DNA of 54,334 bases from an uncultured bacterium (lineage in GTDB: Bacteria > Hydrothermota > UBA3073 > NMUJ01). A program made the translations under genes and the position numbers. The notes beneath the pieces were generated by a model, which saw nothing but the letters and a program-made list of their open reading frames with translations, was not told the origin of the DNA and made no database searches. Location of the stretch: positions 1 through 54,334 of the forward strand of contig CBFDTI010000003.1 in the NCBI GenBank assembly GCA_965612795.1, given 5' to 3'. Positions 1 to 54,334 of the stretch are shown here, one piece after another. Position 1 is the first letter of the stretch, and each line of letters begins with the position of its first letter.

Positions 1-489
1 CCCAGTAAGCCTCAACGCCCTATAACCGATAACACCTGCACATAAGAGTGGTGCCGCCTCTGTATCAGTAAACCTATCAGGTATCAGGTACGCAAAATCT
101 TCTGTCACCACGGTATACTCAGCATACCCACCGTCGACATCACACCCTGTAGCCTTGAACTCAGGGCATAGGTTTTCGTTACCTTCACGACAGAACCGAC
201 ATCTTCCACAAGCTGAGTTTATCCACGCAATCCCCACACGGTCGCCGGGCTTGAATTTAGTAACCCCCGCCCCTAATTTCTCCACCCTTCCGACAATCTC
301 ATGCCCCAGAATTATCGGTAGCTTCGGCCGTAACCTACCCTCGATCTCATCCAGCTCAGTATGACACACACCACAGGCTAAGACCTTAACCAGTATCTGT
401 CTATCACCAGGCTCAGGTATCGGAAGCTCAACCAGCTCCAACGGCTTCTCCTCGACAGGTGCTATCCTTCTTAAGATTTGTGCCTTCAT
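1..489 (-). CDS. Zinc-dependent alcohol dehydrogenase (MDR family), 5' part; runs off the window start
   Basis: Not in the ORF track. Manual translation from ATG at 489: MKAQILRRIAPVEEKPLELVELPIPEPGDRQILVKVLACGVCHTEL...ILGHEIVGRV...ACGRCRFCREGNENLC...AAPLLCAGVIGYRAL. This contains the catalytic-Zn GxCHT/GHE motifs and the structural-Zn CxxCxxCx7C motif. Confidence 0.93.
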   Translation of the reverse strand, partial: MKAQILRRIAPVEEKPLELVELPIPEPGDRQILVKVLACGVCHTELDEIEGRLRPKLPIILGHEIVGRVEKLGAGVTKFKPGDRVGIAWINSACGRCRFCREGNENLCPEFKATGCDVDGGYAEYTVVTEDFAYLIPDRFTDTEAAPLLCAGVIGYRALRLTG

Positions 490-580
490 CTTGCGATATA
501 CATAATGCAAACCGCACGCATGTCAATCAGCAGTTGCTGGACATCTTACGTATTAGTTCATCATTAATAAAGCAGGAGGT

Positions 581-2482
581 ATGATGTGGGTCATGCTTCT
601 ATTAGCTCTTGTCCATCTTGACGGTAAGCCCATGCTCGCCAGTAACTACCGTATCTGCAATCTGTTTGATACCACCCATACTTATGATGTACTTCACTAC
701 AGGATAGCACTCGATATCGACCCCAGTGACGGTGTTGTCAACTCCGCACAAACCACCATCAACCTACGTGTGACGGTAGCTACACTGGATACGTTCGACC
801 TATACTTTGCCGGTATGATCGTCGATAGCGTGTTTGTTGACACCTCAGCTGCTGCCTTTGTACGGCTTGCTGATACTTTAAGGATCGTCTCACCGATACG
901 TTACTACTTAGGTGATAGCCTCGATATCACCGTATTCTATCATGGTGAGCCATCACATACGGGTGGGTTCGGTGGTGGCCTATACATACGTGCTTGGTAT
1001 GTATATACGAGCTTCAACCCCGATGGCCCAAGGTATTGGTTCCCATGTTACGACTATCCATGGGATAAAGCTACTGCTGAGATCATTGTGACACTACCTG
1101 TGGAGTTCTACACCGTAGCGAATGGTAAACTCATCTCCGTCGACACCGTAGGTGAGCGTGCAACTTATCACTGGTACGAGTCATACCCCATAGCCACGTA
1201 TTTGATAGCGATTGCAAGTTATCGCAACTTCACCACCTACAGCGATACGGTGATACTTGACACCGATACGTTACCCATCTACACGTGGTTACGTCATTAT
1301 AATACCGAGTACGCAGGGTACTTTGAACCCGTCCCTGAGATGGTTGAATACTTCTCACAACTGTTTGGCATGTATCCATTCATGGGTGAGAAGTTCTCCA
1401 ACGTTGACGTACCGCTCGGCTATGCGATGGAGAACCAAACCTGTGTATTTATCGATCTCAACGTACCATGGTCGGATCTCACCAGTGTCATCGCACATGA
1501 GTTATCACACCAGTGGTGGGGTGATTGTGTCACACTTGGTACATGGGCAGATGTGTGGCTAAACGAAGGGTTTGCCACCTACTGTGAAGCATTATGGGCG
1601 GAACATACTGATGGGTTTAACGGTTACATCGATTATATGCAACATATAATGCAAACTTACCTATCATACGAACCCTATCCACCTTATCCGATATATAACC
1701 CAGGTGCCTCACTCTGGCAGATGTACTCCGTTGTCACCTACGAGAAGGGTGCTTCTGTACTACACATGTTACGCTATATACTGGGGGATTCGACCTTCTT
1801 CAACACGTTACGAACGTATTTCAACACCTACGCATACGGTAATGCAGTGACAAGCGAACTACAACAGATGTTCGAATCCACAAGCGGTCAGGATTTGGAT
1901 TGGTTCTTCACCGAATGGATATACCTGCCAGGACATCCAATCTATAAAGCATATTGGGGTTACCAACCAGCTGGTGGCGATACCAACCATGTCACGTTAC
2001 GTATACTGCAGATACAGAGCCACAATTATGGTGTACCCACATACATCATGCCGATAGAGGTGCTCATCACAACAACCCAATCCGACACCATGTTTACGGT
2101 TTGGGATAGCTTAGATGACCAATGGTTTGAATTCAACGTGGTTGGTACCCCCACATCGGTAGAGATCGACCCCACCGGCTGGCTACTGTGTGAAAAACAG
2201 GTGATATGGGTTGACGAGCTACCACAGGTTATGGAGCAGTTACGGGTTACACCAACAGTAAGTAACGGCCAGCTACATCTGGAACTTATGATGGCAGAAC
2301 CACAGGATATCAATGTAAATATAGTCGACATGTTGGGTCGCACAGTATATCAGATATTTGCACCCCACACCACGCGGTTAGATCGGTGGCTCAACGTTAG
2401 CCAGCTACCTGCAGGTTGTTACTTCATACGTGTAGATGCTGCCACCCGCACGTGGGTAACACGTGTGCTGCTACTGAAATGA
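581..2482 (+). CDS. Secreted M1-family aminopeptidase with C-terminal T9SS-like sorting domain
   Basis: GYAMEN (GAMEN-like) and HELSH-x18-E (WLNEGFA) zinc motif, YEKGA tyrosine, hydrophobic N-terminus, C-terminal 'IVDMLGRTV...LPAGCYFIRV' domain. RBS aggagg upstream. Confidence 0.9.
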   Translation: MMWVMLLLALVHLDGKPMLASNYRICNLFDTTHTYDVLHYRIALDIDPSDGVVNSAQTTINLRVTVATLDTFDLYFAGMIVDSVFVDTSAAAFVRLADTLRIVSPIRYYLGDSLDITVFYHGEPSHTGGFGGGLYIRAWYVYTSFNPDGPRYWFPCYDYPWDKATAEIIVTLPVEFYTVANGKLISVDTVGERATYHWYESYPIATYLIAIASYRNFTTYSDTVILDTDTLPIYTWLRHYNTEYAGYFEPVPEMVEYFSQLFGMYPFMGEKFSNVDVPLGYAMENQTCVFIDLNVPWSDLTSVIAHELSHQWWGDCVTLGTWADVWLNEGFATYCEALWAEHTDGFNGYIDYMQHIMQTYLSYEPYPPYPIYNPGASLWQMYSVVTYEKGASVLHMLRYILGDSTFFNTLRTYFNTYAYGNAVTSELQQMFESTSGQDLDWFFTEWIYLPGHPIYKAYWGYQPAGGDTNHVTLRILQIQSHNYGVPTYIMPIEVLITTTQSDTMFTVWDSLDDQWFEFNVVGTPTSVEIDPTGWLLCEKQVIWVDELPQVMEQLRVTPTVSNGQLHLELMMAEPQDINVNIVDMLGRTVYQIFAPHTTRLDRWLNVSQLPAGCYFIRVDAATRTWVTRVLLLK

Positions 2483-3105
2483 TCGCGATCTGGTTAAGCT
2501 CTTTAATCCATAGTGTATCAAACCCTGCCAATACCAGCTACTACCCGCTTATCCCACACAGCTACTACGTGTATAGGTCGAACCTTGGGCAACTCACCAT
2601 AACCGTGGTCAAAGATACCGGTGAGAACAACCTCATACGTATAGAAAAGGCGCCATATGGTACATCTAAGGAGTACCTCACCATACAACCTGACGGCGTA
2701 TATTGTCGGGGGCGTGAGATTAAGTTCTTCATCGGTGGTACTTCATACTGGTACAAGCCTCCCAAACCACGCATAAAGTGGCCATTAATAGTTGACACCT
2801 GCTGGCACTGGTACGGTAAGAAACTTGTGGACGATACAAGCTACGACGCTATAGCTACCATCTCAGTAATAGGGGTAGATACCGTTGATGTACCCGCGGG
2901 TAGGTTCATATGTATCAAGTTAACCGACGAATTACGTGTAAGTGACGGTACACAGTCACGATCAACCATATGGCTGGCACCCGGTGTGGGTGTGGTCAAG
3001 CTCGAAGCCAAGTGTGCAGCAAAAGGTATCCTCGGTGCGGTACAGAAGCTATTACATGCAGATACAGTAAGTGTCGAGCTTGAATCCTATCAACCTAAAT
3101 ATTAG
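2479..3105 (+). CDS. Hypothetical exported beta-rich protein
   Basis: ATG at 2479 overlaps the aminopeptidase stop (ATGA). Contains 'VDVPAGRF.C.K' and 'WLAPGVGVVK' motifs typical of a widespread uncharacterised beta-sheet family (DUF3108/TapB-like). Confidence 0.6.
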   Translation: MIAIWLSSLIHSVSNPANTSYYPLIPHSYYVYRSNLGQLTITVVKDTGENNLIRIEKAPYGTSKEYLTIQPDGVYCRGREIKFFIGGTSYWYKPPKPRIKWPLIVDTCWHWYGKKLVDDTSYDAIATISVIGVDTVDVPAGRFICIKLTDELRVSDGTQSRSTIWLAPGVGVVKLEAKCAAKGILGAVQKLLHADTVSVELESYQPKY

Positions 3106-3255
3106 AATATGGGACGATTCTTCATCACCCTTCTCCTTTATATCGGGGGGCCAAGAGCTATGGGGTTCTTTCTTAAACCCTTATGTGCTTGTTGAGATGG
3201 AAAAATAAGGTTGGCAAAAGCAAAATTTGTTATATTTTGATCTTTGGAGTAAGTT

Positions 3256-3618
3256 ATGATTATAAAAGATGTACACAAATGTAAGGAAATAATCGCAAAG
3301 GATAACTCAATCTTAAAGGAATTATTGAGCCCTTTAAAAGAGCACCTCGCCATAAGGTATAGTCTTGCTCATGCAAGGGTTAAGCCTGGTGAAACCACCC
3401 TACCCCATAGGTTAAAGAGCTCAGAAGTCTACTATATACTGGAAGGGAAAGGCGAAATGTACATAGATGACGAAAAGGCGAAAGTATCCGCTGGACAAGT
3501 AATCTATATTCCACCAAACTCAGTTCAGAGAATAAAGAATATTGGGACGAACGATTTAATATTTTTGTGCATTGTAGATCCAGCCTGGAAACCTGAAGAT
3601 GAAGAATTGGTAGAGTGA
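3256..3618 (+). CDS. Cupin-domain protein
   Basis: PGETTLPHRLKSSEVYYILEGKGEM...GQVIYIPPN cupin motifs 1 and 2; ggag RBS. AT-rich with AGG/AGA Arg codons, unlike its neighbours. Confidence 0.85.
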   Translation: MIIKDVHKCKEIIAKDNSILKELLSPLKEHLAIRYSLAHARVKPGETTLPHRLKSSEVYYILEGKGEMYIDDEKAKVSAGQVIYIPPNSVQRIKNIGTNDLIFLCIVDPAWKPEDEELVE

Positions 3619-3672
3619 TAAACAGATCAAAATTGCTCTCACTAACAGCGGATGAAATGAGTATAAACCAGA

Positions 3673-3699
3673 TTGACGTCCACCTATATCTGCTATAAT
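3673..3699 (+). promoter_or_regulatory. Putative sigma70-type promoter TTGACG-N15-TATAAT (with extended -10 TG)
   Basis: TTGACG 3673-3678, TATAAT 3694-3699, upstream of the C26 hydrolase operon. Confidence 0.7.
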
Positions 3700-3723
3700 T
3701 CTTTTATAGCTAAGAGGGTGAAA

Positions 3724-4407
3724 ATGGTCATCATCGGCATAACATGTAAAAGTGACACCAAAAGTTTTTATTTACCGCGCCCATATGTGATGGCGGTCAC
3801 AGCTGCTGGTGGTACACCGTTGGTTTTACCACATGTGGACGGCACCTGTATCGATGAGCTATCTAACCTGCTGGATGGGTTGTTGCTTGCAGGTGGTGGC
3901 GACATACATCCGATGTTTTATGGAGGTACAGATTCTGACAAGCTCAAACGTGTCGACCCCACACGCGATCGTTTCGAACTCACATTGGTTAAGCGGTTCG
4001 CACGTACCGGTAAACCCATACTCGGTATATGTCGTGGTATGCAGGTGTTGAACGTAGCGTTTGGTGGCAACTTATATCATGATGTGGGTGAGCTCACCGA
4101 TGTGAACCACTGGCAGAAAGCACCCGAACATGAACCCACACATACGATAACATTGAAAGAGGGTACACTGTTGCACAAAATCATGGGCCAAACAACCCTT
4201 ATGGTGAATAGCTTCCATCATCAAGCAGTCAAAACCGTCGCGGATGGGTTCATCGTCTCTGCGTTGGCTGAGGATGGTATCATCGAGGCTATCGAACACC
4301 CCGATTATGGGTTTATGTTAGGTGTACAGTTTCATCCCGAATATATGTACGAAAGTGACCCCTTCAACAAACTATTTGCCGCATTTGTAGCCGCATGCAA
4401 AAGATGA
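3724..4407 (+). CDS. Gamma-glutamyl-gamma-aminobutyrate hydrolase-like peptidase C26 (class I glutamine amidotransferase; PuuD-like)
   Basis: LLLAGGGDIHP, ILGICRGMQ (catalytic Cys), VNSFHHQAV, GVQFHPE (His-Glu). Start set at ATG 3724 after gaggg RBS. Confidence 0.9.
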   Translation: MVIIGITCKSDTKSFYLPRPYVMAVTAAGGTPLVLPHVDGTCIDELSNLLDGLLLAGGGDIHPMFYGGTDSDKLKRVDPTRDRFELTLVKRFARTGKPILGICRGMQVLNVAFGGNLYHDVGELTDVNHWQKAPEHEPTHTITLKEGTLLHKIMGQTTLMVNSFHHQAVKTVADGFIVSALAEDGIIEAIEHPDYGFMLGVQFHPEYMYESDPFNKLFAAFVAACKR

Positions 4408-5573
4408 TACAGAGGTTAATCGCCGAGGTCGAGGATATACAAAAGTTGCGTGAGTTCAACGATGGTGGGGTCAGCATCTGTGAAGCCAAACTCAAAGTAC
4501 GCATTATTGACAGCATACTGAAAACCAAGCTACCCAGGGGTACGAAGGGTAAAACTGGTGTCATAGTACGTAGATGCATACATCACGTACCGAGATTGGG
4601 TGACCACATCGTACTCACAGAGGATGAGACTCGCAAGTTCATAAAAGCTGACGTTACTACCCGTAGAGTGCTACAGAACAGATTCGTACGTGTGGCGATA
4701 CTTGAGCCACTTGGTGCAAGGATCGGTTCACTGGCCTACAAACCGCGTGGAATGGATATCTTTGCACCGCGGCTGGACCTACAGAAGACGGGTTGGCTGT
4801 ATTATGGTGGTATACTTGATACGTTATCGTTTGATGATGTCACCAGCTTATGGAATAAAGAGTATAAACATACCGTCAAAGGATACGAATACAAAAAGGG
4901 TAAGCTTAAGCTATTGAAACACATATCCACGCTACGTGAGCTACCTGCTGTGTACATGGATTACTCCATAACCGTAGGCTATAAGCGGAAGCTGGATTTC
5001 GGTCACCACATCATGTTACCACGACATGGGTTGGGGCAACACAATATCGTATTTATGCCGTTGGGTGATAGGGTCGAACATCTACGGTATCGACGCCCTT
5101 TAGCACCATGGATAAGGCTACACGACTATTCTGGGCTAAAAGCTGGTGGGTTCATATACGTAGATGAGCAACGTGGCATCTGCTTATTATGTTGTGCTGC
5201 AGCTGATAAGATTGAAGTTGTAAGGATTAGCCCCCACCAGCAGGGGTTGACGGTTACGCTTATGTTCCAACGCAAGGAAGTGACACCCACCACCGTAGCC
5301 AAGTACAGGGTACTTTACCTTGTGGGTGAATCCTTCCATGTGGATAAGTATACGGTTGCAATCATTGCACGTAATGTGGTGGATAAAAAATTCATCTCCA
5401 TCGTACGTAGTGGTAAGACACCCTCGTACCTGTATCTATCGGTTCATGGTATGGACATAAAGCTGAAACTCTCACAGAAGACGTTACCAGGTATCGGCAC
5501 ACTCTACGTAGCAGAACATAAACCCATGTTGATGCCAACCGAAGTCAAAATCAAAGGGGTAACCTATGCGTAA
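4404..5573 (+). CDS. Hypothetical protein, possibly with a galactose-mutarotase-like supersandwich domain
   Basis: ATG 4404 overlaps the previous stop (ATGA). 'VLQNRFVRVAILEPLGARIGSLAYKPRGMDIF' resembles the N-terminal strands of aldose-epimerase/DUF5107-type folds. Overlaps the next gene. Confidence 0.55.
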   Translation: MIQRLIAEVEDIQKLREFNDGGVSICEAKLKVRIIDSILKTKLPRGTKGKTGVIVRRCIHHVPRLGDHIVLTEDETRKFIKADVTTRRVLQNRFVRVAILEPLGARIGSLAYKPRGMDIFAPRLDLQKTGWLYYGGILDTLSFDDVTSLWNKEYKHTVKGYEYKKGKLKLLKHISTLRELPAVYMDYSITVGYKRKLDFGHHIMLPRHGLGQHNIVFMPLGDRVEHLRYRRPLAPWIRLHDYSGLKAGGFIYVDEQRGICLLCCAAADKIEVVRISPHQQGLTVTLMFQRKEVTPTTVAKYRVLYLVGESFHVDKYTVAIIARNVVDKKFISIVRSGKTPSYLYLSVHGMDIKLKLSQKTLPGIGTLYVAEHKPMLMPTEVKIKGVTYA

Positions 5574-6774
5574 ATTCTCACCCATAACCTTTGGTTACGA
5601 ATGGGAATGCCTCCTACTTAAGAATGATCTGAGTTTAGCCAACGAGCGCGATACTCGTGAGGTCGCCAACCACATACGTGCTATGATAAAGGGGTCAGAA
5701 ACCGGTGTCGATTATATACATATGTTGGGGTTGATGCTCGAGTTACGTTCACCTATACTGCGAAATTTTGGCGAATTACGTGAATCCACAGCCACCCATA
5801 TACGTGCTGTGTATGATGAATGTAACAAGCGCAAGCTACTATTCTTACCCGCAGGTGGCCACCCCGCACTCGGTAACGCGGTCGGTTTACACGTACACGT
5901 AGGTAGTATCTACAGCTATCCAGCTGCTACTAAGATAGCTAATAGTTTCATGCGATACGCACCTTGTTTTATAGCACTTGCAGCTAATTCACCCATCTAC
6001 GGTGATAGAGTAGGTGAGTTCAAAAGCTATCGCATATTGACGCATGCGGATTTCTGCTCAGTAACGCGGTTGTTGATACAACCCAACCTTGCACAATGGC
6101 ATTGGGGTGAAGATGTCTGTGTGAAGGTTGATTGGCACTCGACTATCGAGCTACGTGTGGGTGATGGTGCCAGCTCGATAGAATTTGTCACCGAATACGT
6201 GGCGTTCGTCACCGCATTTATGCTGAGAATAGCGGAAGAGCCGCTCACCAAACCGAACGTATCGCAATATGAGGAGTACCTTATCAACCGCTGGCGTGCA
6301 GCTAAGTATGGATTACAGGCGACATTCGATTGGGACGGCCACCCTGTACCAGTAGCTGATATATTGGATGAGATGCTGGCTATGGCAAGGTTCGACCTTA
6401 TAGCAATGGATAGGCTCAAACTTATCCCCAAGATGGTAGCTACCCGTCAAACCCAGGCAGATTGGCAGCTTATGCTTTACAAAACCGTAAACGATACATT
6501 TGCATACACGAGGATGTTGATCGATATTGTCAAAACCGATGACCCATTCACCAAGTATATAGAGAATGCACCCACTTTACCCGTGTGTAAACCCGAACCT
6601 ATCGAGAATTACATATTGGCAAACATCGAAAAAGAAACCCCTTACAGTATGCTGTATGACCTGCTGTTGATGCCGTATGGTATGCTGGATAAATATCTCA
6701 ACAAGCTCATCAAAACGGGTCAAATCCGTATGCAATGCGATCCACGCTACGGTAAGCGGTTCACCCGCGTATAA
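5566..6774 (+). CDS. Glutamate-cysteine ligase family 2 (GCS2/YbdK-like) carboxylate-amine ligase
   Basis: TFGYEWE, GLHVHVG, ALAANSP, TIELRVGD and NRWRAAKYGL are YbdK/GCS2 signature motifs. Has an extra C-terminal segment of about 60 aa. Confidence 0.85.
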   Translation: MRKFSPITFGYEWECLLLKNDLSLANERDTREVANHIRAMIKGSETGVDYIHMLGLMLELRSPILRNFGELRESTATHIRAVYDECNKRKLLFLPAGGHPALGNAVGLHVHVGSIYSYPAATKIANSFMRYAPCFIALAANSPIYGDRVGEFKSYRILTHADFCSVTRLLIQPNLAQWHWGEDVCVKVDWHSTIELRVGDGASSIEFVTEYVAFVTAFMLRIAEEPLTKPNVSQYEEYLINRWRAAKYGLQATFDWDGHPVPVADILDEMLAMARFDLIAMDRLKLIPKMVATRQTQADWQLMLYKTVNDTFAYTRMLIDIVKTDDPFTKYIENAPTLPVCKPEPIENYILANIEKETPYSMLYDLLLMPYGMLDKYLNKLIKTGQIRMQCDPRYGKRFTRV

Positions 6775-6775
6775 A

Positions 6776-9589
6776 TTACCGCACCACTATAGCTTTACGA
6801 GTTACTTGTTGATCACCTGCACGTAGCTGTATAAAGTAGACGCCTGCTGGTACGTGGTTACCGGATGAGTTGGTACCATCCCACTCCACCTCGTATATAC
6901 CAGTACTTCGGGTAGCATCTACCAACTTACGTACGAGCCGACCACTCAAATCGTATATGTTGATCGTCACATGTACGTTTTCACCTATAATATGGTAAGC
7001 GATTGTTGTCCTATTATGGAATGGATTCGGCACGTTAGGGAATAGCTGCATAACGGTTGGTTTGGCCACGATACGTTCCTCCACCCCCGGTATTATCCTG
7101 CGTGCGACAAACTTCACATACCGTTGTTCGCCTCGCAGTAGATCGGGTTGCCCCTCATACCATACATACATGAGTGCAAAGTTATCGGTGATAACCACAT
7201 CGAGTGCATCTGTATCGATAACCTCAACACTATCCACACGCCATGGGAATAGCACAATGGGAGATCGGTACCCCCATTTACCGGTGTAACCTGGACGGCC
7301 GGTGCGATTCATAGTTATACGGAAGATTATGGTATCACGGTCGTCACCTGGTATCACTATCAGTTCTTTAGTGTAAAGCAACGTATCATACACAGCATCG
7401 TCAGGTATCCTTGCATCAAGTGCGGGATCACAATATATTGCGGCACCATCGAGGTCGTCAGGTTCACCAATCCCTGGTGTATTGTTGTCGAGATCAAACT
7501 TAAATACTTGGTTACCAAGATAGAAAGCCACAGGGAAGGAGTAATGATCCTGCCTACAGAAGTATGCCTTGGTAGCACCCAACTGATAACTATAAGGGCC
7601 TTCCAATATCACATACCCACAGTAGATGACAGCACCCCCATTACGTATCCATGCAGGTGCCATACAGTGTGGGCCAAATATCTGTGCAATGTTGCAGTTA
7701 CCTAACCCAAAGTATATCTTGGGGTTGGGCGAAACTATCGGTAAGGTATCATGTTCGTGTGTCTCACCGAACAGGAACCCGTAATCACTCGACCAAAAGT
7801 ACCCCTCCTCCCCAGGTGTTGGATAATGTAGCTGCCATACGTTATAGTTACCATGCCCACTGGTGAAGAATATATCAACTGAATCACCAAATATCAAACT
7901 ATCACCATTGAGCATACTCACCAGCCATGCAGTGCGATCGGTGGGTCCATCATCATACTGCACCGGCTGTATAGCATCCGGATACTTGATCCAATACCTG
8001 CCATAGGTTGCCTCACTGGTGGCTATACCCTGTGGGAAGTACCTCGCATCACAGCATGCGGTACCACCCAACACTGTACGTATCCATAGGGGTTGATTGC
8101 AGGTGACTAACTTCATTGCATCGGATGCATCACATCCGGTAACTATACCCCATATCGCATCACCGTACGGGTCGTCATCCAACATCCTGGTAAATGGCCA
8201 CACCTGCTCCTGTATAAATGATGGATCCGCCTCCTCCAGCTTACACACAAACGCTATGTAGTCCGGTCGATACTCGGCTACTTCATCGAGTATCGGCCAT
8301 ATAGTGGCTGAGTATGTGAACACCTCACCGTTATGCCGCTGTACTAATGCATCTACGACTGCAGCCCAGTCGGGATCGCTGAGTGTTGCCTCACTTACAA
8401 TTACCGCGTACCGATAAGTTGGTATCTCACGCTGATATATGGTAAAATAACCATCGGATGTATCTTCACCTGATAGTCCAGCGATATCGAACACCTTCAC
8501 CCGTACCATACATGTAGCTGATGGTGTGTTGGGTATCCTCCACCAGTAGCTACCGGGATTACCTTCTTGATAAGTTATAGGTACCCATGTAGCACCACCA
8601 TCTATTGAGTAATACAGTGAATCACCGGCTATAGCACCATTATCGGTAGCAGTCCACGTTATCTGGTAGACATCACCCGTACCCCATAGCTCACCACCGT
8701 TGGGTGATATCAGGTTAACCGTCGGCGGTATGGTATCTGGTACAATGGTGAAGTAACTATCTGATACATCCTCTCCCCTATTACCCCATGGATCGAATGC
8801 TACAACTTTCACCATACATAGGTCTGATGGTGTATTGGGTACCATCCACTCGTAACTGCCGGGGTTACCCATCATCCACGCCAGAGGTAACCAATTTGTA
8901 CCGCCGTCTGTTGTGTAATAGATTGAGTCCATCACCACCGTGCTAGTATCGTATGCGTACCAGGTTATGGAGTGTAGCTCACCCACACCCCATGCTTCAC
9001 CACCGTTGGGTGATATGACCTCAACCTCAGGTGGGGTAAACTCCTCACTCACCGGCATAAAGTAGAAATCGTCCACCCTTATCCAGCCATCATGTGTCGA
9101 CATACCCGCAGATGATGATAGATCCTCGAGAAATACCTCTACGGTTACAACCTCTCCCTTAAAGTCGGATACGTCCATAAACCGTTCTGTCCAGTCTATC
9201 TCCTCCGTGCTACCAGTACCTTCGTGATATTCCAGGTAGATAGTGTCACCTCCCTCGGTTATCAACCTAACACCCATTGCAGGTGCACGTCTATCCAACC
9301 AATACCTAATCCAATAATGTAACGTATCAGCGATAACTACCACGGCTTGCCTTATATAAGCGTAACGTGGTGTACCAGTGTTACCTGTTACATTCTCTAT
9401 CATCGCACAGTAATCACCCTGTATAGCTTCAGTATCCTGTAGTGTCACAGTAGGTGTAGGGGGGCCACCACCCAGCTCTACCTGCCAACCACCCTCGGTT
9501 TCGAAATCGCCATTAACAAATTGGCCTGCTGCGTTCACCCCGTATGTAAACAACAGCGCACCAAACATAAAGCAGATGAAACGTTTCAT
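6776..9589 (-). CDS. Large secreted protein: N-terminal beta domain, two Ig-like repeats, clan CD (gingipain/C25-like) cysteine-peptidase-like domain, FlgD-Ig/T9SS-like C-terminal domain
   Basis: Signal peptide; two 'SPNGGE.W' repeats; 'FFTSGHG' and 'GLGNCNIA' His/Cys dyad context; C-terminus 'PNPFH...IYDLSGRLVRKL...WDGTN..G..VPAGVYF'. Confidence 0.65.
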   Translation of the reverse strand: MKRFICFMFGALLFTYGVNAAGQFVNGDFETEGGWQVELGGGPPTPTVTLQDTEAIQGDYCAMIENVTGNTGTPRYAYIRQAVVVIADTLHYWIRYWLDRRAPAMGVRLITEGGDTIYLEYHEGTGSTEEIDWTERFMDVSDFKGEVVTVEVFLEDLSSSAGMSTHDGWIRVDDFYFMPVSEEFTPPEVEVISPNGGEAWGVGELHSITWYAYDTSTVVMDSIYYTTDGGTNWLPLAWMMGNPGSYEWMVPNTPSDLCMVKVVAFDPWGNRGEDVSDSYFTIVPDTIPPTVNLISPNGGELWGTGDVYQITWTATDNGAIAGDSLYYSIDGGATWVPITYQEGNPGSYWWRIPNTPSATCMVRVKVFDIAGLSGEDTSDGYFTIYQREIPTYRYAVIVSEATLSDPDWAAVVDALVQRHNGEVFTYSATIWPILDEVAEYRPDYIAFVCKLEEADPSFIQEQVWPFTRMLDDDPYGDAIWGIVTGCDASDAMKLVTCNQPLWIRTVLGGTACCDARYFPQGIATSEATYGRYWIKYPDAIQPVQYDDGPTDRTAWLVSMLNGDSLIFGDSVDIFFTSGHGNYNVWQLHYPTPGEEGYFWSSDYGFLFGETHEHDTLPIVSPNPKIYFGLGNCNIAQIFGPHCMAPAWIRNGGAVIYCGYVILEGPYSYQLGATKAYFCRQDHYSFPVAFYLGNQVFKFDLDNNTPGIGEPDDLDGAAIYCDPALDARIPDDAVYDTLLYTKELIVIPGDDRDTIIFRITMNRTGRPGYTGKWGYRSPIVLFPWRVDSVEVIDTDALDVVITDNFALMYVWYEGQPDLLRGEQRYVKFVARRIIPGVEERIVAKPTVMQLFPNVPNPFHNRTTIAYHIIGENVHVTINIYDLSGRLVRKLVDATRSTGIYEVEWDGTNSSGNHVPAGVYFIQLRAGDQQVTRKAIVVR
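8430..9034 (-). repeat. Two tandem Ig-like protein repeats of about 102 aa (306-nt period)
   Basis: PPEVEVISPNGGEAWGVGELHSITW...IYYTTDGGTNW...GSYEWMVPNTPS starts at 9034; PPTVNLISPNGGELWGTGDVYQITW...LYYSIDGGATW...GSYWWRIPNTPS starts at 8728. Confidence 0.85.
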
Positions 9590-10482
9590 GTTACCTCCTC
9601 CCTTAAGTTCAATATCTTTGCAATATTGGCATTGGGGTCGATCCTCGGTATTATTTTACCTTCACTTGAAGTTAATAACGTGGTAACACCAGGTCCATGT
9701 CCTGCTATCACGCATGCACTATGAACTATTATCCCTATTGAGATAGCACCCTTCTTATAGATGCGACCGTATGAATGGTCGGCATCCATGATTGCAACAA
9801 TATCGCCGAACCGCAAATCATCCAACCCGTACTTTTTGACAGTATCGTCATCAAACAGCTGTATATCATAGTCACCACTATAGGTTTGTGTTGCACCAAG
9901 CCCTGACCCCATGATCCCTGCTGGTATAACATGTGTAACCGGTACAGAGAGCTTATCATCCTCCACTTTTATATCCATTTTATCTAGTAGCGATGGATCC
10001 ATGTTCATAACCTTGATCTCGGGAAAATCCAGCAGCTTCAAACCCAACCCTATCGCCTTTATGAGTATCTTATCCCCTATAACGAGCTTGTCCAAAATTT
10101 CGTGCTCGAAATCCACCAGCACATGTTCTATCCCACCGTGTTTACCTACTACTGTACCTTTTGCACCCTTGGCGTCACCTGATATTACTATTGCTTCGTT
10201 ACCTACACAGGCGAGCAAGTTGAGCGCAGTATTGGCAGAAGCTCTACCACCGAATTCGGGTTGCTCCTTATTCTTGATGCTGACACCGGGTTCAACGTGA
10301 TCAGCTTCAAACTGGTTTACTAGATCGCCCACACGTACATTGTAGGTTATACCACCGACACCGGGTAAAACCACAGGTTCACCTTTTGGTGTAACCCGAT
10401 ACGGTGGGTAAGATGCGATAGGACTGGATACCTCGCCAACGACTGAGATTTTGACCAATCTATCGACATTTGTACGCAACAT
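9586..10482 (-). CDS. DUF4438-family protein
   Basis: MLRTNVDRLV..., PGVGGITYN, ADHVEPGVS, GKHGGIEH, GSGLG, DYDIQ, GHGPGVT match the conserved DUF4438 (Thermotoga TM1086-like) family as I recall it. Stop overlaps the next ATG. Confidence 0.8.
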   Translation of the reverse strand: MLRTNVDRLVKISVVGEVSSPIASYPPYRVTPKGEPVVLPGVGGITYNVRVGDLVNQFEADHVEPGVSIKNKEQPEFGGRASANTALNLLACVGNEAIVISGDAKGAKGTVVGKHGGIEHVLVDFEHEILDKLVIGDKILIKAIGLGLKLLDFPEIKVMNMDPSLLDKMDIKVEDDKLSVPVTHVIPAGIMGSGLGATQTYSGDYDIQLFDDDTVKKYGLDDLRFGDIVAIMDADHSYGRIYKKGAISIGIIVHSACVIAGHGPGVTTLLTSSEGKIIPRIDPNANIAKILNLREEVT

Positions 10483-10558
10483 TTTACCCCCTTTCGTCTA
10501 TTTCATCAACACCACAACTTATATATGCACAGGACAGTTATCACGTCAACCGAGTTGG

Positions 10559-10585
10559 TTGACACAGCTTTGCTTTCATTAATTT
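10559..10585 (+). promoter_or_regulatory. Putative promoter TTGACA-N15-TAATTT
   Basis: TTGACA 10559-10564, TAATTT 10580-10585, upstream of the 10604 CDS. Confidence 0.6.
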
Positions 10586-10603
10586 ACATGCATAGGGGCT
10601 GCA

Positions 10604-12688
10604 ATGTTATTCGCGATAATTTTGATATCCACATACGATACGCTAACCGTACGCTATGCTGAAGGTATCAAGGTTGATGGCAATGTAGAAGTTCAATGGT
10701 ATCAAGCGGATTCAACATTTGTCTATCGACAGTTCTCCCCGTATTACGATAGTATTAGCACCTACAGGACAGTAGTCAAATGCCTACAGGATAGGGGTAA
10801 CTTATACTTTTTGTTTGATATACACACTGGTGGTGAACAACCCGTCGTTAAGCTTGCAGGTGCTGAGGACAGGGTAACGGTTTACATTGACCCTATGGAC
10901 TCAAAAGTTATGGCATATGGGTTCAGTGTGACAGCATCCAACCAACGCATCGATTGGCTCGTGCTCGATGACGGTAGATGGAGCGATTACACGTGGGCTG
11001 GCGTGTGGGAGAGTGCCACACGTGTTTATCGGAATGGCACAGATAATCGGTTGGTGATCGAAATCAAGATACCGTTTAAGACACTGAGGTTCAGAAATGA
11101 TATAGCGGATTGGGGGATACAGTTTCGTGTGTATTTTCAGCGATATAAAGAAACAAATTATTGGGTGTTACCGGACCAACGTGAGGGGCTTAGGGTATCT
11201 CAATTCGGTACACTTGCGCACGTGAAACCCACAGTTGTGGGTTATGGTATAGAGATCTATCCGGTGGGGCTTACAAAACATACCTTGTATCGAGAAGAAG
11301 AGAAAACGATACCATGGGTGGGGTTAGACTTCACTTGGAAAATATCGCCTTCACTTACACTTAATGTTACCGGGTGGCCGGATTTTGCTGAAATAGAATC
11401 AGACCCCTTCAAGATGAGCCTCAGCAAGTACGAAATCTATTATAGTGAAAGACGACCGTTCTTCCTTGAAGGTAAGGAGATATTCGAGCCTTCCGGGTTT
11501 GGTATCGTGAAGCCTTTCTATTCACGTAGGGTGGGCCGTCGTATGCGTGACGGTACGGGTGAGGTGCCAATACTTGGTGGCCTCAAGCTGACTGGTAAAA
11601 CTCGTAGGTGGGAATTTGGCCTATTATCTGCATACACAGGGGATAAGTTCGGTGATTGGGATACCGCCTATGCTACCCTGTGGAACGTTATCCGCTACAA
11701 ACACTATATTTTTACGAATTCGGAATTTGGAGGTATGTTAGCCACACGTATGGATAAGGGCTCCTCTTACTACGTGGTAGATGTAGACGGTAGTTTGCGA
11801 TCGACCCACGATAACCTGACATATCAGGTGGTTGGCAACCTCAGCCGCTCATCAGCTGGTATCTTCGCCAGCTGCAGGGGTGAGAAACGGTTATCACAGG
11901 AATATACAGTGTTTATGCAATCCACATATACGGGTGAGGGGTTTGACATATCGCCGTTGGGTTATGCGACTACGTTCGCGGGTGATAGAAGTATCTTTCT
12001 GTTCCTCCATAGGATGAAGTTCATATCCAAGGGTAATCTCGACCGCTGGTCATACGGGTTAGGCTACGGTAGCAACAAAGAAGCTAACGAACCTTGGTGC
12101 CATGCTATGTATCTTAATGGTTACTTAGGATTCAGGAAGCCGTTCCCAATACGTGTGAACCTATCCATAGGGGGTGGCAGATTTTACGAATCCGGTACCT
12201 ACTTCTGGGGTAAATCACTAAACTGGAATGTTGGGCTAAAACCCAAACAATATAGCTTCCAGATAGGTGGTTACTATGGATATGGGTGGAACTATCGACG
12301 TAATTTACTCGCCTGGCAAGGTACAATGCGGTTTAGTGCTTATGTACCGTTTTTGGGGAGATTTTCGTTAAATCCGTTCGGCAATTTATGGGTGGAGTTG
12401 GACCCACACGGTAAGTTACTACAGGTTACGATGACGGCTTCGATACACTTCGATATCATCATCACACCTTACATGGATGTAACGATAGCAACCAACCCCG
12501 TCGCTGTGTATGAAAGTGGTAAGCTACAGCTTACACAGGGACGTATAGCATTATTCTACTCGTGGGAATTCAAACCCAAATCCAAGTTCTACTTAGTATG
12601 GAATACGCTCTACACACAAAATGGAAACGGTTGGCAACCTATCGAACAAATAGCGGCAATCAAGCTACGCTGGTTGTTCCTGTTTTAG
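10604..12688 (+). CDS. Outer-membrane protein with N-terminal CBM9/DOMON-like domain and DUF5916-type beta-barrel
   Basis: IKVDG..E..W, W...WESAT, EIKIPFKTLRF (CBM9-like); PDFAEIESD, ERRPFFLEG, FYSRRVG (DUF5916 motifs); C-terminal Phe. Confidence 0.75.
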   Translation: MLFAIILISTYDTLTVRYAEGIKVDGNVEVQWYQADSTFVYRQFSPYYDSISTYRTVVKCLQDRGNLYFLFDIHTGGEQPVVKLAGAEDRVTVYIDPMDSKVMAYGFSVTASNQRIDWLVLDDGRWSDYTWAGVWESATRVYRNGTDNRLVIEIKIPFKTLRFRNDIADWGIQFRVYFQRYKETNYWVLPDQREGLRVSQFGTLAHVKPTVVGYGIEIYPVGLTKHTLYREEEKTIPWVGLDFTWKISPSLTLNVTGWPDFAEIESDPFKMSLSKYEIYYSERRPFFLEGKEIFEPSGFGIVKPFYSRRVGRRMRDGTGEVPILGGLKLTGKTRRWEFGLLSAYTGDKFGDWDTAYATLWNVIRYKHYIFTNSEFGGMLATRMDKGSSYYVVDVDGSLRSTHDNLTYQVVGNLSRSSAGIFASCRGEKRLSQEYTVFMQSTYTGEGFDISPLGYATTFAGDRSIFLFLHRMKFISKGNLDRWSYGLGYGSNKEANEPWCHAMYLNGYLGFRKPFPIRVNLSIGGGRFYESGTYFWGKSLNWNVGLKPKQYSFQIGGYYGYGWNYRRNLLAWQGTMRFSAYVPFLGRFSLNPFGNLWVELDPHGKLLQVTMTASIHFDIIITPYMDVTIATNPVAVYESGKLQLTQGRIALFYSWEFKPKSKFYLVWNTLYTQNGNGWQPIEQIAAIKLRWLFLF

Positions 12689-14062
12689 TACGATCTGACC
12701 GCGCTTGATGACAGCCAGTATCTTGTTTATACCCATATCCACCACTGTGATATCGGCAACATAACCAGGTGCGAGCTTACCATATTCGGTCTCCATAAAG
12801 CATGCATATGCGGGGTATTCAGTGAACCCCAGTATTGCTTCGTCGTAGCTGATATTGAGCTCGGGATTGGGGTGGTGGGTTGCACATTTTATACCAAATA
12901 GCGGATCGATATTTGTCACAGGTGAGTCTGAACCGAACCCCACCTTTATGTTACGATCGAATACTTTACGGAATGGGTTCATATTCATTGCTTTGCTGTA
13001 ACCGAGCCGCTCAACGTAAAGATTGTGGAATACACCTTCGAAGGCAGGTTGCATGGATAACACTATCCCATGACGTGCAACCTGTTCGATCTGCTCGTCG
13101 GTTATACATTCGGCATGCTCGATCCTATGTCGATGTTGAGGCACTCTTTTGTAAGTATCCAACAGTTGACGGATGGCACGTTCACCTATTGCGTGCATCG
13201 CCACCTGTAACCCAGTTTCGGCTGCTTTGCGCACGAATTGTAGCAGCTCATCGTCCGTGAAATATAATATACCACAGGTATCGCTGTCATGATAGGGGGT
13301 ATCCATTGCTGCTGTATGTGAGCTTATTGAGCCATCCACCAGCATACAACCACCTATACGTGGTAAGCCGAGGTCAACAACCGACTCTACATCTCTTGTT
13401 TGCACGTATGGTATCACATCTATCGGTAGGTCATCCTTTAGCTTATCATAAATTTTGTATTCCCTTAAGTTACTGAATAGCCCACAGATTGTTGTCACCC
13501 CATGGTTTATGGCATAGTTGCAGGTCAACTTTATCGCCTGTGCGATTATATCGTCCCCCATAGAGGACTGGATTTTGTACCAGATGGGTTCAAACTCCTC
13601 GCCACGCAATACTTCAGCTGCTGACGTTATACCTAACCTCCTACGTGCAGCAGTGTTCATCACACACGAGTGTAGATCCTCACGGATCACAATTATTGAT
13701 TGTGTTCGTGACACAGTATCGAGCTCACTAGTGGTTGGATACCTCTTCTCACGTAACCTGTGGGGTGCCAACCCATACGCGATTAGTGGTTCATGGTGTA
13801 AGTTCATACTTAGTATTGATAGCACATCGTCGATACATGTGGCTGGTTTGAGGTTGGGATAAACCATCATCACGCCAGTGGTCACCACATGTACATGTGT
13901 ATCCCAAAACCCTGGCAATATATACGCATTGTCGAACGTTTTCACCTCCATATTGGGTGGAAGCTGTGACACGTTTGTCACATCGTATATCCTGTCACCA
14001 TCTATAATCACAGTATCGCGATCTGGATGGTTAAATATTTTGTTGCCCGTAATCGCATACAT
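12665..14062 (-). CDS. Amidohydrolase family 3 (YtcJ-like) metal-dependent hydrolase
   Basis: PGFWDTHVH, DGSISSHTAA, HAIGERA, HRIEHA, GSDSP. Start moved to ATG 14062 (MYAITG). Convergent 24-bp overlap with the 10604 gene. Confidence 0.85.
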   Translation of the reverse strand: MYAITGNKIFNHPDRDTVIIDGDRIYDVTNVSQLPPNMEVKTFDNAYILPGFWDTHVHVVTTGVMMVYPNLKPATCIDDVLSILSMNLHHEPLIAYGLAPHRLREKRYPTTSELDTVSRTQSIIVIREDLHSCVMNTAARRRLGITSAAEVLRGEEFEPIWYKIQSSMGDDIIAQAIKLTCNYAINHGVTTICGLFSNLREYKIYDKLKDDLPIDVIPYVQTRDVESVVDLGLPRIGGCMLVDGSISSHTAAMDTPYHDSDTCGILYFTDDELLQFVRKAAETGLQVAMHAIGERAIRQLLDTYKRVPQHRHRIEHAECITDEQIEQVARHGIVLSMQPAFEGVFHNLYVERLGYSKAMNMNPFRKVFDRNIKVGFGSDSPVTNIDPLFGIKCATHHPNPELNISYDEAILGFTEYPAYACFMETEYGKLAPGYVADITVVDMGINKILAVIKRGQIVLKQEQPA

Positions 14063-14651
14063 CACGTAATTTACATGTTTCACAAAGTGGCCGTATAGGC
14101 CGACATATGGATTTACCAAAATGTACCATTGCGGGGTTGAGTTTTATCCAATATTCCTTAGGGATTAGATGTTTGAGTTGGGTCTCGGTCTCCTCCGGTC
14201 GGCTCGTATGTACGATACCAAGTCTATTCGATATCCTATGTACATGCGTATCTACAGGTAGGGAAGGTTGCTCAAACCCAAACGCTATCACACAGTTAGC
14301 CGTTTTGCGACCTACACCTGGAAGTTTAAGTAGCTCATCGATATCGCATGGTACCTCGCCATTGTATTCGTTCTTCAGTATCTCAGCGATCGCTTTTATC
14401 TTGACAGCTTTCACCCTGTAGAAGCCTACAGGTTTTATGAGTTCGGCTATCTCAGTTATGTCAGCGGTTGCAAGTTCATCTATTGATCTAAACCGCTTAA
14501 ATAATCGATTAGCTGCTGCGTGGGTAACTTCATCCTTTGTCCTGTGTGATAGTAAAGTAGCGATCAGTACTTGCCAGGGTTCGCGTTTACGTCTATGTAT
14601 GGGATATGAAGCAAAGAACTGCACAATACGTGCAAGCTTCGCATCCATCAA
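14031..14651 (-). CDS. nth: Endonuclease III
   Basis: HhH LPGVGRKTA, catalytic VDTHVHR, FCL cluster C-x6-C-x2-C-x5-C (CRPIRPLCETCKLRDVC). Confidence 0.95.
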   Translation of the reverse strand: MMDAKLARIVQFFASYPIHRRKREPWQVLIATLLSHRTKDEVTHAAANRLFKRFRSIDELATADITEIAELIKPVGFYRVKAVKIKAIAEILKNEYNGEVPCDIDELLKLPGVGRKTANCVIAFGFEQPSLPVDTHVHRISNRLGIVHTSRPEETETQLKHLIPKEYWIKLNPAMVHFGKSICRPIRPLCETCKLRDVCDYGQQNI

Positions 14652-15922
14652 TCCGGTGTAAGCTTCCTACGTACCCCTATCATATAGCCGATGTTCACGG
14701 GTATCATGAACGGACAATACTTTATACTCCGTATGATACGACGTAATACTCTCAACGGTGAGTAAAATGCCTTATACGCATAGTTGAGCCCATCCATGAG
14801 CTCTTTGGGGGTCATGTTCTTGGGTTTATACACCACATGTAACGCATCATATTTTGACCAATCATACGTTGTGATCCTATTCTCTCTTTGGAGTTTATCA
14901 AACAACCTCGTCCCCGGCAATGGTGTAAGTATCGAGAATATTGCTGCATCTACCTGCGCCCTATCGAGGAAATTGACCGTACGCTGAAATACATGCTTAT
15001 CATCTGCATCCATACCGAACATCATCGATGCTATCACCGCGATACCAAATTTATGCAACAGGTTGATTATTTTCTTGTAATCCACGAGATTGAACGCCTT
15101 GTTTATCTCCTGTAGTGCCTTTTTCGATATGGTTTCAAACCCAATGAATAGTGCACGGCAGCCACTTTTGGCAGCAAGCTTAATGAGTTCCACGTTTTTG
15201 AGTGTGTTGAGTGAAGCTTCGCCACCCCACTTGATCCTCAGTGGCGTAAGTGCTTTGAATAGTTGTTTGGCATATTTGATGTTGGCAAATATGTTGTCGT
15301 CCACAAATATAACGAACCGCTTACCGAACTTTTTGATCTCTTCGACCACCTTCTCGACGGGTTTCACCCGTATCTTGCGACCAAAAAATGTCGATACTGA
15401 GCAGAATGAACAGGCATTAGGACAACCACGTGTTGCCTGAATGAACATCACATAACGTGACCGCTGTGGTAATAAATCCCAGCGTGGCATGGGTGTGGTG
15501 CTGAGGTCACACAGCTGCCCTTTGTAGATGGGTTTAAGCCCATTATTTGATGCATCTTCTAACACTTTTTGCCAGACGGGTTCGGCTTCACCTACAACTA
15601 CGGAATCGCTAAACCTAAGTGCTTCATCCGTCATAAACGATGGATGCATACCACCAAGTACAACCTTGGTACCACGTTTACGAAACTCGGTCGCTATCTC
15701 ATACGCACGTGGTGCGTTACAGGTGAGCGCAGTTATAGCAACCAAATCATAGCGGTGGTTGAAGTCTATTTTACTGTAACGTTCGTCGATAATATGTATC
15801 TCATGTTCACGCGGGGTTAACCCTGCTATCGTGAGCAAGTTCAACGGTGGTGTCCTGTATATGGGACGTTCTTTGCGATTATATTTAGCATAACGGTTGG
15901 GGTAGATTAAGGCTATTTTCAT
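14648..15922 (-). CDS. B12-binding-domain radical SAM protein
   Basis: N-terminal cobalamin-binding-like domain (VVLGGMHPS, VVVGEAE) and CxxxCxxC (RGCPNACSFC), FVDDN, IGFE, TPLPGT. Confidence 0.9.
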   Translation of the reverse strand: MKIALIYPNRYAKYNRKERPIYRTPPLNLLTIAGLTPREHEIHIIDERYSKIDFNHRYDLVAITALTCNAPRAYEIATEFRKRGTKVVLGGMHPSFMTDEALRFSDSVVVGEAEPVWQKVLEDASNNGLKPIYKGQLCDLSTTPMPRWDLLPQRSRYVMFIQATRGCPNACSFCSVSTFFGRKIRVKPVEKVVEEIKKFGKRFVIFVDDNIFANIKYAKQLFKALTPLRIKWGGEASLNTLKNVELIKLAAKSGCRALFIGFETISKKALQEINKAFNLVDYKKIINLLHKFGIAVIASMMFGMDADDKHVFQRTVNFLDRAQVDAAIFSILTPLPGTRLFDKLQRENRITTYDWSKYDALHVVYKPKNMTPKELMDGLNYAYKAFYSPLRVLRRIIRSIKYCPFMIPVNIGYMIGVRRKLTPD

Positions 15923-15928
15923 CTATTT

Positions 15929-15955
15929 AAAATAACCGAGCTAAAAATTTTTCAA
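15929..15955 (-). promoter_or_regulatory. Putative promoter TTGAAA-N15-TATTTT, 6 nt before the radical SAM ATG (leaderless)
   Basis: Minus strand reads ttgaaa aatttttagctcggt tatttt aaatag ATG; no Shine-Dalgarno. Confidence 0.55.
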
Positions 15956-15995
15956 CCACAAACTTCCTAAGTTGGCTAACCAACCGTGGATTAGC

Positions 15996-18638
15996 TCACA
16001 AGCCAGCAAGCTCGAACAAAAATCTTGACGGTTTCATCTTACGAGTATAACGTAACCTGGGATATGACAGGTAGACATGTTCGGTTGCACGTGTAAGTGC
16101 CACATAGAACAGGCGACGTTCTTCGTCAAGCTCATCGGGATCGAGTGTCGCACGCATAAGCGGAAATATATCATCGGTAAGTGACACAAGGAACACAACC
16201 TTAAACTCTAACCCCTTTGCTTGGTGTGCGGTGAGCAGCTTCACAGTATCCTTACCCCACTGTGCAACCTGCAGCTCTTCGAGTAACGCGATATGGTTTA
16301 AGAACTCACGTATTTCACCCCTACCGAAACCACGTGCAGCGTTGATCAGCTCCTCCAGGTTATATGCGCGGTTGATATCGCTTATCTCTTGGGCTACCTT
16401 CAACTTAGGTACAAAGCCTGAATCTATCAGCACGATTTCGAGTATCTCTGATACACCGAACTGCGAAGGTTCCCTCAGTATGGTGTTGAACCGTTCAAGG
16501 TACGATGTTAACCTCTCTTTATCTAATGCATTGGGTAGTTCACCCTTAAGCACAATCTGTTTATTCTTTATGCCGAAACATTTCTTGTAGGTTTTAGGTA
16601 GCATCAACACCCACATGATGAAATCCACCATACCTTGATAGCTGCCAGTGGTTAGACGTTCGAGGAACTTGATACACCTTTTGATTTCACGTCTTGCGTA
16701 GAAAGTTTCACCTTCCACCAACATGTACGGTATGTTGAAACTCGATAGCGTGTTTTCGAACACCGAAGATATTGCATTTATCCTATAAATTATTGCGATA
16801 TCCGAGAACTTAAACCCATGCTTCTTGACGAGCTCCTCAATCTGTGCACCTACCTGCCAAGCTTCTTCGGACTCGTTCTCATAAGATTGTAGCTCTATCT
16901 TGCCTTCGGTTTCACGTAAGCTGATACTGGGATGTGTCTCACCCTCTATTTTGCTAACCAATGTCTGTGCTGCATTCAGTATCTTCTTAGGTATACGAAA
17001 GTTATTTGTCAACAAGTATACCTTTACCTGTGGGAAGTCACGTTCCACACGCTCCCTGAACCTATGCATACCGCCACGCCAGCTGTAGATGGATTGATTC
17101 TCATCACCTGTAAAGAAGATGTTTCCACCCGCAAGCAGCTTTATCAATTCATACTGTGCAGGCGTCAGATCTTGTAGCTCATCTGCGAACACCCACTTAA
17201 ATATCCCACGATAATGTGCACCGATGTCGGGTTCACGTAACGCCTGTACACCGTAGTAGATGAGATCAGATAGATCCATCATCTGCTTATCCTTAAGTGC
17301 ACGTTGATATCTATCGTATATCTCAGCACACTCGTGATCCCATTCGCTGCGTGCAAGTTGTTTGGCACGTTCGGGTGATATGAGGTTTGCTTTGTAGAGT
17401 TCGATACGTTCAAGCATCGCCTCTATCCTTGATAGCTCCTCACCTTTGGCGATACTACGTAATACATGCCAGGCATTGATTATGGAGAAATCCTCCTTAA
17501 ACCCTAATCTTTTACCATCGTGTTTCAATATCCTATACGCCAAGGTATGTACTGTATCGACCACGAGGTTACGTAACTCTTTACCTATGATGTGTTCCAG
17601 CCGTGTTCGCATATCGTCGACAGCACGCCTAGTGAACCCCACTATTAGAAAGGAACCGGGGTCCTCACCTTCACGTAACAGCTTAGCTACCCTATAGATA
17701 AGTGTAACGGTTTTACCGGTACCGGGGCCACCCAACACCAGTATTTGAGGTGCGTCGGAGTTGATAATCTCCTCCTGCTGTGGTGTGAGGACTATCTCCT
17801 CTTCGAATACCTCGATAGGTGATTTGACAACTTCAACCGCCACACCACTTTTGCGACCCGGTGACAATATTGCGGATTTGAACTCATCTGCTGTGCTGAA
17901 ACGTGCCTCTGGATCTTTATCAATCGCCTTTCTTATCACCTTATCGATATGTGCAGGTACTTTGGGGTTGAATACCGTAACTTTGGGTGGATAGCTATTG
18001 AAAATCTTCTCACGAATATCGTCAAGACTATCACCAAGGAAGGCTGGCTTACCGGTGAGCATCTCGTAGAATATAACACCTGCTGAGTAGATGTCAGATT
18101 GTTGGTAAAACTTACCACGCCATGCCTCAGGTGCCATGTATATCGGTGTACCTGCTATGCTGGCAGATAGGCTACCCTCGCGTACGAATTTACCTAACCC
18201 AAAGTCTGTAATCTTAACTGTATCGTCACTTGTTATCAATATATTTTCGGGTTTGAGGTCACGATGTATCACACCACGTTTATGTGCGTAATGGATAGCG
18301 TCCAACATCTGTACCATGTAATGGATGGCCTTATCCCACGGTAGCTTACCTTTGGTGAGCATATCGCGAAGCGATTTACCGCGAATGTATTCCATGACCA
18401 GCACGAGTTTACCTTCGATTATGTCGATATTGAAAAACCGTACGATGTTGGGGTGGTTCAACGAAGCTAACAGCTTGGCCTCATCCTTTAGCATGACAAT
18501 ATCCTGTTCACGCATACGGGCAACCTTTATGGCGAACTCACGTTCGAGTATGGTATCCCATACTAAATATACGTCACCAAACTGGCCACCCCCTAACCAC
18601 GCATTTATCTTGTACTTACCCAGCTGGGTGAGTATCAT
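15996..18638 (-). CDS. Hanks-type Ser/Thr protein kinase fused to UvrD/PcrA-family SF1A helicase
   Basis: Kinase (about aa 1-260): LGGGQFGDVY, FAIK, HRDLKPEN, DFG, GTPIYMAPE. Helicase (about aa 283-880): LTPQQ, GGPGTGKT, FTRRA, DELQD, GDENQSIYSWRG, TAHQAKGLEF, EERRLFYVALTRA, PSRFL. One continuous ORF. Confidence 0.92.
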   Translation of the reverse strand: MILTQLGKYKINAWLGGGQFGDVYLVWDTILEREFAIKVARMREQDIVMLKDEAKLLASLNHPNIVRFFNIDIIEGKLVLVMEYIRGKSLRDMLTKGKLPWDKAIHYMVQMLDAIHYAHKRGVIHRDLKPENILITSDDTVKITDFGLGKFVREGSLSASIAGTPIYMAPEAWRGKFYQQSDIYSAGVIFYEMLTGKPAFLGDSLDDIREKIFNSYPPKVTVFNPKVPAHIDKVIRKAIDKDPEARFSTADEFKSAILSPGRKSGVAVEVVKSPIEVFEEEIVLTPQQEEIINSDAPQILVLGGPGTGKTVTLIYRVAKLLREGEDPGSFLIVGFTRRAVDDMRTRLEHIIGKELRNLVVDTVHTLAYRILKHDGKRLGFKEDFSIINAWHVLRSIAKGEELSRIEAMLERIELYKANLISPERAKQLARSEWDHECAEIYDRYQRALKDKQMMDLSDLIYYGVQALREPDIGAHYRGIFKWVFADELQDLTPAQYELIKLLAGGNIFFTGDENQSIYSWRGGMHRFRERVERDFPQVKVYLLTNNFRIPKKILNAAQTLVSKIEGETHPSISLRETEGKIELQSYENESEEAWQVGAQIEELVKKHGFKFSDIAIIYRINAISSVFENTLSSFNIPYMLVEGETFYARREIKRCIKFLERLTTGSYQGMVDFIMWVLMLPKTYKKCFGIKNKQIVLKGELPNALDKERLTSYLERFNTILREPSQFGVSEILEIVLIDSGFVPKLKVAQEISDINRAYNLEELINAARGFGRGEIREFLNHIALLEELQVAQWGKDTVKLLTAHQAKGLEFKVVFLVSLTDDIFPLMRATLDPDELDEERRLFYVALTRATEHVYLSYPRLRYTRKMKPSRFLFELAGL

Positions 18639-19525
18639 CGAGCCGCGGCAAACAGGTGGACTGGGTTACCCTCCCCATGTAATGTCATACGTGCAGCTAC
18701 TTTATCGTTGAGCTTACGTGCCTCATGTGCGATACCTACACCGGGGTAGGTCTCCCAACCATCTTCCCAGATGGTGTTGAAAAACTCACGTAGGGTGTCG
18801 ATATCTGCACTCGTAGGTGCAGCAAATGCTATGCTTTCGAGTGCATAGCTTTTAAGCAGTTGTGGTAGGTATTTATCGAATAGAGTCGGGGATGCAAATA
18901 TATCGGCAAAACATCTCTTACCCATTTTCACTATCATACCTACGTAATGGGGGTTGGATTCAAACTCCTTGCAGTATTCCTCCAACAGATCGTGCAGGCT
19001 AGTGAACGCATCATGTAGCGATTGTGTACGTGAACGTACCTTAAGTGATTCCAAAGTATGGGCTACTGAATGCCATATGCGGGATTGGTTGGTATCAAAC
19101 CTACGTGTGGCACGAAGTGATTGTGTCACATCTTCGAGCAACATCGCACGTAACGATGGATACGATGTGGTATTACCAGCGGCAAACGTCAGCTCACCTG
19201 ACCAACGTGATCGCTCGACACAACTTACGGGTACATCAACCTCACTGCGTTCAGCTATGAGTGCAGCTGTATTAAGTATGCGGTTCTGGTAGCCACCGAC
19301 GATCTCCTCGCCATCGATAAGATAGAGTGGATTAGGGCCATCGTATGCGATATGTATGGTGGGTATCGTGGGCGAACTTGCTTCTGAGATACGTACCCAG
19401 TTATTGGCCTGTGCCTCACGTAATGTGACAATATCTGTGCCGTTACCATTGCTGCCAATCACCGGGACAATAAACAGGTTACGTATGAACCGCGGCTCAC
19501 CTAACTTAAGGTTTTCGTGCCACAT
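18635..19525 (-). CDS. ARPP-1/DUF6569-like protein
   Basis: LYLIDGEEIVGGYQNRILN, VPVSCVERSRW, QSRIW, DIFASPTLF...LLKSYALE match the ARPP-1 (DUF6569) family pattern as I recall it. Stop overlaps the kinase-helicase ATG (ATGA). Confidence 0.75.
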   Translation of the reverse strand: MWHENLKLGEPRFIRNLFIVPVIGSNGNGTDIVTLREAQANNWVRISEASSPTIPTIHIAYDGPNPLYLIDGEEIVGGYQNRILNTAALIAERSEVDVPVSCVERSRWSGELTFAAGNTTSYPSLRAMLLEDVTQSLRATRRFDTNQSRIWHSVAHTLESLKVRSRTQSLHDAFTSLHDLLEEYCKEFESNPHYVGMIVKMGKRCFADIFASPTLFDKYLPQLLKSYALESIAFAAPTSADIDTLREFFNTIWEDGWETYPGVGIAHEARKLNDKVAARMTLHGEGNPVHLFAAAR

Positions 19526-19532
19526 CTCAATA

Positions 19533-19559
19533 AATTTAACCCAAAAATCTTACCGTCAA
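19533..19559 (-). promoter_or_regulatory. Putative promoter TTGACG-N15-TAAATT, 7 nt before the ARPP-1 ATG (leaderless)
   Basis: Minus strand reads ttgacg gtaagatttttgggt taaatt tattgag ATG. Confidence 0.6.
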
Positions 19560-19585
19560 ATGTCCACTTTTACTTTAAATAGCTA

Positions 19586-19612
19586 TTGACATATGGGTTT
19601 ATCCCATATTTT
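19586..19612 (+). promoter_or_regulatory. Putative tpiA-operon promoter TTGACA-N15-TATTTT with an internal inverted repeat
   Basis: TTGACA 19586-19591, TATTTT 19607-19612; ATATGGG-N5-CCCATAT at 19591-19609. Confidence 0.6.
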
Positions 19613-19622
19613 GAATATCCAC

Positions 19623-20390
19623 ATGCGTAAAAAGATAATCGCTGGTAACTGGAAGATGCACAAAACCGTAGGTGATGCGATCGCCCTGGCCTCTGGCATA
19701 GTTGACAGCTACAAGCCGGAGCGGGTTGAGGTTGTCATCGCACCACCATTCACTGCATTGTACAAGGTAGCCGAGGTCATACGTGGTACACATGTGAGGT
19801 TGGGTGCACAGAACATGTTTCACGAACCCGAAGGTGCGTATACAGGTGAGGTATCACCCATCATGCTCAAGGATATAGGTGTGGAATATGTTATTATCGG
19901 GCATTCCGAACGTCGCAAGTATTTTGGTGAAACCGACACCACCGTGAACTTAAAGGTCAAATCTGCACTCAAACACAACCTTATACCGATAGTATGTGTA
20001 GGTGAGACGCTCGACGAACGTGAACATGGTATCACCATGGACGTAGTAAGACGACAGATTTTGGGTGCATTCACCGATATAACAGCGGATGCTTTCGAGC
20101 ACATTGTCATAGCTTACGAACCCGTATGGGCGATAGGTACGGGTAAGGTGGCCACCCCCGAACAGGCGGTTGAGGTACATAGATTCATAAGAGAGGTGTT
20201 GCGAAACGAACTCAATGTAAAGGCCGAAAACGTGTCCATACTCTATGGTGGTAGCATCAAACCCAACAATATCGAATCTTTAATAAAGGAACCCGATATC
20301 GATGGTGGGCTCGTCGGTGGTGCAAGCTTGAGGGTTGACCAATTCGTTGAGATTGTTAAAATTTCGGATAGAATCGTAGGAGGCAACTGA
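19623..20390 (+). CDS. tpiA: Triosephosphate isomerase
   Basis: IAGNWKM, IIGHSERR, AYEPVWAIGTG, YGGS, LVGGASL; start set at ATG 19623. Confidence 0.97.
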   Translation: MRKKIIAGNWKMHKTVGDAIALASGIVDSYKPERVEVVIAPPFTALYKVAEVIRGTHVRLGAQNMFHEPEGAYTGEVSPIMLKDIGVEYVIIGHSERRKYFGETDTTVNLKVKSALKHNLIPIVCVGETLDEREHGITMDVVRRQILGAFTDITADAFEHIVIAYEPVWAIGTGKVATPEQAVEVHRFIREVLRNELNVKAENVSILYGGSIKPNNIESLIKEPDIDGGLVGGASLRVDQFVEIVKISDRIVGGN

Positions 20391-20686
20391 TGGGTGTGCT
20401 GCTTGGGCTGCACGTGTTTATCGCGTTAGTTCTTATCCTGGTGATCCTCATGCAACCTTCACGTGCAGGTGGACTTGGTGCTATAGGAGGTGGTACAACA
20501 TACTTTGGGCCACGTGGATATGTGCCGTTTCTTACTAAAATCACAGTAGGTGCAGCCGTTATATTTTTTATTACCTCGCTCAGCCTTACACTTATGATTT
20601 CGCGTGCACGTACGAAAAGTGCTATCGAAAAGGCTATCGAGAAGGGGCCAACACCTACTGAAGAAAGGGTACCCACAGAAAGATGA
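20390..20686 (+). CDS. secG: Preprotein translocase subunit SecG
   Basis: Two TM helices flanking 'ILMQPSRAGGLGAIGGG', LTKIT motif, canonical position after tpiA. Confidence 0.9.
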   Translation: MGVLLGLHVFIALVLILVILMQPSRAGGLGAIGGGTTYFGPRGYVPFLTKITVGAAVIFFITSLSLTLMISRARTKSAIEKAIEKGPTPTEERVPTER

Positions 20687-20997
20687 AGGAAGCAGTTGTC
20701 GAGATAAAAGGTGCCCAGTATAGGGTAAGGGAGAACGACGTTGTGAAGGTACCCAAACTCGATGCTAACGTCGGTGATACAGTTAAGTTTACAACAGTAC
20801 TGTTGGCTATAAAAGACGGTAAAACCATAGTCGGTACCCCTTATGTGGAAGGTGCTGAATGTGTCGCAAAAGTGTTGGAAACCAAAAAGGATAAAAAGAT
20901 CATCGTCTATAAGTATAAGCCCAAAAAACGTTACTACAGGATGAAAGGGCACCGTCAATGGTACACAAAGATAAAGATTGAAAAGCTCAACCTTTAA
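20683..20997 (+). CDS. rplU: 50S ribosomal protein bL21
   Basis: AVVEIKGAQYRV, GTPYVEGA, KGHRQWYT. Confidence 0.96.
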   Translation: MKEAVVEIKGAQYRVRENDVVKVPKLDANVGDTVKFTTVLLAIKDGKTIVGTPYVEGAECVAKVLETKKDKKIIVYKYKPKKRYYRMKGHRQWYTKIKIEKLNL

Positions 20998-21006
20998 GGA
21001 GGAAAT

Positions 21007-21270
21007 ATGGCACATAAAAAGGGGGCAGGTGCTTCCCGAAACGGCCGTGATTCCAAACCCAAATACCTGGGGGTGAAGCGGTACGATGGACAGCTTGTAA
21101 ACACAGGTGAGATACTCGTACGGCAACGAGGTACACGATTTCTACCCGGTATAAACGTGGGTAGGGGTGGTGACGATACATTGTTTGCACTCGCAACAGG
21201 TAAGGTTAAATTCACCACTCGTAGAGGTAAGAAGATAGTGCACGTGCTCCCTGTGGATGGAACTGGCTGA
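21007..21270 (+). CDS. rpmA: 50S ribosomal protein bL27
   Basis: [33 protein letters not shown]; no N-terminal extension and no prp/ysxB gene between rplU and rpmA. Confidence 0.97.
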
Positions 21271-22327
21271 ACTTGAGGATTGGTTACGACTTGCCATCGC
21301 ACCAGGTGTGGGGGAGGCCAAACTTGTTAAGTTGATAACACAATATGGTGACCCCAAATCCATATTCCATGTAGATAAAGAGACACTAAAACATCAAGTA
21401 GGTGAAGAAGCCGCTAATGGTATAGATAATATCAAAGGTTACGATGTGAAGCGTTTCGTAGAGATTATGGATAAGCTTAATATACAGTTGATACCAATGA
21501 CAGATGCGAAATATCCAAAGGTGTTGCTTCAACTATCTGTACCACCACCTATGCTTTTTGTAAGGGGTGAGCTATGTGACGAAGATACTCGTGGTGTAGC
21601 AATCGTAGGTGCCCGTAAAGCTACCAATTACGGTAGGAATGTTGCACACCACTTAGCCTATGAATTGGCACGTACGGGGGTAACCATCATATCGGGTATG
21701 GCAAGAGGTATAGACACTGAGGCACATAAAGGGGCACTCGAAGCCAACGGCAGAACCATAGCGGTGTGGGGCTCGGGACTCGATTGGGTCTATCCAGCCG
21801 AAAACCGCTACCTTGCCAACCACATAATTAACAATGGCGCATGTGTGTCGGAATTCCCACCCCGTACCAGGCCCGAAGCTGGTAACTTTCCACGCCGTAA
21901 CCGTATAATAAGTGCACTGTCAAGAGCTGTTATAGTAGTTGAAGCTGCTATCACGTCGGGTGTCATGCATACCGTACGGTGGGCGTTAGAGCTCGGTCGT
22001 GATGTACTTGCAGTACCTGGTAACATAACAAGCCGTATGAGTGAAGGTACAAATATGCTTATAGCACAAGGGGCACATGTCATCACCAAGGTGGAGGACA
22101 TATTTGAGCTACTCAACATCGACTATAAGGTGAAAAAGGTTGAGGTTGAATTAACTGATGAAGAAAAATCTGTATTGGAGGTGTTGACAGACGAACCCCA
22201 ACATGTGGACGATATAGCTGAACGTCTGAACATGCCCGTACAGAGGTTGACCGCCATACTTCTGACATTAGAGTTAAAACGTCAAGTTAAGCAATTACCT
22301 GGACGAAATTTTATACGTCTACCTTGA
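21257..22327 (+). CDS. dprA: DNA-processing protein DprA
   Basis: [41 protein letters not shown]-terminal winged helix (LLTLELK). Confidence 0.95.
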
Positions 22328-22350
22328 CAAAATTGTGACAACCTTAAGAT
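22324..22350 (+). promoter_or_regulatory. Putative ferredoxin promoter TTGACA-N15-TAAGAT
   Basis: TTGACA 22324-22329 overlaps the dprA stop; TAAGAT 22345-22350; RBS aaggagg downstream. Confidence 0.6.
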
Positions 22351-22372
22351 GTAAGTTAGAAAAGGAGGTAAG

Positions 22373-22555
22373 ATGCGAGTGACGATAGACGAGGACGCAT
22401 GCATCGGTTGTGGCGTGTGTGAAGCTATGTGTCCAGAAGTCTTCAAAGTGGAGGGTGACAAGGCGAAAGTCATCGATCCCGAAGGTTGCAACGGCTGTAA
22501 CTGTCAGGAGGTGGCTGAGTCCTGTCCCACACAGGCTATAATAATCGAAGCGTGA
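22373..22555 (+). CDS. Small [4Fe-4S] ferredoxin
   Basis: CIGCGVCEAMCPEVF and C-terminal ESCPTQAI; strong RBS. Confidence 0.93.
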   Translation: MRVTIDEDACIGCGVCEAMCPEVFKVEGDKAKVIDPEGCNGCNCQEVAESCPTQAIIIEA

Positions 22556-22574
22556 TGACGGATAGACTTTCGCG

Positions 22575-22722
22575 CTGGTATAGGTTTATTGGTCATGGGA
22601 AAGGTGTCCGTACCTCAAGGAGGGGGGCCACAAATTGTGAAGTTCTAGCACACATTCTAATACCATTAGGGGACAGCTGGGTGGCCCCCTTCCCATAACT
22701 ATGGAGTTGAAATATAAACCAG
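22575..22722. ncRNA. Candidate structured RNA element of unknown family
   Basis: Nested complementary segments GGTTTAT/ATAAACC, ATGGGAA/TTCCCAT and GGGGGCCAC/GTGGCCCCC, plus three small internal hairpins, in a roughly 195-nt intergenic gap. Confidence 0.4.
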
Positions 22723-22751
22723 TATGTGGCCGACCCTCATAATATAAATAG

Positions 22752-24056
22752 ATGATGAAACACCCCGCTATAGTGTTGCTGTTCATTATAATATTTACAG
22801 GATGCGTACATTTTAAATCCTACTTCAACCTTTTCTACAACGCGAAGAAAGACTACGAGGAAGCAATCAAAACGGAACCACCGTCCAAACAGAAATTAGA
22901 TAAGGTGATAGAAAGGTGTGGCAAAATAATAAAGTATTATCCCACATCACGTTGGGTACCTGATGCCGTATTGCTCATGGGTAAGGCGTTCCTCGCAAAG
23001 GGTGAGTACAGTCAAGCTGAGGAGAAGTTTCGTGAATTTATCAAGTTTTTCCCCGAACACAAAGCCTGTAACGAAGCACGTTATATGCTGGCAGAGACCT
23101 ACATCAAACAAGGTGACCTCATAAAGGCACGTGAGCTGTTGGAACCACTCATATCCACAAGCAAAGGACAGCTCTGCGAAAGAGCTTATTATCTGTTGAT
23201 ACAATCATACTTCGAAGAGCGTGCCTATTATGAAGCTATAGATAAAGGTGAACAGTTTCTGAAACGGTTTCCAAAAAGTTCATACAAAGGTGATGTGTTG
23301 TTGACATTAGGTGCGGCGTATGATTCGCTTCGCAAATACGAACATGCAGCCACCATGTACCAGCAAGCGCTACGGTTTGCGACACGCAAAAACCCCATAC
23401 TTATAAAGCTGGCACGTGCTGAAATATTGATGGGTAACGTAGAGGAGGGGTTAAATAAGCTCGAAGAACTACGTAAGAGGGTGACCGATCCCACCGAAGA
23501 GGAAGCTATTGCACTAGAGATGGCAAGAGGTTACATAGAGCTTGGTGACACAAATAGGGCTATCGACCTGCTGCAGAAATATACGAATTCGGTCAATGCA
23601 CTGTTATTACTTGCAGAGATATATGAATGGCTATGCAACTACAAAGAAGCGGCCCAGTATTACGATGAGATTGCACGGAAAGGCGCCCCCCTCCTACGTG
23701 CGAGGGCCAGCTTACGCAAAGAGGCTATCGATAAGCTTCTCAAGTATGAAGCAGATACAAGTATGACGGATACCACTATATTTAGGTTGGCAGAATTGTA
23801 TCTGTTTGAGTTCGATCAACTCGATAAGGCACGCCAATATTACCTTCAGGTGTGGCAGGATTATCCCCAAAGCCGGTATGCACCCAAGGCGGGGTTGGCT
23901 TTGGCATGGATCGCACGTCATAAGGATAATAACCCCGAATTGGCTTGTGAGTATTATGAGGCAGTAATCGAACGTTACCCCAACACCTATTATGCACGTA
24001 AAGCAAGCGAGCTACTGAATGCAGTACGTGAAAGTAGAGATAATAAAGAACAGTGA
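22752..24056 (+). CDS. TPR-repeat lipoprotein (BamD/CpoB-like repeats)
   Basis: Lipobox IFTGC after a hydrophobic stretch; repeated TPR-type helices with 'YP.S' turns (YYPTSRW, FPKSSY, YPQSRY, YPNTYY). Confidence 0.75.
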   Translation: MMKHPAIVLLFIIIFTGCVHFKSYFNLFYNAKKDYEEAIKTEPPSKQKLDKVIERCGKIIKYYPTSRWVPDAVLLMGKAFLAKGEYSQAEEKFREFIKFFPEHKACNEARYMLAETYIKQGDLIKARELLEPLISTSKGQLCERAYYLLIQSYFEERAYYEAIDKGEQFLKRFPKSSYKGDVLLTLGAAYDSLRKYEHAATMYQQALRFATRKNPILIKLARAEILMGNVEEGLNKLEELRKRVTDPTEEEAIALEMARGYIELGDTNRAIDLLQKYTNSVNALLLLAEIYEWLCNYKEAAQYYDEIARKGAPLLRARASLRKEAIDKLLKYEADTSMTDTTIFRLAELYLFEFDQLDKARQYYLQVWQDYPQSRYAPKAGLALAWIARHKDNNPELACEYYEAVIERYPNTYYARKASELLNAVRESRDNKEQ

Positions 24057-24735
24057 AGTAGCAGCTCAGATATTTGAGCTACAGGTGAGGGTTGAACTCG
24101 GTCACGTGAAGCCCGGTCAGTTTGTGCTTCTATACCCGAGGGGATGCCTTCTACCGCGTCCCTTCAGTGTGGGGGATTATGTCAATAATGTACTTACCAT
24201 CTTCTACAAGGTCGTAGGTAAAGGTACACATGAGCTCACCAAACTGCAACCCACTGCCAGCATTTACTTGTTGGGTCCATTAGGGAATGGGTTTGATATT
24301 CCCACCCATCATATAAACGTGATCGCTGGTGGGATAGGGATCGCACCCTTCTTCTTGCTCAAACGGTTTGCAGACGATGTAACCCTTGTGTGGGGTGTTA
24401 AGACCAAAGATGAGTTTTTTGGGCTGGAAAGATTCAAAGGTTGGGACATACACCTCTATACTGAGGATGGTTCCCATGGGATGCAAGGTATGGCCACAGA
24501 TTGTCTCAATACAATAAGTAAGGATACAATATTGGCATGTGGGCCGGTGGGGATGCTTAACCAGCTCATAGATTTCGCCATAAGTAATAACCGATATGTA
24601 CAGGTGTTGGTTGAACAGCGTATGGGTTGCGGTATAGGTGCATGTCGTGGCTGTGCCATACGCAGGCGAGTTGGCGGATATTTCCATTTATGTGAGGACG
24701 GACCCGTTTTTGACGCACGCACGATAGTGCTATGA
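24019..24735 (+). CDS. pyrK: Dihydroorotate dehydrogenase electron transfer subunit
   Basis: KPGQFV, RPFSV, GPLGNGF, AGGIGIAP, ACGP, MGCGIGACRGC...C.DGPVF [2Fe-2S] motif. Confidence 0.92.
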   Translation: MQYVKVEIIKNSEVAAQIFELQVRVELGHVKPGQFVLLYPRGCLLPRPFSVGDYVNNVLTIFYKVVGKGTHELTKLQPTASIYLLGPLGNGFDIPTHHINVIAGGIGIAPFFLLKRFADDVTLVWGVKTKDEFFGLERFKGWDIHLYTEDGSHGMQGMATDCLNTISKDTILACGPVGMLNQLIDFAISNNRYVQVLVEQRMGCGIGACRGCAIRRRVGGYFHLCEDGPVFDARTIVL

Positions 24736-25589
24736 AGCGACTTGAGGTAAAAGCTTTTGGTGTAACATTTAGAAATCCGATACTATTAGCTTCAGGTACG
24801 TGGTCACCGAGGTTGAACGAACTCTATCCATTATCGATGTTGGGCGGCTTGGTGACCAAAAGCATAACAGTTGAACCGTGTGAAGGTAACCCACCACCCA
24901 GGATCTGGGAAACCGAACATGGGGTGCTCAACTCGATAGGACTGGAGAACCCCGGTATCGATAGATTCATAAATGAGGTGTTACCTGAATTGGAACAACT
25001 CAACCCCATCATCATAGTGAGTATAGCAGGTAGTAAGCCGGAAGAGTTCTATACATTGGTGGAACGGCTCAACCCCACCAATGTAACCGCATACGAGATA
25101 AATGTATCATGTCCGAACGTTGCACGTGGAGGTATCGAGCTGGGTAAAGATATCGCCAGTTTATTAGATATGGCACGTAACCTATATAAGTTGAGCCATA
25201 AACCGCTAATCTACAAGCTATCGATAGTACATGATATCGACCAGATAGTGCCACTACTTACACCGTATGCGGATGGGTTCACCCTCATAAACAGTGTACC
25301 GGCAATGGCTATCGATTTACAAACACGTAGGCCGCAGCTCGGCAACGTAACAGGTGGGCTATCTGGTCCCCCCATTAAACCTATCGCCCTATATGCGGTA
25401 CATAAGGCGAAAAAGCTCACCCACTTGCCGATCATCGGCTGTGGTGGCGTGTCGAAGCTCGAAGATGTGCTCGAATTCATCGCCGTAGGTGCATCACTTG
25501 TACAGGTGGGTAGCGCCAACTTCAACCATCCCCTCATCGGTAAGGAATTGGTGGCTGGGTTAACAAACTTAGTAAATAATATGGAGTAG
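24732..25589 (+). CDS. pyrD: Dihydroorotate dehydrogenase (class 1B catalytic subunit)
   Basis: NPILLASGT, TKSIT, NSIGLENPG, EINVSCPN, GGLSGPPIKP, IIGCGG; coupled to pyrK (ATGA). Confidence 0.95.
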   Translation: MKRLEVKAFGVTFRNPILLASGTWSPRLNELYPLSMLGGLVTKSITVEPCEGNPPPRIWETEHGVLNSIGLENPGIDRFINEVLPELEQLNPIIIVSIAGSKPEEFYTLVERLNPTNVTAYEINVSCPNVARGGIELGKDIASLLDMARNLYKLSHKPLIYKLSIVHDIDQIVPLLTPYADGFTLINSVPAMAIDLQTRRPQLGNVTGGLSGPPIKPIALYAVHKAKKLTHLPIIGCGGVSKLEDVLEFIAVGASLVQVGSANFNHPLIGKELVAGLTNLVNNME

Positions 25590-25597
25590 GTGGTAAC

Positions 25598-26752
25598 ATG
25601 CGTAACGTGTGGCTGTTGGGGATGACGAGCCTGCTCACCGATGTATCAAGCGAAATGATACTACCCATACTACCGTTCTTTATAGAAGCGCTCGGCGGTA
25701 AGGGGTTAGCTATTGGCTTGGCAGCGGGTTTAGGTGAGGCAGCAGCTTCGTTCTTCAAGTTATTTTCGGGCTGGTTAGCTGAACGTACACGTAAGAAAGG
25801 GTTAGTATTCACCGGGTATGGGTTATCATCTATCGCTAAGCTGTTTATGGGGATGGCATCCAACTGGAGTACAGTGGTTGCGTTCAGAACCGTCGATCGT
25901 ATCGGCAAGGGTATACGTACATCACCAAGAGATGCATTGATTGCTGAAAGTGTAACCGCACGTGGACGTGGGTTCGGCCTTCATCGTGCACTTGACACAG
26001 CGGGTGCAATAATTGGGTCGATCATCGTATTAACATATCTTTACTACACTATACCACAGCTTGCGAACTATAAGATTGTCATCTTTGTAGCTGCAATAAT
26101 AGGGTTTACGGCGTTGATACCACTTATATGGGTGGAAGAGAAACGCATCTCCCACGAACCTATAAGCTTCAGACGACTACCGTGGTCACCTGAGTTCAAG
26201 ACATTCTTGATAGTTACAACATTGTTTGCATTCGGTAACGTAAATTATATGTTCTTCTTGTTGAGGCTTGCGAAGGGGTTAGAACTTACGGTGACAGCCG
26301 AACGTGCCATCCTCATAACACTCGCGTTCTATATACTGTTTAATGTCATCTACACTGCGTTCGCATATCCTATCGGTAAGTGGAGCGATCGTATTGGCAA
26401 ACACCCAGTAGTTATTGCCGCATTTGTTCTATATTTCCTGATAACTATGGGGTTTGCGACACTTGATGGATACTGGTTATTGGTACCGTTCATGTTCTAT
26501 GGGTTATTTTTTGCATTACTTGAAGGTACACAACGTGCATGGGGTGCCGATATGATGAAACGCCATTATGGGATACAATTTGGTGTATTTCACTTCCTCA
26601 CAGGGACAGCCACCCTTATAGGGGCGCTTGTTGCCGGTGTGCTGTGGGATATCGATCCAGACTATACGTTTTATTTTGGTGCATCGATCAGCTTACTAAC
26701 GCTTGCAGTTGTAGTACTGGTGCGCCACTCGTTAACTAAAAATTCAACGTGA
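25598..26752 (+). CDS. MFS transporter
   Basis: About 12 hydrophobic segments; DRIGKGIRTSPRDALI, GFGLHRALDTAGA, GKWSDRIGK. Confidence 0.88.
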   Translation: MRNVWLLGMTSLLTDVSSEMILPILPFFIEALGGKGLAIGLAAGLGEAAASFFKLFSGWLAERTRKKGLVFTGYGLSSIAKLFMGMASNWSTVVAFRTVDRIGKGIRTSPRDALIAESVTARGRGFGLHRALDTAGAIIGSIIVLTYLYYTIPQLANYKIVIFVAAIIGFTALIPLIWVEEKRISHEPISFRRLPWSPEFKTFLIVTTLFAFGNVNYMFFLLRLAKGLELTVTAERAILITLAFYILFNVIYTAFAYPIGKWSDRIGKHPVVIAAFVLYFLITMGFATLDGYWLLVPFMFYGLFFALLEGTQRAWGADMMKRHYGIQFGVFHFLTGTATLIGALVAGVLWDIDPDYTFYFGASISLLTLAVVVLVRHSLTKNST

Positions 26753-26822
26753 ATTACATATGAGCAAACTTTTTGTCCAACCCTTACGTCTAATATAAAA
26801 GATGAACCAGAAGGAGGCAACA

Positions 26823-27662
26823 ATGCGTAGATGGGTACCACTTCTCATCATGGGTATATTTTTAGCCGCTATCTGGGGGTGTCGTGAAGCACAACCTCCT
26901 ACGATGAGTGATGAGGAGGCGATCAGGGCATTGATTTCGAACCTACCATATTTTGGGATTGACGTCGAATATACCAAACCGGATACCGTGGAAGGGCCAA
27001 CCAAAGAACCCATACAACCTATCTTCTGGTGGCGTGAAGGTACACACCTCAGTATCGATCTTGATATAGATATTGTTGGCGATTCAGCATTCGTGACGAT
27101 ATCACGTGATTGCGAAGGTATACTACACATCATCACGGGTGGCGATACCATAGATACAGTGGATAAGCCGTTACATGATACGTTCCTACGATACGCGATA
27201 TTTAAACGCGATACCGTACCAGGTTATTACCGTGGATGGCGTATATGGATGGTCTCGGGTGCAGAGGCAACATCCGATCCCAACACGGTAGCTATCGATA
27301 GTATCAGAATACAGTCTACAAGCTACCCCGATACGGTATTAACGGATCCGCTCACAATCGTACATAGGGATGATATCCTCACGTTTGGACCTAACGAACA
27401 GGTTATCGTGACAGTTTACACAAATGTTGACTCTGCATGCGTGTTCATGCATTCCTTCCGACGTGGCCCAGCCGGCATACGGCGTCACCATAGGTGGAGG
27501 TTTACACGTGTAGGTAACGGTATTTATGAAGGTGTATGGTATACACCATTCGCATATGGTGTACATCGTGCTGCCGTGGATGTACTACACTGGAACACAC
27601 TGCACGATAGCGAGTACGTGTACGATGCGAACGCATGGCTGTTCCCGTATCTGGTGAAATAG
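26823..27662 (+). CDS. Hypothetical lipoprotein
   Basis: RBS aaggagg before ATG 26823; MRRWVPLLIMGIFLAAIWGC lipoprotein-type signal; followed by a terminator. Confidence 0.7.
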   Translation: MRRWVPLLIMGIFLAAIWGCREAQPPTMSDEEAIRALISNLPYFGIDVEYTKPDTVEGPTKEPIQPIFWWREGTHLSIDLDIDIVGDSAFVTISRDCEGILHIITGGDTIDTVDKPLHDTFLRYAIFKRDTVPGYYRGWRIWMVSGAEATSDPNTVAIDSIRIQSTSYPDTVLTDPLTIVHRDDILTFGPNEQVIVTVYTNVDSACVFMHSFRRGPAGIRRHHRWRFTRVGNGIYEGVWYTPFAYGVHRAAVDVLHWNTLHDSEYVYDANAWLFPYLVK

Positions 27663-27684
27663 TTACACCTGTACGGCAGCTATT

Positions 27685-27716
27685 AAAGGTCGGGTGGGCT
27701 GCCCACCCGACCTTTT
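27685..27716 (+). terminator. Rho-independent terminator (possibly bidirectional)
   Basis: AAAGGTCGGGTGGG-ctg-CCCACCCGACCTTT perfect 14-bp stem ending in a T-run. Confidence 0.85.
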
Positions 27717-27765
27717 CATACTTACATTGGGCTACAATTGACAGCCTGTAATACCTCTCCCACCC

Positions 27766-27793
27766 TTGCATTCTACACGTTATACACTATTTT
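27766..27793 (+). promoter_or_regulatory. Putative yidC promoter TTGCAT-N16-TATTTT, 6 nt before ATG (leaderless)
   Basis: TTGCAT 27766-27771, TATTTT 27788-27793, ATG 27800, no SD. Confidence 0.4.
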
Positions 27794-27799
27794 TAAAAT

Positions 27800-29353
27800 A
27801 TGGATAGGAATTTTCTTGTTGCGTTGGTGTTGATAATTTTGGTATTACTCATATGGAGTATATTTTTCACACCTAAAAAGCCACCAGTTACACCAGAGGA
27901 GCAAGCTGCAGCTAAACCCGAATCCGTGGAGGTTGAACAACCACCTACACCAGCGTTACCAGTAATACCTGTGGCAGATAGTTTCGACACACCAACGTAT
28001 CGGATAGTGTTCACACAGAAAGGCGGTGGTATCAGTAAGATATACCTAAAGCACCACCTATTACCCAAAAGTGGCGGTTGGGTGCAGCTCGTACCCCAAG
28101 GTAAGGTAGCGTTTACTGAAAAGGTCAACCTAAACGGCGAAATCATCAACCTAGGTGATAGCCTTTATAGGCTAATAGATAGAACTGATAGCTCGGTTAC
28201 GTTCGAATTTGTAATCAAAGGTGATACGATTCGCAAAACATTCTATATGGATACTATCGATTATGGGATCAGGTTACATTATGAGTTACCGCAAACCACA
28301 AAGGAGTACGAAGTTATCGTACCTGGTATCGAGGCTACTGAAGAATGGGCTATGGAATACACATACTTTTCTGGTGTCATACGTACACTTGAAGGTGCAA
28401 GTACACACCCGATACGTGAGCTAGCACGTGGCGGCCATTCCGTCAAGGGCAAGATACTATGGGGGGTGACCAAAAACAAATTCTTCTTGATAGGATTGAT
28501 ACCTCAATCCCCCTCTATCGGTTATAGCATGTGGGCAACCGACCTCGCCCGTACAGCTGGTGGCTGTGGCGGGTTCGGCTGTATGGGGGCAGGATACAAG
28601 GGTTACATAGCGTTTAGTTTGATGTTGGAGCCACACACCACCGATATGTTCATATATGCAGGGCCGATGCAATATAAAGTGTTGACAGACCTGGGGTTAC
28701 GTGATGCGTACTACTTGGGGTGGCGCTGGATACGTCCCATATCAAGGGCATTGCTTGCAATCTTCTACGTAATACATAGAGTGGTACCTAATTACGGGTT
28801 GGTTATTGTTATTGTATCTGCACTCATAGCGTTTGCGTTTTACCCACTCAACCGTCACAACCAACGTGCAATGGTAGCATTACAGAGGTTACAACCCAAA
28901 ATACAGGAATTACAGAAAAAGTATAAAGATAACCCACAGAAGTTGAACCAAGCAATAATGGAACTCTACCGTAAGCATAGAGTTAACCCATTCAGCGGAT
29001 GTTTACCTCTACTCATACAGATGCCGGTATTCTTCGCATTATATGCGGTATTTACAACGACACCCGAACTTAGGGGTGCACGCTTCCTATGGGTGAAGAA
29101 TCTCGTACAACCTGATCCATACTTCCTATTACCTATACTTATGGGGGTTACCCTATTCATACAGCAGAAGTTCCAACCGCAAACCATGGAACAGCAACGT
29201 GGCATGACCAATATCATATTCCCTATACTTATAACCTTCCTGTTTATGAACTTCCCCGCCGGTATGGCGTTGTACCTGTTCACGTACAATATTGTTTCCC
29301 TCATACAGACTGTTTTGATACGACGTGAAGAGCTACGTAAGGTTCAAAAGTGA
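27800..29353 (+). CDS. yidC: Membrane protein insertase YidC (long diderm type)
   Basis: MDRNFLVA N-terminal TM, periplasmic domain, YAGP, NYGLVI, LQPKIQELQKKYKD, NPFSGCLPLLIQMPVF, DPYFLLP. Confidence 0.95.
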   Translation: MDRNFLVALVLIILVLLIWSIFFTPKKPPVTPEEQAAAKPESVEVEQPPTPALPVIPVADSFDTPTYRIVFTQKGGGISKIYLKHHLLPKSGGWVQLVPQGKVAFTEKVNLNGEIINLGDSLYRLIDRTDSSVTFEFVIKGDTIRKTFYMDTIDYGIRLHYELPQTTKEYEVIVPGIEATEEWAMEYTYFSGVIRTLEGASTHPIRELARGGHSVKGKILWGVTKNKFFLIGLIPQSPSIGYSMWATDLARTAGGCGGFGCMGAGYKGYIAFSLMLEPHTTDMFIYAGPMQYKVLTDLGLRDAYYLGWRWIRPISRALLAIFYVIHRVVPNYGLVIVIVSALIAFAFYPLNRHNQRAMVALQRLQPKIQELQKKYKDNPQKLNQAIMELYRKHRVNPFSGCLPLLIQMPVFFALYAVFTTTPELRGARFLWVKNLVQPDPYFLLPILMGVTLFIQQKFQPQTMEQQRGMTNIIFPILITFLFMNFPAGMALYLFTYNIVSLIQTVLIRREELRKVQK

Positions 29354-30336
29354 TGATAGTGCTTGGGGTTGACACATCATGTGATGATACCTCATGTGGT
29401 ATAGTTGATAGTGATGGCAAGATACTCGCAAATGTAGTTGCATCACAAGAGATACACAGTAAGTTTGGTGGTGTAGTACCTGAAATAGCGTCACGTGAAC
29501 ATACACGTAACATAATCCCGGTAGTAGAGAAGGCACTTACGGATGCTAAGCTTAGTTTGGACGAAATTGATGGGTTCGGTGTCACCTACGCACCTGGGTT
29601 AGTGGGTGCATTATTTGTCGGCTTGTCATTCATCAAAGCCATAAGCTACGGTACGGGTAAGCCATTCGTGGGGGTGAACCACCTCGAAAGTCACATATTT
29701 TCGATATTACTCGAACATCGTGTAGAATTTCCAACCCTCGTGTTGATAGTATCAGGTGGGCACACCGAACTCGTACTCGTACGTGCACCCGGTAGTTATA
29801 AATTACTTGGCAGCACACTAGATGATGCAGCGGGTGAGGTACTCGACAAGGTCGCACGTGTGTTGGGGTTAAAGTACCCGGGTGGGCCAAAGCTTGAGAA
29901 ACTTGCAAGGGATGGCGATCCACAAGCTGTTAAGTTGCCACGTCCGGAAATCTCAGGCTATAATTTTAGTTTCAGTGGGCTCAAAACCCACGCAATACAG
30001 TGCTTCAAACATCACCCCGACGTACGACGTGAGGATTTTGCTGCCAGCTTCCAGCATGCGGTCATGGATGCATTGGTGACTAAACTACGTAAAGCAGTAC
30101 GTGAGCTCAAAATACCACGAGTAGGTGTTGTAGGTGGTGTAGCAGCTAACGGCTATCTGCGTAACTTGATACGCGAGAGGTTACCAGATGTGGAGATTTA
30201 TTTCCCATCACGTAAACTGTGCACGGATAATGGTGCTATGGTGGCAGGTGTGGCACAGTTTCGGCTCAACCGCGGCGAGCGTAGCTCATTATCATTACGC
30301 CCATATTCTAGGTTACCTAAGGGTGGATTAGGATGA
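29350..30336 (+). CDS. tsaD: tRNA N6-adenosine threonylcarbamoyltransferase
   Basis: LGVDTSCDDT, GGVVPEIASREH, NHLESH, VSGGHT, DDAAGE, FSFSGLKT, GGVAAN, CTDNGAM. Confidence 0.97.
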   Translation: MMIVLGVDTSCDDTSCGIVDSDGKILANVVASQEIHSKFGGVVPEIASREHTRNIIPVVEKALTDAKLSLDEIDGFGVTYAPGLVGALFVGLSFIKAISYGTGKPFVGVNHLESHIFSILLEHRVEFPTLVLIVSGGHTELVLVRAPGSYKLLGSTLDDAAGEVLDKVARVLGLKYPGGPKLEKLARDGDPQAVKLPRPEISGYNFSFSGLKTHAIQCFKHHPDVRREDFAASFQHAVMDALVTKLRKAVRELKIPRVGVVGGVAANGYLRNLIRERLPDVEIYFPSRKLCTDNGAMVAGVAQFRLNRGERSSLSLRPYSRLPKGGLG

Positions 30337-33149
30337 TGGACTTGGCTATCGAGATACGTACACGCGATAATGCCGAAGGTAAACGTATAAAGCACGAAAT
30401 AGAGGAGCTAGGCTATAAAGTTGATAAGGTGGAGTTTAGCAAAATATACTTGCTGTTAGGTGTAGAAGCTAAGGAAATAGCCATCCGCATAGCAGAGGAG
30501 ATACTCATCGATAATGTGTGGGAGACATATGAGATTAGAGAATATCCATTTAAACCACAAGACGGCGAACTGATAATCGCATACAATCCTGGAGTCATGG
30601 ATCCCGTTGCCAACACCGCACGTGCAGTGATAAGCGAATGTGGCTATAAGATAGAAGAGGTAAAAGTCATGCGTAAGTATAGGTTATACGGTATACAGCG
30701 TGAAGCTATCACCCGTATAGCGGAAAAGCTGTTGTATAATAAGTTAATCGAACACATCAGTACAGGTGAACATATACTGTCGGTACCTACCTATAAGTTA
30801 GAAATTGTGACTGTACCGTTACGTGAGGCGACACCCGATGAGCTGCTATCGATATCACGTAACAGGGCGATGTTCCTGGATCTCAATGAAATGCGATCCA
30901 TACAACAATACTACCGCAAATTGGGGCGTGACCCCACGGATGTGGAGTTAGATACTATCGCAATACTGTGGTCGGAACATTGTTCACACAAGACGTTTCG
31001 TGGCAAGATAGAACTTGATACGCCAGTCGACGGCAAGAAGGTGATCGATAACCTGCTCAAAACATACATCATGCGTGCAACGGAGGAGATAGCACATCCA
31101 AGAGTATTATCAGCATTTAAGGATAACGCTGGTATTTTTGCGCTCGACGATAAATACGGGGTGGCGGTGAAAGTAGAAACACATAACCATCCATCAGCAC
31201 TCGAACCGTACGGTGGTGCAGCCACCGGTATAGGTGGTGTGATACGTGATATCTTGGGTGCGGGGTTAGGTGCCAAACCTATCGCCAATATCGATGTATT
31301 TCTGTTTGGGCCACTGGAATTACAACATGAGGAGCTACCACCGGGCGTATTGCATCCACGCCGTATAGCGAAGGGCGTGGTTAGTGGTGTACGTGATTAT
31401 GGTAACAAGATGGGTATACCGACAGTTAATGGTGCGGTGATATTCCATCCAGGTTACGTAACAAACCCTGTGGTCTATTGTGGCTGTGTAGGTGTAATAC
31501 CAAGGGATAAAATTCACAAGCAAGTACAACCTGGTGACGTAATTGTATTAGTGGGGGGTCGTACCGGGCGTGATGGTATACATGGGGCGACATTCTCGTC
31601 AGGTGAGATGGATACATCAACTGAGGCAAAGTTCATGACCGCAGTACAGTTAGGTGACCCCATCACTGAGAAGAAGCTACAGGATGCATTGCTAGTGGCA
31701 CGTGATAGAGGATTGTATCGGGCGATCACCGATTGTGGTGCTGGTGGTATCGCCACCGCGGTGGTGGAGCTTGGTAAATACACAGGTGCAGAGGTTGAGC
31801 TCAACCGTGTACCACTGAAATACGAGGGGTTAACCTATCGCGAGATATGGATAGCGGAGTCACAGGAACGTATGGTATTAGCGGTACCTCCGGATAAGGT
31901 GGACGAACTGGTAAAAGTATTCCAATCATATAACAGTGAAGCCACCCCTATTGGTAAATTTAGGTCCGATGGTAAGATTATATTGAAGTACGATGGTAAG
32001 CTGGTGGGTGAACTTCACACCAAATTTATATTTGAACAACAGCCGTTGGGCTGCAAAAAGGCAAGATTACCTAAATGTGTCGAATCGCCACACCGTACAC
32101 GTCAATATGATAGCAATACCATACGTGGATTGTTGTTAAAAATGTTAGCATCACCATTTGTTGCATCAAAAGACTGGGTGGTACGCCAATATGATCATGA
32201 AGTACAGGGTGGTAGTGTAATCAAACCACTCTATGGTGATGCAGCAGTTATCACACCATGGCCCGGCACTACATATGGTATAGCTATTGGGTGTGGGATC
32301 AATCCACTCTATTCCATACATCCATACAAGATGGCACAAGCAGCGGTTGACGAAGCCGTACGTCAGATAGTTGCAGTAGGTGGTAACCCTGATAACATAG
32401 CATTGCTGGATAATTTCTCATGGGGTAACCCTGAAGATCACGAAAAATTAGGTGCACTCGTGTTGGCAGCTAAGGGGCTGTACGATGCAGCTAAGGAGTT
32501 AGGTACGCCATTCATATCGGGTAAGGATAGCCTGCACAACGAGTTCAGGTTGGGTGATAAAAGTATATCGATACCACACACGTTGTTGGTCACAGCTATC
32601 GGTATCGTGGAAGATATCAATTACACGGTTACGATGGGGTTGAAACACATAGGGGATAGGATCGGTATCGTTGGCTCTACACTTAGCGAGTTGGGTGGCT
32701 CATTGTGGGCATATGTTGAGAACGAGCCATACGGTATTGTGCCAACATTTGATGGTGAGCTTGCCAGGAGGGTATACAGAGCGGTACATGAACTCATACA
32801 ACAGGGTATAATCGTAGCAGCACATGATGTATCAGAAGGCGGTATAGGGGTGGCAGTTGTCGAGATGGCACAAACTGGCCAGAAGGGGGTTACCATCGAT
32901 ATCAACAAAATACCACATGAGGGTGAGCTACGAGAATGGGAATTGCTGTTCTCGGAATCTAACTCGAGGGTGGTTGTTGAGATAGCAAAGGGTAAAGAAG
33001 CTGCATTCTTAGATATACTGGCGAAAAACGGTGTACCAGGTGACATAATCGGTGAAGTTATACCCGATAGCGAGGTGAAGTTCATCCATAATGGTGAGCT
33101 GCTGTTCTCAGTACCACCCGTGATACCACGGTATCCGGATTTCGCATAG
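30333..33149 (+). CDS. purL: Phosphoribosylformylglycinamidine synthase PurL with fused N-terminal PurS-like region, no glutaminase domain
   Basis: WSEHCSHK, KVETHNHPSALEPYGGAATGIGG, DCGAGG, ESQERM, QYDHEV, GKDSL, HDVSEGG. The first 150 aa or so contain 'PGVMDPVA' (PurS-like). Confidence 0.93.
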   Translation: MMDLAIEIRTRDNAEGKRIKHEIEELGYKVDKVEFSKIYLLLGVEAKEIAIRIAEEILIDNVWETYEIREYPFKPQDGELIIAYNPGVMDPVANTARAVISECGYKIEEVKVMRKYRLYGIQREAITRIAEKLLYNKLIEHISTGEHILSVPTYKLEIVTVPLREATPDELLSISRNRAMFLDLNEMRSIQQYYRKLGRDPTDVELDTIAILWSEHCSHKTFRGKIELDTPVDGKKVIDNLLKTYIMRATEEIAHPRVLSAFKDNAGIFALDDKYGVAVKVETHNHPSALEPYGGAATGIGGVIRDILGAGLGAKPIANIDVFLFGPLELQHEELPPGVLHPRRIAKGVVSGVRDYGNKMGIPTVNGAVIFHPGYVTNPVVYCGCVGVIPRDKIHKQVQPGDVIVLVGGRTGRDGIHGATFSSGEMDTSTEAKFMTAVQLGDPITEKKLQDALLVARDRGLYRAITDCGAGGIATAVVELGKYTGAEVELNRVPLKYEGLTYREIWIAESQERMVLAVPPDKVDELVKVFQSYNSEATPIGKFRSDGKIILKYDGKLVGELHTKFIFEQQPLGCKKARLPKCVESPHRTRQYDSNTIRGLLLKMLASPFVASKDWVVRQYDHEVQGGSVIKPLYGDAAVITPWPGTTYGIAIGCGINPLYSIHPYKMAQAAVDEAVRQIVAVGGNPDNIALLDNFSWGNPEDHEKLGALVLAAKGLYDAAKELGTPFISGKDSLHNEFRLGDKSISIPHTLLVTAIGIVEDINYTVTMGLKHIGDRIGIVGSTLSELGGSLWAYVENEPYGIVPTFDGELARRVYRAVHELIQQGIIVAAHDVSEGGIGVAVVEMAQTGQKGVTIDINKIPHEGELREWELLFSESNSRVVVEIAKGKEAAFLDILAKNGVPGDIIGEVIPDSEVKFIHNGELLFSVPPVIPRYPDFA

Positions 33150-33194
33150 AGGCAAATACACGTAAGTTTGCGTTAACTCTATGATGATTTAAAA

Positions 33195-36100
33195 CTACTT
33201 CACCAACACCAGCTTCTTTATGTCTCTGAATCCACCAACCTTCAGTTTACAGAAGTACACACCCGCAGATAGCTTACAGCCACGCTCGTCGGTACCATCC
33301 CATACCACCGTGTATGTGCCAGGTGGTTTATTGCTATCCACTAATGTACGTACTAACCTACCTGTTATATCGTAGAGCTTGAGGCTCACACGTAGTTTCT
33401 TACCATGTGCAGCTGCTACCTGGTACTTAATCGTGGTAGCTCCATTGAATGGATTGGGAAAATTCTGATACAATCTATTCACACCCACGTGTGGAAGCTC
33501 TTCCAGCCCCACGATTATCGAATCTGCCAGCACGTATATTTTGGGTTCATACCCTGTAAAGTATACACCGAAGTTGGCCAACCCCGCACCCTCCGTTTCT
33601 ACATATTCGTTATGCAGCACATCATTCATGTAGTACGTTGAATCCGGCGATATACCCAGTGAATCTATCGGTATTTGTAGCACTACGTAGTTACCACCTT
33701 CGTAAAAGTTGAACCCACATATAACGATATTGTCATCCGCCTTACGTAAGAATGCATATACAGTAGGTGAAGACGTACTTATTCGTACAATCTCATCCGT
33801 CCTAAGTGCTGGGAATGTATTCCTTATCCAGCACAACCTCCTGTAGTATGGCCGTAAGTTATATGGGTCACTCCAATCAATCCTATCCCGTAGTGTGAGC
33901 TCACCCACCTCCTGCCCCGCGTATATGAGCGGTATACCGGGTATTGTGAACAACAATGCAGCCATAAGTTTGGTCTGTTCCACTGTATGATACGCTATGT
34001 AGCGGGTTTCGTCATGATTTTCGAGAAACCTCAACGGAAACCTATCCTTTGGAAACGCATACCCGTAGTTTGTTATAACCTGATGTAATGCATCTATCTC
34101 ATCACCGGTGACACCACCATCAAATATATTGGCGAAATTCACCGGCGCTGCATGGTGTAGATTCCAGTCATATGCGAGATCGAACCTATGTCTGAAATAT
34201 CTGAAATCGGCCGCTGAAGCCTCTGCCAAAAGCAACGCATCGGGTTTTTTGGACTTCACACGTTCACGCCATATACGCCAATAGGTTGAATCCCTACCTT
34301 CCACCGCCCATGCTAAGTCACATCTGTAGCCATCGATATCGAACTCCGTCACCCAATACTCTGCCATATCTAGTAAATATGATTTTAGGTGTGGGTTGTT
34401 GAAGTTCAAATCTGGCAGGTCGGCACCTGCTGTCCATTGGTAGTTACCGTATTCATCCCACATGAAGTAGTCGTAGAAATGTGAGTACTCGCCATAGCTC
34501 TGTGCATCTATCATCCACGGATGTTGGTTAGAACAGTGGTTGATCACGTGATCGATGATGACCCTTATTCCATATGTTTTACATGTAGCAAGTAATTCAT
34601 GCAGATCCTCCTCTGTACCATAATCTGGTCGTATCCCGTAGTAATCGAGTACCGAATATCCGTTGGTATATGCGCTGGGGTTTATCGGCATAAACCATAT
34701 GCAGTTGATACCAAGGTCCTTCAATTCCGGTATACGAGCACGTACAGCGTTGAAGTTACCTTCTTCGCTGAATGATTGTACGAATATCTCGTAGATGATG
34801 GCATCCCTTATCCACTCTGCGATACTGTCGGTGGTTGCAACACTAACCGCACCATCTTTAACCCTTATAAACCTACGTGCAAAGTCTGTATTCCCGTCAG
34901 GGTCGGTAACTTTCAGAGTAAAGTAATATTCGCCATCCGTTGGTGGTACCTCAAACCATGTAGTGGCTGCGTCCGGATCATCAAACTCTATAGGTGCAGG
35001 GTTTGTTGTATCCGCGTACCACAAGTATGTGAGTGGATCACTGTCCGGGTCGTGACTTGTGCTACCATCCACCCGTATGCGGTTGCCATCGACATATACC
35101 GTATCGATGATAGCTTTGGGACTATGATCCACATACAGATGTAGGTTTATGCAGGGCGAATATCCCCAATAACCTGCACTATTCTGTGCTCTACATGAGA
35201 TGATGTTGTCACCTTCGCTTAATTTTACCTGTACCGAGAAGCATCCCCCCACTACGGGGATAGTGGTGTCTACCTCATTGACCGTAAGTATCGCCCAACT
35301 TATGGTGGTATCACTTATCGTACCATCAACTGTATAGATGGAATCGTACACCTCACCACTACGGGTGAGCAACCGCACCACCGGCCCTGGATTATACAAG
35401 GAGCTATCGATCTCATACGCCGATATTGTAGCTATACCCCTACCGATTGCATCAAGTGATACCATACGGGGGCCACCTAACCTACCTGCAGGTATATAAT
35501 TCCGTAACAGCTTATGTTGTAGCTCATCGGATTCGAAGAACATCACATCGTATATATCGGGATCTATGAAGTGTCCGCTACCACCAACCTCGGAATCGGG
35601 TTCGAACCCTGCCACCCACGTAAATACATAGAAATACCATGGTACGTTGTAGCTACCGAGTATCGTTTCGAGTGTCCCCAGATCGAGCTCAAAAACAAAG
35701 CTATCATCCACCACAGTTACAGGTATGGGGTCACCAATTACAGGTGGATACCTTTGTATATACAGGTGATTATCGACAGCTGTATCGCACATCGGTGAAT
35801 TAGGGTCAACAATTGTGAAAAATACACCGGTACCATTCCATTCACGGGTTTTGACCTCCAAAGCTTGTGGTAGCTCAACCATTGGGCCCACCGCATCACT
35901 TGCTATCTGGATGCCCAGCTTTGTATAACCCGTGATATTACGTATATGTACGCTAAACCTCAGCGAATCACCGCTTTCACTTATATGCAGTGCTATAAGG
36001 TCGCAGCTACCATCTTCCACACATACCGGATACGCGTAATGTTCGTCACACACTGCATCAACCGCATGGTAACCGCTACCCGATGGATATATACCAAAAA

Positions 36101-37079
36101 CCGAACTCACGTATCCATCGTTACCAGCGGTATCAGATAACGATATCGATATCACGTGTACCCCATACCCGAGGTTACTTATATTCGCGGTGATCACCAA
36201 GCTATCAGTATCGAATACATGTGGTATTACGCTATCGTCGACTGTCACGATGATCGAACTTTCATCAATCGGTGCACCATCATCATTCGTACGTACACGT
36301 GCGAATATGTTCACTGTATCGACATCATAGAATACCGCACAATATGGAGGTGAATCAACATACACACGTGGATGCAGCTCCTTGGTCACAACTATTACGG
36401 CATTTTGGAACTCACCCACATATACAGGGTTGTCGGGATCGGTCACCCATACGTAGCGGTTGACTACAAACTTATACTCGTACGTACCTTCGTAGAGGTT
36501 GACAATTTTCTCCCATACGTATGGGTTATCAGTCTGTATCATAGTCATTGACGGGTCGTTTGGTACCCAGCCATTGAAGTTACCGGCAAGGTTTACTTGT
36601 GTAACCTCACCTCCGATATATGGGAGGTTACAACTACGTGTATCGAGTACAAACCTAACCGCTACGATAGCGGGTGGCGTACCCATGTATATATGCCAAT
36701 CCCGACTGTTGTTGTTATCCCATTCATTTAGATTATTGTGGAAACAGAAATCTATCTGAGTAACCGACTCATCAGTGGCCAACTTTATGTTCCATATTGT
36801 ATCATCAAGCTGTGTCATGGGTGACTCTATTGCTGCACCGTCACCCCAAGCCCAGCTACCAGGTGGCCACAGGTCTTCTGGTGGTTCGTTCCATCCGTTT
36901 ATACCCCAGTGTAGGTTGATCCACCCGCTGCTTTCTGATAACATACCACATCGTGTATTGTAATAGATTGTGACAGAATCGCCAGGGTTGGGAATTTCGG
37001 GCGTCCACCACGCCTGGTTTTGTGCCCAAATTGGTACTATACAAAGGAGTGAAATTAAAATAGTATTCGCTCTCCACAT
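33195..37079 (-). CDS. Secreted multidomain GH13 alpha-amylase/amylopullulanase-like enzyme with starch-binding modules and T9SS-like C-terminal domain
   Basis: GH13 regions DHVINH, DGYRCDLA (nucleophile), LAEA (acid/base), FLENHDE. N-terminal 'LHWGINGW' CBM-like and 'LAGNFNGW...YEYKFVVN...W..DP.NP' CBM48-like modules, PKD-like 'DGSTSHDPDSDPLTYLW', CTD 'QNFPNPFN...WDGTD...AGVYF'. Confidence 0.9.
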   Translation of the reverse strand: MWRANTILISLLCIVPIWAQNQAWWTPEIPNPGDSVTIYYNTRCGMLSESSGWINLHWGINGWNEPPEDLWPPGSWAWGDGAAIESPMTQLDDTIWNIKLATDESVTQIDFCFHNNLNEWDNNNSRDWHIYMGTPPAIVAVRFVLDTRSCNLPYIGGEVTQVNLAGNFNGWVPNDPSMTMIQTDNPYVWEKIVNLYEGTYEYKFVVNRYVWVTDPDNPVYVGEFQNAVIVVTKELHPRVYVDSPPYCAVFYDVDTVNIFARVRTNDDGAPIDESSIIVTVDDSVIPHVFDTDSLVITANISNLGYGVHVISISLSDTAGNDGYVSSVFGIYPSGSGYHAVDAVCDEHYAYPVCVEDGSCDLIALHISESGDSLRFSVHIRNITGYTKLGIQIASDAVGPMVELPQALEVKTREWNGTGVFFTIVDPNSPMCDTAVDNHLYIQRYPPVIGDPIPVTVVDDSFVFELDLGTLETILGSYNVPWYFYVFTWVAGFEPDSEVGGSGHFIDPDIYDVMFFESDELQHKLLRNYIPAGRLGGPRMVSLDAIGRGIATISAYEIDSSLYNPGPVVRLLTRSGEVYDSIYTVDGTISDTTISWAILTVNEVDTTIPVVGGCFSVQVKLSEGDNIISCRAQNSAGYWGYSPCINLHLYVDHSPKAIIDTVYVDGNRIRVDGSTSHDPDSDPLTYLWYADTTNPAPIEFDDPDAATTWFEVPPTDGEYYFTLKVTDPDGNTDFARRFIRVKDGAVSVATTDSIAEWIRDAIIYEIFVQSFSEEGNFNAVRARIPELKDLGINCIWFMPINPSAYTNGYSVLDYYGIRPDYGTEEDLHELLATCKTYGIRVIIDHVINHCSNQHPWMIDAQSYGEYSHFYDYFMWDEYGNYQWTAGADLPDLNFNNPHLKSYLLDMAEYWVTEFDIDGYRCDLAWAVEGRDSTYWRIWRERVKSKKPDALLLAEASAADFRYFRHRFDLAYDWNLHHAAPVNFANIFDGGVTGDEIDALHQVITNYGYAFPKDRFPLRFLENHDETRYIAYHTVEQTKLMAALLFTIPGIPLIYAGQEVGELTLRDRIDWSDPYNLRPYYRRLCWIRNTFPALRTDEIVRISTSSPTVYAFLRKADDNIVICGFNFYEGGNYVVLQIPIDSLGISPDSTYYMNDVLHNEYVETEGAGLANFGVYFTGYEPKIYVLADSIIVGLEELPHVGVNRLYQNFPNPFNGATTIKYQVAAAHGKKLRVSLKLYDITGRLVRTLVDSNKPPGTYTVVWDGTDERGCKLSAGVYFCKLKVGGFRDIKKLVLVK

Positions 37080-37084
37080 AATAC

Positions 37085-37111
37085 AAAAGGGAGGGGGATA
37101 TCCCCCTCCCT
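37085..37111 (-). terminator. GC-rich palindromic hairpin with T-tail, directly upstream of the amylase start
   Basis: AGGGAGGGGGATATCCCCCTCCCT (37088-37111) is a perfect 24-bp palindrome; on the minus strand it continues TTTGTATT ATG. Confidence 0.75.
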
Positions 37112-37134
37112 CATAGCCGTCACCTTACGATGTA

Positions 37135-39228
37135 TCAGCGTAGTAAGATAAGTTTGCAGGTTTTGCTAAACTCGTGCTTACCAGAAGCCGATCGTACGTC
37201 CATCCTGTAGAAGTATACGCCAGGGGCTACCCTTCTACCGCGGCTATCTCTACCGTCCCAGTTCACCTCGTACAGACCTGGTTTGTGCGCGCCATCCACA
37301 AGCGTAGTTATCCTTTCACCCAACAGATTATACACGGCGATGGTCACCTCACCTGCTTTAGGTAGCTGATACCGTATAGTGGTGGTACGTGTGAACGGGT
37401 TAGGTATGTTCTGTGCCAGCATATATATACGTGGAGCTTGCGTCTCCTCCACACCTGTGGTAATATCATCAACCGAACGTGGCAGTATCTCGTAACCACT
37501 CCAGTATGGAACCGAAGGATCGTACTGACTCACCACACCCACTACATTGAATGGTCCCGTAGGTGCTGTTGTACCATCAATATCTGTATCTCTGTCGATC
37601 CACATCGTACAGCTGCCAGTTGCATCAGTAATCGTTACACCACCACTGCTGCCCTCAGGTGGGAACGCATCCGTTGTGGTGACATTTCTGATCATAACCA
37701 ACCTACCCTCATAGAGCTCACCCATGGTGTCGGCAAGATCTGCACATGTGATGACAAGCGTATCAAACGGTACACTTTCGTGTACAATCTCAAGGTTGGT
37801 AACATTGGTAAGCTCAGTCAACCCCTTATAGTAGCTTACGGTGGCAGTAAACTTAACTTCATTACCCACTTCTACTGTATTCGTGAAGTCCGCATCCCAT
37901 ACTGCGATACCGGCAGCAAAATCCTGTATGAACGATGGACCACCAAACTCATCCGCTACTGTAACTACACCGCGGATGAATAGCTCCTCACCATCCTGGA
38001 TAGATATACCATCGGGATCGTCGTTAGCAGCCGGCCCGTATATGAACGAACCGAACACCTCAACTGGTACCCAGTAAACACTACCTGTATCTTTGAGCTC
38101 AACGAAGTGGTTCTCCAAGAAGCCTGCCTCTGTATCTTTACCATTAACCCCGTACTTGTGCTCGATACGTTTGGGGCTACCAGCCGGGAACAGCAACGCT
38201 ACGGTGTAGATGCTATCGCCAGCAACCTCGTCCGGATATACACCATCGTCCCTCATCTGTAATTCAGGTGGATACATGGGTTGGTCCCACACCCACACGA
38301 GTGGCGGTACCGACCCCGCTATGTACACGCTATCCACACTATATACGGTATCGAGTGCACCCTCTGCATACCAATACCCCTGATCACGTATAGCGTAGAA
38401 TACATAACGCATATCGACACGGAATATGGCGGTTACATCCTGCATTAGGATATCCTCAGGCCCTATATTGTCGAAGTACCTGAGAGGTAACACCTGGAAG
38501 CCACCCGTATCGACGGGGTTACCTTCCTCATCACGTGGATCAAACTCAAACGTATAGTTGGGACCCGACTCCCATATACCGTCGTAAGGGTTTTCGTTAC
38601 CCCAAAGTGTGTCCGGACATATATGATATTTATACTCGATCACTGTACCACGACCGACATGGAACTCAACCGGCAACACATAGATGGTATCCCAAGGTTG
38701 CATGATGTTAGCGTCGTTCTCTTCCCATGTAAGCGGCGGTGTACCACCTCTGACTGTGGGTATATCAATACCGGGACGGAAGTTACCCATCACCTCCTGT
38801 ACTCTGAGATCTACTTGGAAGATGACCGTACCCCAGATCGGCAGTTCGGTAATATCGCCAAAATATACTGTATCGAGCACCTGTGTGCTACCGGTGAGCT
38901 CAAAAGTCCTGTTCCCTGGTATCGGTTCCCAATAATCGCCACCACCCGCATAATGGATTACATATTTGTATTCGACTGTACCCGTGGCATCACCGAAATC
39001 GATAGTTATCGAGTATATGCTATCACCTTCTGGATCAGTAAGTATATTATCGTAACCACCCCATGACAGTGGTGGTACGCTACCTCTAACTACGAGTGTA
39101 TCAACGGCGGGATCGAAATTACCCATAAGCATTTGTATGCGCATGTTGACGTTGAAAGTGACCTGGTTCTGAGCGAACCCCGCTACCGCAATGAGCAATG
39201 CCATAAAAATGATAATGGATTGTTTCAT
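37135..39228 (-). CDS. Secreted non-catalytic starch-binding-type protein (CBM20-like repeats, Ca-binding-like motif, OB-fold-like domains, T9SS-like C-terminal domain)
   Basis: Start at ATG 39228 after gaggagg; signal peptide; three 'V.F.V.MR...V.G..PPL.W...EYKY' CBM20-like units; 'MRDDG.YPDEVAGDSIYT' motif; OB-like 'RGVVT...FIQD...GI'; CTD 'QNIPNPF...WDGRD...APGVYFY'. Confidence 0.65.
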   Translation of the reverse strand: MKQSIIIFMALLIAVAGFAQNQVTFNVNMRIQMLMGNFDPAVDTLVVRGSVPPLSWGGYDNILTDPEGDSIYSITIDFGDATGTVEYKYVIHYAGGGDYWEPIPGNRTFELTGSTQVLDTVYFGDITELPIWGTVIFQVDLRVQEVMGNFRPGIDIPTVRGGTPPLTWEENDANIMQPWDTIYVLPVEFHVGRGTVIEYKYHICPDTLWGNENPYDGIWESGPNYTFEFDPRDEEGNPVDTGGFQVLPLRYFDNIGPEDILMQDVTAIFRVDMRYVFYAIRDQGYWYAEGALDTVYSVDSVYIAGSVPPLVWVWDQPMYPPELQMRDDGVYPDEVAGDSIYTVALLFPAGSPKRIEHKYGVNGKDTEAGFLENHFVELKDTGSVYWVPVEVFGSFIYGPAANDDPDGISIQDGEELFIRGVVTVADEFGGPSFIQDFAAGIAVWDADFTNTVEVGNEVKFTATVSYYKGLTELTNVTNLEIVHESVPFDTLVITCADLADTMGELYEGRLVMIRNVTTTDAFPPEGSSGGVTITDATGSCTMWIDRDTDIDGTTAPTGPFNVVGVVSQYDPSVPYWSGYEILPRSVDDITTGVEETQAPRIYMLAQNIPNPFTRTTTIRYQLPKAGEVTIAVYNLLGERITTLVDGAHKPGLYEVNWDGRDSRGRRVAPGVYFYRMDVRSASGKHEFSKTCKLILLR

Positions 39229-39249
39229 TATAACCTCCTCTTGCTGCAC

Positions 39250-39276
39250 AATTTACTTCATCTATTTAAAAGTCAA
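39250..39276 (-). promoter_or_regulatory. Putative internal promoter TTGACT-N15-TAAATT
   Basis: Minus strand reads ttgact tttaaatagatgaag taaatt, between the PorV-like gene and the CBM20-like gene. Confidence 0.55.
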
Positions 39277-39291
39277 CCCTAATCCGTGGGC

Positions 39292-40311
39292 TCAGAATCT
39301 CGTCGTAACACTTATATTCTGCACATTAGAGAGCCTGCCAAACGATTCATATGCATAGTCTATACGCATGGAACGTAACACACCACGCATACTGGTGGTG
39401 AGTCCCACACCAAATGTGAACCCCTCCTCCGAATCCACCATGAAAAGCGATTTGTATCCAGCCCTCAGTGATAACATGTTATTGAATACATACTCGAGAC
39501 CAAGGTTGAGCGATTCCGTGTTGTCGTTCGGATGTAATGCATCACACGCTACAGTTAACCGATGTGTAGCAGTGTTTACCAAATCAACCGATACCCCAAC
39601 CCTCAACAATAGCGGTAGGTCGAACCTTCCCGTTGCCAAGTATGCATTGATGAATGGATTATTACCAGCCATATCGGGTGCTATATCATGTTGTACAAGT
39701 AGATCACTACCCGTCATCTGCATCTTCGTACCGTAGTTTGATATACTCATACCGAATCTTGCACCCTTAAACTGTGTCTTAAACAACGTACCTATGTCGA
39801 TAGCGAACCCCGTCGCCCTACAGTTCATGATCCTCTCCTCGATATATTTTACATTGAACCCAATAATAAATCTATCCGTAAGCGGCCTCGCATAGGAGAG
39901 CCCGAACGCAAAGCTACCACAGTAAAACCATACCCCTGTACCTTCGGGGTCGAGCTCGGTGGTCTGCTCCATTTCACCGATGTCGAGATAAGTGAAGTTA
40001 GCCCCTATTGTACCAAACCTCTTTATTGGTAGCACCACACCGGCATATTCGAACGATATACCAGCAAACCATCTCGTATGTACGAGTACAGCTTCGTTAT
40101 GTGTCAACCGCGCTATACCGGCGACATTCCAGAACATGGCGGTTGCATCGTCAGCAACCGAAACAAATGCACCTCCCATACCGAGTGCACGTGGCCCTAC
40201 CGGCATCGTCAGGAACGGTGCTGCGGTTGTACCCACCTTGGTGATGATTCCATGTAGTGGTAATATCCAGCTGACCATTATCACTATCATTATATAACGT
40301 ATGGTACGCAT
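39292..40311 (-). CDS. PorV/PorQ-family outer-membrane beta-barrel
   Basis: GTTAAPFLTMPVGPRALGMGGAFVSVADDATAMFWNVAG is the PorV/FadL-like N-terminal signature; LRAGY, IDYAY, C-terminal Phe; start at ATG 40311 after aggagg. Confidence 0.85.
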   Translation of the reverse strand: MRTIRYIMIVIMVSWILPLHGIITKVGTTAAPFLTMPVGPRALGMGGAFVSVADDATAMFWNVAGIARLTHNEAVLVHTRWFAGISFEYAGVVLPIKRFGTIGANFTYLDIGEMEQTTELDPEGTGVWFYCGSFAFGLSYARPLTDRFIIGFNVKYIEERIMNCRATGFAIDIGTLFKTQFKGARFGMSISNYGTKMQMTGSDLLVQHDIAPDMAGNNPFINAYLATGRFDLPLLLRVGVSVDLVNTATHRLTVACDALHPNDNTESLNLGLEYVFNNMLSLRAGYKSLFMVDSEEGFTFGVGLTTSMRGVLRSMRIDYAYESFGRLSNVQNISVTTRF

Positions 40312-40321
40312 CGTGTACCTC

Positions 40322-43300
40322 CTATTTAATGATGGCAAATTTGCCAATTTTTTCACCTATACCGGGCGCTTCTATGTGATAGATATAAACCCCATAGGAG
40401 ACTTCGAGGTTATCCTTGGTTAACAGATCCCATCTACAGGTACCGTCGTCGAGTGGCGCCTCATGTTCTATTTTCCTGACGAGTTCACCCCTTAAGTTGT
40501 AAATCCTTATGGTACATTTAGCTGGCAGGTGGATAAAGTGTATCTCACGCGGCCCCCTACCACTGGTGTATGGGTTATGCGGTTCCCACATGGCTACTGC
40601 AACGTAGGGGTTGGGTACAACTTTGACCCGACTCAGATCGTACTTAGCCTTGTTAGTATCCACGTATGCACCTTTAACGGTAAACCTGTAGACATCGTTG
40701 GATAGGAACGGTTTCCTCATGTAGATGTAAAAGGTATCGCCTGCAGTCGGTAGTGCCGCGGTGGTATCGGATGCGAACTCAACCACCCACGTAGGTGTAA
40801 GCACCGTATCAGGTGGTATCTGTTGAAGGAATATGATCCTTTCGTTCGGTGATAACGAAGAGTCGGGTCTACCCTTTTCATGGAATGCAAACTCAACACG
40901 TTCACCTGTGTTGTGGTTTATCACGGTGAAGTTAACCGGTACCGCAGGTAGATGTAATGGATAAGGCCAGGTTGTGCTAAACTCTGTGGATGTATCGAGT
41001 ACGGATTCACTGAACACTATGATGTAATCAGCGGGATAGCGTTTACCCGCATAGGCAGGAGTTACAAGTGTGGTTATACTCTTTACCGGCAATAAGGAGG
41101 TATCATTCCACCCGGTAAGTGTGTCGATCACCTCAATGTACTCATCGTTATCCAAGTACAAGCGCAAACCATGCCGTATGTCACGCTCTTGCCAGGGCTT
41201 GACCTCTGGACAGTCTTTAACCAACGTATCCGGGTTATCAGGATCAGTAACATCTACCCAAGTGAACGATTTGGTACTGAATGCGGAATCTTTAAACGTA
41301 ACCTCGTAAGTGTGGCCATCCCTCACCTCACGTGGATCGATGATCTCAACCGCTACCTCACCTGTAGCATACCCCGATATGTGGTCAAACTCTTCGAGTG
41401 AAGGCGGTACGTAACCAGCAGCTGGTGCAGCAGGTGTAACGGCTACTACATTGATAGCGGTGTGTATCTCACCAGTGGGATCGACTGTGGCAAATTTAGG
41501 TGTCTCAGATGGTGGGATACCAAGCTCCACACTACCTTTATCATAAGCTGTAACCGCATAGAAGTAAGTGAACCCATTCTCTACGTTGGTATCAACAAAA
41601 CAGTGTCGTAACCCGGTGTTATCACCAAGATAAAATTGTACACCATTAATCGCAATGGGGAAGAACCCACTATCGGCATCGATAAGATCATACTGTGCAA
41701 TGGGTACATTAAATATCACGTTACCGAAACCATCGGTAATCTCACCAGCATCTTCCCAAGTTGGCCATGTAGCTTTGTAGATCTTATACCCTTCGAAATC
41801 GTAACCGGTCATCGGATCATACGAGTGTTCAGCTCTATCGTCCCAGTATAGGATGACCTTGCGATCACCAGCTACCGCTTTGACAGTGGGTAACTCAGGT
41901 GCTTTCGCAAACCTATAGTTCCAGTTATAAATCTGCTGCACAATATGTGTGGTACGGACGATAGCTTCACGATTCTCGCCAAACAGTAGCGCAATAGAGA
42001 AACGTTCAGTCTGACCAGGCCTAAGCGAGAAGTATCCCGACCCCCATATGAAGTCGCCATCGGCACCACCGGGAGGTAGCTCGATCGTACTGAAATAACC
42101 TGGCTGTAGACATCCCCACAGTTGTTCGTCGTTACGTAGCTTGACCTTATTGAATGGATGAAAGAAATAGAATGAAGTGAGCCCAATCTGGTCGGACTCG
42201 TCTTTGTCAGTGGCATCAAAATCAGGCTCCCCCGCTGTAGGTACGCCATCACCTTCTCCATAGTCACCGGTACCTGGTAGCCCATCAGCACCTACATCGT
42301 CGGTGAGCGGATCCCAATCCCCATCATTGTCAATACCGTCGTCACGCCGTTCGTCAATGAGTGGATTGTCAAGCCCCTCACCCGTAAGCCAATCGACGTA
42401 TTTATAACCCAGATGCAGGTTGATATTTTCATCGATCAACCCGTTAAGATTGTCATCAAACCTATTATGTGGATCCTCCTCCACTGTATCACCCGGCATT
42501 ATCCGTATAGTATCGGTGCGAAACCTTATCAACACACCAGTATCTGGCATCGTGGTAACCGTTCTCTCAAACGTATTGTAATCTATAAGCACGATATCAT
42601 CCCCTACGGAGTAGACCTTAGGTTGAAAATCCTGTATCTGTAGGGTTGGCCCTGGCCCATACTGGCCATCGTTATCGTCATCGATACCATTCCATGGATC
42701 ACCGGGAGTTTCGAGGAATGCTGACCCTGCATAACCCACAGGTGTCCATCCAGTGTTACCTATACCATCGTAATCATAACAATATACGACACGATCCTCA
42801 CGTATGAAGTCGGCCATATCGTCGTGCGAATCACCATCACCACCGACAATACCACCCCAGATCATACCGAACACCACCTTATGTAACACAGAAGTGCCAA
42901 CATTGGTGATATCGAAATGCCAGAATATACAATCCTGTGCAAGCGGGTGTGACCATTGGAACCCCCTCACCCCTACACGTAAGCCGAGCCCCCTACGGGT
43001 GGAGTCAGCCGAATCTGGATAGAACGGGAACTCCTCATCGCTGTTGTCATCCATCACGTAATAACTTTCCTGGTCGGCATTCATGACATTTTTACCAAAG
43101 TAACCGTTCCAGGCGCCGGGCCAGCCAGGGTCATCGGGATGGTCCATCCTATCGGGCCAAAACGGGGGCCACGACTCCGGTATGTGGCTCATAGCGATCA
43201 GATCGGTGTCAGGGTTGGCATATCCGGGGATGGGTTCCCAACCCCAAAATGTGGTACCATCCGGCGAATATTCGTTGTTACCACGGGGACCATCGGCTAC

Positions 43301-43645
43301 TTCGACTGAATGTATGTAAACAATGCTATCCCTGTAGAGGGTGTCGTTACCGATGATGGTATCGATAACCCGTATGGTGATGGGTACCTCTGCACCTACC
43401 ATTATGCTGACATCACCTATGTATTCGTGACCTGAGTTGATAGGCCATTCACCACCATAATCCTCAGCAGGTGATATACGTCCGATAAGCCCATAATTGA
43501 AGAAAGTGGTACGTACGCGGTTACCAGAGTGTACCCCCTTGCGCCTTTCGTAGTAGGAGCCACGCCCTTCGTATGGGTTTTGTGCACCCCACAGTGTGGT
43601 AACCAAAAATATCGCTGAAAGCATAAATCTTATGTAGGTTTTCAT
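40322..43645 (-). CDS. Large secreted hypothetical protein with Asp-rich Ca-binding-like repeats, FN3-like segment and atypical T9SS-like C-terminal domain
   Basis: Signal peptide; DGIDNDGD-type repeats; 'VILYWD...FEGYKIYK...YFYAVTAYD' FN3-like; C-terminus 'VKVVPNPY...IRIYNLRGELV...WDL...GVYIYH...KFAIIK'. Confidence 0.7.
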   Translation of the reverse strand: MKTYIRFMLSAIFLVTTLWGAQNPYEGRGSYYERRKGVHSGNRVRTTFFNYGLIGRISPAEDYGGEWPINSGHEYIGDVSIMVGAEVPITIRVIDTIIGNDTLYRDSIVYIHSVEVADGPRGNNEYSPDGTTFWGWEPIPGYANPDTDLIAMSHIPESWPPFWPDRMDHPDDPGWPGAWNGYFGKNVMNADQESYYVMDDNSDEEFPFYPDSADSTRRGLGLRVGVRGFQWSHPLAQDCIFWHFDITNVGTSVLHKVVFGMIWGGIVGGDGDSHDDMADFIREDRVVYCYDYDGIGNTGWTPVGYAGSAFLETPGDPWNGIDDDNDGQYGPGPTLQIQDFQPKVYSVGDDIVLIDYNTFERTVTTMPDTGVLIRFRTDTIRIMPGDTVEEDPHNRFDDNLNGLIDENINLHLGYKYVDWLTGEGLDNPLIDERRDDGIDNDGDWDPLTDDVGADGLPGTGDYGEGDGVPTAGEPDFDATDKDESDQIGLTSFYFFHPFNKVKLRNDEQLWGCLQPGYFSTIELPPGGADGDFIWGSGYFSLRPGQTERFSIALLFGENREAIVRTTHIVQQIYNWNYRFAKAPELPTVKAVAGDRKVILYWDDRAEHSYDPMTGYDFEGYKIYKATWPTWEDAGEITDGFGNVIFNVPIAQYDLIDADSGFFPIAINGVQFYLGDNTGLRHCFVDTNVENGFTYFYAVTAYDKGSVELGIPPSETPKFATVDPTGEIHTAINVVAVTPAAPAAGYVPPSLEEFDHISGYATGEVAVEIIDPREVRDGHTYEVTFKDSAFSTKSFTWVDVTDPDNPDTLVKDCPEVKPWQERDIRHGLRLYLDNDEYIEVIDTLTGWNDTSLLPVKSITTLVTPAYAGKRYPADYIIVFSESVLDTSTEFSTTWPYPLHLPAVPVNFTVINHNTGERVEFAFHEKGRPDSSLSPNERIIFLQQIPPDTVLTPTWVVEFASDTTAALPTAGDTFYIYMRKPFLSNDVYRFTVKGAYVDTNKAKYDLSRVKVVPNPYVAVAMWEPHNPYTSGRGPREIHFIHLPAKCTIRIYNLRGELVRKIEHEAPLDDGTCRWDLLTKDNLEVSYGVYIYHIEAPGIGEKIGKFAIIK
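42185..42695 (-). repeat. Asp/Gly-rich putative Ca-binding repeats within the 1107-aa protein
   Basis: GIDDDNDG, FDDNLNGLIDE, DDGIDNDGDWD, DDVGADG, GEGDG, DKDESDQ. Confidence 0.55.
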
Positions 43646-43657
43646 ATTACCCCCTGA

Positions 43658-46312
43658 TTAAAATTCTACTGATAACCCTATCTGTATTTGACGTGGTTCG
43701 GAATAGAAATCCGGCCGTATGAACCAGTTGGGATCAGCATCACCACCAGCCGTACGTTGTTCAAGCGTGTAAGTAGCTCTACCTGTGTCTTCAAATACCC
43801 CATATTCGTTACGTATGTCGAACAGATTGAAGATCTTGACAAGCAATGCCACCGCTAAGCGTCCAAGTTTAACTCTATAGGTATAGTTGAAATCAACATC
43901 AACCGTCGGCGGGCGACGTTCACAGTTCTCTTTAAGTCCCGTGTATAAAGTGCGACCTACACGCGTACCCTGTACCACTCTTGGAGTGTATGGTAGTCCT
44001 GACCCATACTTGAATATGAAGCTGGTTTCAAAGTTTGTGCCCCCAAATATTAGCGTTACGTTAAGTGTATGACGTTGATCCCAATCCAACGGAACAACCT
44101 CCTTACGTGGCTCTCTACCTGCACGTGCGTCGTTGAATGCATCTTCGGGGTTGGACGATGTACCTTCAGCTATTTGGTAAGTATAAGCCAAGCTGAACCC
44201 GAAATTGCTGCCACCGATACGATATTTGTCGAACGAAAACGTTATACCACGTACATTCGCATAGTCCTTATTTACATACTTCACATATTTGGTACCTGGT
44301 ATCACGGTGTTAATCTCGGGTGAGGTACCCACCCAACCTCTTATGTCACGATAGAATAGAGTAATATCCATACGCATATCGTTACGGAACCCCTGTTGTA
44401 GGCCTATCTCGTACATTACCGTACGTTGGGCATCAAGGTCTGCATTACCTAAGATTGTGCTTATACCGGAGGTTTTAGGTACCTCAAATTCGGGATTTTT
44501 GTAGAGGTATTCGAATTGCGGTATCTGTAAGAAGTGCCCATAAGAGAAGTGTATAACACCCTTATCGGTTATCGGGTAAGCTATACCCAAGCGTGGGCTG
44601 ATCTGCTTTTTGGGGTTAGCTTTCTTCCACCAGATCTTTTCACGTTCTTCGAGCGTCATCTGTTGATGTTCGGGACGCCATGGATCCAATATGTTAGGGT
44701 CGGCTGGGTCACGAAGTACTACGCCATCGGGTTCGAAGTAGTCGAACCTCACCCCTACGTTTACTATCATGTCTTTAAACTCTATCTTATCTTGTACATA
44801 GCATGAAGCTAAATATGGGTGTTTATGATAACGATTATGGTTAGGTGCGGTGAAGTCAGGTACGTAGGGTTCGAAAGGTACAACTTCGACACCTTCAACA
44901 GTTTTGGGGATGATCTCAAACTCATGCATGAACAAGTCGTATAGCTGCAGTTCGAACCCTGCCTTCATTTCATGTGAGGGCCTCACCTGTGAGGTAAGGT
45001 CAACCCTCAACGTGGTGGTTTTGCTCCATCGATAGAAATGCTGCATCTTAGTACCCGCATGTGCAAACGAGTATGGAGGTGCAGTAAGTGAGTCAGGATG
45101 TACGTAACGTGGATCGTACGGATCCTCATACACGTAGTGCTTATAGCTGGAGTAGAAATGCGCAATATTAAAGGTATAGAAGGTTTTGGGGCTTATCGTA
45201 TGCGTAAGTGTAAGCTGATGATTGTACCCAGTTTTGAACCGCTTCCAGTCGCCGTCTGGATTGTATTTGAAGTAATGATCGTATTCCTTGTAGTTGATGC
45301 GATTGGCGAGATACGCGTAGCTGAGATTCACACCCTTGGTAATCTGGTAAAATAGTTTACCCTGAAAGAACAGCTTACGATAGTAGTTCATAGGCACAAT
45401 GCGGTTATCGCCTAGCTCACCGGTGGGTAAGAATTTACGTATACCATATAGCCATCCATCATTGTAGTAGTAACGTGAGGTTAAGAAGAACGTCAGGTTT
45501 TTGGTGAAGAGCGGTCCCGATAGTGTGAAACGCACGTTTTTGTTTTGGAATGGGTTAAACTTATTCAACCCCGTAAACTTAGTATCAGTAGTGTAGTAAT
45601 CAGCCAACCATACCACGAAGTTACCTGAGAACTCATCACTACCCTTCTTAGTGACTATGTTTACCACGCCTGACATCGCCTGCCCATATTCGGCATTGAA
45701 TGTACCGCTCACTACTTGTAGCTCCTGTATAGCGGAGTTGTCCACCTCAACCGCTATATCACCAGAGTAAGGGTCGGTAACTGAGATACCATCTATCATA
45801 TAGGCAACCTCACCGTAGCGACCACCCCGTATGTGACCTTTGACAACACCTGCTTGTAGATCGAGTAGCTCATAGAATGTTTCAACCGGCATCACTTCTA
45901 TATCGCGAGACTTAACGATAGATAGGCTGGAGGTTAGGTCACGTCGTATGATTTTACGTTCGGCGACTACGACGATTTCGCCCAACTCCAGCACGGTAGG
46001 GGTGAGTTCAAAATTTTGCACCGTAGTGAAATCCGCCGATACGCGTACACCTTCCACACGCATACGTTGGTAACCCATCATAGAAGCGACAAGCGTATAT
46101 TCGCCAGGTGGTACATTGAGTATGAAGTAGTAGCCGTTGGAATCAGTAGCCGCACCCAGGTGAGTACCTTCAACTATCACGTTTGCGAGGGCGAGTGGTT
46201 TACCGGTTTCGCGATCGATAACTCTACCGGTGATCTTACCGGTGACGCCTGCAAATAGAAATGTTGTAAGTAAGTATCCCACGGTAAGAAAAATGGGAAT
46301 TAACCGCTTCAT
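43658..46312 (-). CDS. TonB-dependent receptor (carboxypeptidase-regulatory-like N-domain, plug, barrel)
   Basis: TGKITGRVID..TG.PL..ANV, HIRGGR..EVAYMIDG, SGTFNAEYG.AMSGVVNIVTK, SPRLG.AYP, N.F...PRQIQIGLSVEF (terminal Phe). Confidence 0.92.
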   Translation of the reverse strand: MKRLIPIFLTVGYLLTTFLFAGVTGKITGRVIDRETGKPLALANVIVEGTHLGAATDSNGYYFILNVPPGEYTLVASMMGYQRMRVEGVRVSADFTTVQNFELTPTVLELGEIVVVAERKIIRRDLTSSLSIVKSRDIEVMPVETFYELLDLQAGVVKGHIRGGRYGEVAYMIDGISVTDPYSGDIAVEVDNSAIQELQVVSGTFNAEYGQAMSGVVNIVTKKGSDEFSGNFVVWLADYYTTDTKFTGLNKFNPFQNKNVRFTLSGPLFTKNLTFFLTSRYYYNDGWLYGIRKFLPTGELGDNRIVPMNYYRKLFFQGKLFYQITKGVNLSYAYLANRINYKEYDHYFKYNPDGDWKRFKTGYNHQLTLTHTISPKTFYTFNIAHFYSSYKHYVYEDPYDPRYVHPDSLTAPPYSFAHAGTKMQHFYRWSKTTTLRVDLTSQVRPSHEMKAGFELQLYDLFMHEFEIIPKTVEGVEVVPFEPYVPDFTAPNHNRYHKHPYLASCYVQDKIEFKDMIVNVGVRFDYFEPDGVVLRDPADPNILDPWRPEHQQMTLEEREKIWWKKANPKKQISPRLGIAYPITDKGVIHFSYGHFLQIPQFEYLYKNPEFEVPKTSGISTILGNADLDAQRTVMYEIGLQQGFRNDMRMDITLFYRDIRGWVGTSPEINTVIPGTKYVKYVNKDYANVRGITFSFDKYRIGGSNFGFSLAYTYQIAEGTSSNPEDAFNDARAGREPRKEVVPLDWDQRHTLNVTLIFGGTNFETSFIFKYGSGLPYTPRVVQGTRVGRTLYTGLKENCERRPPTVDVDFNYTYRVKLGRLAVALLVKIFNLFDIRNEYGVFEDTGRATYTLEQRTAGGDADPNWFIRPDFYSEPRQIQIGLSVEF

Positions 46313-46336
46313 TTTACCCCCTTATGAGTTGGAATT

Positions 46337-46363
46337 AAAATAATGTCAGCTCGATATGGTCAA
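46337..46363 (-). promoter_or_regulatory. Putative TBDR-operon promoter TTGACC-N15-TATTTT
   Basis: Minus strand reads ttgacc atatcgagctgacat tatttt; agggggt RBS downstream. Confidence 0.6.
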
Positions 46364-46432
46364 TGATATATGTAAGATTGTGAGTTAGCTTTACACGAGA
46401 GAATTTTTGCTATCCATTAAGAGGAGGTTAAA

Positions 46433-46981
46433 ATGGTTTCACGTGATGAGCTGTTAAGGTTATTGTATCAGAAAGTGAAGACCAAAAATCTGATCAAACA
46501 TATGTTAGCAACCGAAGCCTGTATGCGGGCGCTGGCGGATAGGATGGGTGAAGACATGGAAAAGTGGGGGTTGGTGGGATTAGTACATGATATAGATTAT
46601 GAGGAGACCAAGGATAACTTCGCCCAGCATGGGCTTGTCTCCGCACGTATGTTGAAGGAGATGGGGTTACCACAGGACATTATTGATGCAGTCAAAGCAC
46701 ATGCGGGTAAGAAGGAACCAACGACTAAGATGGAATGGGCTTTATACGCGGTGGATCCACTCACCGGCCTCATAGTGGCGGCTGCACTTATGCATCCATC
46801 GAAGTCACTGAGGGGGATAGATCGCGATTTCGTGCTACGAAGGTTCAAAGAGAAACGATTTGCGGCAGGTGCCAACCGTGACCAGATACGACAGTGTGAA
46901 AAGCTGGGGTTAACGCTTGAGGAGTTTATCGACATATGCGTGAAGGCGATGCAGGGTATAGCCAAAGAGTTAGGGTTATGA
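46433..46981 (+). CDS. HD/HDIG-domain metal-dependent phosphohydrolase
   Basis: KHMLATE, HDIDYE, QHG, KAH, AVDPLTGLI, KRFAAGANR; RBS gaggagg. Confidence 0.85.
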   Translation: MVSRDELLRLLYQKVKTKNLIKHMLATEACMRALADRMGEDMEKWGLVGLVHDIDYEETKDNFAQHGLVSARMLKEMGLPQDIIDAVKAHAGKKEPTTKMEWALYAVDPLTGLIVAAALMHPSKSLRGIDRDFVLRRFKEKRFAAGANRDQIRQCEKLGLTLEEFIDICVKAMQGIAKELGL

Positions 46982-47028
46982 ACAAGTGAAATGCGGCACG
47001 TAACTTCGATCCAAACACTAACCTGTCA

Positions 47029-47056
47029 TTGACCTGCACATGGGTTAAGTTAATTT
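47029..47056 (+). promoter_or_regulatory. Putative rsmI-operon promoter TTGACC-N16-TAATTT
   Basis: TTGACC 47029-47034, TAATTT 47051-47056, ATG 10 nt downstream with no SD. Confidence 0.45.
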
Positions 47057-47066
47057 CTACATCTAG

Positions 47067-47828
47067 ATGGGCAAACCGGCAAAACCTAAAGATAAAGAAG
47101 TTGAGGAGCTTGCACCTGGCCTTTACGTGGTGGGTACACCTATAGGTAACCTCAAAGATATAACGTTGAGAGCAATCGAAACCTTAAAATCCGTAGATGT
47201 GATCGCATGCGAAGATACTCGTATAAGCCAGAAGCTGCTCAACCATTACGGTATAAGTAAGCCACTCATATCGTATCATGAACATAACAAGGAGGAGCGT
47301 AGCCACGAGATCATACGTATGATAGAAAGAGGTAAACGTGTAGCATTGATATCAGATGCGGGTATGCCAGGTATATCGGATCCTGGGTTCTACATCATAC
47401 GTGAGATGCGTCGACATGGGTTACAGGTTACGGTGATACCTGGGCCGACTGCTTTTGTAGCAGCTTTGGTGGTGTCAGGCTTACCGACAGATAAGTTTGT
47501 GTATGAGGGGTTCCTACCACGACGTGAGGGTAGACGCAGAAAGCGGTTAGAGCAATTGAAGGACGAACCCCGCACGATAGTGTTTTACGAATCACCATAT
47601 AGGGTGGTGAGGTTACTGAACACTTTACTGGAGATATTGGGTGACCGTCACGTATTTATAGCACGTGAGTTGACGAAGAAGTTTGAACAGTTCATCTATG
47701 GTAAGATATCGGAGGTTATCGAACATTTTGACAAACAACCGCCAAAAGGTGAGTTCGTCGTTATTGTTGAAGGTAAAGCACAATGGGAGAAATCTTCGAA
47801 AAAGGGCGTAAGCTCATACGATGGATAG
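47067..47828 (+). CDS. rsmI: 16S rRNA (cytidine1402-2'-O)-methyltransferase
   Basis: LYVVGTPIGNLKDIT.RA, ACEDTR, SDAGMPGISDPG, FYESPYR, ARELTKKFE, KGEFV. Confidence 0.96.
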   Translation: MGKPAKPKDKEVEELAPGLYVVGTPIGNLKDITLRAIETLKSVDVIACEDTRISQKLLNHYGISKPLISYHEHNKEERSHEIIRMIERGKRVALISDAGMPGISDPGFYIIREMRRHGLQVTVIPGPTAFVAALVVSGLPTDKFVYEGFLPRREGRRRKRLEQLKDEPRTIVFYESPYRVVRLLNTLLEILGDRHVFIARELTKKFEQFIYGKISEVIEHFDKQPPKGEFVVIVEGKAQWEKSSKKGVSSYDG

Positions 47829-48355
47829 TTGAGCCGCTCGCACGTAGGAATGTCAACCCCAACATCCTCACCATTATAGGGTGTATAGTAACAAGTGGTG
47901 CAGGTTTACTATTTGCGTGTGGATGGTTCAGATTGGCAGCATTGGTGCTATTGTTGGGCTCTATATGGGATGCGATAGATGGTGAAGTTGCACGACTTGA
48001 GAATAAGGTGACAAAATTTGGTGCATACCTGGATTCAGTTACCGACAGGATAGCAGAGATAGCAGTATTTGCAGGCATAATTTACTACTACATGGGGATA
48101 TCGAAGCTGTTCGCAACACTATCAGTAGTCGCATTATGTGGGGGGTTGCTTGTCAGTTACACCAGGGCACGCGCGGAGGGGTTAGGTGTCACCTGTAAAT
48201 TAGGGGTGGGTGTCCGTCCCTTAAGAATATTTCTGCTGATAGCTGGGGGGGTTGCCAAACGGCCAACCTTTGATTATATTATAATAGGATATATACTGGT
48301 GACATATTTCACGGCAGGCGAACGTATCGCCTTTACTCGACGTAAATTAAGCTAA
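47783..48355 (+). CDS. CDP-alcohol phosphatidyltransferase, probably phosphatidylinositol-phosphate synthase type
   Basis: D-x2-DG-x2-AR-x8-G-x3-D-x3-D motif (DAIDGEVARLENKVTKFGAYLDSVTD), NPNILT, VSYTRARAEGLG; directly upstream of ino1. Confidence 0.85.
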   Translation: MGEIFEKGRKLIRWIVEPLARRNVNPNILTIIGCIVTSGAGLLFACGWFRLAALVLLLGSIWDAIDGEVARLENKVTKFGAYLDSVTDRIAEIAVFAGIIYYYMGISKLFATLSVVALCGGLLVSYTRARAEGLGVTCKLGVGVRPLRIFLLIAGGVAKRPTFDYIIIGYILVTYFTAGERIAFTRRKLS

Positions 48356-48373
48356 TAATCGAAAGGAGGCAAC

Positions 48374-49450
48374 ATGAGGAAAATCCGGGTAGCTATTGCG
48401 GGAGTAGGTAATTGCGCATCCAGCCTTGTGCAGGGTGTGTTCTACTACAAAGATGCCAGGGAGGACGAGTTTATACCTGGCATCATGCATGTGAGATTTG
48501 GCCCCTATCATATTGGGGATATTGAGTTCTCGGCGGCTTTCGATGTCGATGCCAACAAGGTAGGTAAGGACCTCGCTGAGGCGGTATTCACCGAGCCCAA
48601 CAACACCCATAAGTTTGCGGATGTACCGAAGTTAGGTGTAAAGGTGATGCGTGGCCCCACACTGGATGGGCTTGGTAAATTCCTACGCCCGATCATAAAA
48701 GAGTCGGACGAACCACCAGTAGATGTGGCGCAGGTGTTACGTGAAACTGACACGGATGTGTTGATAAACTACACACCGGTGGGTAGCGAGGAAGCTACTC
48801 GTTACTATGCGCAGGCGGCACTCGATGCAGGTGTGGCGTTCATCAACGCTATACCAGTGTTTATAGCAAGTGATAGTGAGTGGGAAGCAAGGTTCCGCGA
48901 TAAAGGGGTACCGATCATTGGTGACGATATAAAATCGCAGGTGGGTTCCACAATCGTACATAGGGTGTTGACGAAGCTGTTCCGTGATCGTGGTGTTAAA
49001 GTGCTACGTACGTATCAGTTGAATTTCGGTGGTAACACGGACTTTCTGAATATGCTCGAACATGAGCGGTTGAAATCCAAGAAGATATCGAAAACACAGG
49101 CAGTGACGGCGATGTTGAACCACAACTTAGATGATGACGATGTACATATAGGGCCATCGGATTATGTGCCATGGCTTACGGATAGGAAGTGGGCGTATAT
49201 AAGGATAGAGGGGCAGACGTTTGGTGACGTACCGCTTAACGTCGAGGTGAAGCTGGAGGTATGGGATTCACCCAACTCAGCAGGTGTGATGATAGACGCA
49301 ATACGTGCAGCTAAGATAGCGCTGGACAATGGTATAGGTGGTGCATTGCTTGGTCCTTCCGCGTACTTCATGAAATCGCCCCCTAAACAGTTTGACGATA
49401 ACGTAGCACGTGAGATGGTAGAGGAGTTCATACGCAAGTATGGGGCATGA
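48374..49450 (+). CDS. ino1: myo-Inositol-1-phosphate synthase
   Basis: [66 protein letters not shown]. Confidence 0.95.
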
Positions 49451-50072
49451 CCCCGGTCTATTAATAACGTTTGAAGGTATCGAAGGTAGCGGTAAAACCA
49501 CGCAAGCACAACGGTTGTACGAATATTTACGTGCGAAACACGGGGATAGGGTAATATTCACGTACGAACCTGGTGATACGGAGGTTGGCCGTCGCATACG
49601 TGAGATACTCATCGATAGGCGGTATGTGATGGATGCATGGACGGAGCTGTTCCTGTACTTGGCGGATAGGGTGGTACACGTGGAGCAAGTCATCAAGCCA
49701 GCCCTCGATGAAGGTAAGATCGTGATATCCGATAGGTATGCGGATTCGTCAGTTGCATACCAAGGGGCAGGTGGTATACCTATCGACACTATCAAGAAGT
49801 TCAACGAGGTGGCAACCTTTGGCATAAAGCCACAACTGACGGTGTTGCTGGATCTGCCTGTGGAAGAGGGGTTGACACGTCTGGATGAAAGGGATCGCAT
49901 TGAAGCAAAGGATGTGGAGTTTCATAAAACCGTACGCCGGTACTACCTTGAGTTAGCCAAGAGCGAACCCGAACGGTTTGTGGTGCTGGATGGTAGCAAG
50001 CCCGAAGATGAGATATTTGAAACAATTGTTGGTATTGTCGATAAATTATTAGTTGATCGGGATGCAGGTTGA
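49440..50072 (+). CDS. tmk: Thymidylate kinase
   Basis: [35 protein letters not shown]. Confidence 0.95.
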
Positions 50073-51117
50073 GCGTGCGCCATCACGTGTGTGTCTGTTT
50101 GGTGAGCACCAGGACTATCTGGGGTTACCAGTTATTGCACAGGCTATAGATCTGTACTTTGAGATAAAAGCGACACCACGCGATGATACGATATTCCATA
50201 TCGAGAAACCCGACACCGGTGAGGTAGAGGAGTTCGATCCCACCAAACCCATCAAGTACACGAAAAGACGTGATTACCTCAAAGCAGCTGTCAAGGTGTT
50301 GAAGCGTGACCTCACCGTGAAGTTCGATAAGGGGTATAACTTTGTGCTACACAGCGATATACCAATAGGTGCGGGTTGTGGTAGCTCATCTGCTATGTTA
50401 GTCGCATGGATACGATTGCTGCTTAAGCTTACAGATAGCCCGTTTAAGGAGCTACCATATCACATAGCGAGGTTGGCATATAAGGCTGAAGTGATAGAGT
50501 TTCGTGAACCCGGTGGGATGATGGATCACTACACAGCGGCGATGGGTGGGTTGCTATTTCTCGATTTCAGGCATTATCCAGTGAAAACGGAACGGCTACC
50601 GAAACCTGTCGATGGTATTGTGTTGGTAGATACAGGTGAACGCAAAGATACGTTGAAGGTACTACGTGAGGTACGTGTGATAACGGAGAGGGGTGTGAAG
50701 CTATTGGAGAAAATTGACCCAAAGTTTAAACTACAGGAAACATCTCGAGAGGGGATCGAACTTCAGCTCAAAAGGCTACCGAAAAGGGTTGGCGACGTTA
50801 TACGTTTACAATTATGTAATCGCGATATTACACTTAAAGCATATGAGATGCTGAAGTCTGGTAGCTGGAAGCCAACCGAATTAGGTGAGCTACTAACCCA
50901 ACATCACCACAACCTACGTGATATGGGGGTATCAACGAGAACCATCGATGAGTTGCTAGAACTTGCACTCTCACACGGTGCGTTGGGTGGTAAACTTAAC
51001 GGCAGTGGAGGTGGTGGCACGTTCTTCGTGTATGCACCCGGTAAGGAAGAGGAGATAGCTGAACTTATGCGTGAGAAAGGTGTCTCCTCCTACATCGTAA
51101 ATCCAGCAGTGGATTAA
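50062..51117 (+). CDS. GHMP-family kinase (galactokinase-like)
   Basis: APSRVCLFGEHQDY, IPIGAGCGSSSA ATP loop, GGMMDH, GGKLNGSGGGG; start set at ATG 50062. Confidence 0.85.
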   Translation: MQVERAPSRVCLFGEHQDYLGLPVIAQAIDLYFEIKATPRDDTIFHIEKPDTGEVEEFDPTKPIKYTKRRDYLKAAVKVLKRDLTVKFDKGYNFVLHSDIPIGAGCGSSSAMLVAWIRLLLKLTDSPFKELPYHIARLAYKAEVIEFREPGGMMDHYTAAMGGLLFLDFRHYPVKTERLPKPVDGIVLVDTGERKDTLKVLREVRVITERGVKLLEKIDPKFKLQETSREGIELQLKRLPKRVGDVIRLQLCNRDITLKAYEMLKSGSWKPTELGELLTQHHHNLRDMGVSTRTIDELLELALSHGALGGKLNGSGGGGTFFVYAPGKEEEIAELMREKGVSSYIVNPAVD

Positions 51118-52349
51118 CCCCTCTCCTCCTTGTATTTTCTCAACACATCAAGCGTATAGTCGATATCATATGGTGTATGGTCAGCATTTATCTGAAATCT
51201 TATCGTTTCATCACCTTTGGGTACAACAGGATAGTTGAGCCCTGTTGCAAGTATACCGTTATCGATCAGATAGTTTACCAAGTCGGCTGTTTTCTGCGTA
51301 TCACGTATAAGCAGCGGTACTATTGGGTGATCGCTCTGTATTGTTTCGTAACCTAAGCGGGTGACACCATCACGAAAACGTTTTGCCAATCCACGTAACC
51401 TTTTCAGTAGTTGCCGACCACGCTCACTATCGAGTATATCGATTGCTTTTAATGCGGTGGCTGCCTCAGCGGGTGTGAGTGGATTAGAGTATATGTAAGT
51501 TATCGCCGTCTCTTTAAGGTAATTGATAACCGTTTCTGATGACACAACGTAACCACCGTTGACACCAAACGCCTTACCAAGTGTACCAACGAGGATATCG
51601 ACACCATCTGCGTGCGTGTACTCCTCGGTACCTCTGCCGGTTTCACCAAATGCACCAACACCGTGGGAATCATCTACCGCAAGTATTATGTTCTCAGGAA
51701 ACTTATCATCGTAACGCTTGATGATCTCTGACATTTTATCCAATGGCGCATAGTCGCCACGCATGGAGAATACACCATCTGTCACAACAATCAAGCGATC
51801 AGCTTTACCGATACACTCCTTTATCTTGGCTTCAAAATCGTCCATATCGAGATGCTTGTAGATTTTCTTATCTTTCGGTCTTGCCAACCTTATGCCGTTT
51901 ATGATACAGTTATGGTTTAACTCATCACTTAGCACGATCGTCTCCTTTGTTATTAAAGACACAAGTACGGCAACCATCGCCGAGTATGCTGCACTGAATA
52001 TCATGCCATCCTCACGGTTATGGAAGCGTGCCAATCGTTTCTCAAGCGCACGATGTGGCTCAAACGTACCGCTGATAAATCTTACTGCACCAGGGCCGAC
52101 ACCAAACTCGCGTGCCGTTTTTTCTTCAACTTCTATCATCTCATCAAGCAGCGATAGCCCCAGATATGAGTTGGAATTCATCCTTATGAACTCCTTATCA
52201 CCAAACCCCTTCAGGAAATACCGTGGCCCTTTGTCACCCTCGGGTTTCTTCACCTTGGTGATAATGAACTCCTTACCTTTGGCTCTACCAGATGCTTTTA
52301 GTTCATCCAACTCATTTGCTAACACTTTTTCGAGCTTAGTTAACCCCAT
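51114..52349 (-). CDS. kbl: PLP-dependent alpha-oxoamine synthase, probably 2-amino-3-ketobutyrate CoA ligase
   Basis: NSYLGL, AVRFISGT, SDELNHNCIING.RL, TDGVFSM.GD, DDSHGVG, GTLGKAFG (PLP Lys), YPVVPKG. Its stop shares TTAA with the convergent GHMP kinase stop. Confidence 0.75.
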   Translation of the reverse strand: MGLTKLEKVLANELDELKASGRAKGKEFIITKVKKPEGDKGPRYFLKGFGDKEFIRMNSNSYLGLSLLDEMIEVEEKTAREFGVGPGAVRFISGTFEPHRALEKRLARFHNREDGMIFSAAYSAMVAVLVSLITKETIVLSDELNHNCIINGIRLARPKDKKIYKHLDMDDFEAKIKECIGKADRLIVVTDGVFSMRGDYAPLDKMSEIIKRYDDKFPENIILAVDDSHGVGAFGETGRGTEEYTHADGVDILVGTLGKAFGVNGGYVVSSETVINYLKETAITYIYSNPLTPAEAATALKAIDILDSERGRQLLKRLRGLAKRFRDGVTRLGYETIQSDHPIVPLLIRDTQKTADLVNYLIDNGILATGLNYPVVPKGDETIRFQINADHTPYDIDYTLDVLRKYKEERG

Positions 52350-52370
52350 TGTAACCTCCTGATGGTTATA

Positions 52371-52397
52371 ACTCTATTGAGTTTATGGATTTGTCAA
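52371..52397 (-). promoter_or_regulatory. Putative promoter TTGACA-N15-TAGAGT
   Basis: Minus strand reads ttgaca aatccataaactcaa tagagt; aggagg RBS downstream. Confidence 0.55.
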
Positions 52398-52401
52398 TCA
52401 T

Positions 52402-53217
52402 TTAGCCTTTTCTACCACTACGCATGTAGGTTTCGATTATCGCACGTTGTGCGAACACAAATAGTATTATTATAGGTAAAGCAGCTATCGTTGATGCAGC
52501 CGCCAACAGCGTATAGTTGGTACTCTCCTCGTGTAGGAAGTAGCCCAACCCCACCTGCACCGTACGCATCCATGGGCTATTTGTCATCACCAATGGCCAT
52601 ATGAAGCTGTTCCAGCTGCTGACAGCTGAAAATATTGCAATAGCGGCAAGTGCAGGTTTGACCAACGGTAACGCTATACGCCAGAGTAACATGAAATGAT
52701 TACATCCATCGATAAGGCCTGCCTCATACAGGTCACGTGGTATGCTCTTAAAGTATTGACGTAGAAGGAAGATCGAAAATGTACTCGCTATCCACGGTAT
52801 GATGAGCGCTTTATAAGTGTCGATCCAACCCAACCTCGTAAGTATCAGATAATCCGGCACTATGTACACCGGCATGGGTATCATCATAGTTGCCAGTAAT
52901 AATAGAAATATACCACCCCTGCCGGGGAAGTTGAGCACCCCCAACGCATAACCTGCAAGTGCAGCCGTCACCAACACACCTACCGTACTACCTATGGTGA
53001 TTATGATACTGTTGAGGAAGTATCGGCCAAACGGTGCACTACGCCATGCGTGTACAAAGTTTTGCCACACCAAGTTATGTGGTATCCATGTGGGTGGAAA
53101 CTTTATCGCCTCAAGCGGTGTCTTAAGTGCGGTGGTCACCATCCAGTAAAATGGTAACACCATAAAAAACGCTATAATCGATAACCCCAGATAGATAGCT
53201 AAAATCCTAAACTTCAT
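52402..53217 (-). CDS. Carbohydrate ABC transporter permease (MalG/UgpE type)
   Basis: PFYWMVTTALK, YFLNS, EAA-loop 'IPRDLYEAGLIDG', SWNSFIWPL; ATG 53217 (alternative GTG 53226). Confidence 0.9.
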   Translation of the reverse strand: MKFRILAIYLGLSIIAFFMVLPFYWMVTTALKTPLEAIKFPPTWIPHNLVWQNFVHAWRSAPFGRYFLNSIIITIGSTVGVLVTAALAGYALGVLNFPGRGGIFLLLLATMMIPMPVYIVPDYLILTRLGWIDTYKALIIPWIASTFSIFLLRQYFKSIPRDLYEAGLIDGCNHFMLLWRIALPLVKPALAAIAIFSAVSSWNSFIWPLVMTNSPWMRTVQVGLGYFLHEESTNYTLLAAASTIAALPIIILFVFAQRAIIETYMRSGRKG

Positions 53218-54112
53218 AGTATACACGGCTTTCGATCACCCTACGTTGTAGGATCGTCATCGATATAAGTATTACAAACAATATGATCGATAGCGCACTC
53301 GCGTATCCATAACGTGAGAAGTTGAACGCATTCTCATAGATGTAATACACAAGTACGTTGGTGGTACCCAGCGGCCCACCAGGTGGTGGCCCCGTTATCA
53401 ACCACACAGGTGCAAATATCTGGAACGACAGTATCGTGCTAATTATCAGCAGATAAAATGTGGTAGGCGACAGCAACGGAAACGTTATCCTCCAGAACTT
53501 AACCCAACCCGTCGCACCATCTATGACAGCAGCCTCGTAATATTCACGTGGTATGGTTTGCAATCCCGCAAGGAAGATCACCACATCATAGCCGAGCGTC
53601 TTCCATACCATCAACACAATTATCGATACAAGTGCAAGGCTGGGCCCACCCGGGAACACGCTACGCCATTCGTTTAGCCATCCCAATCTCGGTAGATGTA
53701 GGATTGATAATATTCCATTGGCGAGCCCAAACCGCGGATGGTAGATCCAACGCCATACCACGGATATAGCCACTATTGAGGTGATTATCGGTAGAAAGTA
53801 CATTGCAAGATATACATTACGTCCCTTGGGTAGGGCATTCAACATCAATGCCACAGCTAGGGAGATTGCCATCGTCAATGGCACCGTACCCATGGAGTAC
53901 CATAATGTATTCTTAAGGCTTTGCCAGAACCTGAAATCCTGAAGTATCAACCCATAGTTTCTGAGCCCAATAAACCGCTCAGCACCTGCGATCCCCCATC
54001 GGAACATGCTCACCCTCAATGCATAGAAGATGGGTATAAAATGGAACGTCAACAGCACCACCAATGCTGGCAGTAGGTACAAGTAGGGAGCCCACCGGTT
54101 GCGGGTTGACAT
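53207..54112 (-). CDS. Carbohydrate ABC transporter permease (MalF/UgpA type)
   Basis: YLYLLPAL, FIGLRNY, FLAGLQTIPREYYEAAVIDGA (EAA loop), ITFPLLSPT, YGYASA. Confidence 0.92.
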   Translation of the reverse strand: MSTRNRWAPYLYLLPALVVLLTFHFIPIFYALRVSMFRWGIAGAERFIGLRNYGLILQDFRFWQSLKNTLWYSMGTVPLTMAISLAVALMLNALPKGRNVYLAMYFLPIITSIVAISVVWRWIYHPRFGLANGILSILHLPRLGWLNEWRSVFPGGPSLALVSIIVLMVWKTLGYDVVIFLAGLQTIPREYYEAAVIDGATGWVKFWRITFPLLSPTTFYLLIISTILSFQIFAPVWLITGPPPGGPLGTTNVLVYYIYENAFNFSRYGYASALSIILFVILISMTILQRRVIESRVYYEV

Positions 54113-54117
54113 AATTA

Positions 54118-54144
54118 AAGATACGTAACGTAATGGGTGGTCAA
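54118..54144 (-). promoter_or_regulatory. Putative promoter TTGACC-N15-TATCTT, 5 nt before the permease ATG (leaderless)
   Basis: Minus strand reads ttgacc acccattacgttacg tatctt taatt ATG. Confidence 0.55.
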
Positions 54145-54194
54145 CAAACGTTCATAAAGTGATCTTCACCTGCAGTTGCTTTCAGCTATGGTTC

Positions 54195-54334
54195 TTATTG
54201 CTTTTGTTTCTCAATCTTAATGTGCAACTCTCGAAGCTGTTCAGGGGTCACCTCGCCTGGTATACCCTCCATCAACCCCAACCCTGTCGTCGTCTTGGGG
54301 AACGCAATAAAATTCGGTATGTGGCGATCGCCCA
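54195..54334 (-). CDS. aspS: Aspartate-tRNA ligase, C-terminal fragment (gene enters from the window end)
   Basis: Manual translation GDRHIPNFIAFPKTTTGLGLMEGIPGEVTPEQLRELHIKIEKQKQ* resembles the bacterial AspRS C-terminus (IAFPKT...P..V..EQL.EL.I). Confidence 0.8.
   Translation of the reverse strand, partial: GDRHIPNFIAFPKTTTGLGLMEGIPGEVTPEQLRELHIKIEKQKQ

Follow-up and report, generated by a model that had tools for sequence, protein, structure and literature searches.

The window analysed here is a 54,334-nt contig stretch of G000, the 1.42-Mb MAG of an uncultured candidate-division WOR-3 organism from hot sediment. An earlier note had claimed ten sites in it at which a TTGAC or TTGAA hexamer is followed exactly 15 nt on by a TAnnnT hexamer. 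Reading the spacers directly from the letters, we found all ten sites correct, strands included, and none of them has a TAnnnT at 17 nt.

Four of the putative promoters lie on the forward strand. TTGACG-N15-TATAAT (3673..3699, +) is followed 24 nt past the -10 box by an ATG preceded by a Shine-Dalgarno sequence, and TTGACA-N15-TAATTT (10559..10585, +) lies 5' of an ORF at 10604-12688. TTGACA-N15-TATTTT (19586..19612, +) has an in-frame ATG 10 nt past its -10 box, and TTGACA-N15-TAAGAT (22324..22350, +) is followed by GGAGG and an ATG at 22 nt, opening an ORF of less than 100 aa. On the reverse strand, TTGAAA-N15-TATTTT (15929..15955, -; ORF 14648-15922), TTGACG-N15-TAAATT (19533..19559, -; ORF 18635-19525) and TTGACC-N15-TATCTT (54118..54144, -; ORF 53207-54112) have an ATG only 6, 7 and 5 nt past the -10 box, respectively, so their mRNAs are probably leaderless. 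The sites at 19533..19559 and 19586..19612 form a divergent pair. The remaining reverse-strand sites are TTGACT-N15-TAAATT (39250..39276, -), 5' of a 697-704-aa protein with a T9SS-sortase-like C-terminus; TTGACC-N15-TATTTT (46337..46363, -), 5' of an 884-aa SusC/RagA-like protein; and TTGACA-N15-TAGAGT (52371..52397, -), 5' of an ORF at 51114-52349. The 27-mer of the 46337..46363 site has an identical copy in G051, a genome of the same genus. Two promoter-like pairs with a 16-nt spacer, TTGCAT-N16-TATTTT (27766..27793, +) 5' of yidC (27800-29353) and TTGACC-N16-TAATTT (47029..47056, +) 5' of an ORF at 47067-47828, and weaker N15 sites at 538, 26773 and 46390 are likewise present as described. 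Shine-Dalgarno sequences at the window genes are strong.

The 15-bp spacing stands out statistically even within the window. TTGAC-N16-TANNNT, equivalent to a spacer of 15, occurs nine times against 2.74 expected, a count reached by one of 100 dinucleotide shuffles, and all nine matches are intergenic with respect to long ORFs, save for overlaps of no more than 4 nt with an ORF end. Spacer 17 gives two matches against 2.54 expected, both within long ORFs. Across the whole G000 genome, an annotation-free count yielded 205 pairs at spacer 15, 113 at 16 and 77 at 17; the remaining spacings within 8-25 gave 46-97 each, and the reversed-pattern control gave 51. In 800 upstream regions of at least 40 nt (134.8 kb, delimited by crude ORF calls), TTGACn-Nx-TAnnnT was found 121 times at x = 15, 51 times at 16 and 19 times at 17, where 200 first-order Markov simulations predicted 3.0 ± 1.5, with maxima of 8 to 10. 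When every 5-mer was scanned de novo at every gap 5' of TAnnnT, TTGAC at spacer 15 came out on top, at 13.5-fold. The mode in G000 is thus 15 rather than 17, outside the 17 ± 1 of sigma70-type promoters, and the excess at 15 is about 40-fold; neither a mode at 17 nor a lack of enrichment over background, the results that the earlier note had named as telling against it, was observed.

The boxes themselves are of the sigma70 type. The -35 element is a TTGACA-like hexamer with A as sixth base in 49% of G000 sites, usually preceded by G or A (G 41%, T 8%). The -10 element, TAnnnT with A at -11 and T at -7 when start positions are taken from tRNA ends and start codons, is mostly TAttTT; its profile after TTGAC reads T 0.66, A 0.53 and T 0.64 at three positions, and T occupies -8 in 66% of sites. 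TAnnnT is followed by two A/T-rich positions where G reaches only 12-13%, and the N15 promoter profile lacks an extended -10 TG. At 16 of the 46 tRNA genes, TTGAnn-N15..18-TAnnnT ends 7-13 nt before the mature 5' end, with nine N15, five N16, one N17 and one N18 spacers. TAnnnT ends 7-8 nt 5' of many tRNA ends and 6-8 nt 5' of leaderless ATGs, and at N15 sites the start codon most often follows the -10 box at 6 nt (nine cases) and 8 nt (four cases), which indicates leaderless mRNAs. Judged by these tRNA 5' ends and start codons, TAnnnT appears to sit in the normal -12..-7 register, and a 15-bp spacer would then place the -35 box at about -33..-28. As for the genes served, the sites had been described as housekeeping-type, and this holds: besides tRNAs, they precede the rRNA operon, with tandem N15 and N16 sites, and the rplL-rpoB and htrA-sigma operons, each with N15 sites.

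We next consider how far the 15-bp mode extends. The order was represented by G000, G051 and G052, which form one genus, and by G001 from a sister family. Among 272 WOR-3 genomes screened, the ratio of observed to control N15 counts was 4.0-4.9 in these four, and no further genome reached a ratio of 4 (runner-up, 29 vs 9). The excess was therefore present in 4/4 genomes of the order and, at comparable strength, in 0/268 other WOR-3 genomes, which bears out the proposed lineage-specificity. Other WOR-3 families peak at 16 or 17, a modal variation that the earlier note had not foreseen. The shift is clearest for TTGACn-Nx-TATAAT: G001 has 26 pairs at 15, 6 at 16 and 0 at 17 in 400 kb, whereas G028, of the same class, has 0, 2 and 26 in 256 kb. 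Promoters of G001 read TTGACA-N15-TATAAT, preceded by tttttC within an A/T-rich stretch 5' of the -35 box; C precedes TTGAC in 49%, and A stands at -8 in 71%, compared with 95% in the 17-type G028.

The genus also has an unusual sigma repertoire, in agreement with the earlier suggestion of an unusual primary sigma. An RpoD_Cterm search returned a frame of 512-669 aa in 50/50 other sampled WOR-3 genomes, whereas in G000 it returned only a 275-aa sigma. tblastn of the long RpoD of G001 against G000 matched solely the gene of this 275-aa sigma, and in the MAGs G051 and G052 the short sigma was found alone, without a long RpoD. In G001, G028 and G040, dnaG is directly followed by rpoD; its neighbour in G000 is instead an unrelated ORF of 215 aa. 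The sister-family genome G001 carries both a long RpoD and the short sigma. The other sigmas found in G000 are one sigma54 and one partial ECF type. As read from these MAG assemblies, the canonical long RpoD appears to have been lost in this genus.

The 275-aa sigma, encoded downstream of htrA, comprises regions 1.2, 2, 3 and 4, with a canonical-looking region 4.2 (SRERVRQI..ALRKLR). It departs from the group 1 layout, having neither region 1.1 nor the long non-conserved region nor the post-dnaG locus. Its score against TIGR02393 is 184 bits (cut-off 354), and although its best scores are with RpoS and RpoD models, it stays under all RpoD, RpoS and RpoH cut-offs. Beyond the phylum, the short primary sigma of Bacteroidota is among its closest relatives (39-44% identity). 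Since it is the sole non-ECF, non-sigma54 sigma found in G000, we infer that it directs housekeeping transcription; as the only group-1/2-like sigma left, it would have to read the N15 promoters. Group-3 sigmas (the sigma28/FliA class) are also short and use a spacing of about 15 bp. The present system differs in that its boxes are housekeeping TTGACA/TAnnnT elements serving rRNA, tRNA and ribosomal-protein genes, and in that the 275-aa sigma has region 1.2 and its best matches among RpoS/RpoD models.

An alternative is that the motif pair is a repeat family or a transcription-factor site and not a promoter, or that the missing rpoD is only an assembly gap. G000 is indeed a MAG in 128 contigs, and metatranscriptome contigs do not reveal transcript starts. 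However, the spacer sequences all differ, so these are no repeat copies; the sites point towards genes from a short and constant distance, and they also stand ahead of tRNAs and rRNA. The long rpoD is missing from three assemblies of the genus (99.5%, 87% and 66% complete), and a different ORF fills the place behind dnaG where rpoD would be expected. We consider these readings very improbable. The window sites probably work as housekeeping promoters in a WOR-3 lineage whose preferred spacing has moved from 16-17 to 15 bp.

We compared this architecture with known systems. Both hexamers and the -10 register relative to the predicted start are the same as in canonical sigma70/sigmaA promoters (TTGACA-N17-TATAAT), the A/T-rich stretch 5' of the -35 box in G001 is a further likeness, and the same-class G028 is fully canonical, including a TGTG extended -10; the differences are the mode of 15, the lack of an extended -10 TG and the TAttTT of G000. 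A 2026 preprint surveying 49 TSS-mapped genomes, in the part available, gives a median of 17 bp in each, with 99.2% of promoters at 16-18, and terms the 17-bp spacer "essentially fixed" (10.64898/2026.09.23.753901). Bacteroidota resemble G000 in their sigma: their primary sigma is short and lacks region 1.1, as does the only RpoD-like sigma of G000, and the Bacteroidota genomes G053 and G056 have short sigmas only. The preference for T at -8/-7 in the -10 box of G000 is a further likeness. For promoters of this group the spacing optimum is 19; our own spacing measurement in one Saprospiraceae genome gave no signal. Excerpts of the literature quote the Flavobacterium spacing as TTG-N17-23-TANNTTTG (10.1101/172254) and the sigmaABfr consensus as -33 TTTG / -7 TAnnTTTG (PMC7366714, PMC2483708). 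In contrast, G000 lacks the terminal G of the -7 box, has a full TTGAC rather than a TTTG without ACA, and uses strong Shine-Dalgarno sequences. Chlorobaculum tepidum, of an FCB-group lineage, comes close in its box: its RpoD, which clusters with the Bacteroidetes sigma, is described in the available text as using a -33 box and a -6 box TA[ATC][ATC][AT]T, a TAnnnT-like element without the Bacteroidetes G and near the start, and that text states no 15-bp rule (10.1101/172254).

Sigma, the RNAP core and DNA topology are candidate causes of the 15-bp spacing. The earlier note had attributed it to a primary sigma/RNAP of shortened geometry set on the beta flap; the unusual sigma stands, whereas a changed RNAP geometry is a candidate only, and no flap-tip indel specific to the 15-bp genomes was found. 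One possible structural lead is the 3.2/4.1 linker of the short sigma, which compared with long RpoDs lacks 2 aa in G000 and 3 aa in G001; yet the shorter linker is common to the short sigmas of same-class genomes peaking at 16 or 17. A Gemmatimonadota genome with short sigmas only peaks at 17 (44 sites in the 400 kb sampled from 5.0 Mb, where the background is about 12), and a short sigma alone is therefore insufficient for 15-bp spacing. In the core, a second possible lead, G000 and G001 carry substitutions at three sites whose conservation across 27 further WOR-3 genomes is 90% or more, two flanking the flap-tip helix of beta and a third within the KPETINYRT motif at the N-terminus of beta'. 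The changes (K>R, T>S/A, E>D) are conservative, and thermoadaptation could account for them.

The sister family raises the question of order. The 15-bp optimum may be ancestral to the order and set through the long RpoD and/or a core or accessory factor, the short sigma being a consequence that inherited an N15 landscape after rpoD was lost. G001, with both sigmas, shows one tight N15 class with RpoD-like features, and such promoters beside a full-length long RpoD suggest that the 15-bp rule may predate the sigma switch. The long RpoD of G001 diverges more than any other branch in the long clade (0.82 vs 0-0.44), with an altered region 3.0 and two extra linker residues, and G000 and G001 have the above core substitutions, near the flap-tip helix and in the N-terminal beta' motif, in common. 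Moreover, family f8, which yielded no second sigma at E<=1e-30, has a 16-bp mode read by its long RpoD alone, so the spacer preference of long RpoDs is evolvable. Against this, the linker of the G001 long RpoD is longer, not shorter, no core indel was found, and its long branch is equally explained by relaxed selection on a sigma nearing loss. We regard an ancestral origin through RpoD or core as possible, though on balance unlikely.

In an alignment of long RpoDs, no sigma column divides the 16-type from the 17-type, and spacer mode can thus shift without a visible sigma change. This would also fit an unchanged RNAP geometry in which less negative or even positive supercoiling in reverse-gyrase thermophiles overtwists the spacers and lowers the optimum by 1-2 bp. 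A full-length reverse gyrase is encoded in G000 and G001, in 0/8 other sampled same-class genomes and in 7/51 of the phylum sample. A published thermodynamic model trades superhelicity against spacer length: in the part of the source available, relaxed DNA favours short spacers and a superhelical change of about 0.06 equals one spacer nucleotide (PMC9303308). By that quoted figure, however, a 2-bp shift implies positively supercoiled DNA. In addition, other WOR-3 families with reverse gyrase peak at 17 (f11) and 16 (f13), and G000 and G001 also encode gyrA and gyrB. We regard a purely topological cause as improbable.

The more probable reading is a lineage-specific change in the promoter-reading machinery. 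The holoenzyme would read the -10 and -35 boxes with heads set about 2 bp nearer to each other, or more rotated, than in other bacteria, through changes in sigma and/or core; in G001, the N15 promoters would be read by the divergent long RpoD or by the short sigma. Our confidence is evenly divided over the fuller account, in which the order adopted a 15-bp spacing at essentially all of its housekeeping promoters, one genus dropped RpoD and runs on a 275-aa sigma from a stress-type htrA operon, and the holoenzyme has a geometry unseen in studied bacteria.

Bacterial transcription is usually described with a spacer of 17 bp that hardly varies, and E. coli RNA polymerase is generally considered to work poorly at 15 bp. 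Promoter predictors have a fixed window of 16-18 bp and would be expected to miss most promoters in these 15-bp genomes. From the sequence evidence, we rate the 15-bp rule as a new variant of sigma70-type promoter architecture. The genus would also be a second, independent bacterial case, beside Bacteroidota, of living without a long RpoD. With a graded natural series from 17 through 16 to 15 inside one class, it becomes testable which determinant sets the optimal spacer: the linker in sigma, the flap and zipper of the core, or the superhelicity of the DNA. Combining 15-bp spacing with an apparently lost housekeeping sigma, this genus may serve as a natural test case for the determinants of promoter geometry.

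The earlier note had described ten intergenic sites in the window at which TTGAC or TTGAA lies 15 nt from TAnnnT. Boxes, spacers and strands of all ten were correct, none has a TAnnnT at 17 nt, and two further sites with a 16-nt spacer (N16) and three weaker ones with 15 nt (N15) matched its account. Across the window, spacer 15 gave 9 matches against 2.74 expected, a number reached in 1 of 100 dinucleotide shuffles, and all nine are intergenic with respect to long ORFs, save for overlaps of up to 4 nt with an ORF end. Spacer 17 gave 2 matches against 2.54 expected, both within ORFs. The spacer sequences are all different and therefore do not represent a repeat family; an Rfam scan of the window returned 0 matches.

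The window is contig C3 of an assembly of 1.42 Mb in 128 contigs (99.5% complete, 0.08% contaminated, GC 44.8%). An annotation-free search of this whole genome for TTGACn-Nx-TAnnnT yielded 205 sites at x = 15, 113 at 16 and 77 at 17, with 46–97 at each remaining x within 8–25 and 51 for a control pattern read backwards. We then called ORFs crudely (n = 1286; greedy longest-ORF rule, with a Shine-Dalgarno match guiding start choice). Upstream regions 40 nt or longer numbered 800 and held 121 N15, 51 N16 and 19 N17 sites, against about 3.0 ± 1.5 in first-order Markov simulations; the genome-wide count proposed in the earlier note thus has its mode at 15, far above simulated background. When all 5-mers were scanned de novo at all distances 5′ of TAnnnT, TTGAC at spacer 15 came out first (13.5-fold enriched), and of the 732 upstream regions that reach 60 nt, 169 contain TTGACn-N15–17-TAnnnT. 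These counts confirm the observation and show it to be much stronger than the window alone could reveal.

The position of these boxes relative to transcript starts was assessed from two anchors. Upstream TTGAnn-N15–18-TAnnnT sites were present at 16 of 46 tRNA genes (N15 in nine, N16 in five, N17 and N18 in one each), with the box ending 7–13 nt, mostly 7–8 nt, before the mature 5′ end; numerous tRNAs appear to be transcribed from within 1–2 nt of that end. Similarly, tRNA promoters of G001, a genome of the sister family in the same order, have 15-nt spacers and a −10 box that ends 7–8 nt upstream of the tRNA. The second anchor is the start codon: 18 of 124 N15 sites lie within 9 nt of one, and the codon is found most often 6 nt (9 cases) or 8 nt (4 cases) after the −10 box. 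Such short gaps to the ATG are the signature of putative leaderless mRNAs starting at that codon. Leaderless-looking genes are numerous genome-wide and occur in the window at 15929–15955(−), 19533–19559(−) and 54118–54144(−). By both anchors, TAnnnT would sit at about −12 to −7 of the inferred, unmapped starts, so that the −35 box would be the element that moved, now at about −33 to −28.

Housekeeping units follow the same arrangement. The rRNA operon is preceded, ~170–220 nt upstream of the 16S gene, by TTGACC-N15-TACATT and TTGACT-N16-TATATT in tandem, rplL-rpoB by TTGACA-N15-TATTTT, and the operon of htrA and a sigma gene by TTGACA-N15-TAATTT. The rpoB and rpoC genes of the genome under study (G000) are split over two contigs that both extend beyond them (C18:3126-6617 and C31:7065-10994), and rpoC carries a separate TTGCCA-N16-TATATT site; rpoB and rpoC are direct neighbors in G001, in the same-class relatives G028 and G040, and in another WOR-3 genome, G008.

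Four metatranscriptome runs (one study, one sample) contained 9–18% of the sampled words of window 15001–25000. The matching sequences are contigs of a strain 95–99% similar, and contigs cannot reveal starts. One begins at 19633, ~14 nt past the predicted start of the plus-strand promoter at 19586, another passes through the minus-strand promoter at 15955, and together they lend the promoters no support in either direction. Collinearity between these contigs and the window breaks off precisely at three intergenic promoter regions, ~10502, 15969–15980 and 19562–19584, and one contig omits 10560–12696. An 880-aa ORF at 15996–18638(−) joins an N-terminal Ser/Thr protein kinase domain (residues 7–263) to a UvrD/PcrA-type helicase (284–877). 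Type IX secretion signatures occur in ORFs 6776–9589(−), 37135–39249(−) and 43658–46312(−), namely a Por_Secre_tail sorting domain, a PorU-like C-terminus and a SusC/RagA-like N-terminus, and are consistent with an FCB-group affiliation.

Compared with sigma70-type promoters, the boxes are identical in kind and depart in the spacer only. The Bacteroidota −33/−7 promoter (PMC7366714, PMC2483708) shares a short primary sigma and a T-rich −10 end, but lacks TTGAC and carries a terminal G; TTG-Nx-TAnnTTTG spacing gave no signal in a Saprospiraceae genome (400 kb of 3.8 Mb) or in whole-genome counts. The "−6 box" of Chlorobaculum tepidum is given as TA[ATC][ATC][AT]T (10.1101/172254). According to a 2026 preprint, the median spacer is 17 bp in each of 49 TSS-mapped genomes and 99.2% of promoters have 16–18 bp (10.64898/2026.09.23.753901); a 2025 paper models 17 as the optimum (PMC12641261), and the ProFinder preprint gives 86% incomplete promoter lists for Aquificota with its gate of 16–18 bp. 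Our literature search returned no paper joining WOR-3 with "sigma factor" and "promoter", and no lineage-wide 15-bp rule or "15-bp spacer" was found among the matches listed, although supplementary per-genome distributions of the surveys could hold exceptions.

We counted spacers of 15, 16 and 17 nt in a sample of 51 WOR-3 genomes (figures as N15/N16/N17). Only G000 (205/113/77) and G001 (524/138/168) peaked at 15. Families f4, f7, f10, f11 and f17 peaked at 17 (e.g., G028, 59/97/436), and families f3, f5, f8, f9 and f12–f16 at 16 (e.g., G041, 21/390/173, and G017, 57/552/122), while G032 and G048 showed no spacer signal. When 272 WOR-3 genomes were considered, the order's four genomes (G000, its congeners G051 and G052, and G001) were the only ones in which N15 reached at least four times the control; the next-best excess was 29 versus 9, and family f27 was weak at ~2-fold. 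The comparison of related genomes suggested in the earlier note therefore confines the 15-nt mode to one order. Sites with the full TATAAT box behaved alike, with 26, 6 and 0 at spacers 15, 16 and 17 in G001 (400 kb of 2.2 Mb) and 0, 2 and 26 in G028 (256 kb of 2.1 Mb); G028 promoters carry a TGTG extended −10, which is absent from those of G001 in the same 400 kb. In G045 (399 kb of 3.3 Mb), 52 sites had a spacer of 16 and 28 a spacer of 17, where the background was ~16. Given family-wise peaks at 16 or 17 and a peak at 15 in one order, the modal spacer is labile in the phylum, and 15 is its extreme.

The sigma repertoire of the genome under study is unusual. By the RpoD_Cterm model, all 50 other sampled WOR-3 genomes encode a long frame of 512–669 aa, the standard housekeeping RpoD, and 43 of them also a second, short sigma (~265–323 aa). 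In G000 the same model found only a 275-aa sigma, which scores 184 bits against the cut-off of 354 for the curated RpoD model TIGR02393. This protein has regions 1.2, 2, 3 and 4, lacks region 1.1, falls under all curated RpoD, RpoS and RpoH cut-offs, and is encoded by a gene 99% identical to genes of two public candidate division WOR-3 MAGs. The further sigmas of G000 are one sigma54 and one partial ECF. A tblastn search of G000 with the long RpoD of G001 matched solely the short sigma gene, and in the remaining two assemblies from the genus (completeness 66% and 87%) the short sigma was again found, and no long RpoD. In G001, G028 and G040, dnaG is directly followed by long rpoD; in G000, the gene after dnaG (C89) is an overlapping ORF of 215 aa, and a convergent gene comes next. 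From the absence in these MAGs and the changed dnaG context, we infer that rpoD was lost in the genus and that the short sigma reads the N15 promoters there.

The short sigma gene lies directly 3′ of htrA in all 12 WOR-3 genomes examined, G000 included (loci L001:31-2977 and L222-L233), and the operon begins with an hsp20-like gene in G002 and G005 (hsp20-x-htrA), which suggests an ancestral stress role for this sigma. In G000 and G001 an M23-peptidase-like gene follows it. An autoregulatory N15 promoter before the operon in 16- or 17-type genomes was rejected, as the promoters there are N16 or N17 (12 loci). In a quick tree, all long RpoDs formed one clade (SH-aLRT 100), and the short sigmas of G000 and G001 grouped with those of their own class (support 87).

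The earlier note had attributed the short spacer to an altered sigma/RNAP. That interpretation is partly supported: an unusual primary sigma is present, and altered RNAP geometry would be one candidate cause. In the short sigma, the 3.2/4.1 linker falls short of that in long RpoDs by 2 residues in G000 and 3 in G001, and also 2 shorter than in PDB SigA chains of Bacillus, Staphylococcus and Clostridioides; Firmicutes SigA chains lead the ranked PDB matches, among which no Bacteroidota sigma appears. Linker length is not supported as the cause, since the short sigmas of G040, G050, G022, G045 and G008 have the same 2-aa shortening and these genomes peak at 16 or 17. The linker of the G001 long RpoD is 2 residues longer. 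Nor is a short sigma sufficient: the Gemmatimonadota genome G055 has short sigmas only and peaks at 17 (400 kb of 5.0 Mb), which refutes a general rule of short sigma and short spacer. Like Bacteroidota, it lacks a long RpoD; its chromosome (L254-L273) encodes two short sigmas, and its promoters read TTGACn-N17-TAnnTT.

In the core enzyme, alignment of the RpoB flap, a check the earlier note had proposed, revealed no flap-tip indel common to G000 and G001. Elsewhere in the comparison with G028, G040 and G008, the only shared indels lay at the termini and in an insertion behind the flap that varies generally. At positions conserved to 90% or more in 27 other WOR-3 genomes, G000 and G001 both differ at 5 of 162 in the C-terminal part of rpoB and at 13 of 445 in rpoC. 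Among these changes, K>R and T>S/A flank the start of the flap-tip helix, and E>D falls in the β′ N-terminal KPETINYRT motif; all substitutions are conservative and could merely mirror thermophily. Long RpoDs of 16-type and 17-type genomes (13 versus 6 sequences) showed no majority-state differences in the C-terminal 285 aa and disjoint residue sets at one variable linker column only, so the mode-shifting factor is not obvious in sigma. Across G002-G050, the modal spacer differs by family without a diagnostic long RpoD change.

A third possible cause is DNA topology. Full-length reverse gyrase is encoded in G000 (C59:3527-6988) and G001 (C4:82901-86113), versus 0 of 8 other sampled genomes of the class and 7 of the 51 genomes sampled across the phylum; its uniqueness within the class sample points to a (hyper)thermophilic lifestyle. 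In a published model (PMC9303308), a superhelical change of ~0.06 equals one spacer nucleotide and relaxed DNA favors short spacers. However, G000 and G001 retain gyrA and gyrB, and families f11 and f13 carry reverse gyrase yet peak at 17 and 16, so the enzyme is not a sufficient cause.

The flavor of the promoters hints at a history in two steps. Position −8 is A in 95% of G028 promoters and 71% of those of G001, and T in G000 (66%) and G055 (57%), the two genomes with short sigmas only; C precedes TTGAC in G028 (79%), G055 (52%) and G001 (49%), and G in G000 (41%). The long RpoD of G001 has the longest branch (0.82) in the long clade, and this divergent RpoD may still read that genome's own N15 promoters. 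If it does, the 15-bp rule would be older than the sigma switch.

Follow-up and report, generated by a model that had tools for sequence, protein, structure and literature searches.

What is the function of a protein kinase that is fused to a DNA helicase and encoded directly beside a member of the ARPP-1 family? The question is raised by two adjoining genes (Table 1) in the window, by which we mean the whole 54,334-nucleotide stretch of DNA that was analysed. A sequence-only reading had proposed that they form a candidate signalling or defence module, and we followed up this proposal computationally.

Table 1. Coordinates of the gene pair, its domains and its flanking features in the window.
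Feature	Position	Strand	Basis or remark
ARPP-1 gene, cytoplasmic "short" subfamily, 296 aa	18635..19525	-	Pfam PF20208
Fusion gene, 880 aa: Hanks Ser/Thr kinase + SF1A PcrA/UvrD-type helicase	15996..18638	-	Pfam and alignment
Kinase domain of the fusion, residues 9-251	17886..18614	-	RD type: HRDLKPEN, DFG, GTPxYMAPE
Helicase core of the fusion, residues 284-859, UvrD-helicase + UvrD_C	16062..17789	-	Q motif, Walker A, DExQD and motifs III-VI intact
ATGA overlap, ARPP stop TGA / fusion start ATG	18635..18638	-	Read from sequence
Divergent spacer ARPP/tpiA, 67 bp	19526..19592	.	Putative promoter
Spacer between fusion stop and B12-binding radical SAM gene, 73 bp	15923..15995	.	Following gene lies on the same strand
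B12-binding radical SAM gene	14648-15922		Same strand as the fusion

The two open reading frames and their overlap can be read directly from the DNA, as the earlier reading had described, and the overlap suggests translational coupling of the ARPP and fusion genes. No sigma-70-like site emerged from a consensus scan of the spacer between the ARPP gene and tpiA; by eye, TTGACG is followed after 15 nt by TAAATT, seven bases before the ATG, and the spacer presumably holds a promoter. No terminator was predicted in the spacer downstream of the fusion gene. In a relative of about 95% identity, a rearrangement or insertion breakpoint lies at 19562/19584, inside the ARPP/tpiA spacer, and an indel of about 110 bp is seen in the fusion/radical SAM spacer in genome G263 and one metagenomic relative.

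Both halves of the fusion protein appear catalytically complete. Pfam matches were far above their cut-offs for Pkinase (PF00069; 190.2 bits, cut-off 31.7, residues 9-251), UvrD-helicase (191.2 bits, cut-off 23, residues 284-536) and UvrD_C (167.8 bits, cut-off 25.6, residues 542-859). We assessed motif conservation in an alignment of 20 diverse full-length relatives, and the catalytic motifs of both enzymes are conserved across it. Invariant in the kinase (20/20) are the Gly-rich loop (G16/G18/G21), the VAIK Lys (K38), the alphaC Glu (E53), the catalytic loop (H125, D127, K129, N132), D145-F146-G147, T164-P165, P170-E171 of the APE motif, and R246; R126 is present in at least 90% of the sequences, two of which have HGD instead. 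Invariant in the helicase are Walker A (G303/G306/G308-K309-T310), DExQD (D486-E487-Q489-D490), G511-D512-Q515-Y518-R521, F547-R548, H805-A807-K808-G809 and E839-E840-R842-R850. Pfam found neither PASTA nor any other additional domain, and the hydropathy profile (maximum Kyte-Doolittle value over 19 residues, 1.38) does not suggest a membrane span, in agreement with the predicted cytoplasmic location. Full-length fusions, with 36-98% identity, make up 117 of the 120 database clusters listed.

The helicase half can be compared with PcrA, UvrD and Rep, which are SF1A 3'-5' DNA helicases. Residues 284-877 align to residues 12-641 of Geobacillus stearothermophilus PcrA (1PJR; E 6.6e-81) with all helicase motifs shared, but the fusion carries in addition, at its N terminus, a kinase domain of about 280 residues and lacks the C-terminal tail. 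The alignment runs out at residue 641 of the 724 in PcrA, when only three residues of the fusion are left, confirming that the fusion has no Tudor-like tail domain; nor does the canonical PcrA-like gene of the genome, whose product is 630 aa long, have one. The fusion was rejected as an equivalog of either PcrA (TIGR01073, 381.5 bits against a cut-off of 911.2) or UvrD (TIGR01075, 293.3 bits against 1144.45), while the uvrC-linked PcrA-like gene of the source genome scores 704 bits. A check for a separate canonical pcrA/uvrD turned up a uvrC-pcrA operon in that genome, along with another gene of the UvrD family. The fusion is a third paralogue of this family and differs from the uvrC-linked PcrA.

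For the kinase half, the closest solved structures are StkP and PknB, to which residues 6-259 align with E-values of 1e-41 to 1e-46 and with all catalytic motifs shared. Unlike these proteins, the fusion has no membrane span, PASTA or other extracellular sensor, and the place of the "sensor" is taken by a cytoplasmic helicase. The source genome also differs in offering no PP2C, SpoIIE or FHA partner (no match to PP2C_2, FHA, SpoIIE or PP2C). No other Pkinase match exists in this 1.42-Mb genome, which is one of 10 small genomes, among the 113 that bear the fusion, where the fusion is the sole match.

The ARPP protein matches PF20208 over nearly its full length: residues 6-293 cover positions 2-296 of the 297 in the profile, with 227.9 bits against a cut-off of 27. 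Neither a signal peptide nor a membrane span was found (maximum Kyte-Doolittle value over 19 residues, 1.11). The AF2 model of the protein has a pLDDT of 93.7, and no relative of ARPP-1 with a solved or recognisable fold was found. The text of Iyer, Burroughs, Anantharaman and Aravind (2022; PMC9503650) describes an absolutely conserved Cys and Gln in the family, ties ARPP to ADPr-processing systems and classes it among conflict-system components; action on ribose or sugar moieties has been proposed in the literature. The residues invariant in our set are Q80, R82, C102, E104, R107, W108, R126, Q147 and W151. Among these, C102, Q80 and Q147, which correspond to the conserved Cys/Gln of the ADP-ribosylglycohydrolase (ARG)-centred NAD+/ADPr conflict systems described in that text, are invariant in all 85 short-type and all 19 other-type sequences, and we predict that ARPP is a Cys/Gln enzyme. 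Despite this strong family match, the window ARPP differs from the ARG-centred proteins in belonging to a cytoplasmic subfamily with conserved residues of its own (F13, P123, S169, H171, D172). Membership in an ARG-centred system was rejected, as neither an ARG nor a rhodanese-phosphatase gene was found among the flanking genes; the sole ARG match in the source genome lies on a different contig (C4). Two-gene ARPP contexts named in PMC9503650 include HIRAN, WYL and aminosugar-deacetylase, and the kinase-helicase is not among these.

Linkage of ARPP-1 to kinase-helicase homologues, which the earlier reading had seen in one genome, recurs in others. Of the 105 loci that could be assessed (113 loci in all), 66 have ARPP next to the fusion on the same strand; it lies upstream in 64 of these 66, the order being reversed in G225 and G226. 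This reversal is seen in two families. By longest-ORF start calls, the two genes overlap or are separated by no more than 10 bp in 36 of the 66 linked loci. The surroundings of the fusion are otherwise housekeeping genes that differ widely between loci, and ARPP is the only neighbour kept across these contexts while all others change. In the 39 assessable loci where ARPP is not adjacent (one clade of 34 complete rows, together with family f38 and genome G228), the unlinked loci represent few lineages, so adjacency reflects few evolutionary events (at least three changes on the fusion tree).

The association extends beyond adjacency. The short-type ARPP profile (E <= 1e-78) matches 107 of 113 genomes with the fusion and 5 of 159 others, although these counts overstate independence because they are phylogenetically structured. 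In a tree of 65 linked ARPPs, 20 unlinked ARPPs from fusion genomes and 19 exported paralogues, the linked and unlinked proteins form one clade (support 99) apart from the exported paralogues, and this clade mirrors the fusion tree.

Of the 272 phylum genomes, 113 have the fusion itself, always as one copy per genome. Together with the invariant motifs of the 20 aligned members, this rules out misassembly. Whole families either have it or lack it (for example, 6/6, 6/6, 8/8 and 5/5 members of f16, f18, f24 and f25 have it), and its tree matches taxonomy, with families grouping together. Inheritance of the module therefore looks mostly vertical, judging from these trees. Searches of plasmid, phage and viral collections, in which relatives of the phylum are few or absent, found no full-length fusion. 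The suggestion that the pair has resided long in its host stood for the genus, as G263 is collinear with the window, but did not extend to the class, as the pair was found in none of the 20 other listed genomes of the window's class (families f2-f7). Its history in the class may be one of loss elsewhere or of transfer within the phylum. The DNA is host-like, as had been noted: GC content across the region is 0.44-0.48, and when the 36 window genes are ranked by how closely their codon usage resembles that of the remaining window, the fusion comes 5th and ARPP 25th. The genes flanking the pair (10604-15922 and 19593-24056) are tpiA, secG, rplU, dprA, radical SAM, HhH-GPD and amidohydrolase genes. 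Two of these have a repair flavour, namely the nearby dprA and the HhH-GPD gene, which is Nth-like and the second gene downstream; neither is conserved as a neighbour beyond the genus.

The claim that the pair matches no described system also held. PADLOC gave no match for ARPP and only domain-level matches for the fusion: GajB of Gabija on the helicase half (279 bits, residues 282-876) and, confined to the kinase domain, PD-T4-6 (about 250 bits) and mad6 (257 bits). GajB models are generic UvrD-family profiles. Gabija was rejected because no GajA (OLD-family ATPase/TOPRIM nuclease) was found among the neighbours by Pfam and PADLOC and the distribution is not defence-like. NCBIfam scores fell far below cut-off for both MADS MAD6 (188.1 bits, cut-off 460) and BREX PglW (106 bits, cut-off 990), which were likewise rejected, and no BREX or MADS genes were present among the neighbours tested. 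A literature search found no publication describing a kinase-helicase/ARPP pair.

These data leave several ways to explain the pair. The helicase could sense phage DNA or replication intermediates and the kinase trigger abortive infection by mass phosphorylation, with a logic like that of Stk2, PD-T4-6 or Gabija. We consider this very unlikely. The PADLOC scores above and the placing of ARPP among conflict-system components in PMC9503650 would fit such a role, but the scores reflect single domains, ARPP has none, and the NCBIfam family models are not approached. Furthermore, no GajA-like or other defence partner was found among the six neighbours tested, three of which gave only domain-level PADLOC matches on housekeeping proteins (e.g. 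DprA to ShosA and the Nth-like protein to a nicking endonuclease). A single-copy gene that follows whole families, agrees with taxonomy, sits among housekeeping genes and is kept as the sole Pkinase match in 1.4-Mb genomes does not behave like a defence gene; its absence from plasmids, phages and viral contigs points the same way, within collections that hold few or no relatives of the phylum. Thus, of the proposed "signalling or defence module", signalling fits the evidence and defence is disfavoured. A similarly slim chance attaches to the idea that the fusion acts alone, for example as a self-regulating specialised helicase whose kinase does no more than autophosphorylate, and that ARPP is merely an old operon neighbour inherited along with it. 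Adjacency needs only about three changes on the fusion tree, and the 34-row clade does well without it. However, adjacency has outlasted many rearrangements of other neighbours and a reversal in two families, the genes overlap or lie within 10 bp of each other in 36 of the 66 linked loci, short-type ARPP persists in fusion genomes even where it is unlinked, and the two trees are congruent.

A rather unlikely explanation, to which we nevertheless give some weight, places ARPP at the centre of nucleotide or ADP-ribose signalling: ARPP would sense or convert a ribose-containing metabolite and control whatever signalling enzyme it is coupled to, its several outputs would include the kinase-helicase, and the helicase need not monitor DNA damage. 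This is suggested by the neighbours of unlinked ARPP genes in fusion genomes, which were identified by Pfam on one representative each, with other members assigned by phmmer. ARPP lies directly upstream of rel at 5 loci in 4 genomes (f15, f16; gap +2 or -23 bp) and of cdaA in 9/9 sampled loci of f17 and f18, where the gap is -4 or +1 bp. In f24 it is flanked by a GGDEF-STAND gene and a Nudix gene (3/3 loci), and in f23 it belongs to an ARPP, carbamoyltransferase, Nudix string (3/3 loci). The link to ADPr-processing systems drawn in PMC9503650 is in keeping with this explanation. Each association is, however, limited to one or two related families and so to few independent events, and tight spacing of unrelated genes is common in compact genomes. 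Unlinked ARPP genes also occur in non-nucleotide contexts (DUF6754, cupin + methyltransferase, glycosyltransferase, peroxiredoxin), and the kinase-helicase is by far the most widespread partner. It should also be noted that the rel, cdaA, GGDEF and Nudix neighbours, which point to nucleotide signalling, count against a DNA-repair reading.

With moderate confidence, we interpret the pair as an uncharacterised housekeeping module for DNA-linked signalling, in which a chromosomal kinase is coupled to a DNA motor and partnered by ARPP. In such a module, the 880-aa protein would tether a catalytically intact Hanks kinase to an intact SF1A PcrA/UvrD-like motor. The helicase core would load on ssDNA at gaps, forks or lesions and translocate along it, and this movement may position or activate the kinase, which could phosphorylate itself, DNA-bound proteins and/or ARPP. 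ARPP might work with the fusion as a lesion or nucleotide sensor, a regulator or a substrate. What we infer in this scheme is that the kinase depends on DNA, which way the signal runs, what chemistry ARPP performs, and that the physiological role is genome-maintenance or stress signalling.

In bacteria, Hanks kinases typically take their input from membrane or extracellular sensors, and to our knowledge only YabT is reasonably documented as a DNA-activated bacterial kinase. In YabT, DNA binding is through a short basic stretch, and the protein is anchored in the membrane; we know of no helicase motor or ARPP partner associated with it. Its homology to the fusion is confined to the kinase fold. 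Bacillus subtilis YabT is described in PMC4754617 as an ssDNA-dependent Hanks kinase that phosphorylates RecA, and thus offers a precedent for DNA-activated bacterial kinases. By functional analogy only, the logic it may share with the fusion is Hanks kinase activity tied to ssDNA. A bolder analogy, which we regard as quite improbable, is with eukaryotic DNA-damage kinases: the SF1 motor would carry the cell's only Hanks kinase along ssDNA, ARPP would use its invariant Cys to mark or read damaged sugars in an SRAP-like manner, and an encounter of the two would trigger phosphorylation of replication or repair proteins. The damaged positions meant here would be abasic sites, blocked 3' ends or ADP-ribosylated DNA. 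If true, a dedicated checkpoint-type pathway would be kept even in 1.4-Mb genomes.

Under the housekeeping signalling interpretation, a kinase fused to a translocating DNA motor would directly link DNA transactions to phospho-signalling. ARPP-1 gains a new and very consistent partner, and the two proteins make a tractable pair for learning what ARPP does. Although their organisms are uncultured, both are soluble proteins that lend themselves to heterologous expression. The fusion is conserved over a whole, little-studied candidate phylum (WOR-3-type), and in some streamlined genomes it is the only such kinase that has been kept.

The ARPP-1 gene (hereafter ARPP) and the kinase-helicase fusion gene form a two-gene unit in which the ARPP stop and the fusion start have ATGA in common (18635-18638), as the sequence-only reading had described. 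All three Pfam domains of the fusion score far over cut-off. Pfam detected no PASTA or further domain in it, and no hydrophobic stretch resembling a membrane span or signal peptide was found in either protein, in agreement with the cytoplasmic location proposed earlier for the fusion. The kinase half aligns to StkP and PknB, and the helicase half to residues 12-641 of the 724 of PcrA (1PJR). Since the fusion ends 3 residues past the end of that alignment, the C-terminal tail domain is missing, which bears out the claimed absence of the Tudor-like domain. A promoter of the pair's own was not recovered: a consensus scan of the 67-bp spacer between ARPP and the divergent tpiA found none, the promoter and terminator scan performing no better than on shuffled sequence; by eye, an arrangement of TTGACG, 15 nt, TAAATT is visible there. 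Contigs from two metatranscriptome libraries span the whole stretch (all sequencing runs were used as contigs), and one of them (X18, record 21, 17943-18904) runs across the junction of ARPP and the fusion. As all flanking genes are covered in both libraries to a depth similar to that of the DNA run, this does not demonstrate transcription or co-transcription.

Features of the window and, in the last row, of a second locus in the same genome (coordinates of that locus)
Feature	Position	Strand	Description
ARPP	18635-19525	minus	296 aa; ARPP-1 PF20208, 227.9 bits (Pfam)
Fusion	15996-18638	minus	880 aa; Pkinase + UvrD-helicase + UvrD_C (Pfam)
Pkinase domain of fusion	residues 9-251		Pfam
UvrD-helicase domain of fusion	residues 284-536		Pfam
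UvrD_C domain of fusion	residues 542-859		Pfam
Genes 3' of fusion	12665-15922	minus	B12-binding radical SAM gene, Nth-like HhH-GPD glycosylase, amidohydrolase
dprA	21257-22327	plus	1.7 kb upstream of the pair
L281 cluster genes	2303-3097, 3182-4921, 4884-6776, 7616-8611, 9056-9532		Around the PcrA-like gene, contig C4 13000-27000

Around the pair, the Nth-like glycosylase and radical SAM genes share an ATGA-type overlap. The string of radical SAM, Nth-like, amidohydrolase and dprA genes is present in a genus-mate and was seen in none of the other families. With the PADLOC ShosA model DprA reaches 221 bits, at domain level; DprA is a housekeeping protein, and its score illustrates how matches of this kind can mislead.

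The fusion is intact and is not a misassembly. It is matched at E <= 1e-100 in 113 of the 272 genomes of the phylum, always exactly once, and in a collection of 5.8 billion proteins 117 of the best 120 clusters listed are full-length relatives labelled both Pkinase and UvrD, which cover at least 98% of the query at 36-98% identity. The remaining listed clusters are one 546-aa fragment with both labels and two kinases only. Named source organisms among the 120 are WOR-3, TA06, Hydrothermota/Hydrothermia or Stahlbacteria. All catalytic motifs of both enzymes are invariant in 20 diverse members, with a change of HRD to HGD in two as the sole variation. The HGD rows (P0117 and P0119 of our alignment of fusion relatives, both Hydrothermia-named) are non-RD kinases, and from their sequences this branch may use a different mode of kinase activation. 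Presence is nearly all-or-none by family, and families group together in a FastTree of 99 complete fusion proteins. The tree omits 12 truncated proteins and two (L182, L221) hidden from the ORF picker by spurious ORFs of greater length on the other strand; at both loci tblastn recovered the fusion and no ARPP. One copy per genome, all-or-none presence by family and family clustering in the tree together match what is expected of a core gene inherited vertically. A survey using peptide patterns from the same alignment was discarded, as the patterns were generic to kinases and UvrD, and each of the 80 loci it retained proved to be an ordinary UvrD helicase from another phylum. A UvrD-domain protein on plasmid record CP114554.1 (Candidatus Manganitrophus; 108291-110468) aligns to fusion residues 169-878 at 27% identity, starting inside the kinase C-lobe; it could be another N-terminally extended UvrD-family protein.

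To survey linkage, ORFs were called by a simple script about 6 kb either side of all 113 fusion genes. Eight loci that show no ARPP and whose contig ends less than 1 kb upstream were set aside; in 66 of the 105 assessable loci ARPP lies within two genes of the fusion on the same strand, so the pair recurs. ARPP is directly upstream in 59 of these, upstream with one gene between in 5, and directly downstream in 2 (G225 and G226). By longest-ORF starts, the two genes overlap or are at most 10 bp apart in 36 of the 66. Across the 113 loci no other gene family is consistently beside the fusion: neighbours vary by family and are housekeeping genes (outer-membrane protein, metK, tsaB, rhomboid, VTT-domain protein, glycosyltransferases). 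A 146-aa gene often upstream of ARPP in families f33 and f34, lipoprotein-like and next to an outer-membrane protein gene, was considered as a third component and rejected, being absent from other ARPP loci. Adjacency needs at least three changes on the fusion tree, the unlinked state comprising one 34-row clade (f14-f19, f23-f25), f38 and G228. Complex prediction for the helicase part (276-880) with ARPP scored 0.00, run without controls, and weighs neither way.

In a tree of 104 ARPP proteins, the 65 linked and 20 unlinked proteins from fusion genomes form one clade (support 99), the short type, whose internal order mirrors the fusion tree. The other side holds 19 sequences, either additional (second or third) paralogues or proteins of genomes lacking the fusion. 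By eye, the majority of this set (L246-L265) carry an N-terminal hydrophobic leader or lipobox-like motif; judged by these motifs they seem to be exported, and the phylum thus seems to have two ARPP types, one cytoplasmic and one exported. A short-type profile separates the two, full-length short-type proteins scoring at least 264 bits and the other type below 213. It matched at full strength in 107 of the 113 fusion genomes; of the other six, 2 have a match cut off by a contig end, 1 has a weak fragment and 3 have no match (75%, 80% and 93% complete). Among the 159 genomes without a fusion match, 5 have the short type at full strength. At least one of them, G043, encodes a Pkinase domain within an open frame of 847 aa and was thus probably missed by the fusion search. 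These counts are phylogenetically structured and are not independent trials; they show that the fusion and short ARPP are kept in the same genomes also when the two have ceased to be neighbours. A search for longer, fused ARPP forms, itself weak evidence, found none.

The long residence first proposed for the pair holds at the level of the genus, since genus-mate G263 is collinear with window 13441-22056 at 95% identity. Neither gene was found in any of the 20 other listed genomes of the class (f2-f7), and the closest relatives of the fusion, at 50% identity, come from different families. This would fit either loss elsewhere or a transfer inside the phylum. In an empty-site check of five same-class genomes, G261 has tpiA and the radical SAM gene on different contigs. 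A relative about 95% identical, from one marine-sediment sample (DNA and RNA), has contigs that diverge in the ARPP-tpiA spacer at 19562/19584, with more than 2 kb unlike the window; at 15969/15980, in the gap that separates the radical SAM gene from the fusion stop, they carry an indel of about 110 bp. This indel recurs in G263, whose tpiA spacer is collinear with the window.

The fusion is distinct from the housekeeping helicase of its genome (1.42 Mb, 99.5% complete), which has two more UvrD-family genes. A separate 630-aa PcrA-like gene overlaps the uvrC end and scores 704 bits to TIGR01073, and a further UvrD-family protein of at least 788 aa lies on contig C20; the fusion itself reaches 381.5 bits against the PcrA equivalog (cut-off 911). 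It is the sole Pkinase match in the genome, where no PP2C, PP2C_2, SpoIIE or FHA match was found, and is the sole Pkinase match (E <= 1e-10) in 10 of the 113 fusion genomes, mostly smaller ones. It should also be noted that the PcrA-like gene sits amid three genes of NAD+/ADP-ribose type (locus L281): Sir2 upstream and, downstream, a SLOG (LDcluster4) gene and the one ADP-ribosylglycohydrolase of the genome.

Excerpts of Iyer et al. (2022; PMC9503650) describe ARPP as unrelated to characterised domains, with an absolutely conserved Cys and Gln that suggest an enzyme, and as possibly cross-linking to sugars in an SRAP-like manner. The contexts given there are ARG-centred ADP-ribose systems and two-gene systems with HIRAN, WYL or aminosugar deacetylase; unlike the pair here, none in those excerpts mentions a kinase-helicase. 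Q80, R82, C102, E104, R107, W108, R126, Q147 and W151 are invariant in both ARPP subfamilies, and F13, P123, S169, H171 and D172 are conserved in the short type only. The AlphaFold model is confident (pLDDT 93.7) and has no meaningful fold match in the PDB by Foldseek, the best hits being polyketide dehydratase domains (TM 0.14-0.16, probability <=0.23). The ARPP profile found nothing under E 0.5 among PDB sequences, and an ESM Atlas search gave no usable match.

Unlinked ARPP genes (L227-L235, L238-L240, L271-L279) keep different company. ARPP is directly upstream of rel at 5 loci in 4 genomes of f15 and f16 (gap +2 or -23 bp) and of cdaA at 9/9 sampled loci of f17 and f18 (gap -4 or +1 bp). 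All 3 loci of f24 place it between a GGDEF-STAND gene and a convergent Nudix gene, and all 3 of f23 place it first in a string with carbamoyltransferase and Nudix genes; contexts in f14, f19, f25 and f38 are unrelated. Genome G040, listed with 5% contamination, has two near-identical ARPP-rel loci with the same flanks (L230 on contig C63, L231 on C74), which could reflect duplication, strain mixture or contamination.

We consider a kinase coupled to a DNA motor, with ARPP as its partner, to be a reading with about an even chance of being right; an intact SF1A motor fused to an intact RD-type kinase points to it, together with the precedent of YabT, an ssDNA-dependent kinase according to excerpts of PMC4754617. 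The gene contexts are suggestive of a rival arrangement: ARPP would sense a signal containing ribose, with the kinase-helicase among its outputs, as several nucleotide-messenger enzymes appear among the few independent contexts of unlinked ARPP. However, those independent events are few and the genomes are compact. The earlier proposal had left signalling and defence side by side. The signalling half fits the architecture, whereas a defence module is disfavoured by the distribution of the fusion, its tree and its housekeeping neighbours, none of those tested being a defence partner. Composition and codon usage are host-like, as the sequence-only reading had noted, and also argue against defence. 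With PADLOC, ARPP had no match and the fusion domain-level matches only, and NCBIfam defence equivalogs fell far under their cut-offs for the fusion. Plasmid, phage and viral collections, which hardly sample this phylum, held no full-length copy: the plasmid and phage collections gave helicase-half matches only, and a pattern-based search of limited sensitivity with the ARPP profile and kinase domain found no relatives in viral contigs.

A full-text literature search for bacterial kinase-UvrD or kinase-helicase fusions returned nothing relevant; the parts are known families and their combination is uncharacterised. Going by gene neighbourhoods, cytoplasmic ARPP may be tied to nucleotide second-messenger enzymes. 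What is new here is the split of ARPP into subfamilies, the co-occurrence of the short type with the fusion at genome level, the fusion as sole Pkinase match of some genomes, and the alternative contexts of ARPP.

Follow-up and report, generated by a model that had tools for sequence, protein, structure and literature searches.

In the SusC/SusD mechanism of glycan import, SusD acts as the 'lid'. Glycan-utilisation loci are found and counted with SusC/SusD pairs as the marker, and a strict (PULDB-type) PUL has susC-like and susD-like genes as an adjacent pair. Because SusC/SusD is the marker, SusD-less phyla (WOR-3, Calditrichota, KSB1, Marinimicrobia and Ignavibacteria) appear poor in such loci. 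These phyla are common in sediments and in the dark ocean.

A second group of described systems concerns the attachment of type IX secretion (T9SS) substrates to outer-membrane barrels. Substrates are reported by Lauber 2024 to be bound to the loops of their carrier. In Porphyromonas gingivalis, the tail of PorZ stays on PorQ (PMC10202324). In Flavobacterium johnsoniae, cargo with a type-B C-terminal domain requires cognate, neighbouring PorP/SprF shuttles, and the PorP/SprF barrel sets the final location of this cargo (PMC12618676). Here we analyse a locus that shares features with both groups, in which a TonB-dependent receptor, a 1107-aa partner protein and a PorV/PorQ-family barrel are encoded together. 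A published description of such a trio was not found in literature searches.

The starch locus and its host genome

The window, i.e. the whole stretch of 54,334 nucleotides analysed, belongs to a small marine genome of the WOR-3/Stahlbacteria type (1.42 Mb, 99.5% complete). Five co-oriented genes on its minus strand (33195-46312, Table 1) form the starch-capture locus, and all five ORFs of the original prediction were found there. The successive gaps between the genes are 12, ~10, 42 and 55 nt, the second being this short because the barrel probably starts at Met16 (40311). A terminator-like hairpin separates the CBM20 gene from the start codon of the GH13 gene. Judged by eye from the N-termini, all five proteins have a signal peptide and lack a lipobox Cys. 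The locus is bordered by purL (30333-33149) and by an HD-domain gene (46433-46981). Neither a SusD gene nor a regulator gene lies inside or beside it, so that the gene content of locus and flanks bears out the claim that a SusD-like lipoprotein and a regulator are lacking. The locus is not a strict PULDB-type PUL, since SusD genes are missing from both locus and genome and the receptor lies outside the SusC family. As to expression, RNA-library contigs from a ~95% identical relative give a weak indication, for which DNA carry-over may account.

Table 1. Features of the starch locus, in window coordinates
Feature	Coordinates	Strand	Basis or description
TonB-dependent receptor, 884 aa	43658..46312	-	signal peptide, CarboxypepD_reg-like N-terminal domain, plug, barrel (Pfam)
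Secreted partner, 1107 aa, unnamed family	40322..43645	-	signal peptide; no Pfam/NCBIfam match
C-terminal domain of the 1107-aa protein, residues 995-1107	40325..40663	-	divergent type-A T9SS tail
PorV/PorQ-family 14-strand-type barrel, 354 aa as listed	39292..40356	-	NF033709
Non-catalytic surface glycan-binding protein, 704 aa	37135..39249	-	three CBM20-like repeats, DUF5689-like domain, ordinary type-A T9SS tail
Terminator-like hairpin	37087..37112	-	consensus scan, pattern match only; 11 pairs, 8 G-C
Secreted multidomain GH13 alpha-amylase/neopullulanase-type, 1294 aa	33195..37079	-	Pfam, catalytic domain 772-1062

The GH13 enzyme and the CBM20-like protein

The GH13 protein carries N-terminal starch-binding-type Ig/CBM48-like modules, a PKD and, at its C-terminus, a type-A T9SS tail. 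Its Alpha-amylase match (PF00128) reaches 175.6 bits, and AMPK1_CBM, Ig_N_CWD1, Glucodextran_B and PKD were also matched; an NCBIfam MalA-type model gave 232 bits, under its cut-off. The tail scored 34.6 bits with FlgD_ig (cut-off 27) and 26.5 with Por_Secre_tail, slightly below the cut-off of 27. The best solved relative is AmyA (1wza, E 4.7e-37), with which the motifs ...DHVINH, GYRCD, LAEAS and ENHD, which we take to be GH13 regions I-IV, can be aligned; the D/E/D catalytic positions are intact. These matches agree with the multidomain, tailed GH13 that had been proposed.

The same holds for the 704-aa protein, which had been described as a non-catalytic CBM20-like binder with a C-terminal domain: CBM_20 (PF00686, residues 50-124) gave 27.5 bits for a cut-off of 23.3, FlgD_ig 45 (cut-off 27) and TIGR04183 26.6 (cut-off 23), DUF5689 staying below its cut-off with 23.6. 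The CBM20-like repeats were delimited by eye (~28-100, 142-210 and 272-370), and self-BLAST of the protein detected zero repeats. Relatives of this protein are encoded within ~9 kb of the partner gene in 36 of 80 related loci (see below), usually just 3' of the barrel. The tails of both proteins belong to the ordinary type-A class, which is common to ~25 other proteins of the genome.

The receptor and its 1107-aa partner

The receptor was recognised by CarbopepD_reg_2 (77.7 bits), Plug (27.5) and OMP_b-brl_4 (41.3). Unlike SusC, it fails the SusC/RagA model TIGR04056, with 61 bits for a cut-off of 368.25, and only residues 26-225, i.e. the N-terminal domain and the plug, are matched. Its PDB sequence matches are at the level of the plug only and include no SusC/RagA chain. 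The receptors closest to it come from three of the related loci (L020, L022 and L032), where they are linked to orthologues of the 1107-aa partner.

The 1107-aa protein matched zero Pfam and NCBIfam families at E<=0.01 and had zero matches in a PDB sequence search, which upholds the view that it is not homologous to SusD and cannot be recognised as an enzyme. Scanned in four pieces, it met no SusD model of Pfam at E<=10. The absence of such a match and of a lipobox Cys, together with what looks by eye like a type-I signal peptide, led us to reject an assignment to SusD/RagB. The family is large: 3095 homologues were found at E<=1e-3, the best 120 of which are 43-98% identical, most being matched over the full length and roughly one in three over just 69-72% of the query; all those named among these 120 are 'hypothetical'. 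Cluster representatives number 8776, 4818 and 1459 at E<=1e-3, 1e-10 and 1e-30, respectively. The conservation profile divides the protein into a conserved core (~31-750), a variable region (~751-990) and a conserved tail. The core, 43-55% identical across phyla, has ~70 invariant residues, among them Trp and numerous Asp, Glu and His, and contains an Asp-rich Ca-loop-like stretch (~320-500) and an FN3-like segment (~580-740). DxDxDG-like motifs at 322 and 397 in the Asp-rich stretch, and the homology of the tail to T9SS tails, account for the Ca-binding-like repeats and the C-terminal domain noticed at the outset.

This tail is peculiar. It carries an insert of ~15 residues after the PNPY motif and is common only to the 1107-aa protein and to the 600-760-aa paralogues encoded in other trios of the genome. 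Its scores of 12.4 bits with Por_Secre_tail (PF18962, cut-off 27) and 12.8 with FlgD_ig are sub-threshold, as are the Pfam E-values of 0.017 for CHU_C, 0.12 for FlgD_ig and 0.2 for Por_Secre_tail. Against the ordinary T9SS tails of the genome, however, hhalign gave 96.3% (E 1.9e-9, 81 columns). Since hhalign matches where the curated models fail, the tail is, by its sequence, a type-A homologue outside these models, yet a distinct class.

The barrel and its predicted contact with the tail

The barrel matched NF033709 with 218.6 bits (cut-off 90) over positions 1-326 of the 326-position model. It does not reach the equivalog level of PorQ (NF033711, 102.6 bits, cut-off 220), PorV2 (NF052325, 93.1, cut-off 325) or PorV (NF033710, 83.4, cut-off 250), and differs in this from PorQ and PorV themselves. 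Its profile (A4) matches the solved PorV 6h3i_F (E 2.3e-28), and the PorV entries 8gl6-8gln were also matched. In complex models of the barrel with the tail of the 1107-aa protein, ipSAE was 0.91 in three runs and 0.00 for the best of three controls. Of 157 solved complexes, 116 pass the ipSAE mark of this test, as do 2 of 215 mismatched pairs. The three runs share at least 94% of their contacts, with a partner pLDDT of 78-79. The models thus predict that this tail docks on the barrel, in agreement with the original prediction, although the high score may stem from resemblance to PorV-substrate complexes of known structure.

That prediction went further and had all the tailed proteins of the locus docked on this barrel, which would then be a platform for the GH13, the CBM20-like protein and the 1107-aa protein in a T9SS-built 'utilisome' round the receptor. 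Indeed, all three proteins bear T9SS-type tails, in 26 loci the CBM20-like gene trails the barrel with a median gap of 55 nt, and type-A tails are generally bound by PorV-family barrels (PMC12618676; Lauber 2024). However, the tails of GH13 and the CBM20 protein belong to the ordinary class, and the genome has a separate, more PorV-like barrel (C4:11111-12163; PorV 120.9 bits vs PorQ 54.3). Furthermore, the barrel also accompanies the 1107-aa family on contigs C41 and C40, where other tailed genes are not nearby, and the genome holds 7 trio-type barrels for 7-8 special-tail proteins, i.e. ~1:1. This part of the prediction is not supported, and we regard such a platform as unlikely. Probably the barrel is private to the 1107-aa protein and, PorQ-like, holds it in the way that PorQ holds PorZ.

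Conservation of the trio

Through the 1107-aa protein we collected 80 related loci from other phyla. The receptor lies upstream of the partner gene in 77 of the 79 copies with upstream sequence. The barrel follows immediately downstream in 64 of the 67 copies with at least 1100 nt of downstream sequence; in the remaining three it is immediately upstream (2) or comes after a fragmented gene (1). Median gaps within the trio are 13 and 12 nt. The triad is thus strongly conserved beyond the source genome, as had been surmised, with records from WOR-3/Stahlbacteria, Calditrichota, KSB1, Marinimicrobia, Ignavibacteria and Rhodothermales. The window's genome itself has at least five more trios (contigs C41, C40, C84, C2 and C4), with 600-760-aa paralogues that belong to the same superfamily as the 1107-aa protein (hhalign 100%, E 3.1e-53).

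In trees, the window's partner, barrel and receptor are each nearest to their L020 counterpart; L022 and L036 are likewise near neighbours in each of the three (for the receptor, L032 stands above L036), and none of the three proteins clusters with paralogues of its own genome. Tree label changes numbered 2, vs shuffled means of 7.7 and 5.8, and none of 500 shuffles was as low. This pattern is one of co-divergence. Receptor, 1107-aa protein and barrel are a conserved unit.

The neighbours of this unit change. CBM20-like or GH13 genes adjoin 37 of the 52 scorable family members, and other CAZyme sets were found at 9 of the 14 scanned loci devoid of starch genes: GH26; sulfatase with GlcNAc epimerase; GH29 and GH31; GH94 with PF10091; and MGH1-like glycosidases with ABC transporters. 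The expected co-variation of the trio with adjacent CAZymes was therefore found, different subclades of the 1107-aa family having different sets.

These data also bear on whether the 1107-aa protein itself represents a new family of surface-anchored enzymes, e.g. glycanases or glycan-modifying enzymes, the barrel being merely its anchor. The very strong conservation of its core across phyla, with invariant and often acidic residues, would also fit an enzyme, and known binding modules were undetected in it. However, one invariant core is found beside alpha-glucan, mannan, fucoside, beta-1,2-glucan-type and other CAZyme sets, whereas an active site is expected to vary with the substrate. Moreover, short paralogues occur in trios with no CAZyme nearby, and the linkage is to a transporter, not to a particular enzyme class. 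There is, in our judgement, only a small chance that the protein is such an enzyme, and we favour a role as partner of the receptor.

SusD and T9SS genes

SusD_RagB and SusD-like_3 (PF07980, PF14322) had no match in the window's genome, and SusD_RagB none in 151 sampled genomes of the phylum. One SusD_RagB match was present in three of six other genomes carrying the 1107-aa family, so that the trio does not strictly replace SusD.

We considered a functional T9SS to comprise SprA/Sov, PorU, a PorV-family carrier, and the PorK/N ring with the PorL/M motor. The genome encodes SprA (414.9 bits, cut-off 200), PorU (462, cut-off 420) and 9 PorV-family barrels. GldM (TIGR03517, PF12081), GldK (TIGR03525) and FGE-sulfatase gave no match in it, the TIGR03517 control matching nowhere. 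Because motor and ring genes were undetected in a 99.5%-complete genome, canonical T9SS export is not fully established.

This last point could favour a reading in which the trio imports nothing, an Oar-like receptor and the barrel exporting or assembling an adhesin or a surface-layer-type protein, with the CAZyme linkage secondary. In Myxococcus, an Oar-type receptor is required for the secretion of a protease, and the receptor here is not SusC-like and has matches of the OMP_b-brl_4/OMP_b-brl_3 type in its barrel. Against this, the receptor has a plug domain and the genome TonB and ExbB genes, the family lies in glycan-utilisation loci with ABC or SSF transporters and LacI regulators, and SprA and PorU are already available for export. 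We find an export role very unlikely and retain import as the favoured function of the trio.

Discussion

On balance, we consider it somewhat probable that the locus serves starch/alpha-glucan utilisation in a T9SS-bearing, SusD-free bacterium, with the trio as a SusC/SusD-like import module. The GH13 and the triple-CBM20 protein would leave by the type IX pathway via their ordinary type-A tails and, at the cell surface or close to it, would bind and cleave starch, and the TonB-dependent receptor would take in the released oligosaccharides. The receptor would form a fixed unit with two co-inherited partners, the exported, non-lipoprotein 1107-aa protein and its private PorV/PorQ-family barrel. 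The special, probably uncleaved tail would be seated on this barrel, a contact supported by the models, and would keep the protein at the outer membrane beside the receptor; PorZ on PorQ and type-B cargo on cognate PorP/SprF shuttles would be precedents for such anchoring. The 1107-aa protein would then fill the role that SusD has for SusC, by substrate capture and hand-over or as a lid, the conserved core contacting receptor and barrel and the variable region (~751-990) the substrate. We thus infer surface retention, receptor contact, glycan binding and a lid-like role for this protein.

Like SusC/SusD (RagA/RagB), the proposed module is an outer-membrane TonB-dependent importer in a fixed pair with a putative surface partner, present in many paralogous copies per genome with neighbours that shift with the substrate. 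As in the Bacteroides Sus, a non-catalytic starch binder (the SusE/F counterpart) and a surface GH13 (the SusG counterpart) are neighbours. However, the partner is dissimilar to SusD in sequence, about twice its size and not a lipoprotein; the surface proteins bear T9SS-type tails instead of lipid anchors; and a PorV-like barrel is an obligatory third gene.

The likeness to PorZ-PorQ lies in the tail retained on a PorV/PorQ-family barrel, which is described for P. gingivalis (PMC10202324) and predicted here. In parallel with PorZ-PorQ and PorU-PorV, a special-tail protein is predicted to bind the barrel, beside which it is always encoded here. Unlike in that attachment complex, there are at least six such pairs per genome, and they are coupled to nutrient receptors, not to the secretion machinery. 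With type-B cargo and PorP/SprF the trio shares the adjacency of cargo and specialised-barrel genes, but the barrel is of the PorV/PorQ family and the tail appears type-A-derived by hhalign, the type-B model CHU_C giving only E 0.017.

It is quite possible, though we propose it tentatively, that these loci represent a third, undescribed outer-membrane design for TonB-dependent glycan import, used by non-Bacteroidia FCB and some Bacteroidota, in which each receptor has a non-lipidated, T9SS-exported partner whose uncleaved special tail fixes it beside the receptor on a PorQ-like barrel of its own. All partners in this design would belong to a single superfamily, whose cluster representatives run into the thousands. 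If the trio is the counterpart of SusC/SusD, it would provide a searchable marker for glycan-uptake loci in SusD-less phyla, and a large unannotated family (the 4818 representatives at E<=1e-10) would gain a function. The role of PorV/PorQ-type barrels would widen from secretion housekeeping to the permanent anchoring of nutrient-capture proteins, and T9SS-type anchoring, not lipoprotein export, would be what builds surface nutrient-capture machines in these phyla.

Results

The starch locus and its strain variability

Between 33195 and 46312 the window carries five minus-strand ORFs, separated by intergenic gaps of 12, about 10, 42 and 55 nt (see table). The GH13 enzyme aligned with Halothermothrix AmyA (1wza, E 4.7e-37) and possesses the conserved catalytic motifs. 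Three CBM20-like repeats were seen by eye in the 704-aa protein, which had no match in the PDB; self-BLAST found no internal repeats in this protein, in the GH13 enzyme or in the 1107-aa protein. All five proteins have a signal peptide and none has a lipobox cysteine. The original prediction had described a starch locus of five genes devoid of SusD and of a regulator. Neither of these is present in the locus, and the gene content, strand and double absence revealed by our ORF and domain scan therefore confirm the observation.

Features of the window and trio copies elsewhere in the same genome (C numbers are contigs of this genome; trio: TonB-dependent receptor, partner of the 1107-aa family, PorV/PorQ-family barrel)
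Feature	Position	Strand	Description
MFS gene	25598-26752		in the window
purL (flank)	30333-33149	plus	
Gene 5, GH13, 1294 aa	33195-37079	minus	Ig/CBM48-like starch-binding modules, PKD, catalytic domain (175.6 bits), type-A tail
Hairpin	37112-37087		strong, followed by T's; between CBM20 gene and GH13 start
Gene 4, 704-aa protein	37135-39249	minus	CBM20 (27.5 bits), DUF5689-like domain (sub-threshold), type-A T9SS tail
Gene 3, PorV/PorQ-family barrel, 354 aa	39292-40356	minus	NF033709, 218.6 bits (cut-off 90)
Gene 2, 1107-aa protein	40322-43645	minus	no Pfam or NCBIfam family
Gene 1 (first transcribed), TonB-dependent receptor, 884 aa	43658-46312	minus	CarboxypepD_reg-like N-terminal domain, plug, barrel
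HD-domain gene (flank)	46433-46981	plus	
Two ABC permease genes	52402-54112		in the window
Trio copy	C41 3892-9338		receptor, 600-760-aa protein, barrel
Trio copy	C40 2264-7946		receptor, 600-760-aa protein, barrel
Trio copy	C84		receptor truncated by contig end
Trio copy	C2 9531-16352		one additional small gene
Trio copy	C4		order receptor, barrel, NHL protein, partner
Partial or orphan members	C80, C104, C47, C20, second C2 site		

Contigs of a co-occurring, ~95% identical relative join position 33149 directly to 46382, from purL to the HD-gene side, with 732 other letters in place of the 13232 nt that they skip. This joint was seen in runs X18 and X12, an RNA-library run and a DNA run of one sample. 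As the skipped segment is exactly the five-gene locus, the latter is a strain-variable island. RNA-library contigs of such a ~95% identical relative (runs X18 and X19) cover all 30 bins, and one of 2813 nt spans 37119-39933; these contigs cannot reveal transcription, strand or level, and we therefore do not take them as operon evidence. Promoter-like sites were not enriched (25, versus a mean of 29.5 in shuffled sequence). Labels assign the runs to marine sediment and hydrothermal vent habitats; they derive mostly from small word shares and were not used as evidence.

Elsewhere in the window, a Ser/Thr protein kinase and a UvrD-type helicase are fused in one 880-aa protein, which a 296-aa ARPP-1 domain protein follows (15996-19525, minus strand); this unusual pair may have a role in defence or signalling. 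A 298-aa DUF4438 protein is also the immediate upstream neighbour of a 937-aa Big_7 protein that bears a type-A T9SS tail (6776-10482, minus strand).

The trio is conserved across related phyla

A pattern scan with the 1107-aa family alignment, using one genome per species, gave 516 confirmed relatives, from which 80 loci were kept and their ORFs scored against the five proteins of the window. These loci hold 85 family genes. A receptor lies upstream in 77 of the 79 whose upstream sequence reaches 300 nt, the exceptions being L061, at a contig start, and the second copy in L073. Similarly, the barrel is immediately downstream in 64 of the 67 whose downstream sequence reaches 1100 nt; in two of the remaining three (L038 and L051) it is immediately upstream, and in L047 a fragmented gene precedes it. 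In total, four family genes have the barrel directly upstream, three of them with it between receptor and family gene, and the fourth in L061, where no receptor is visible. The spacing is tight, with median gaps of 13 nt between receptor and partner (n=55) and 12 nt between partner and barrel (n=59). Record titles of the loci include Stahlbacteria, Kryptonium, Calditrichota, KSB1, Neomarinimicrobiota, Ignavibacteria, Melioribacter, Rhodothermales and other Bacteroidota, with one record labelled Acidobacteriota and one Spirochaetes. Of the genera in these titles, Melioribacter, Ignavibacterium, Caldithrix and Rhodothermus include strains in cultivation. The survey proposed with the original prediction thus finds the trio conserved.

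In several non-starch relatives the cassette also contains a SurA/PPIase-like gene, either directly after the trio (L038 and L051, where the order is receptor, barrel, partner) or a few genes further downstream (L065, L067 and L086).

In FastTree trees built for each of the three parts, the Stahlbacteria locus L020 was the nearest row to the window every time. L022 (Calditrichaceae) and L036 (Caldithrix) were among the nearest rows throughout, L032 ranking above L036 for the receptor. The barrel and receptor of the window did not group with their paralogues from the same genome: 2 label changes were needed, versus means of 7.7 and 5.8 after shuffling, with none of 500 shuffles as low. Since the linked rows were picked via the partner protein and own-genome rows were few, these trees point to co-inheritance of orthologous sets and to nothing stronger.

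A partner family with a conserved core and varied neighbouring enzymes

Homologues of the 1107-aa protein were found at E<=1e-3 in 3095 of 7998 scored candidates, and all named entries among the best 120 are called 'hypothetical'. Among 1.84 billion cluster representatives, there were 8776, 4818 and 1459 matches at E<=1e-3, 1e-10 and 1e-30, respectively. Residues 31-750 and 991-1107 are highly conserved and residues 751-990 poorly so. A PDB profile search with the family alignment returned no match, and Pfam scans of all 36 aligned members gave CHU_C alone, in four. In the protein atlas the whole protein hit unnamed clusters only, and residues 22-330 had no usable named match. On the basis of Pfam and NCBIfam scans of the protein and Pfam scans of the aligned members, we rejected its reading as a SusD homologue or as a known enzyme.

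Do the neighbouring genes follow the trio? A CBM20-like or GH13 gene occurs within 6 kb of 37 of the 52 scorable tree members (the window included) and is lacking at the other 15, with 14 further members not scorable. We took 14 loci without starch genes and ran Pfam on 56 of their 100 flanking ORFs (none at L070). Nine have other CAZyme sets: GH26 and CBM9 proteins in L051; LacI, a sulfatase and a GlcNAc 2-epimerase in L038; GH29 and GH31 in L052; GH94 and PF10091 in L029, L041 and L049; and ABC transporters with MGH1-like or rhamnosidase-type glycosidases in L065, L067 and L086. No CAZyme was found beside the trio among the flanking ORFs scanned in L062, L076, L093 and L099. Across its subclades the family is accompanied by different CAZymes. 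The core stays conserved, always with a transporter, as the adjacent enzymes change; this pattern would be better explained by a receptor partner of general type whose variable part is substrate-specific than by an enzyme.

A divergent tail and a probable private barrel

Residues 995-1107, the divergent type-A T9SS C-terminal domain of the partner (the special tail), escape the Pfam tail models (CHU_C E 0.017, FlgD_ig 0.12, Por_Secre_tail 0.2). When 17 special tails and eight of this genome's ordinary tails were compared as profiles, the two nonetheless matched (96.3%, E 1.9e-9); the former carry a ~15-residue insert past the PNPY motif. The complex model of barrel and tail reached an ipSAE of 0.91 in three of three runs, versus 0.00 for the best of three controls, with 142-150 contacts, at least 94% contact agreement between runs and a partner pLDDT of 78-79. 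Among solved complexes 116 of 157 reach the ipSAE mark, as do 2 of 215 mismatched pairs; these rates apply here only roughly because our own alignments were used. The barrel profile matches the solved PorV structures 6h3i and 8gl6-8gln (E 2.3e-28), and PMC10994853 reports structures of substrates bound to carrier loops; the high score may thus mean that the pair resembles PorV-tail complexes, not that it is specific. An interaction within the trio, as anticipated, is predicted between tail and barrel.

The window is contig C3 of an assembly of 1.42 Mb in 128 contigs, estimated to be 99.5% complete. A BLAST search with the five proteins across every ORF of this assembly, and Pfam scans of the genes around the hits, turned up further trio copies (see table). 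The short partners and the 1107-aa protein form one superfamily (hhalign 100%, E 3.1e-53, query 10-727 on 7-506) and share the special C-terminal domain at 40-44% identity. Seven trio-type barrels face seven or eight special-tail proteins, roughly one to one. A distinct barrel (C4:11111-12163), scoring best as PorV (120.9, versus 54.3 for PorQ), is likely the housekeeping carrier.

C2:9531-25802 (loci L018 and L019) forms a second glycan-type locus built on a trio, with a receptor, a 712-aa partner, a 188-aa gene and a barrel. It also contains a GH63-like enzyme and an SSF transporter ahead of the trio and, behind it, tail-bearing TIG/NHL proteins and two GHL10 enzymes, of which one has an AmiA-like amidase fused to it. 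On C14 (1753-6748, L016), a 951-aa protein resembles the 1107-aa family in its N-terminal core (residues 36-316, 25% identity) but has an ordinary tail. Its neighbour is another tail-bearing protein, and neither a receptor nor a barrel lies close by, so that the core domain is not confined to trios.

In public records, the nearest relatives of the 1107-aa protein bear the labels WOR-3 or Candidatus Stahlbacteria. The genome encodes SprA (414.9 bits), PorU (462 bits), nine PorV-family barrels above cut-off and about twenty proteins with ordinary tails; TonB_C gave two matches and ExbB one. In this assembly the GldM/PorM and GldK/PorK (FGE-sulfatase) models had no match, the GldM TIGRFAM being silent in every control genome too. 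A canonical T9SS motor and ring therefore cannot be claimed; either both are very divergent or the T9SS is reduced. SusD_RagB and SusD-like_3 found no match in the genome, nor SusD_RagB in 151 sampled genomes of the phylum. Three of six other genomes with the 1107-aa family have a single SusD_RagB match each (G151, G153 and G154, with loci L079, L096 and L087, respectively; 25.6-42.1 bits, one containing an internal stop), so that the trio and SusD-like genes can coexist.

Discussion

SusD acts as a lid on its receptor, and the original prediction cast the 1107-aa protein as an analogue of this lid, within a design where a locus-specific barrel docks the tailed proteins. This interpretation is partly supported: the trio is conserved, contact between tail and barrel is predicted, and the partner was recognised neither as a SusD homologue nor as a known enzyme. 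The lid-like role itself is an inference. The barrel as dock for all tailed proteins is disfavoured by the near one-to-one ratio of barrels to special-tail proteins.

We propose that the tail-exported CBM20 protein and GH13 enzyme would bind and cut starch outside the cell, and that the TonB-dependent receptor would pass the oligosaccharides. The 1107-aa protein would be exported through SprA and may be retained on its private barrel beside the receptor, which it would feed or gate. PorZ, which is retained on PorQ (PMC10202324), and type-B cargo, which uses cognate PorP/SprF shuttles (PMC12618676), provide precedents. None of the five genes encodes the inner-membrane transport step; an MFS gene and two ABC permease genes lie elsewhere in the window (see table).

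The locus resembles the Bacteroides Sus system in its proposed mode of action, but its proteins do not qualify as SusC or SusD, nor the locus itself as a strict PUL, by any criterion applied. Likewise, the barrel belongs to the PorV/PorQ family, yet falls below the equivalog cut-offs for PorV, PorQ and PorV2 and is none of these by that measure. In the non-subscription literature, searched through listings and abstracts, we found no published description of the trio.

In conclusion, the window contributes a very small genome that holds six trios or more and apparently lacks PorK/M, a tail-barrel model with controls, co-divergence of the three parts, and the strain-level presence or absence of exactly the five-gene locus.
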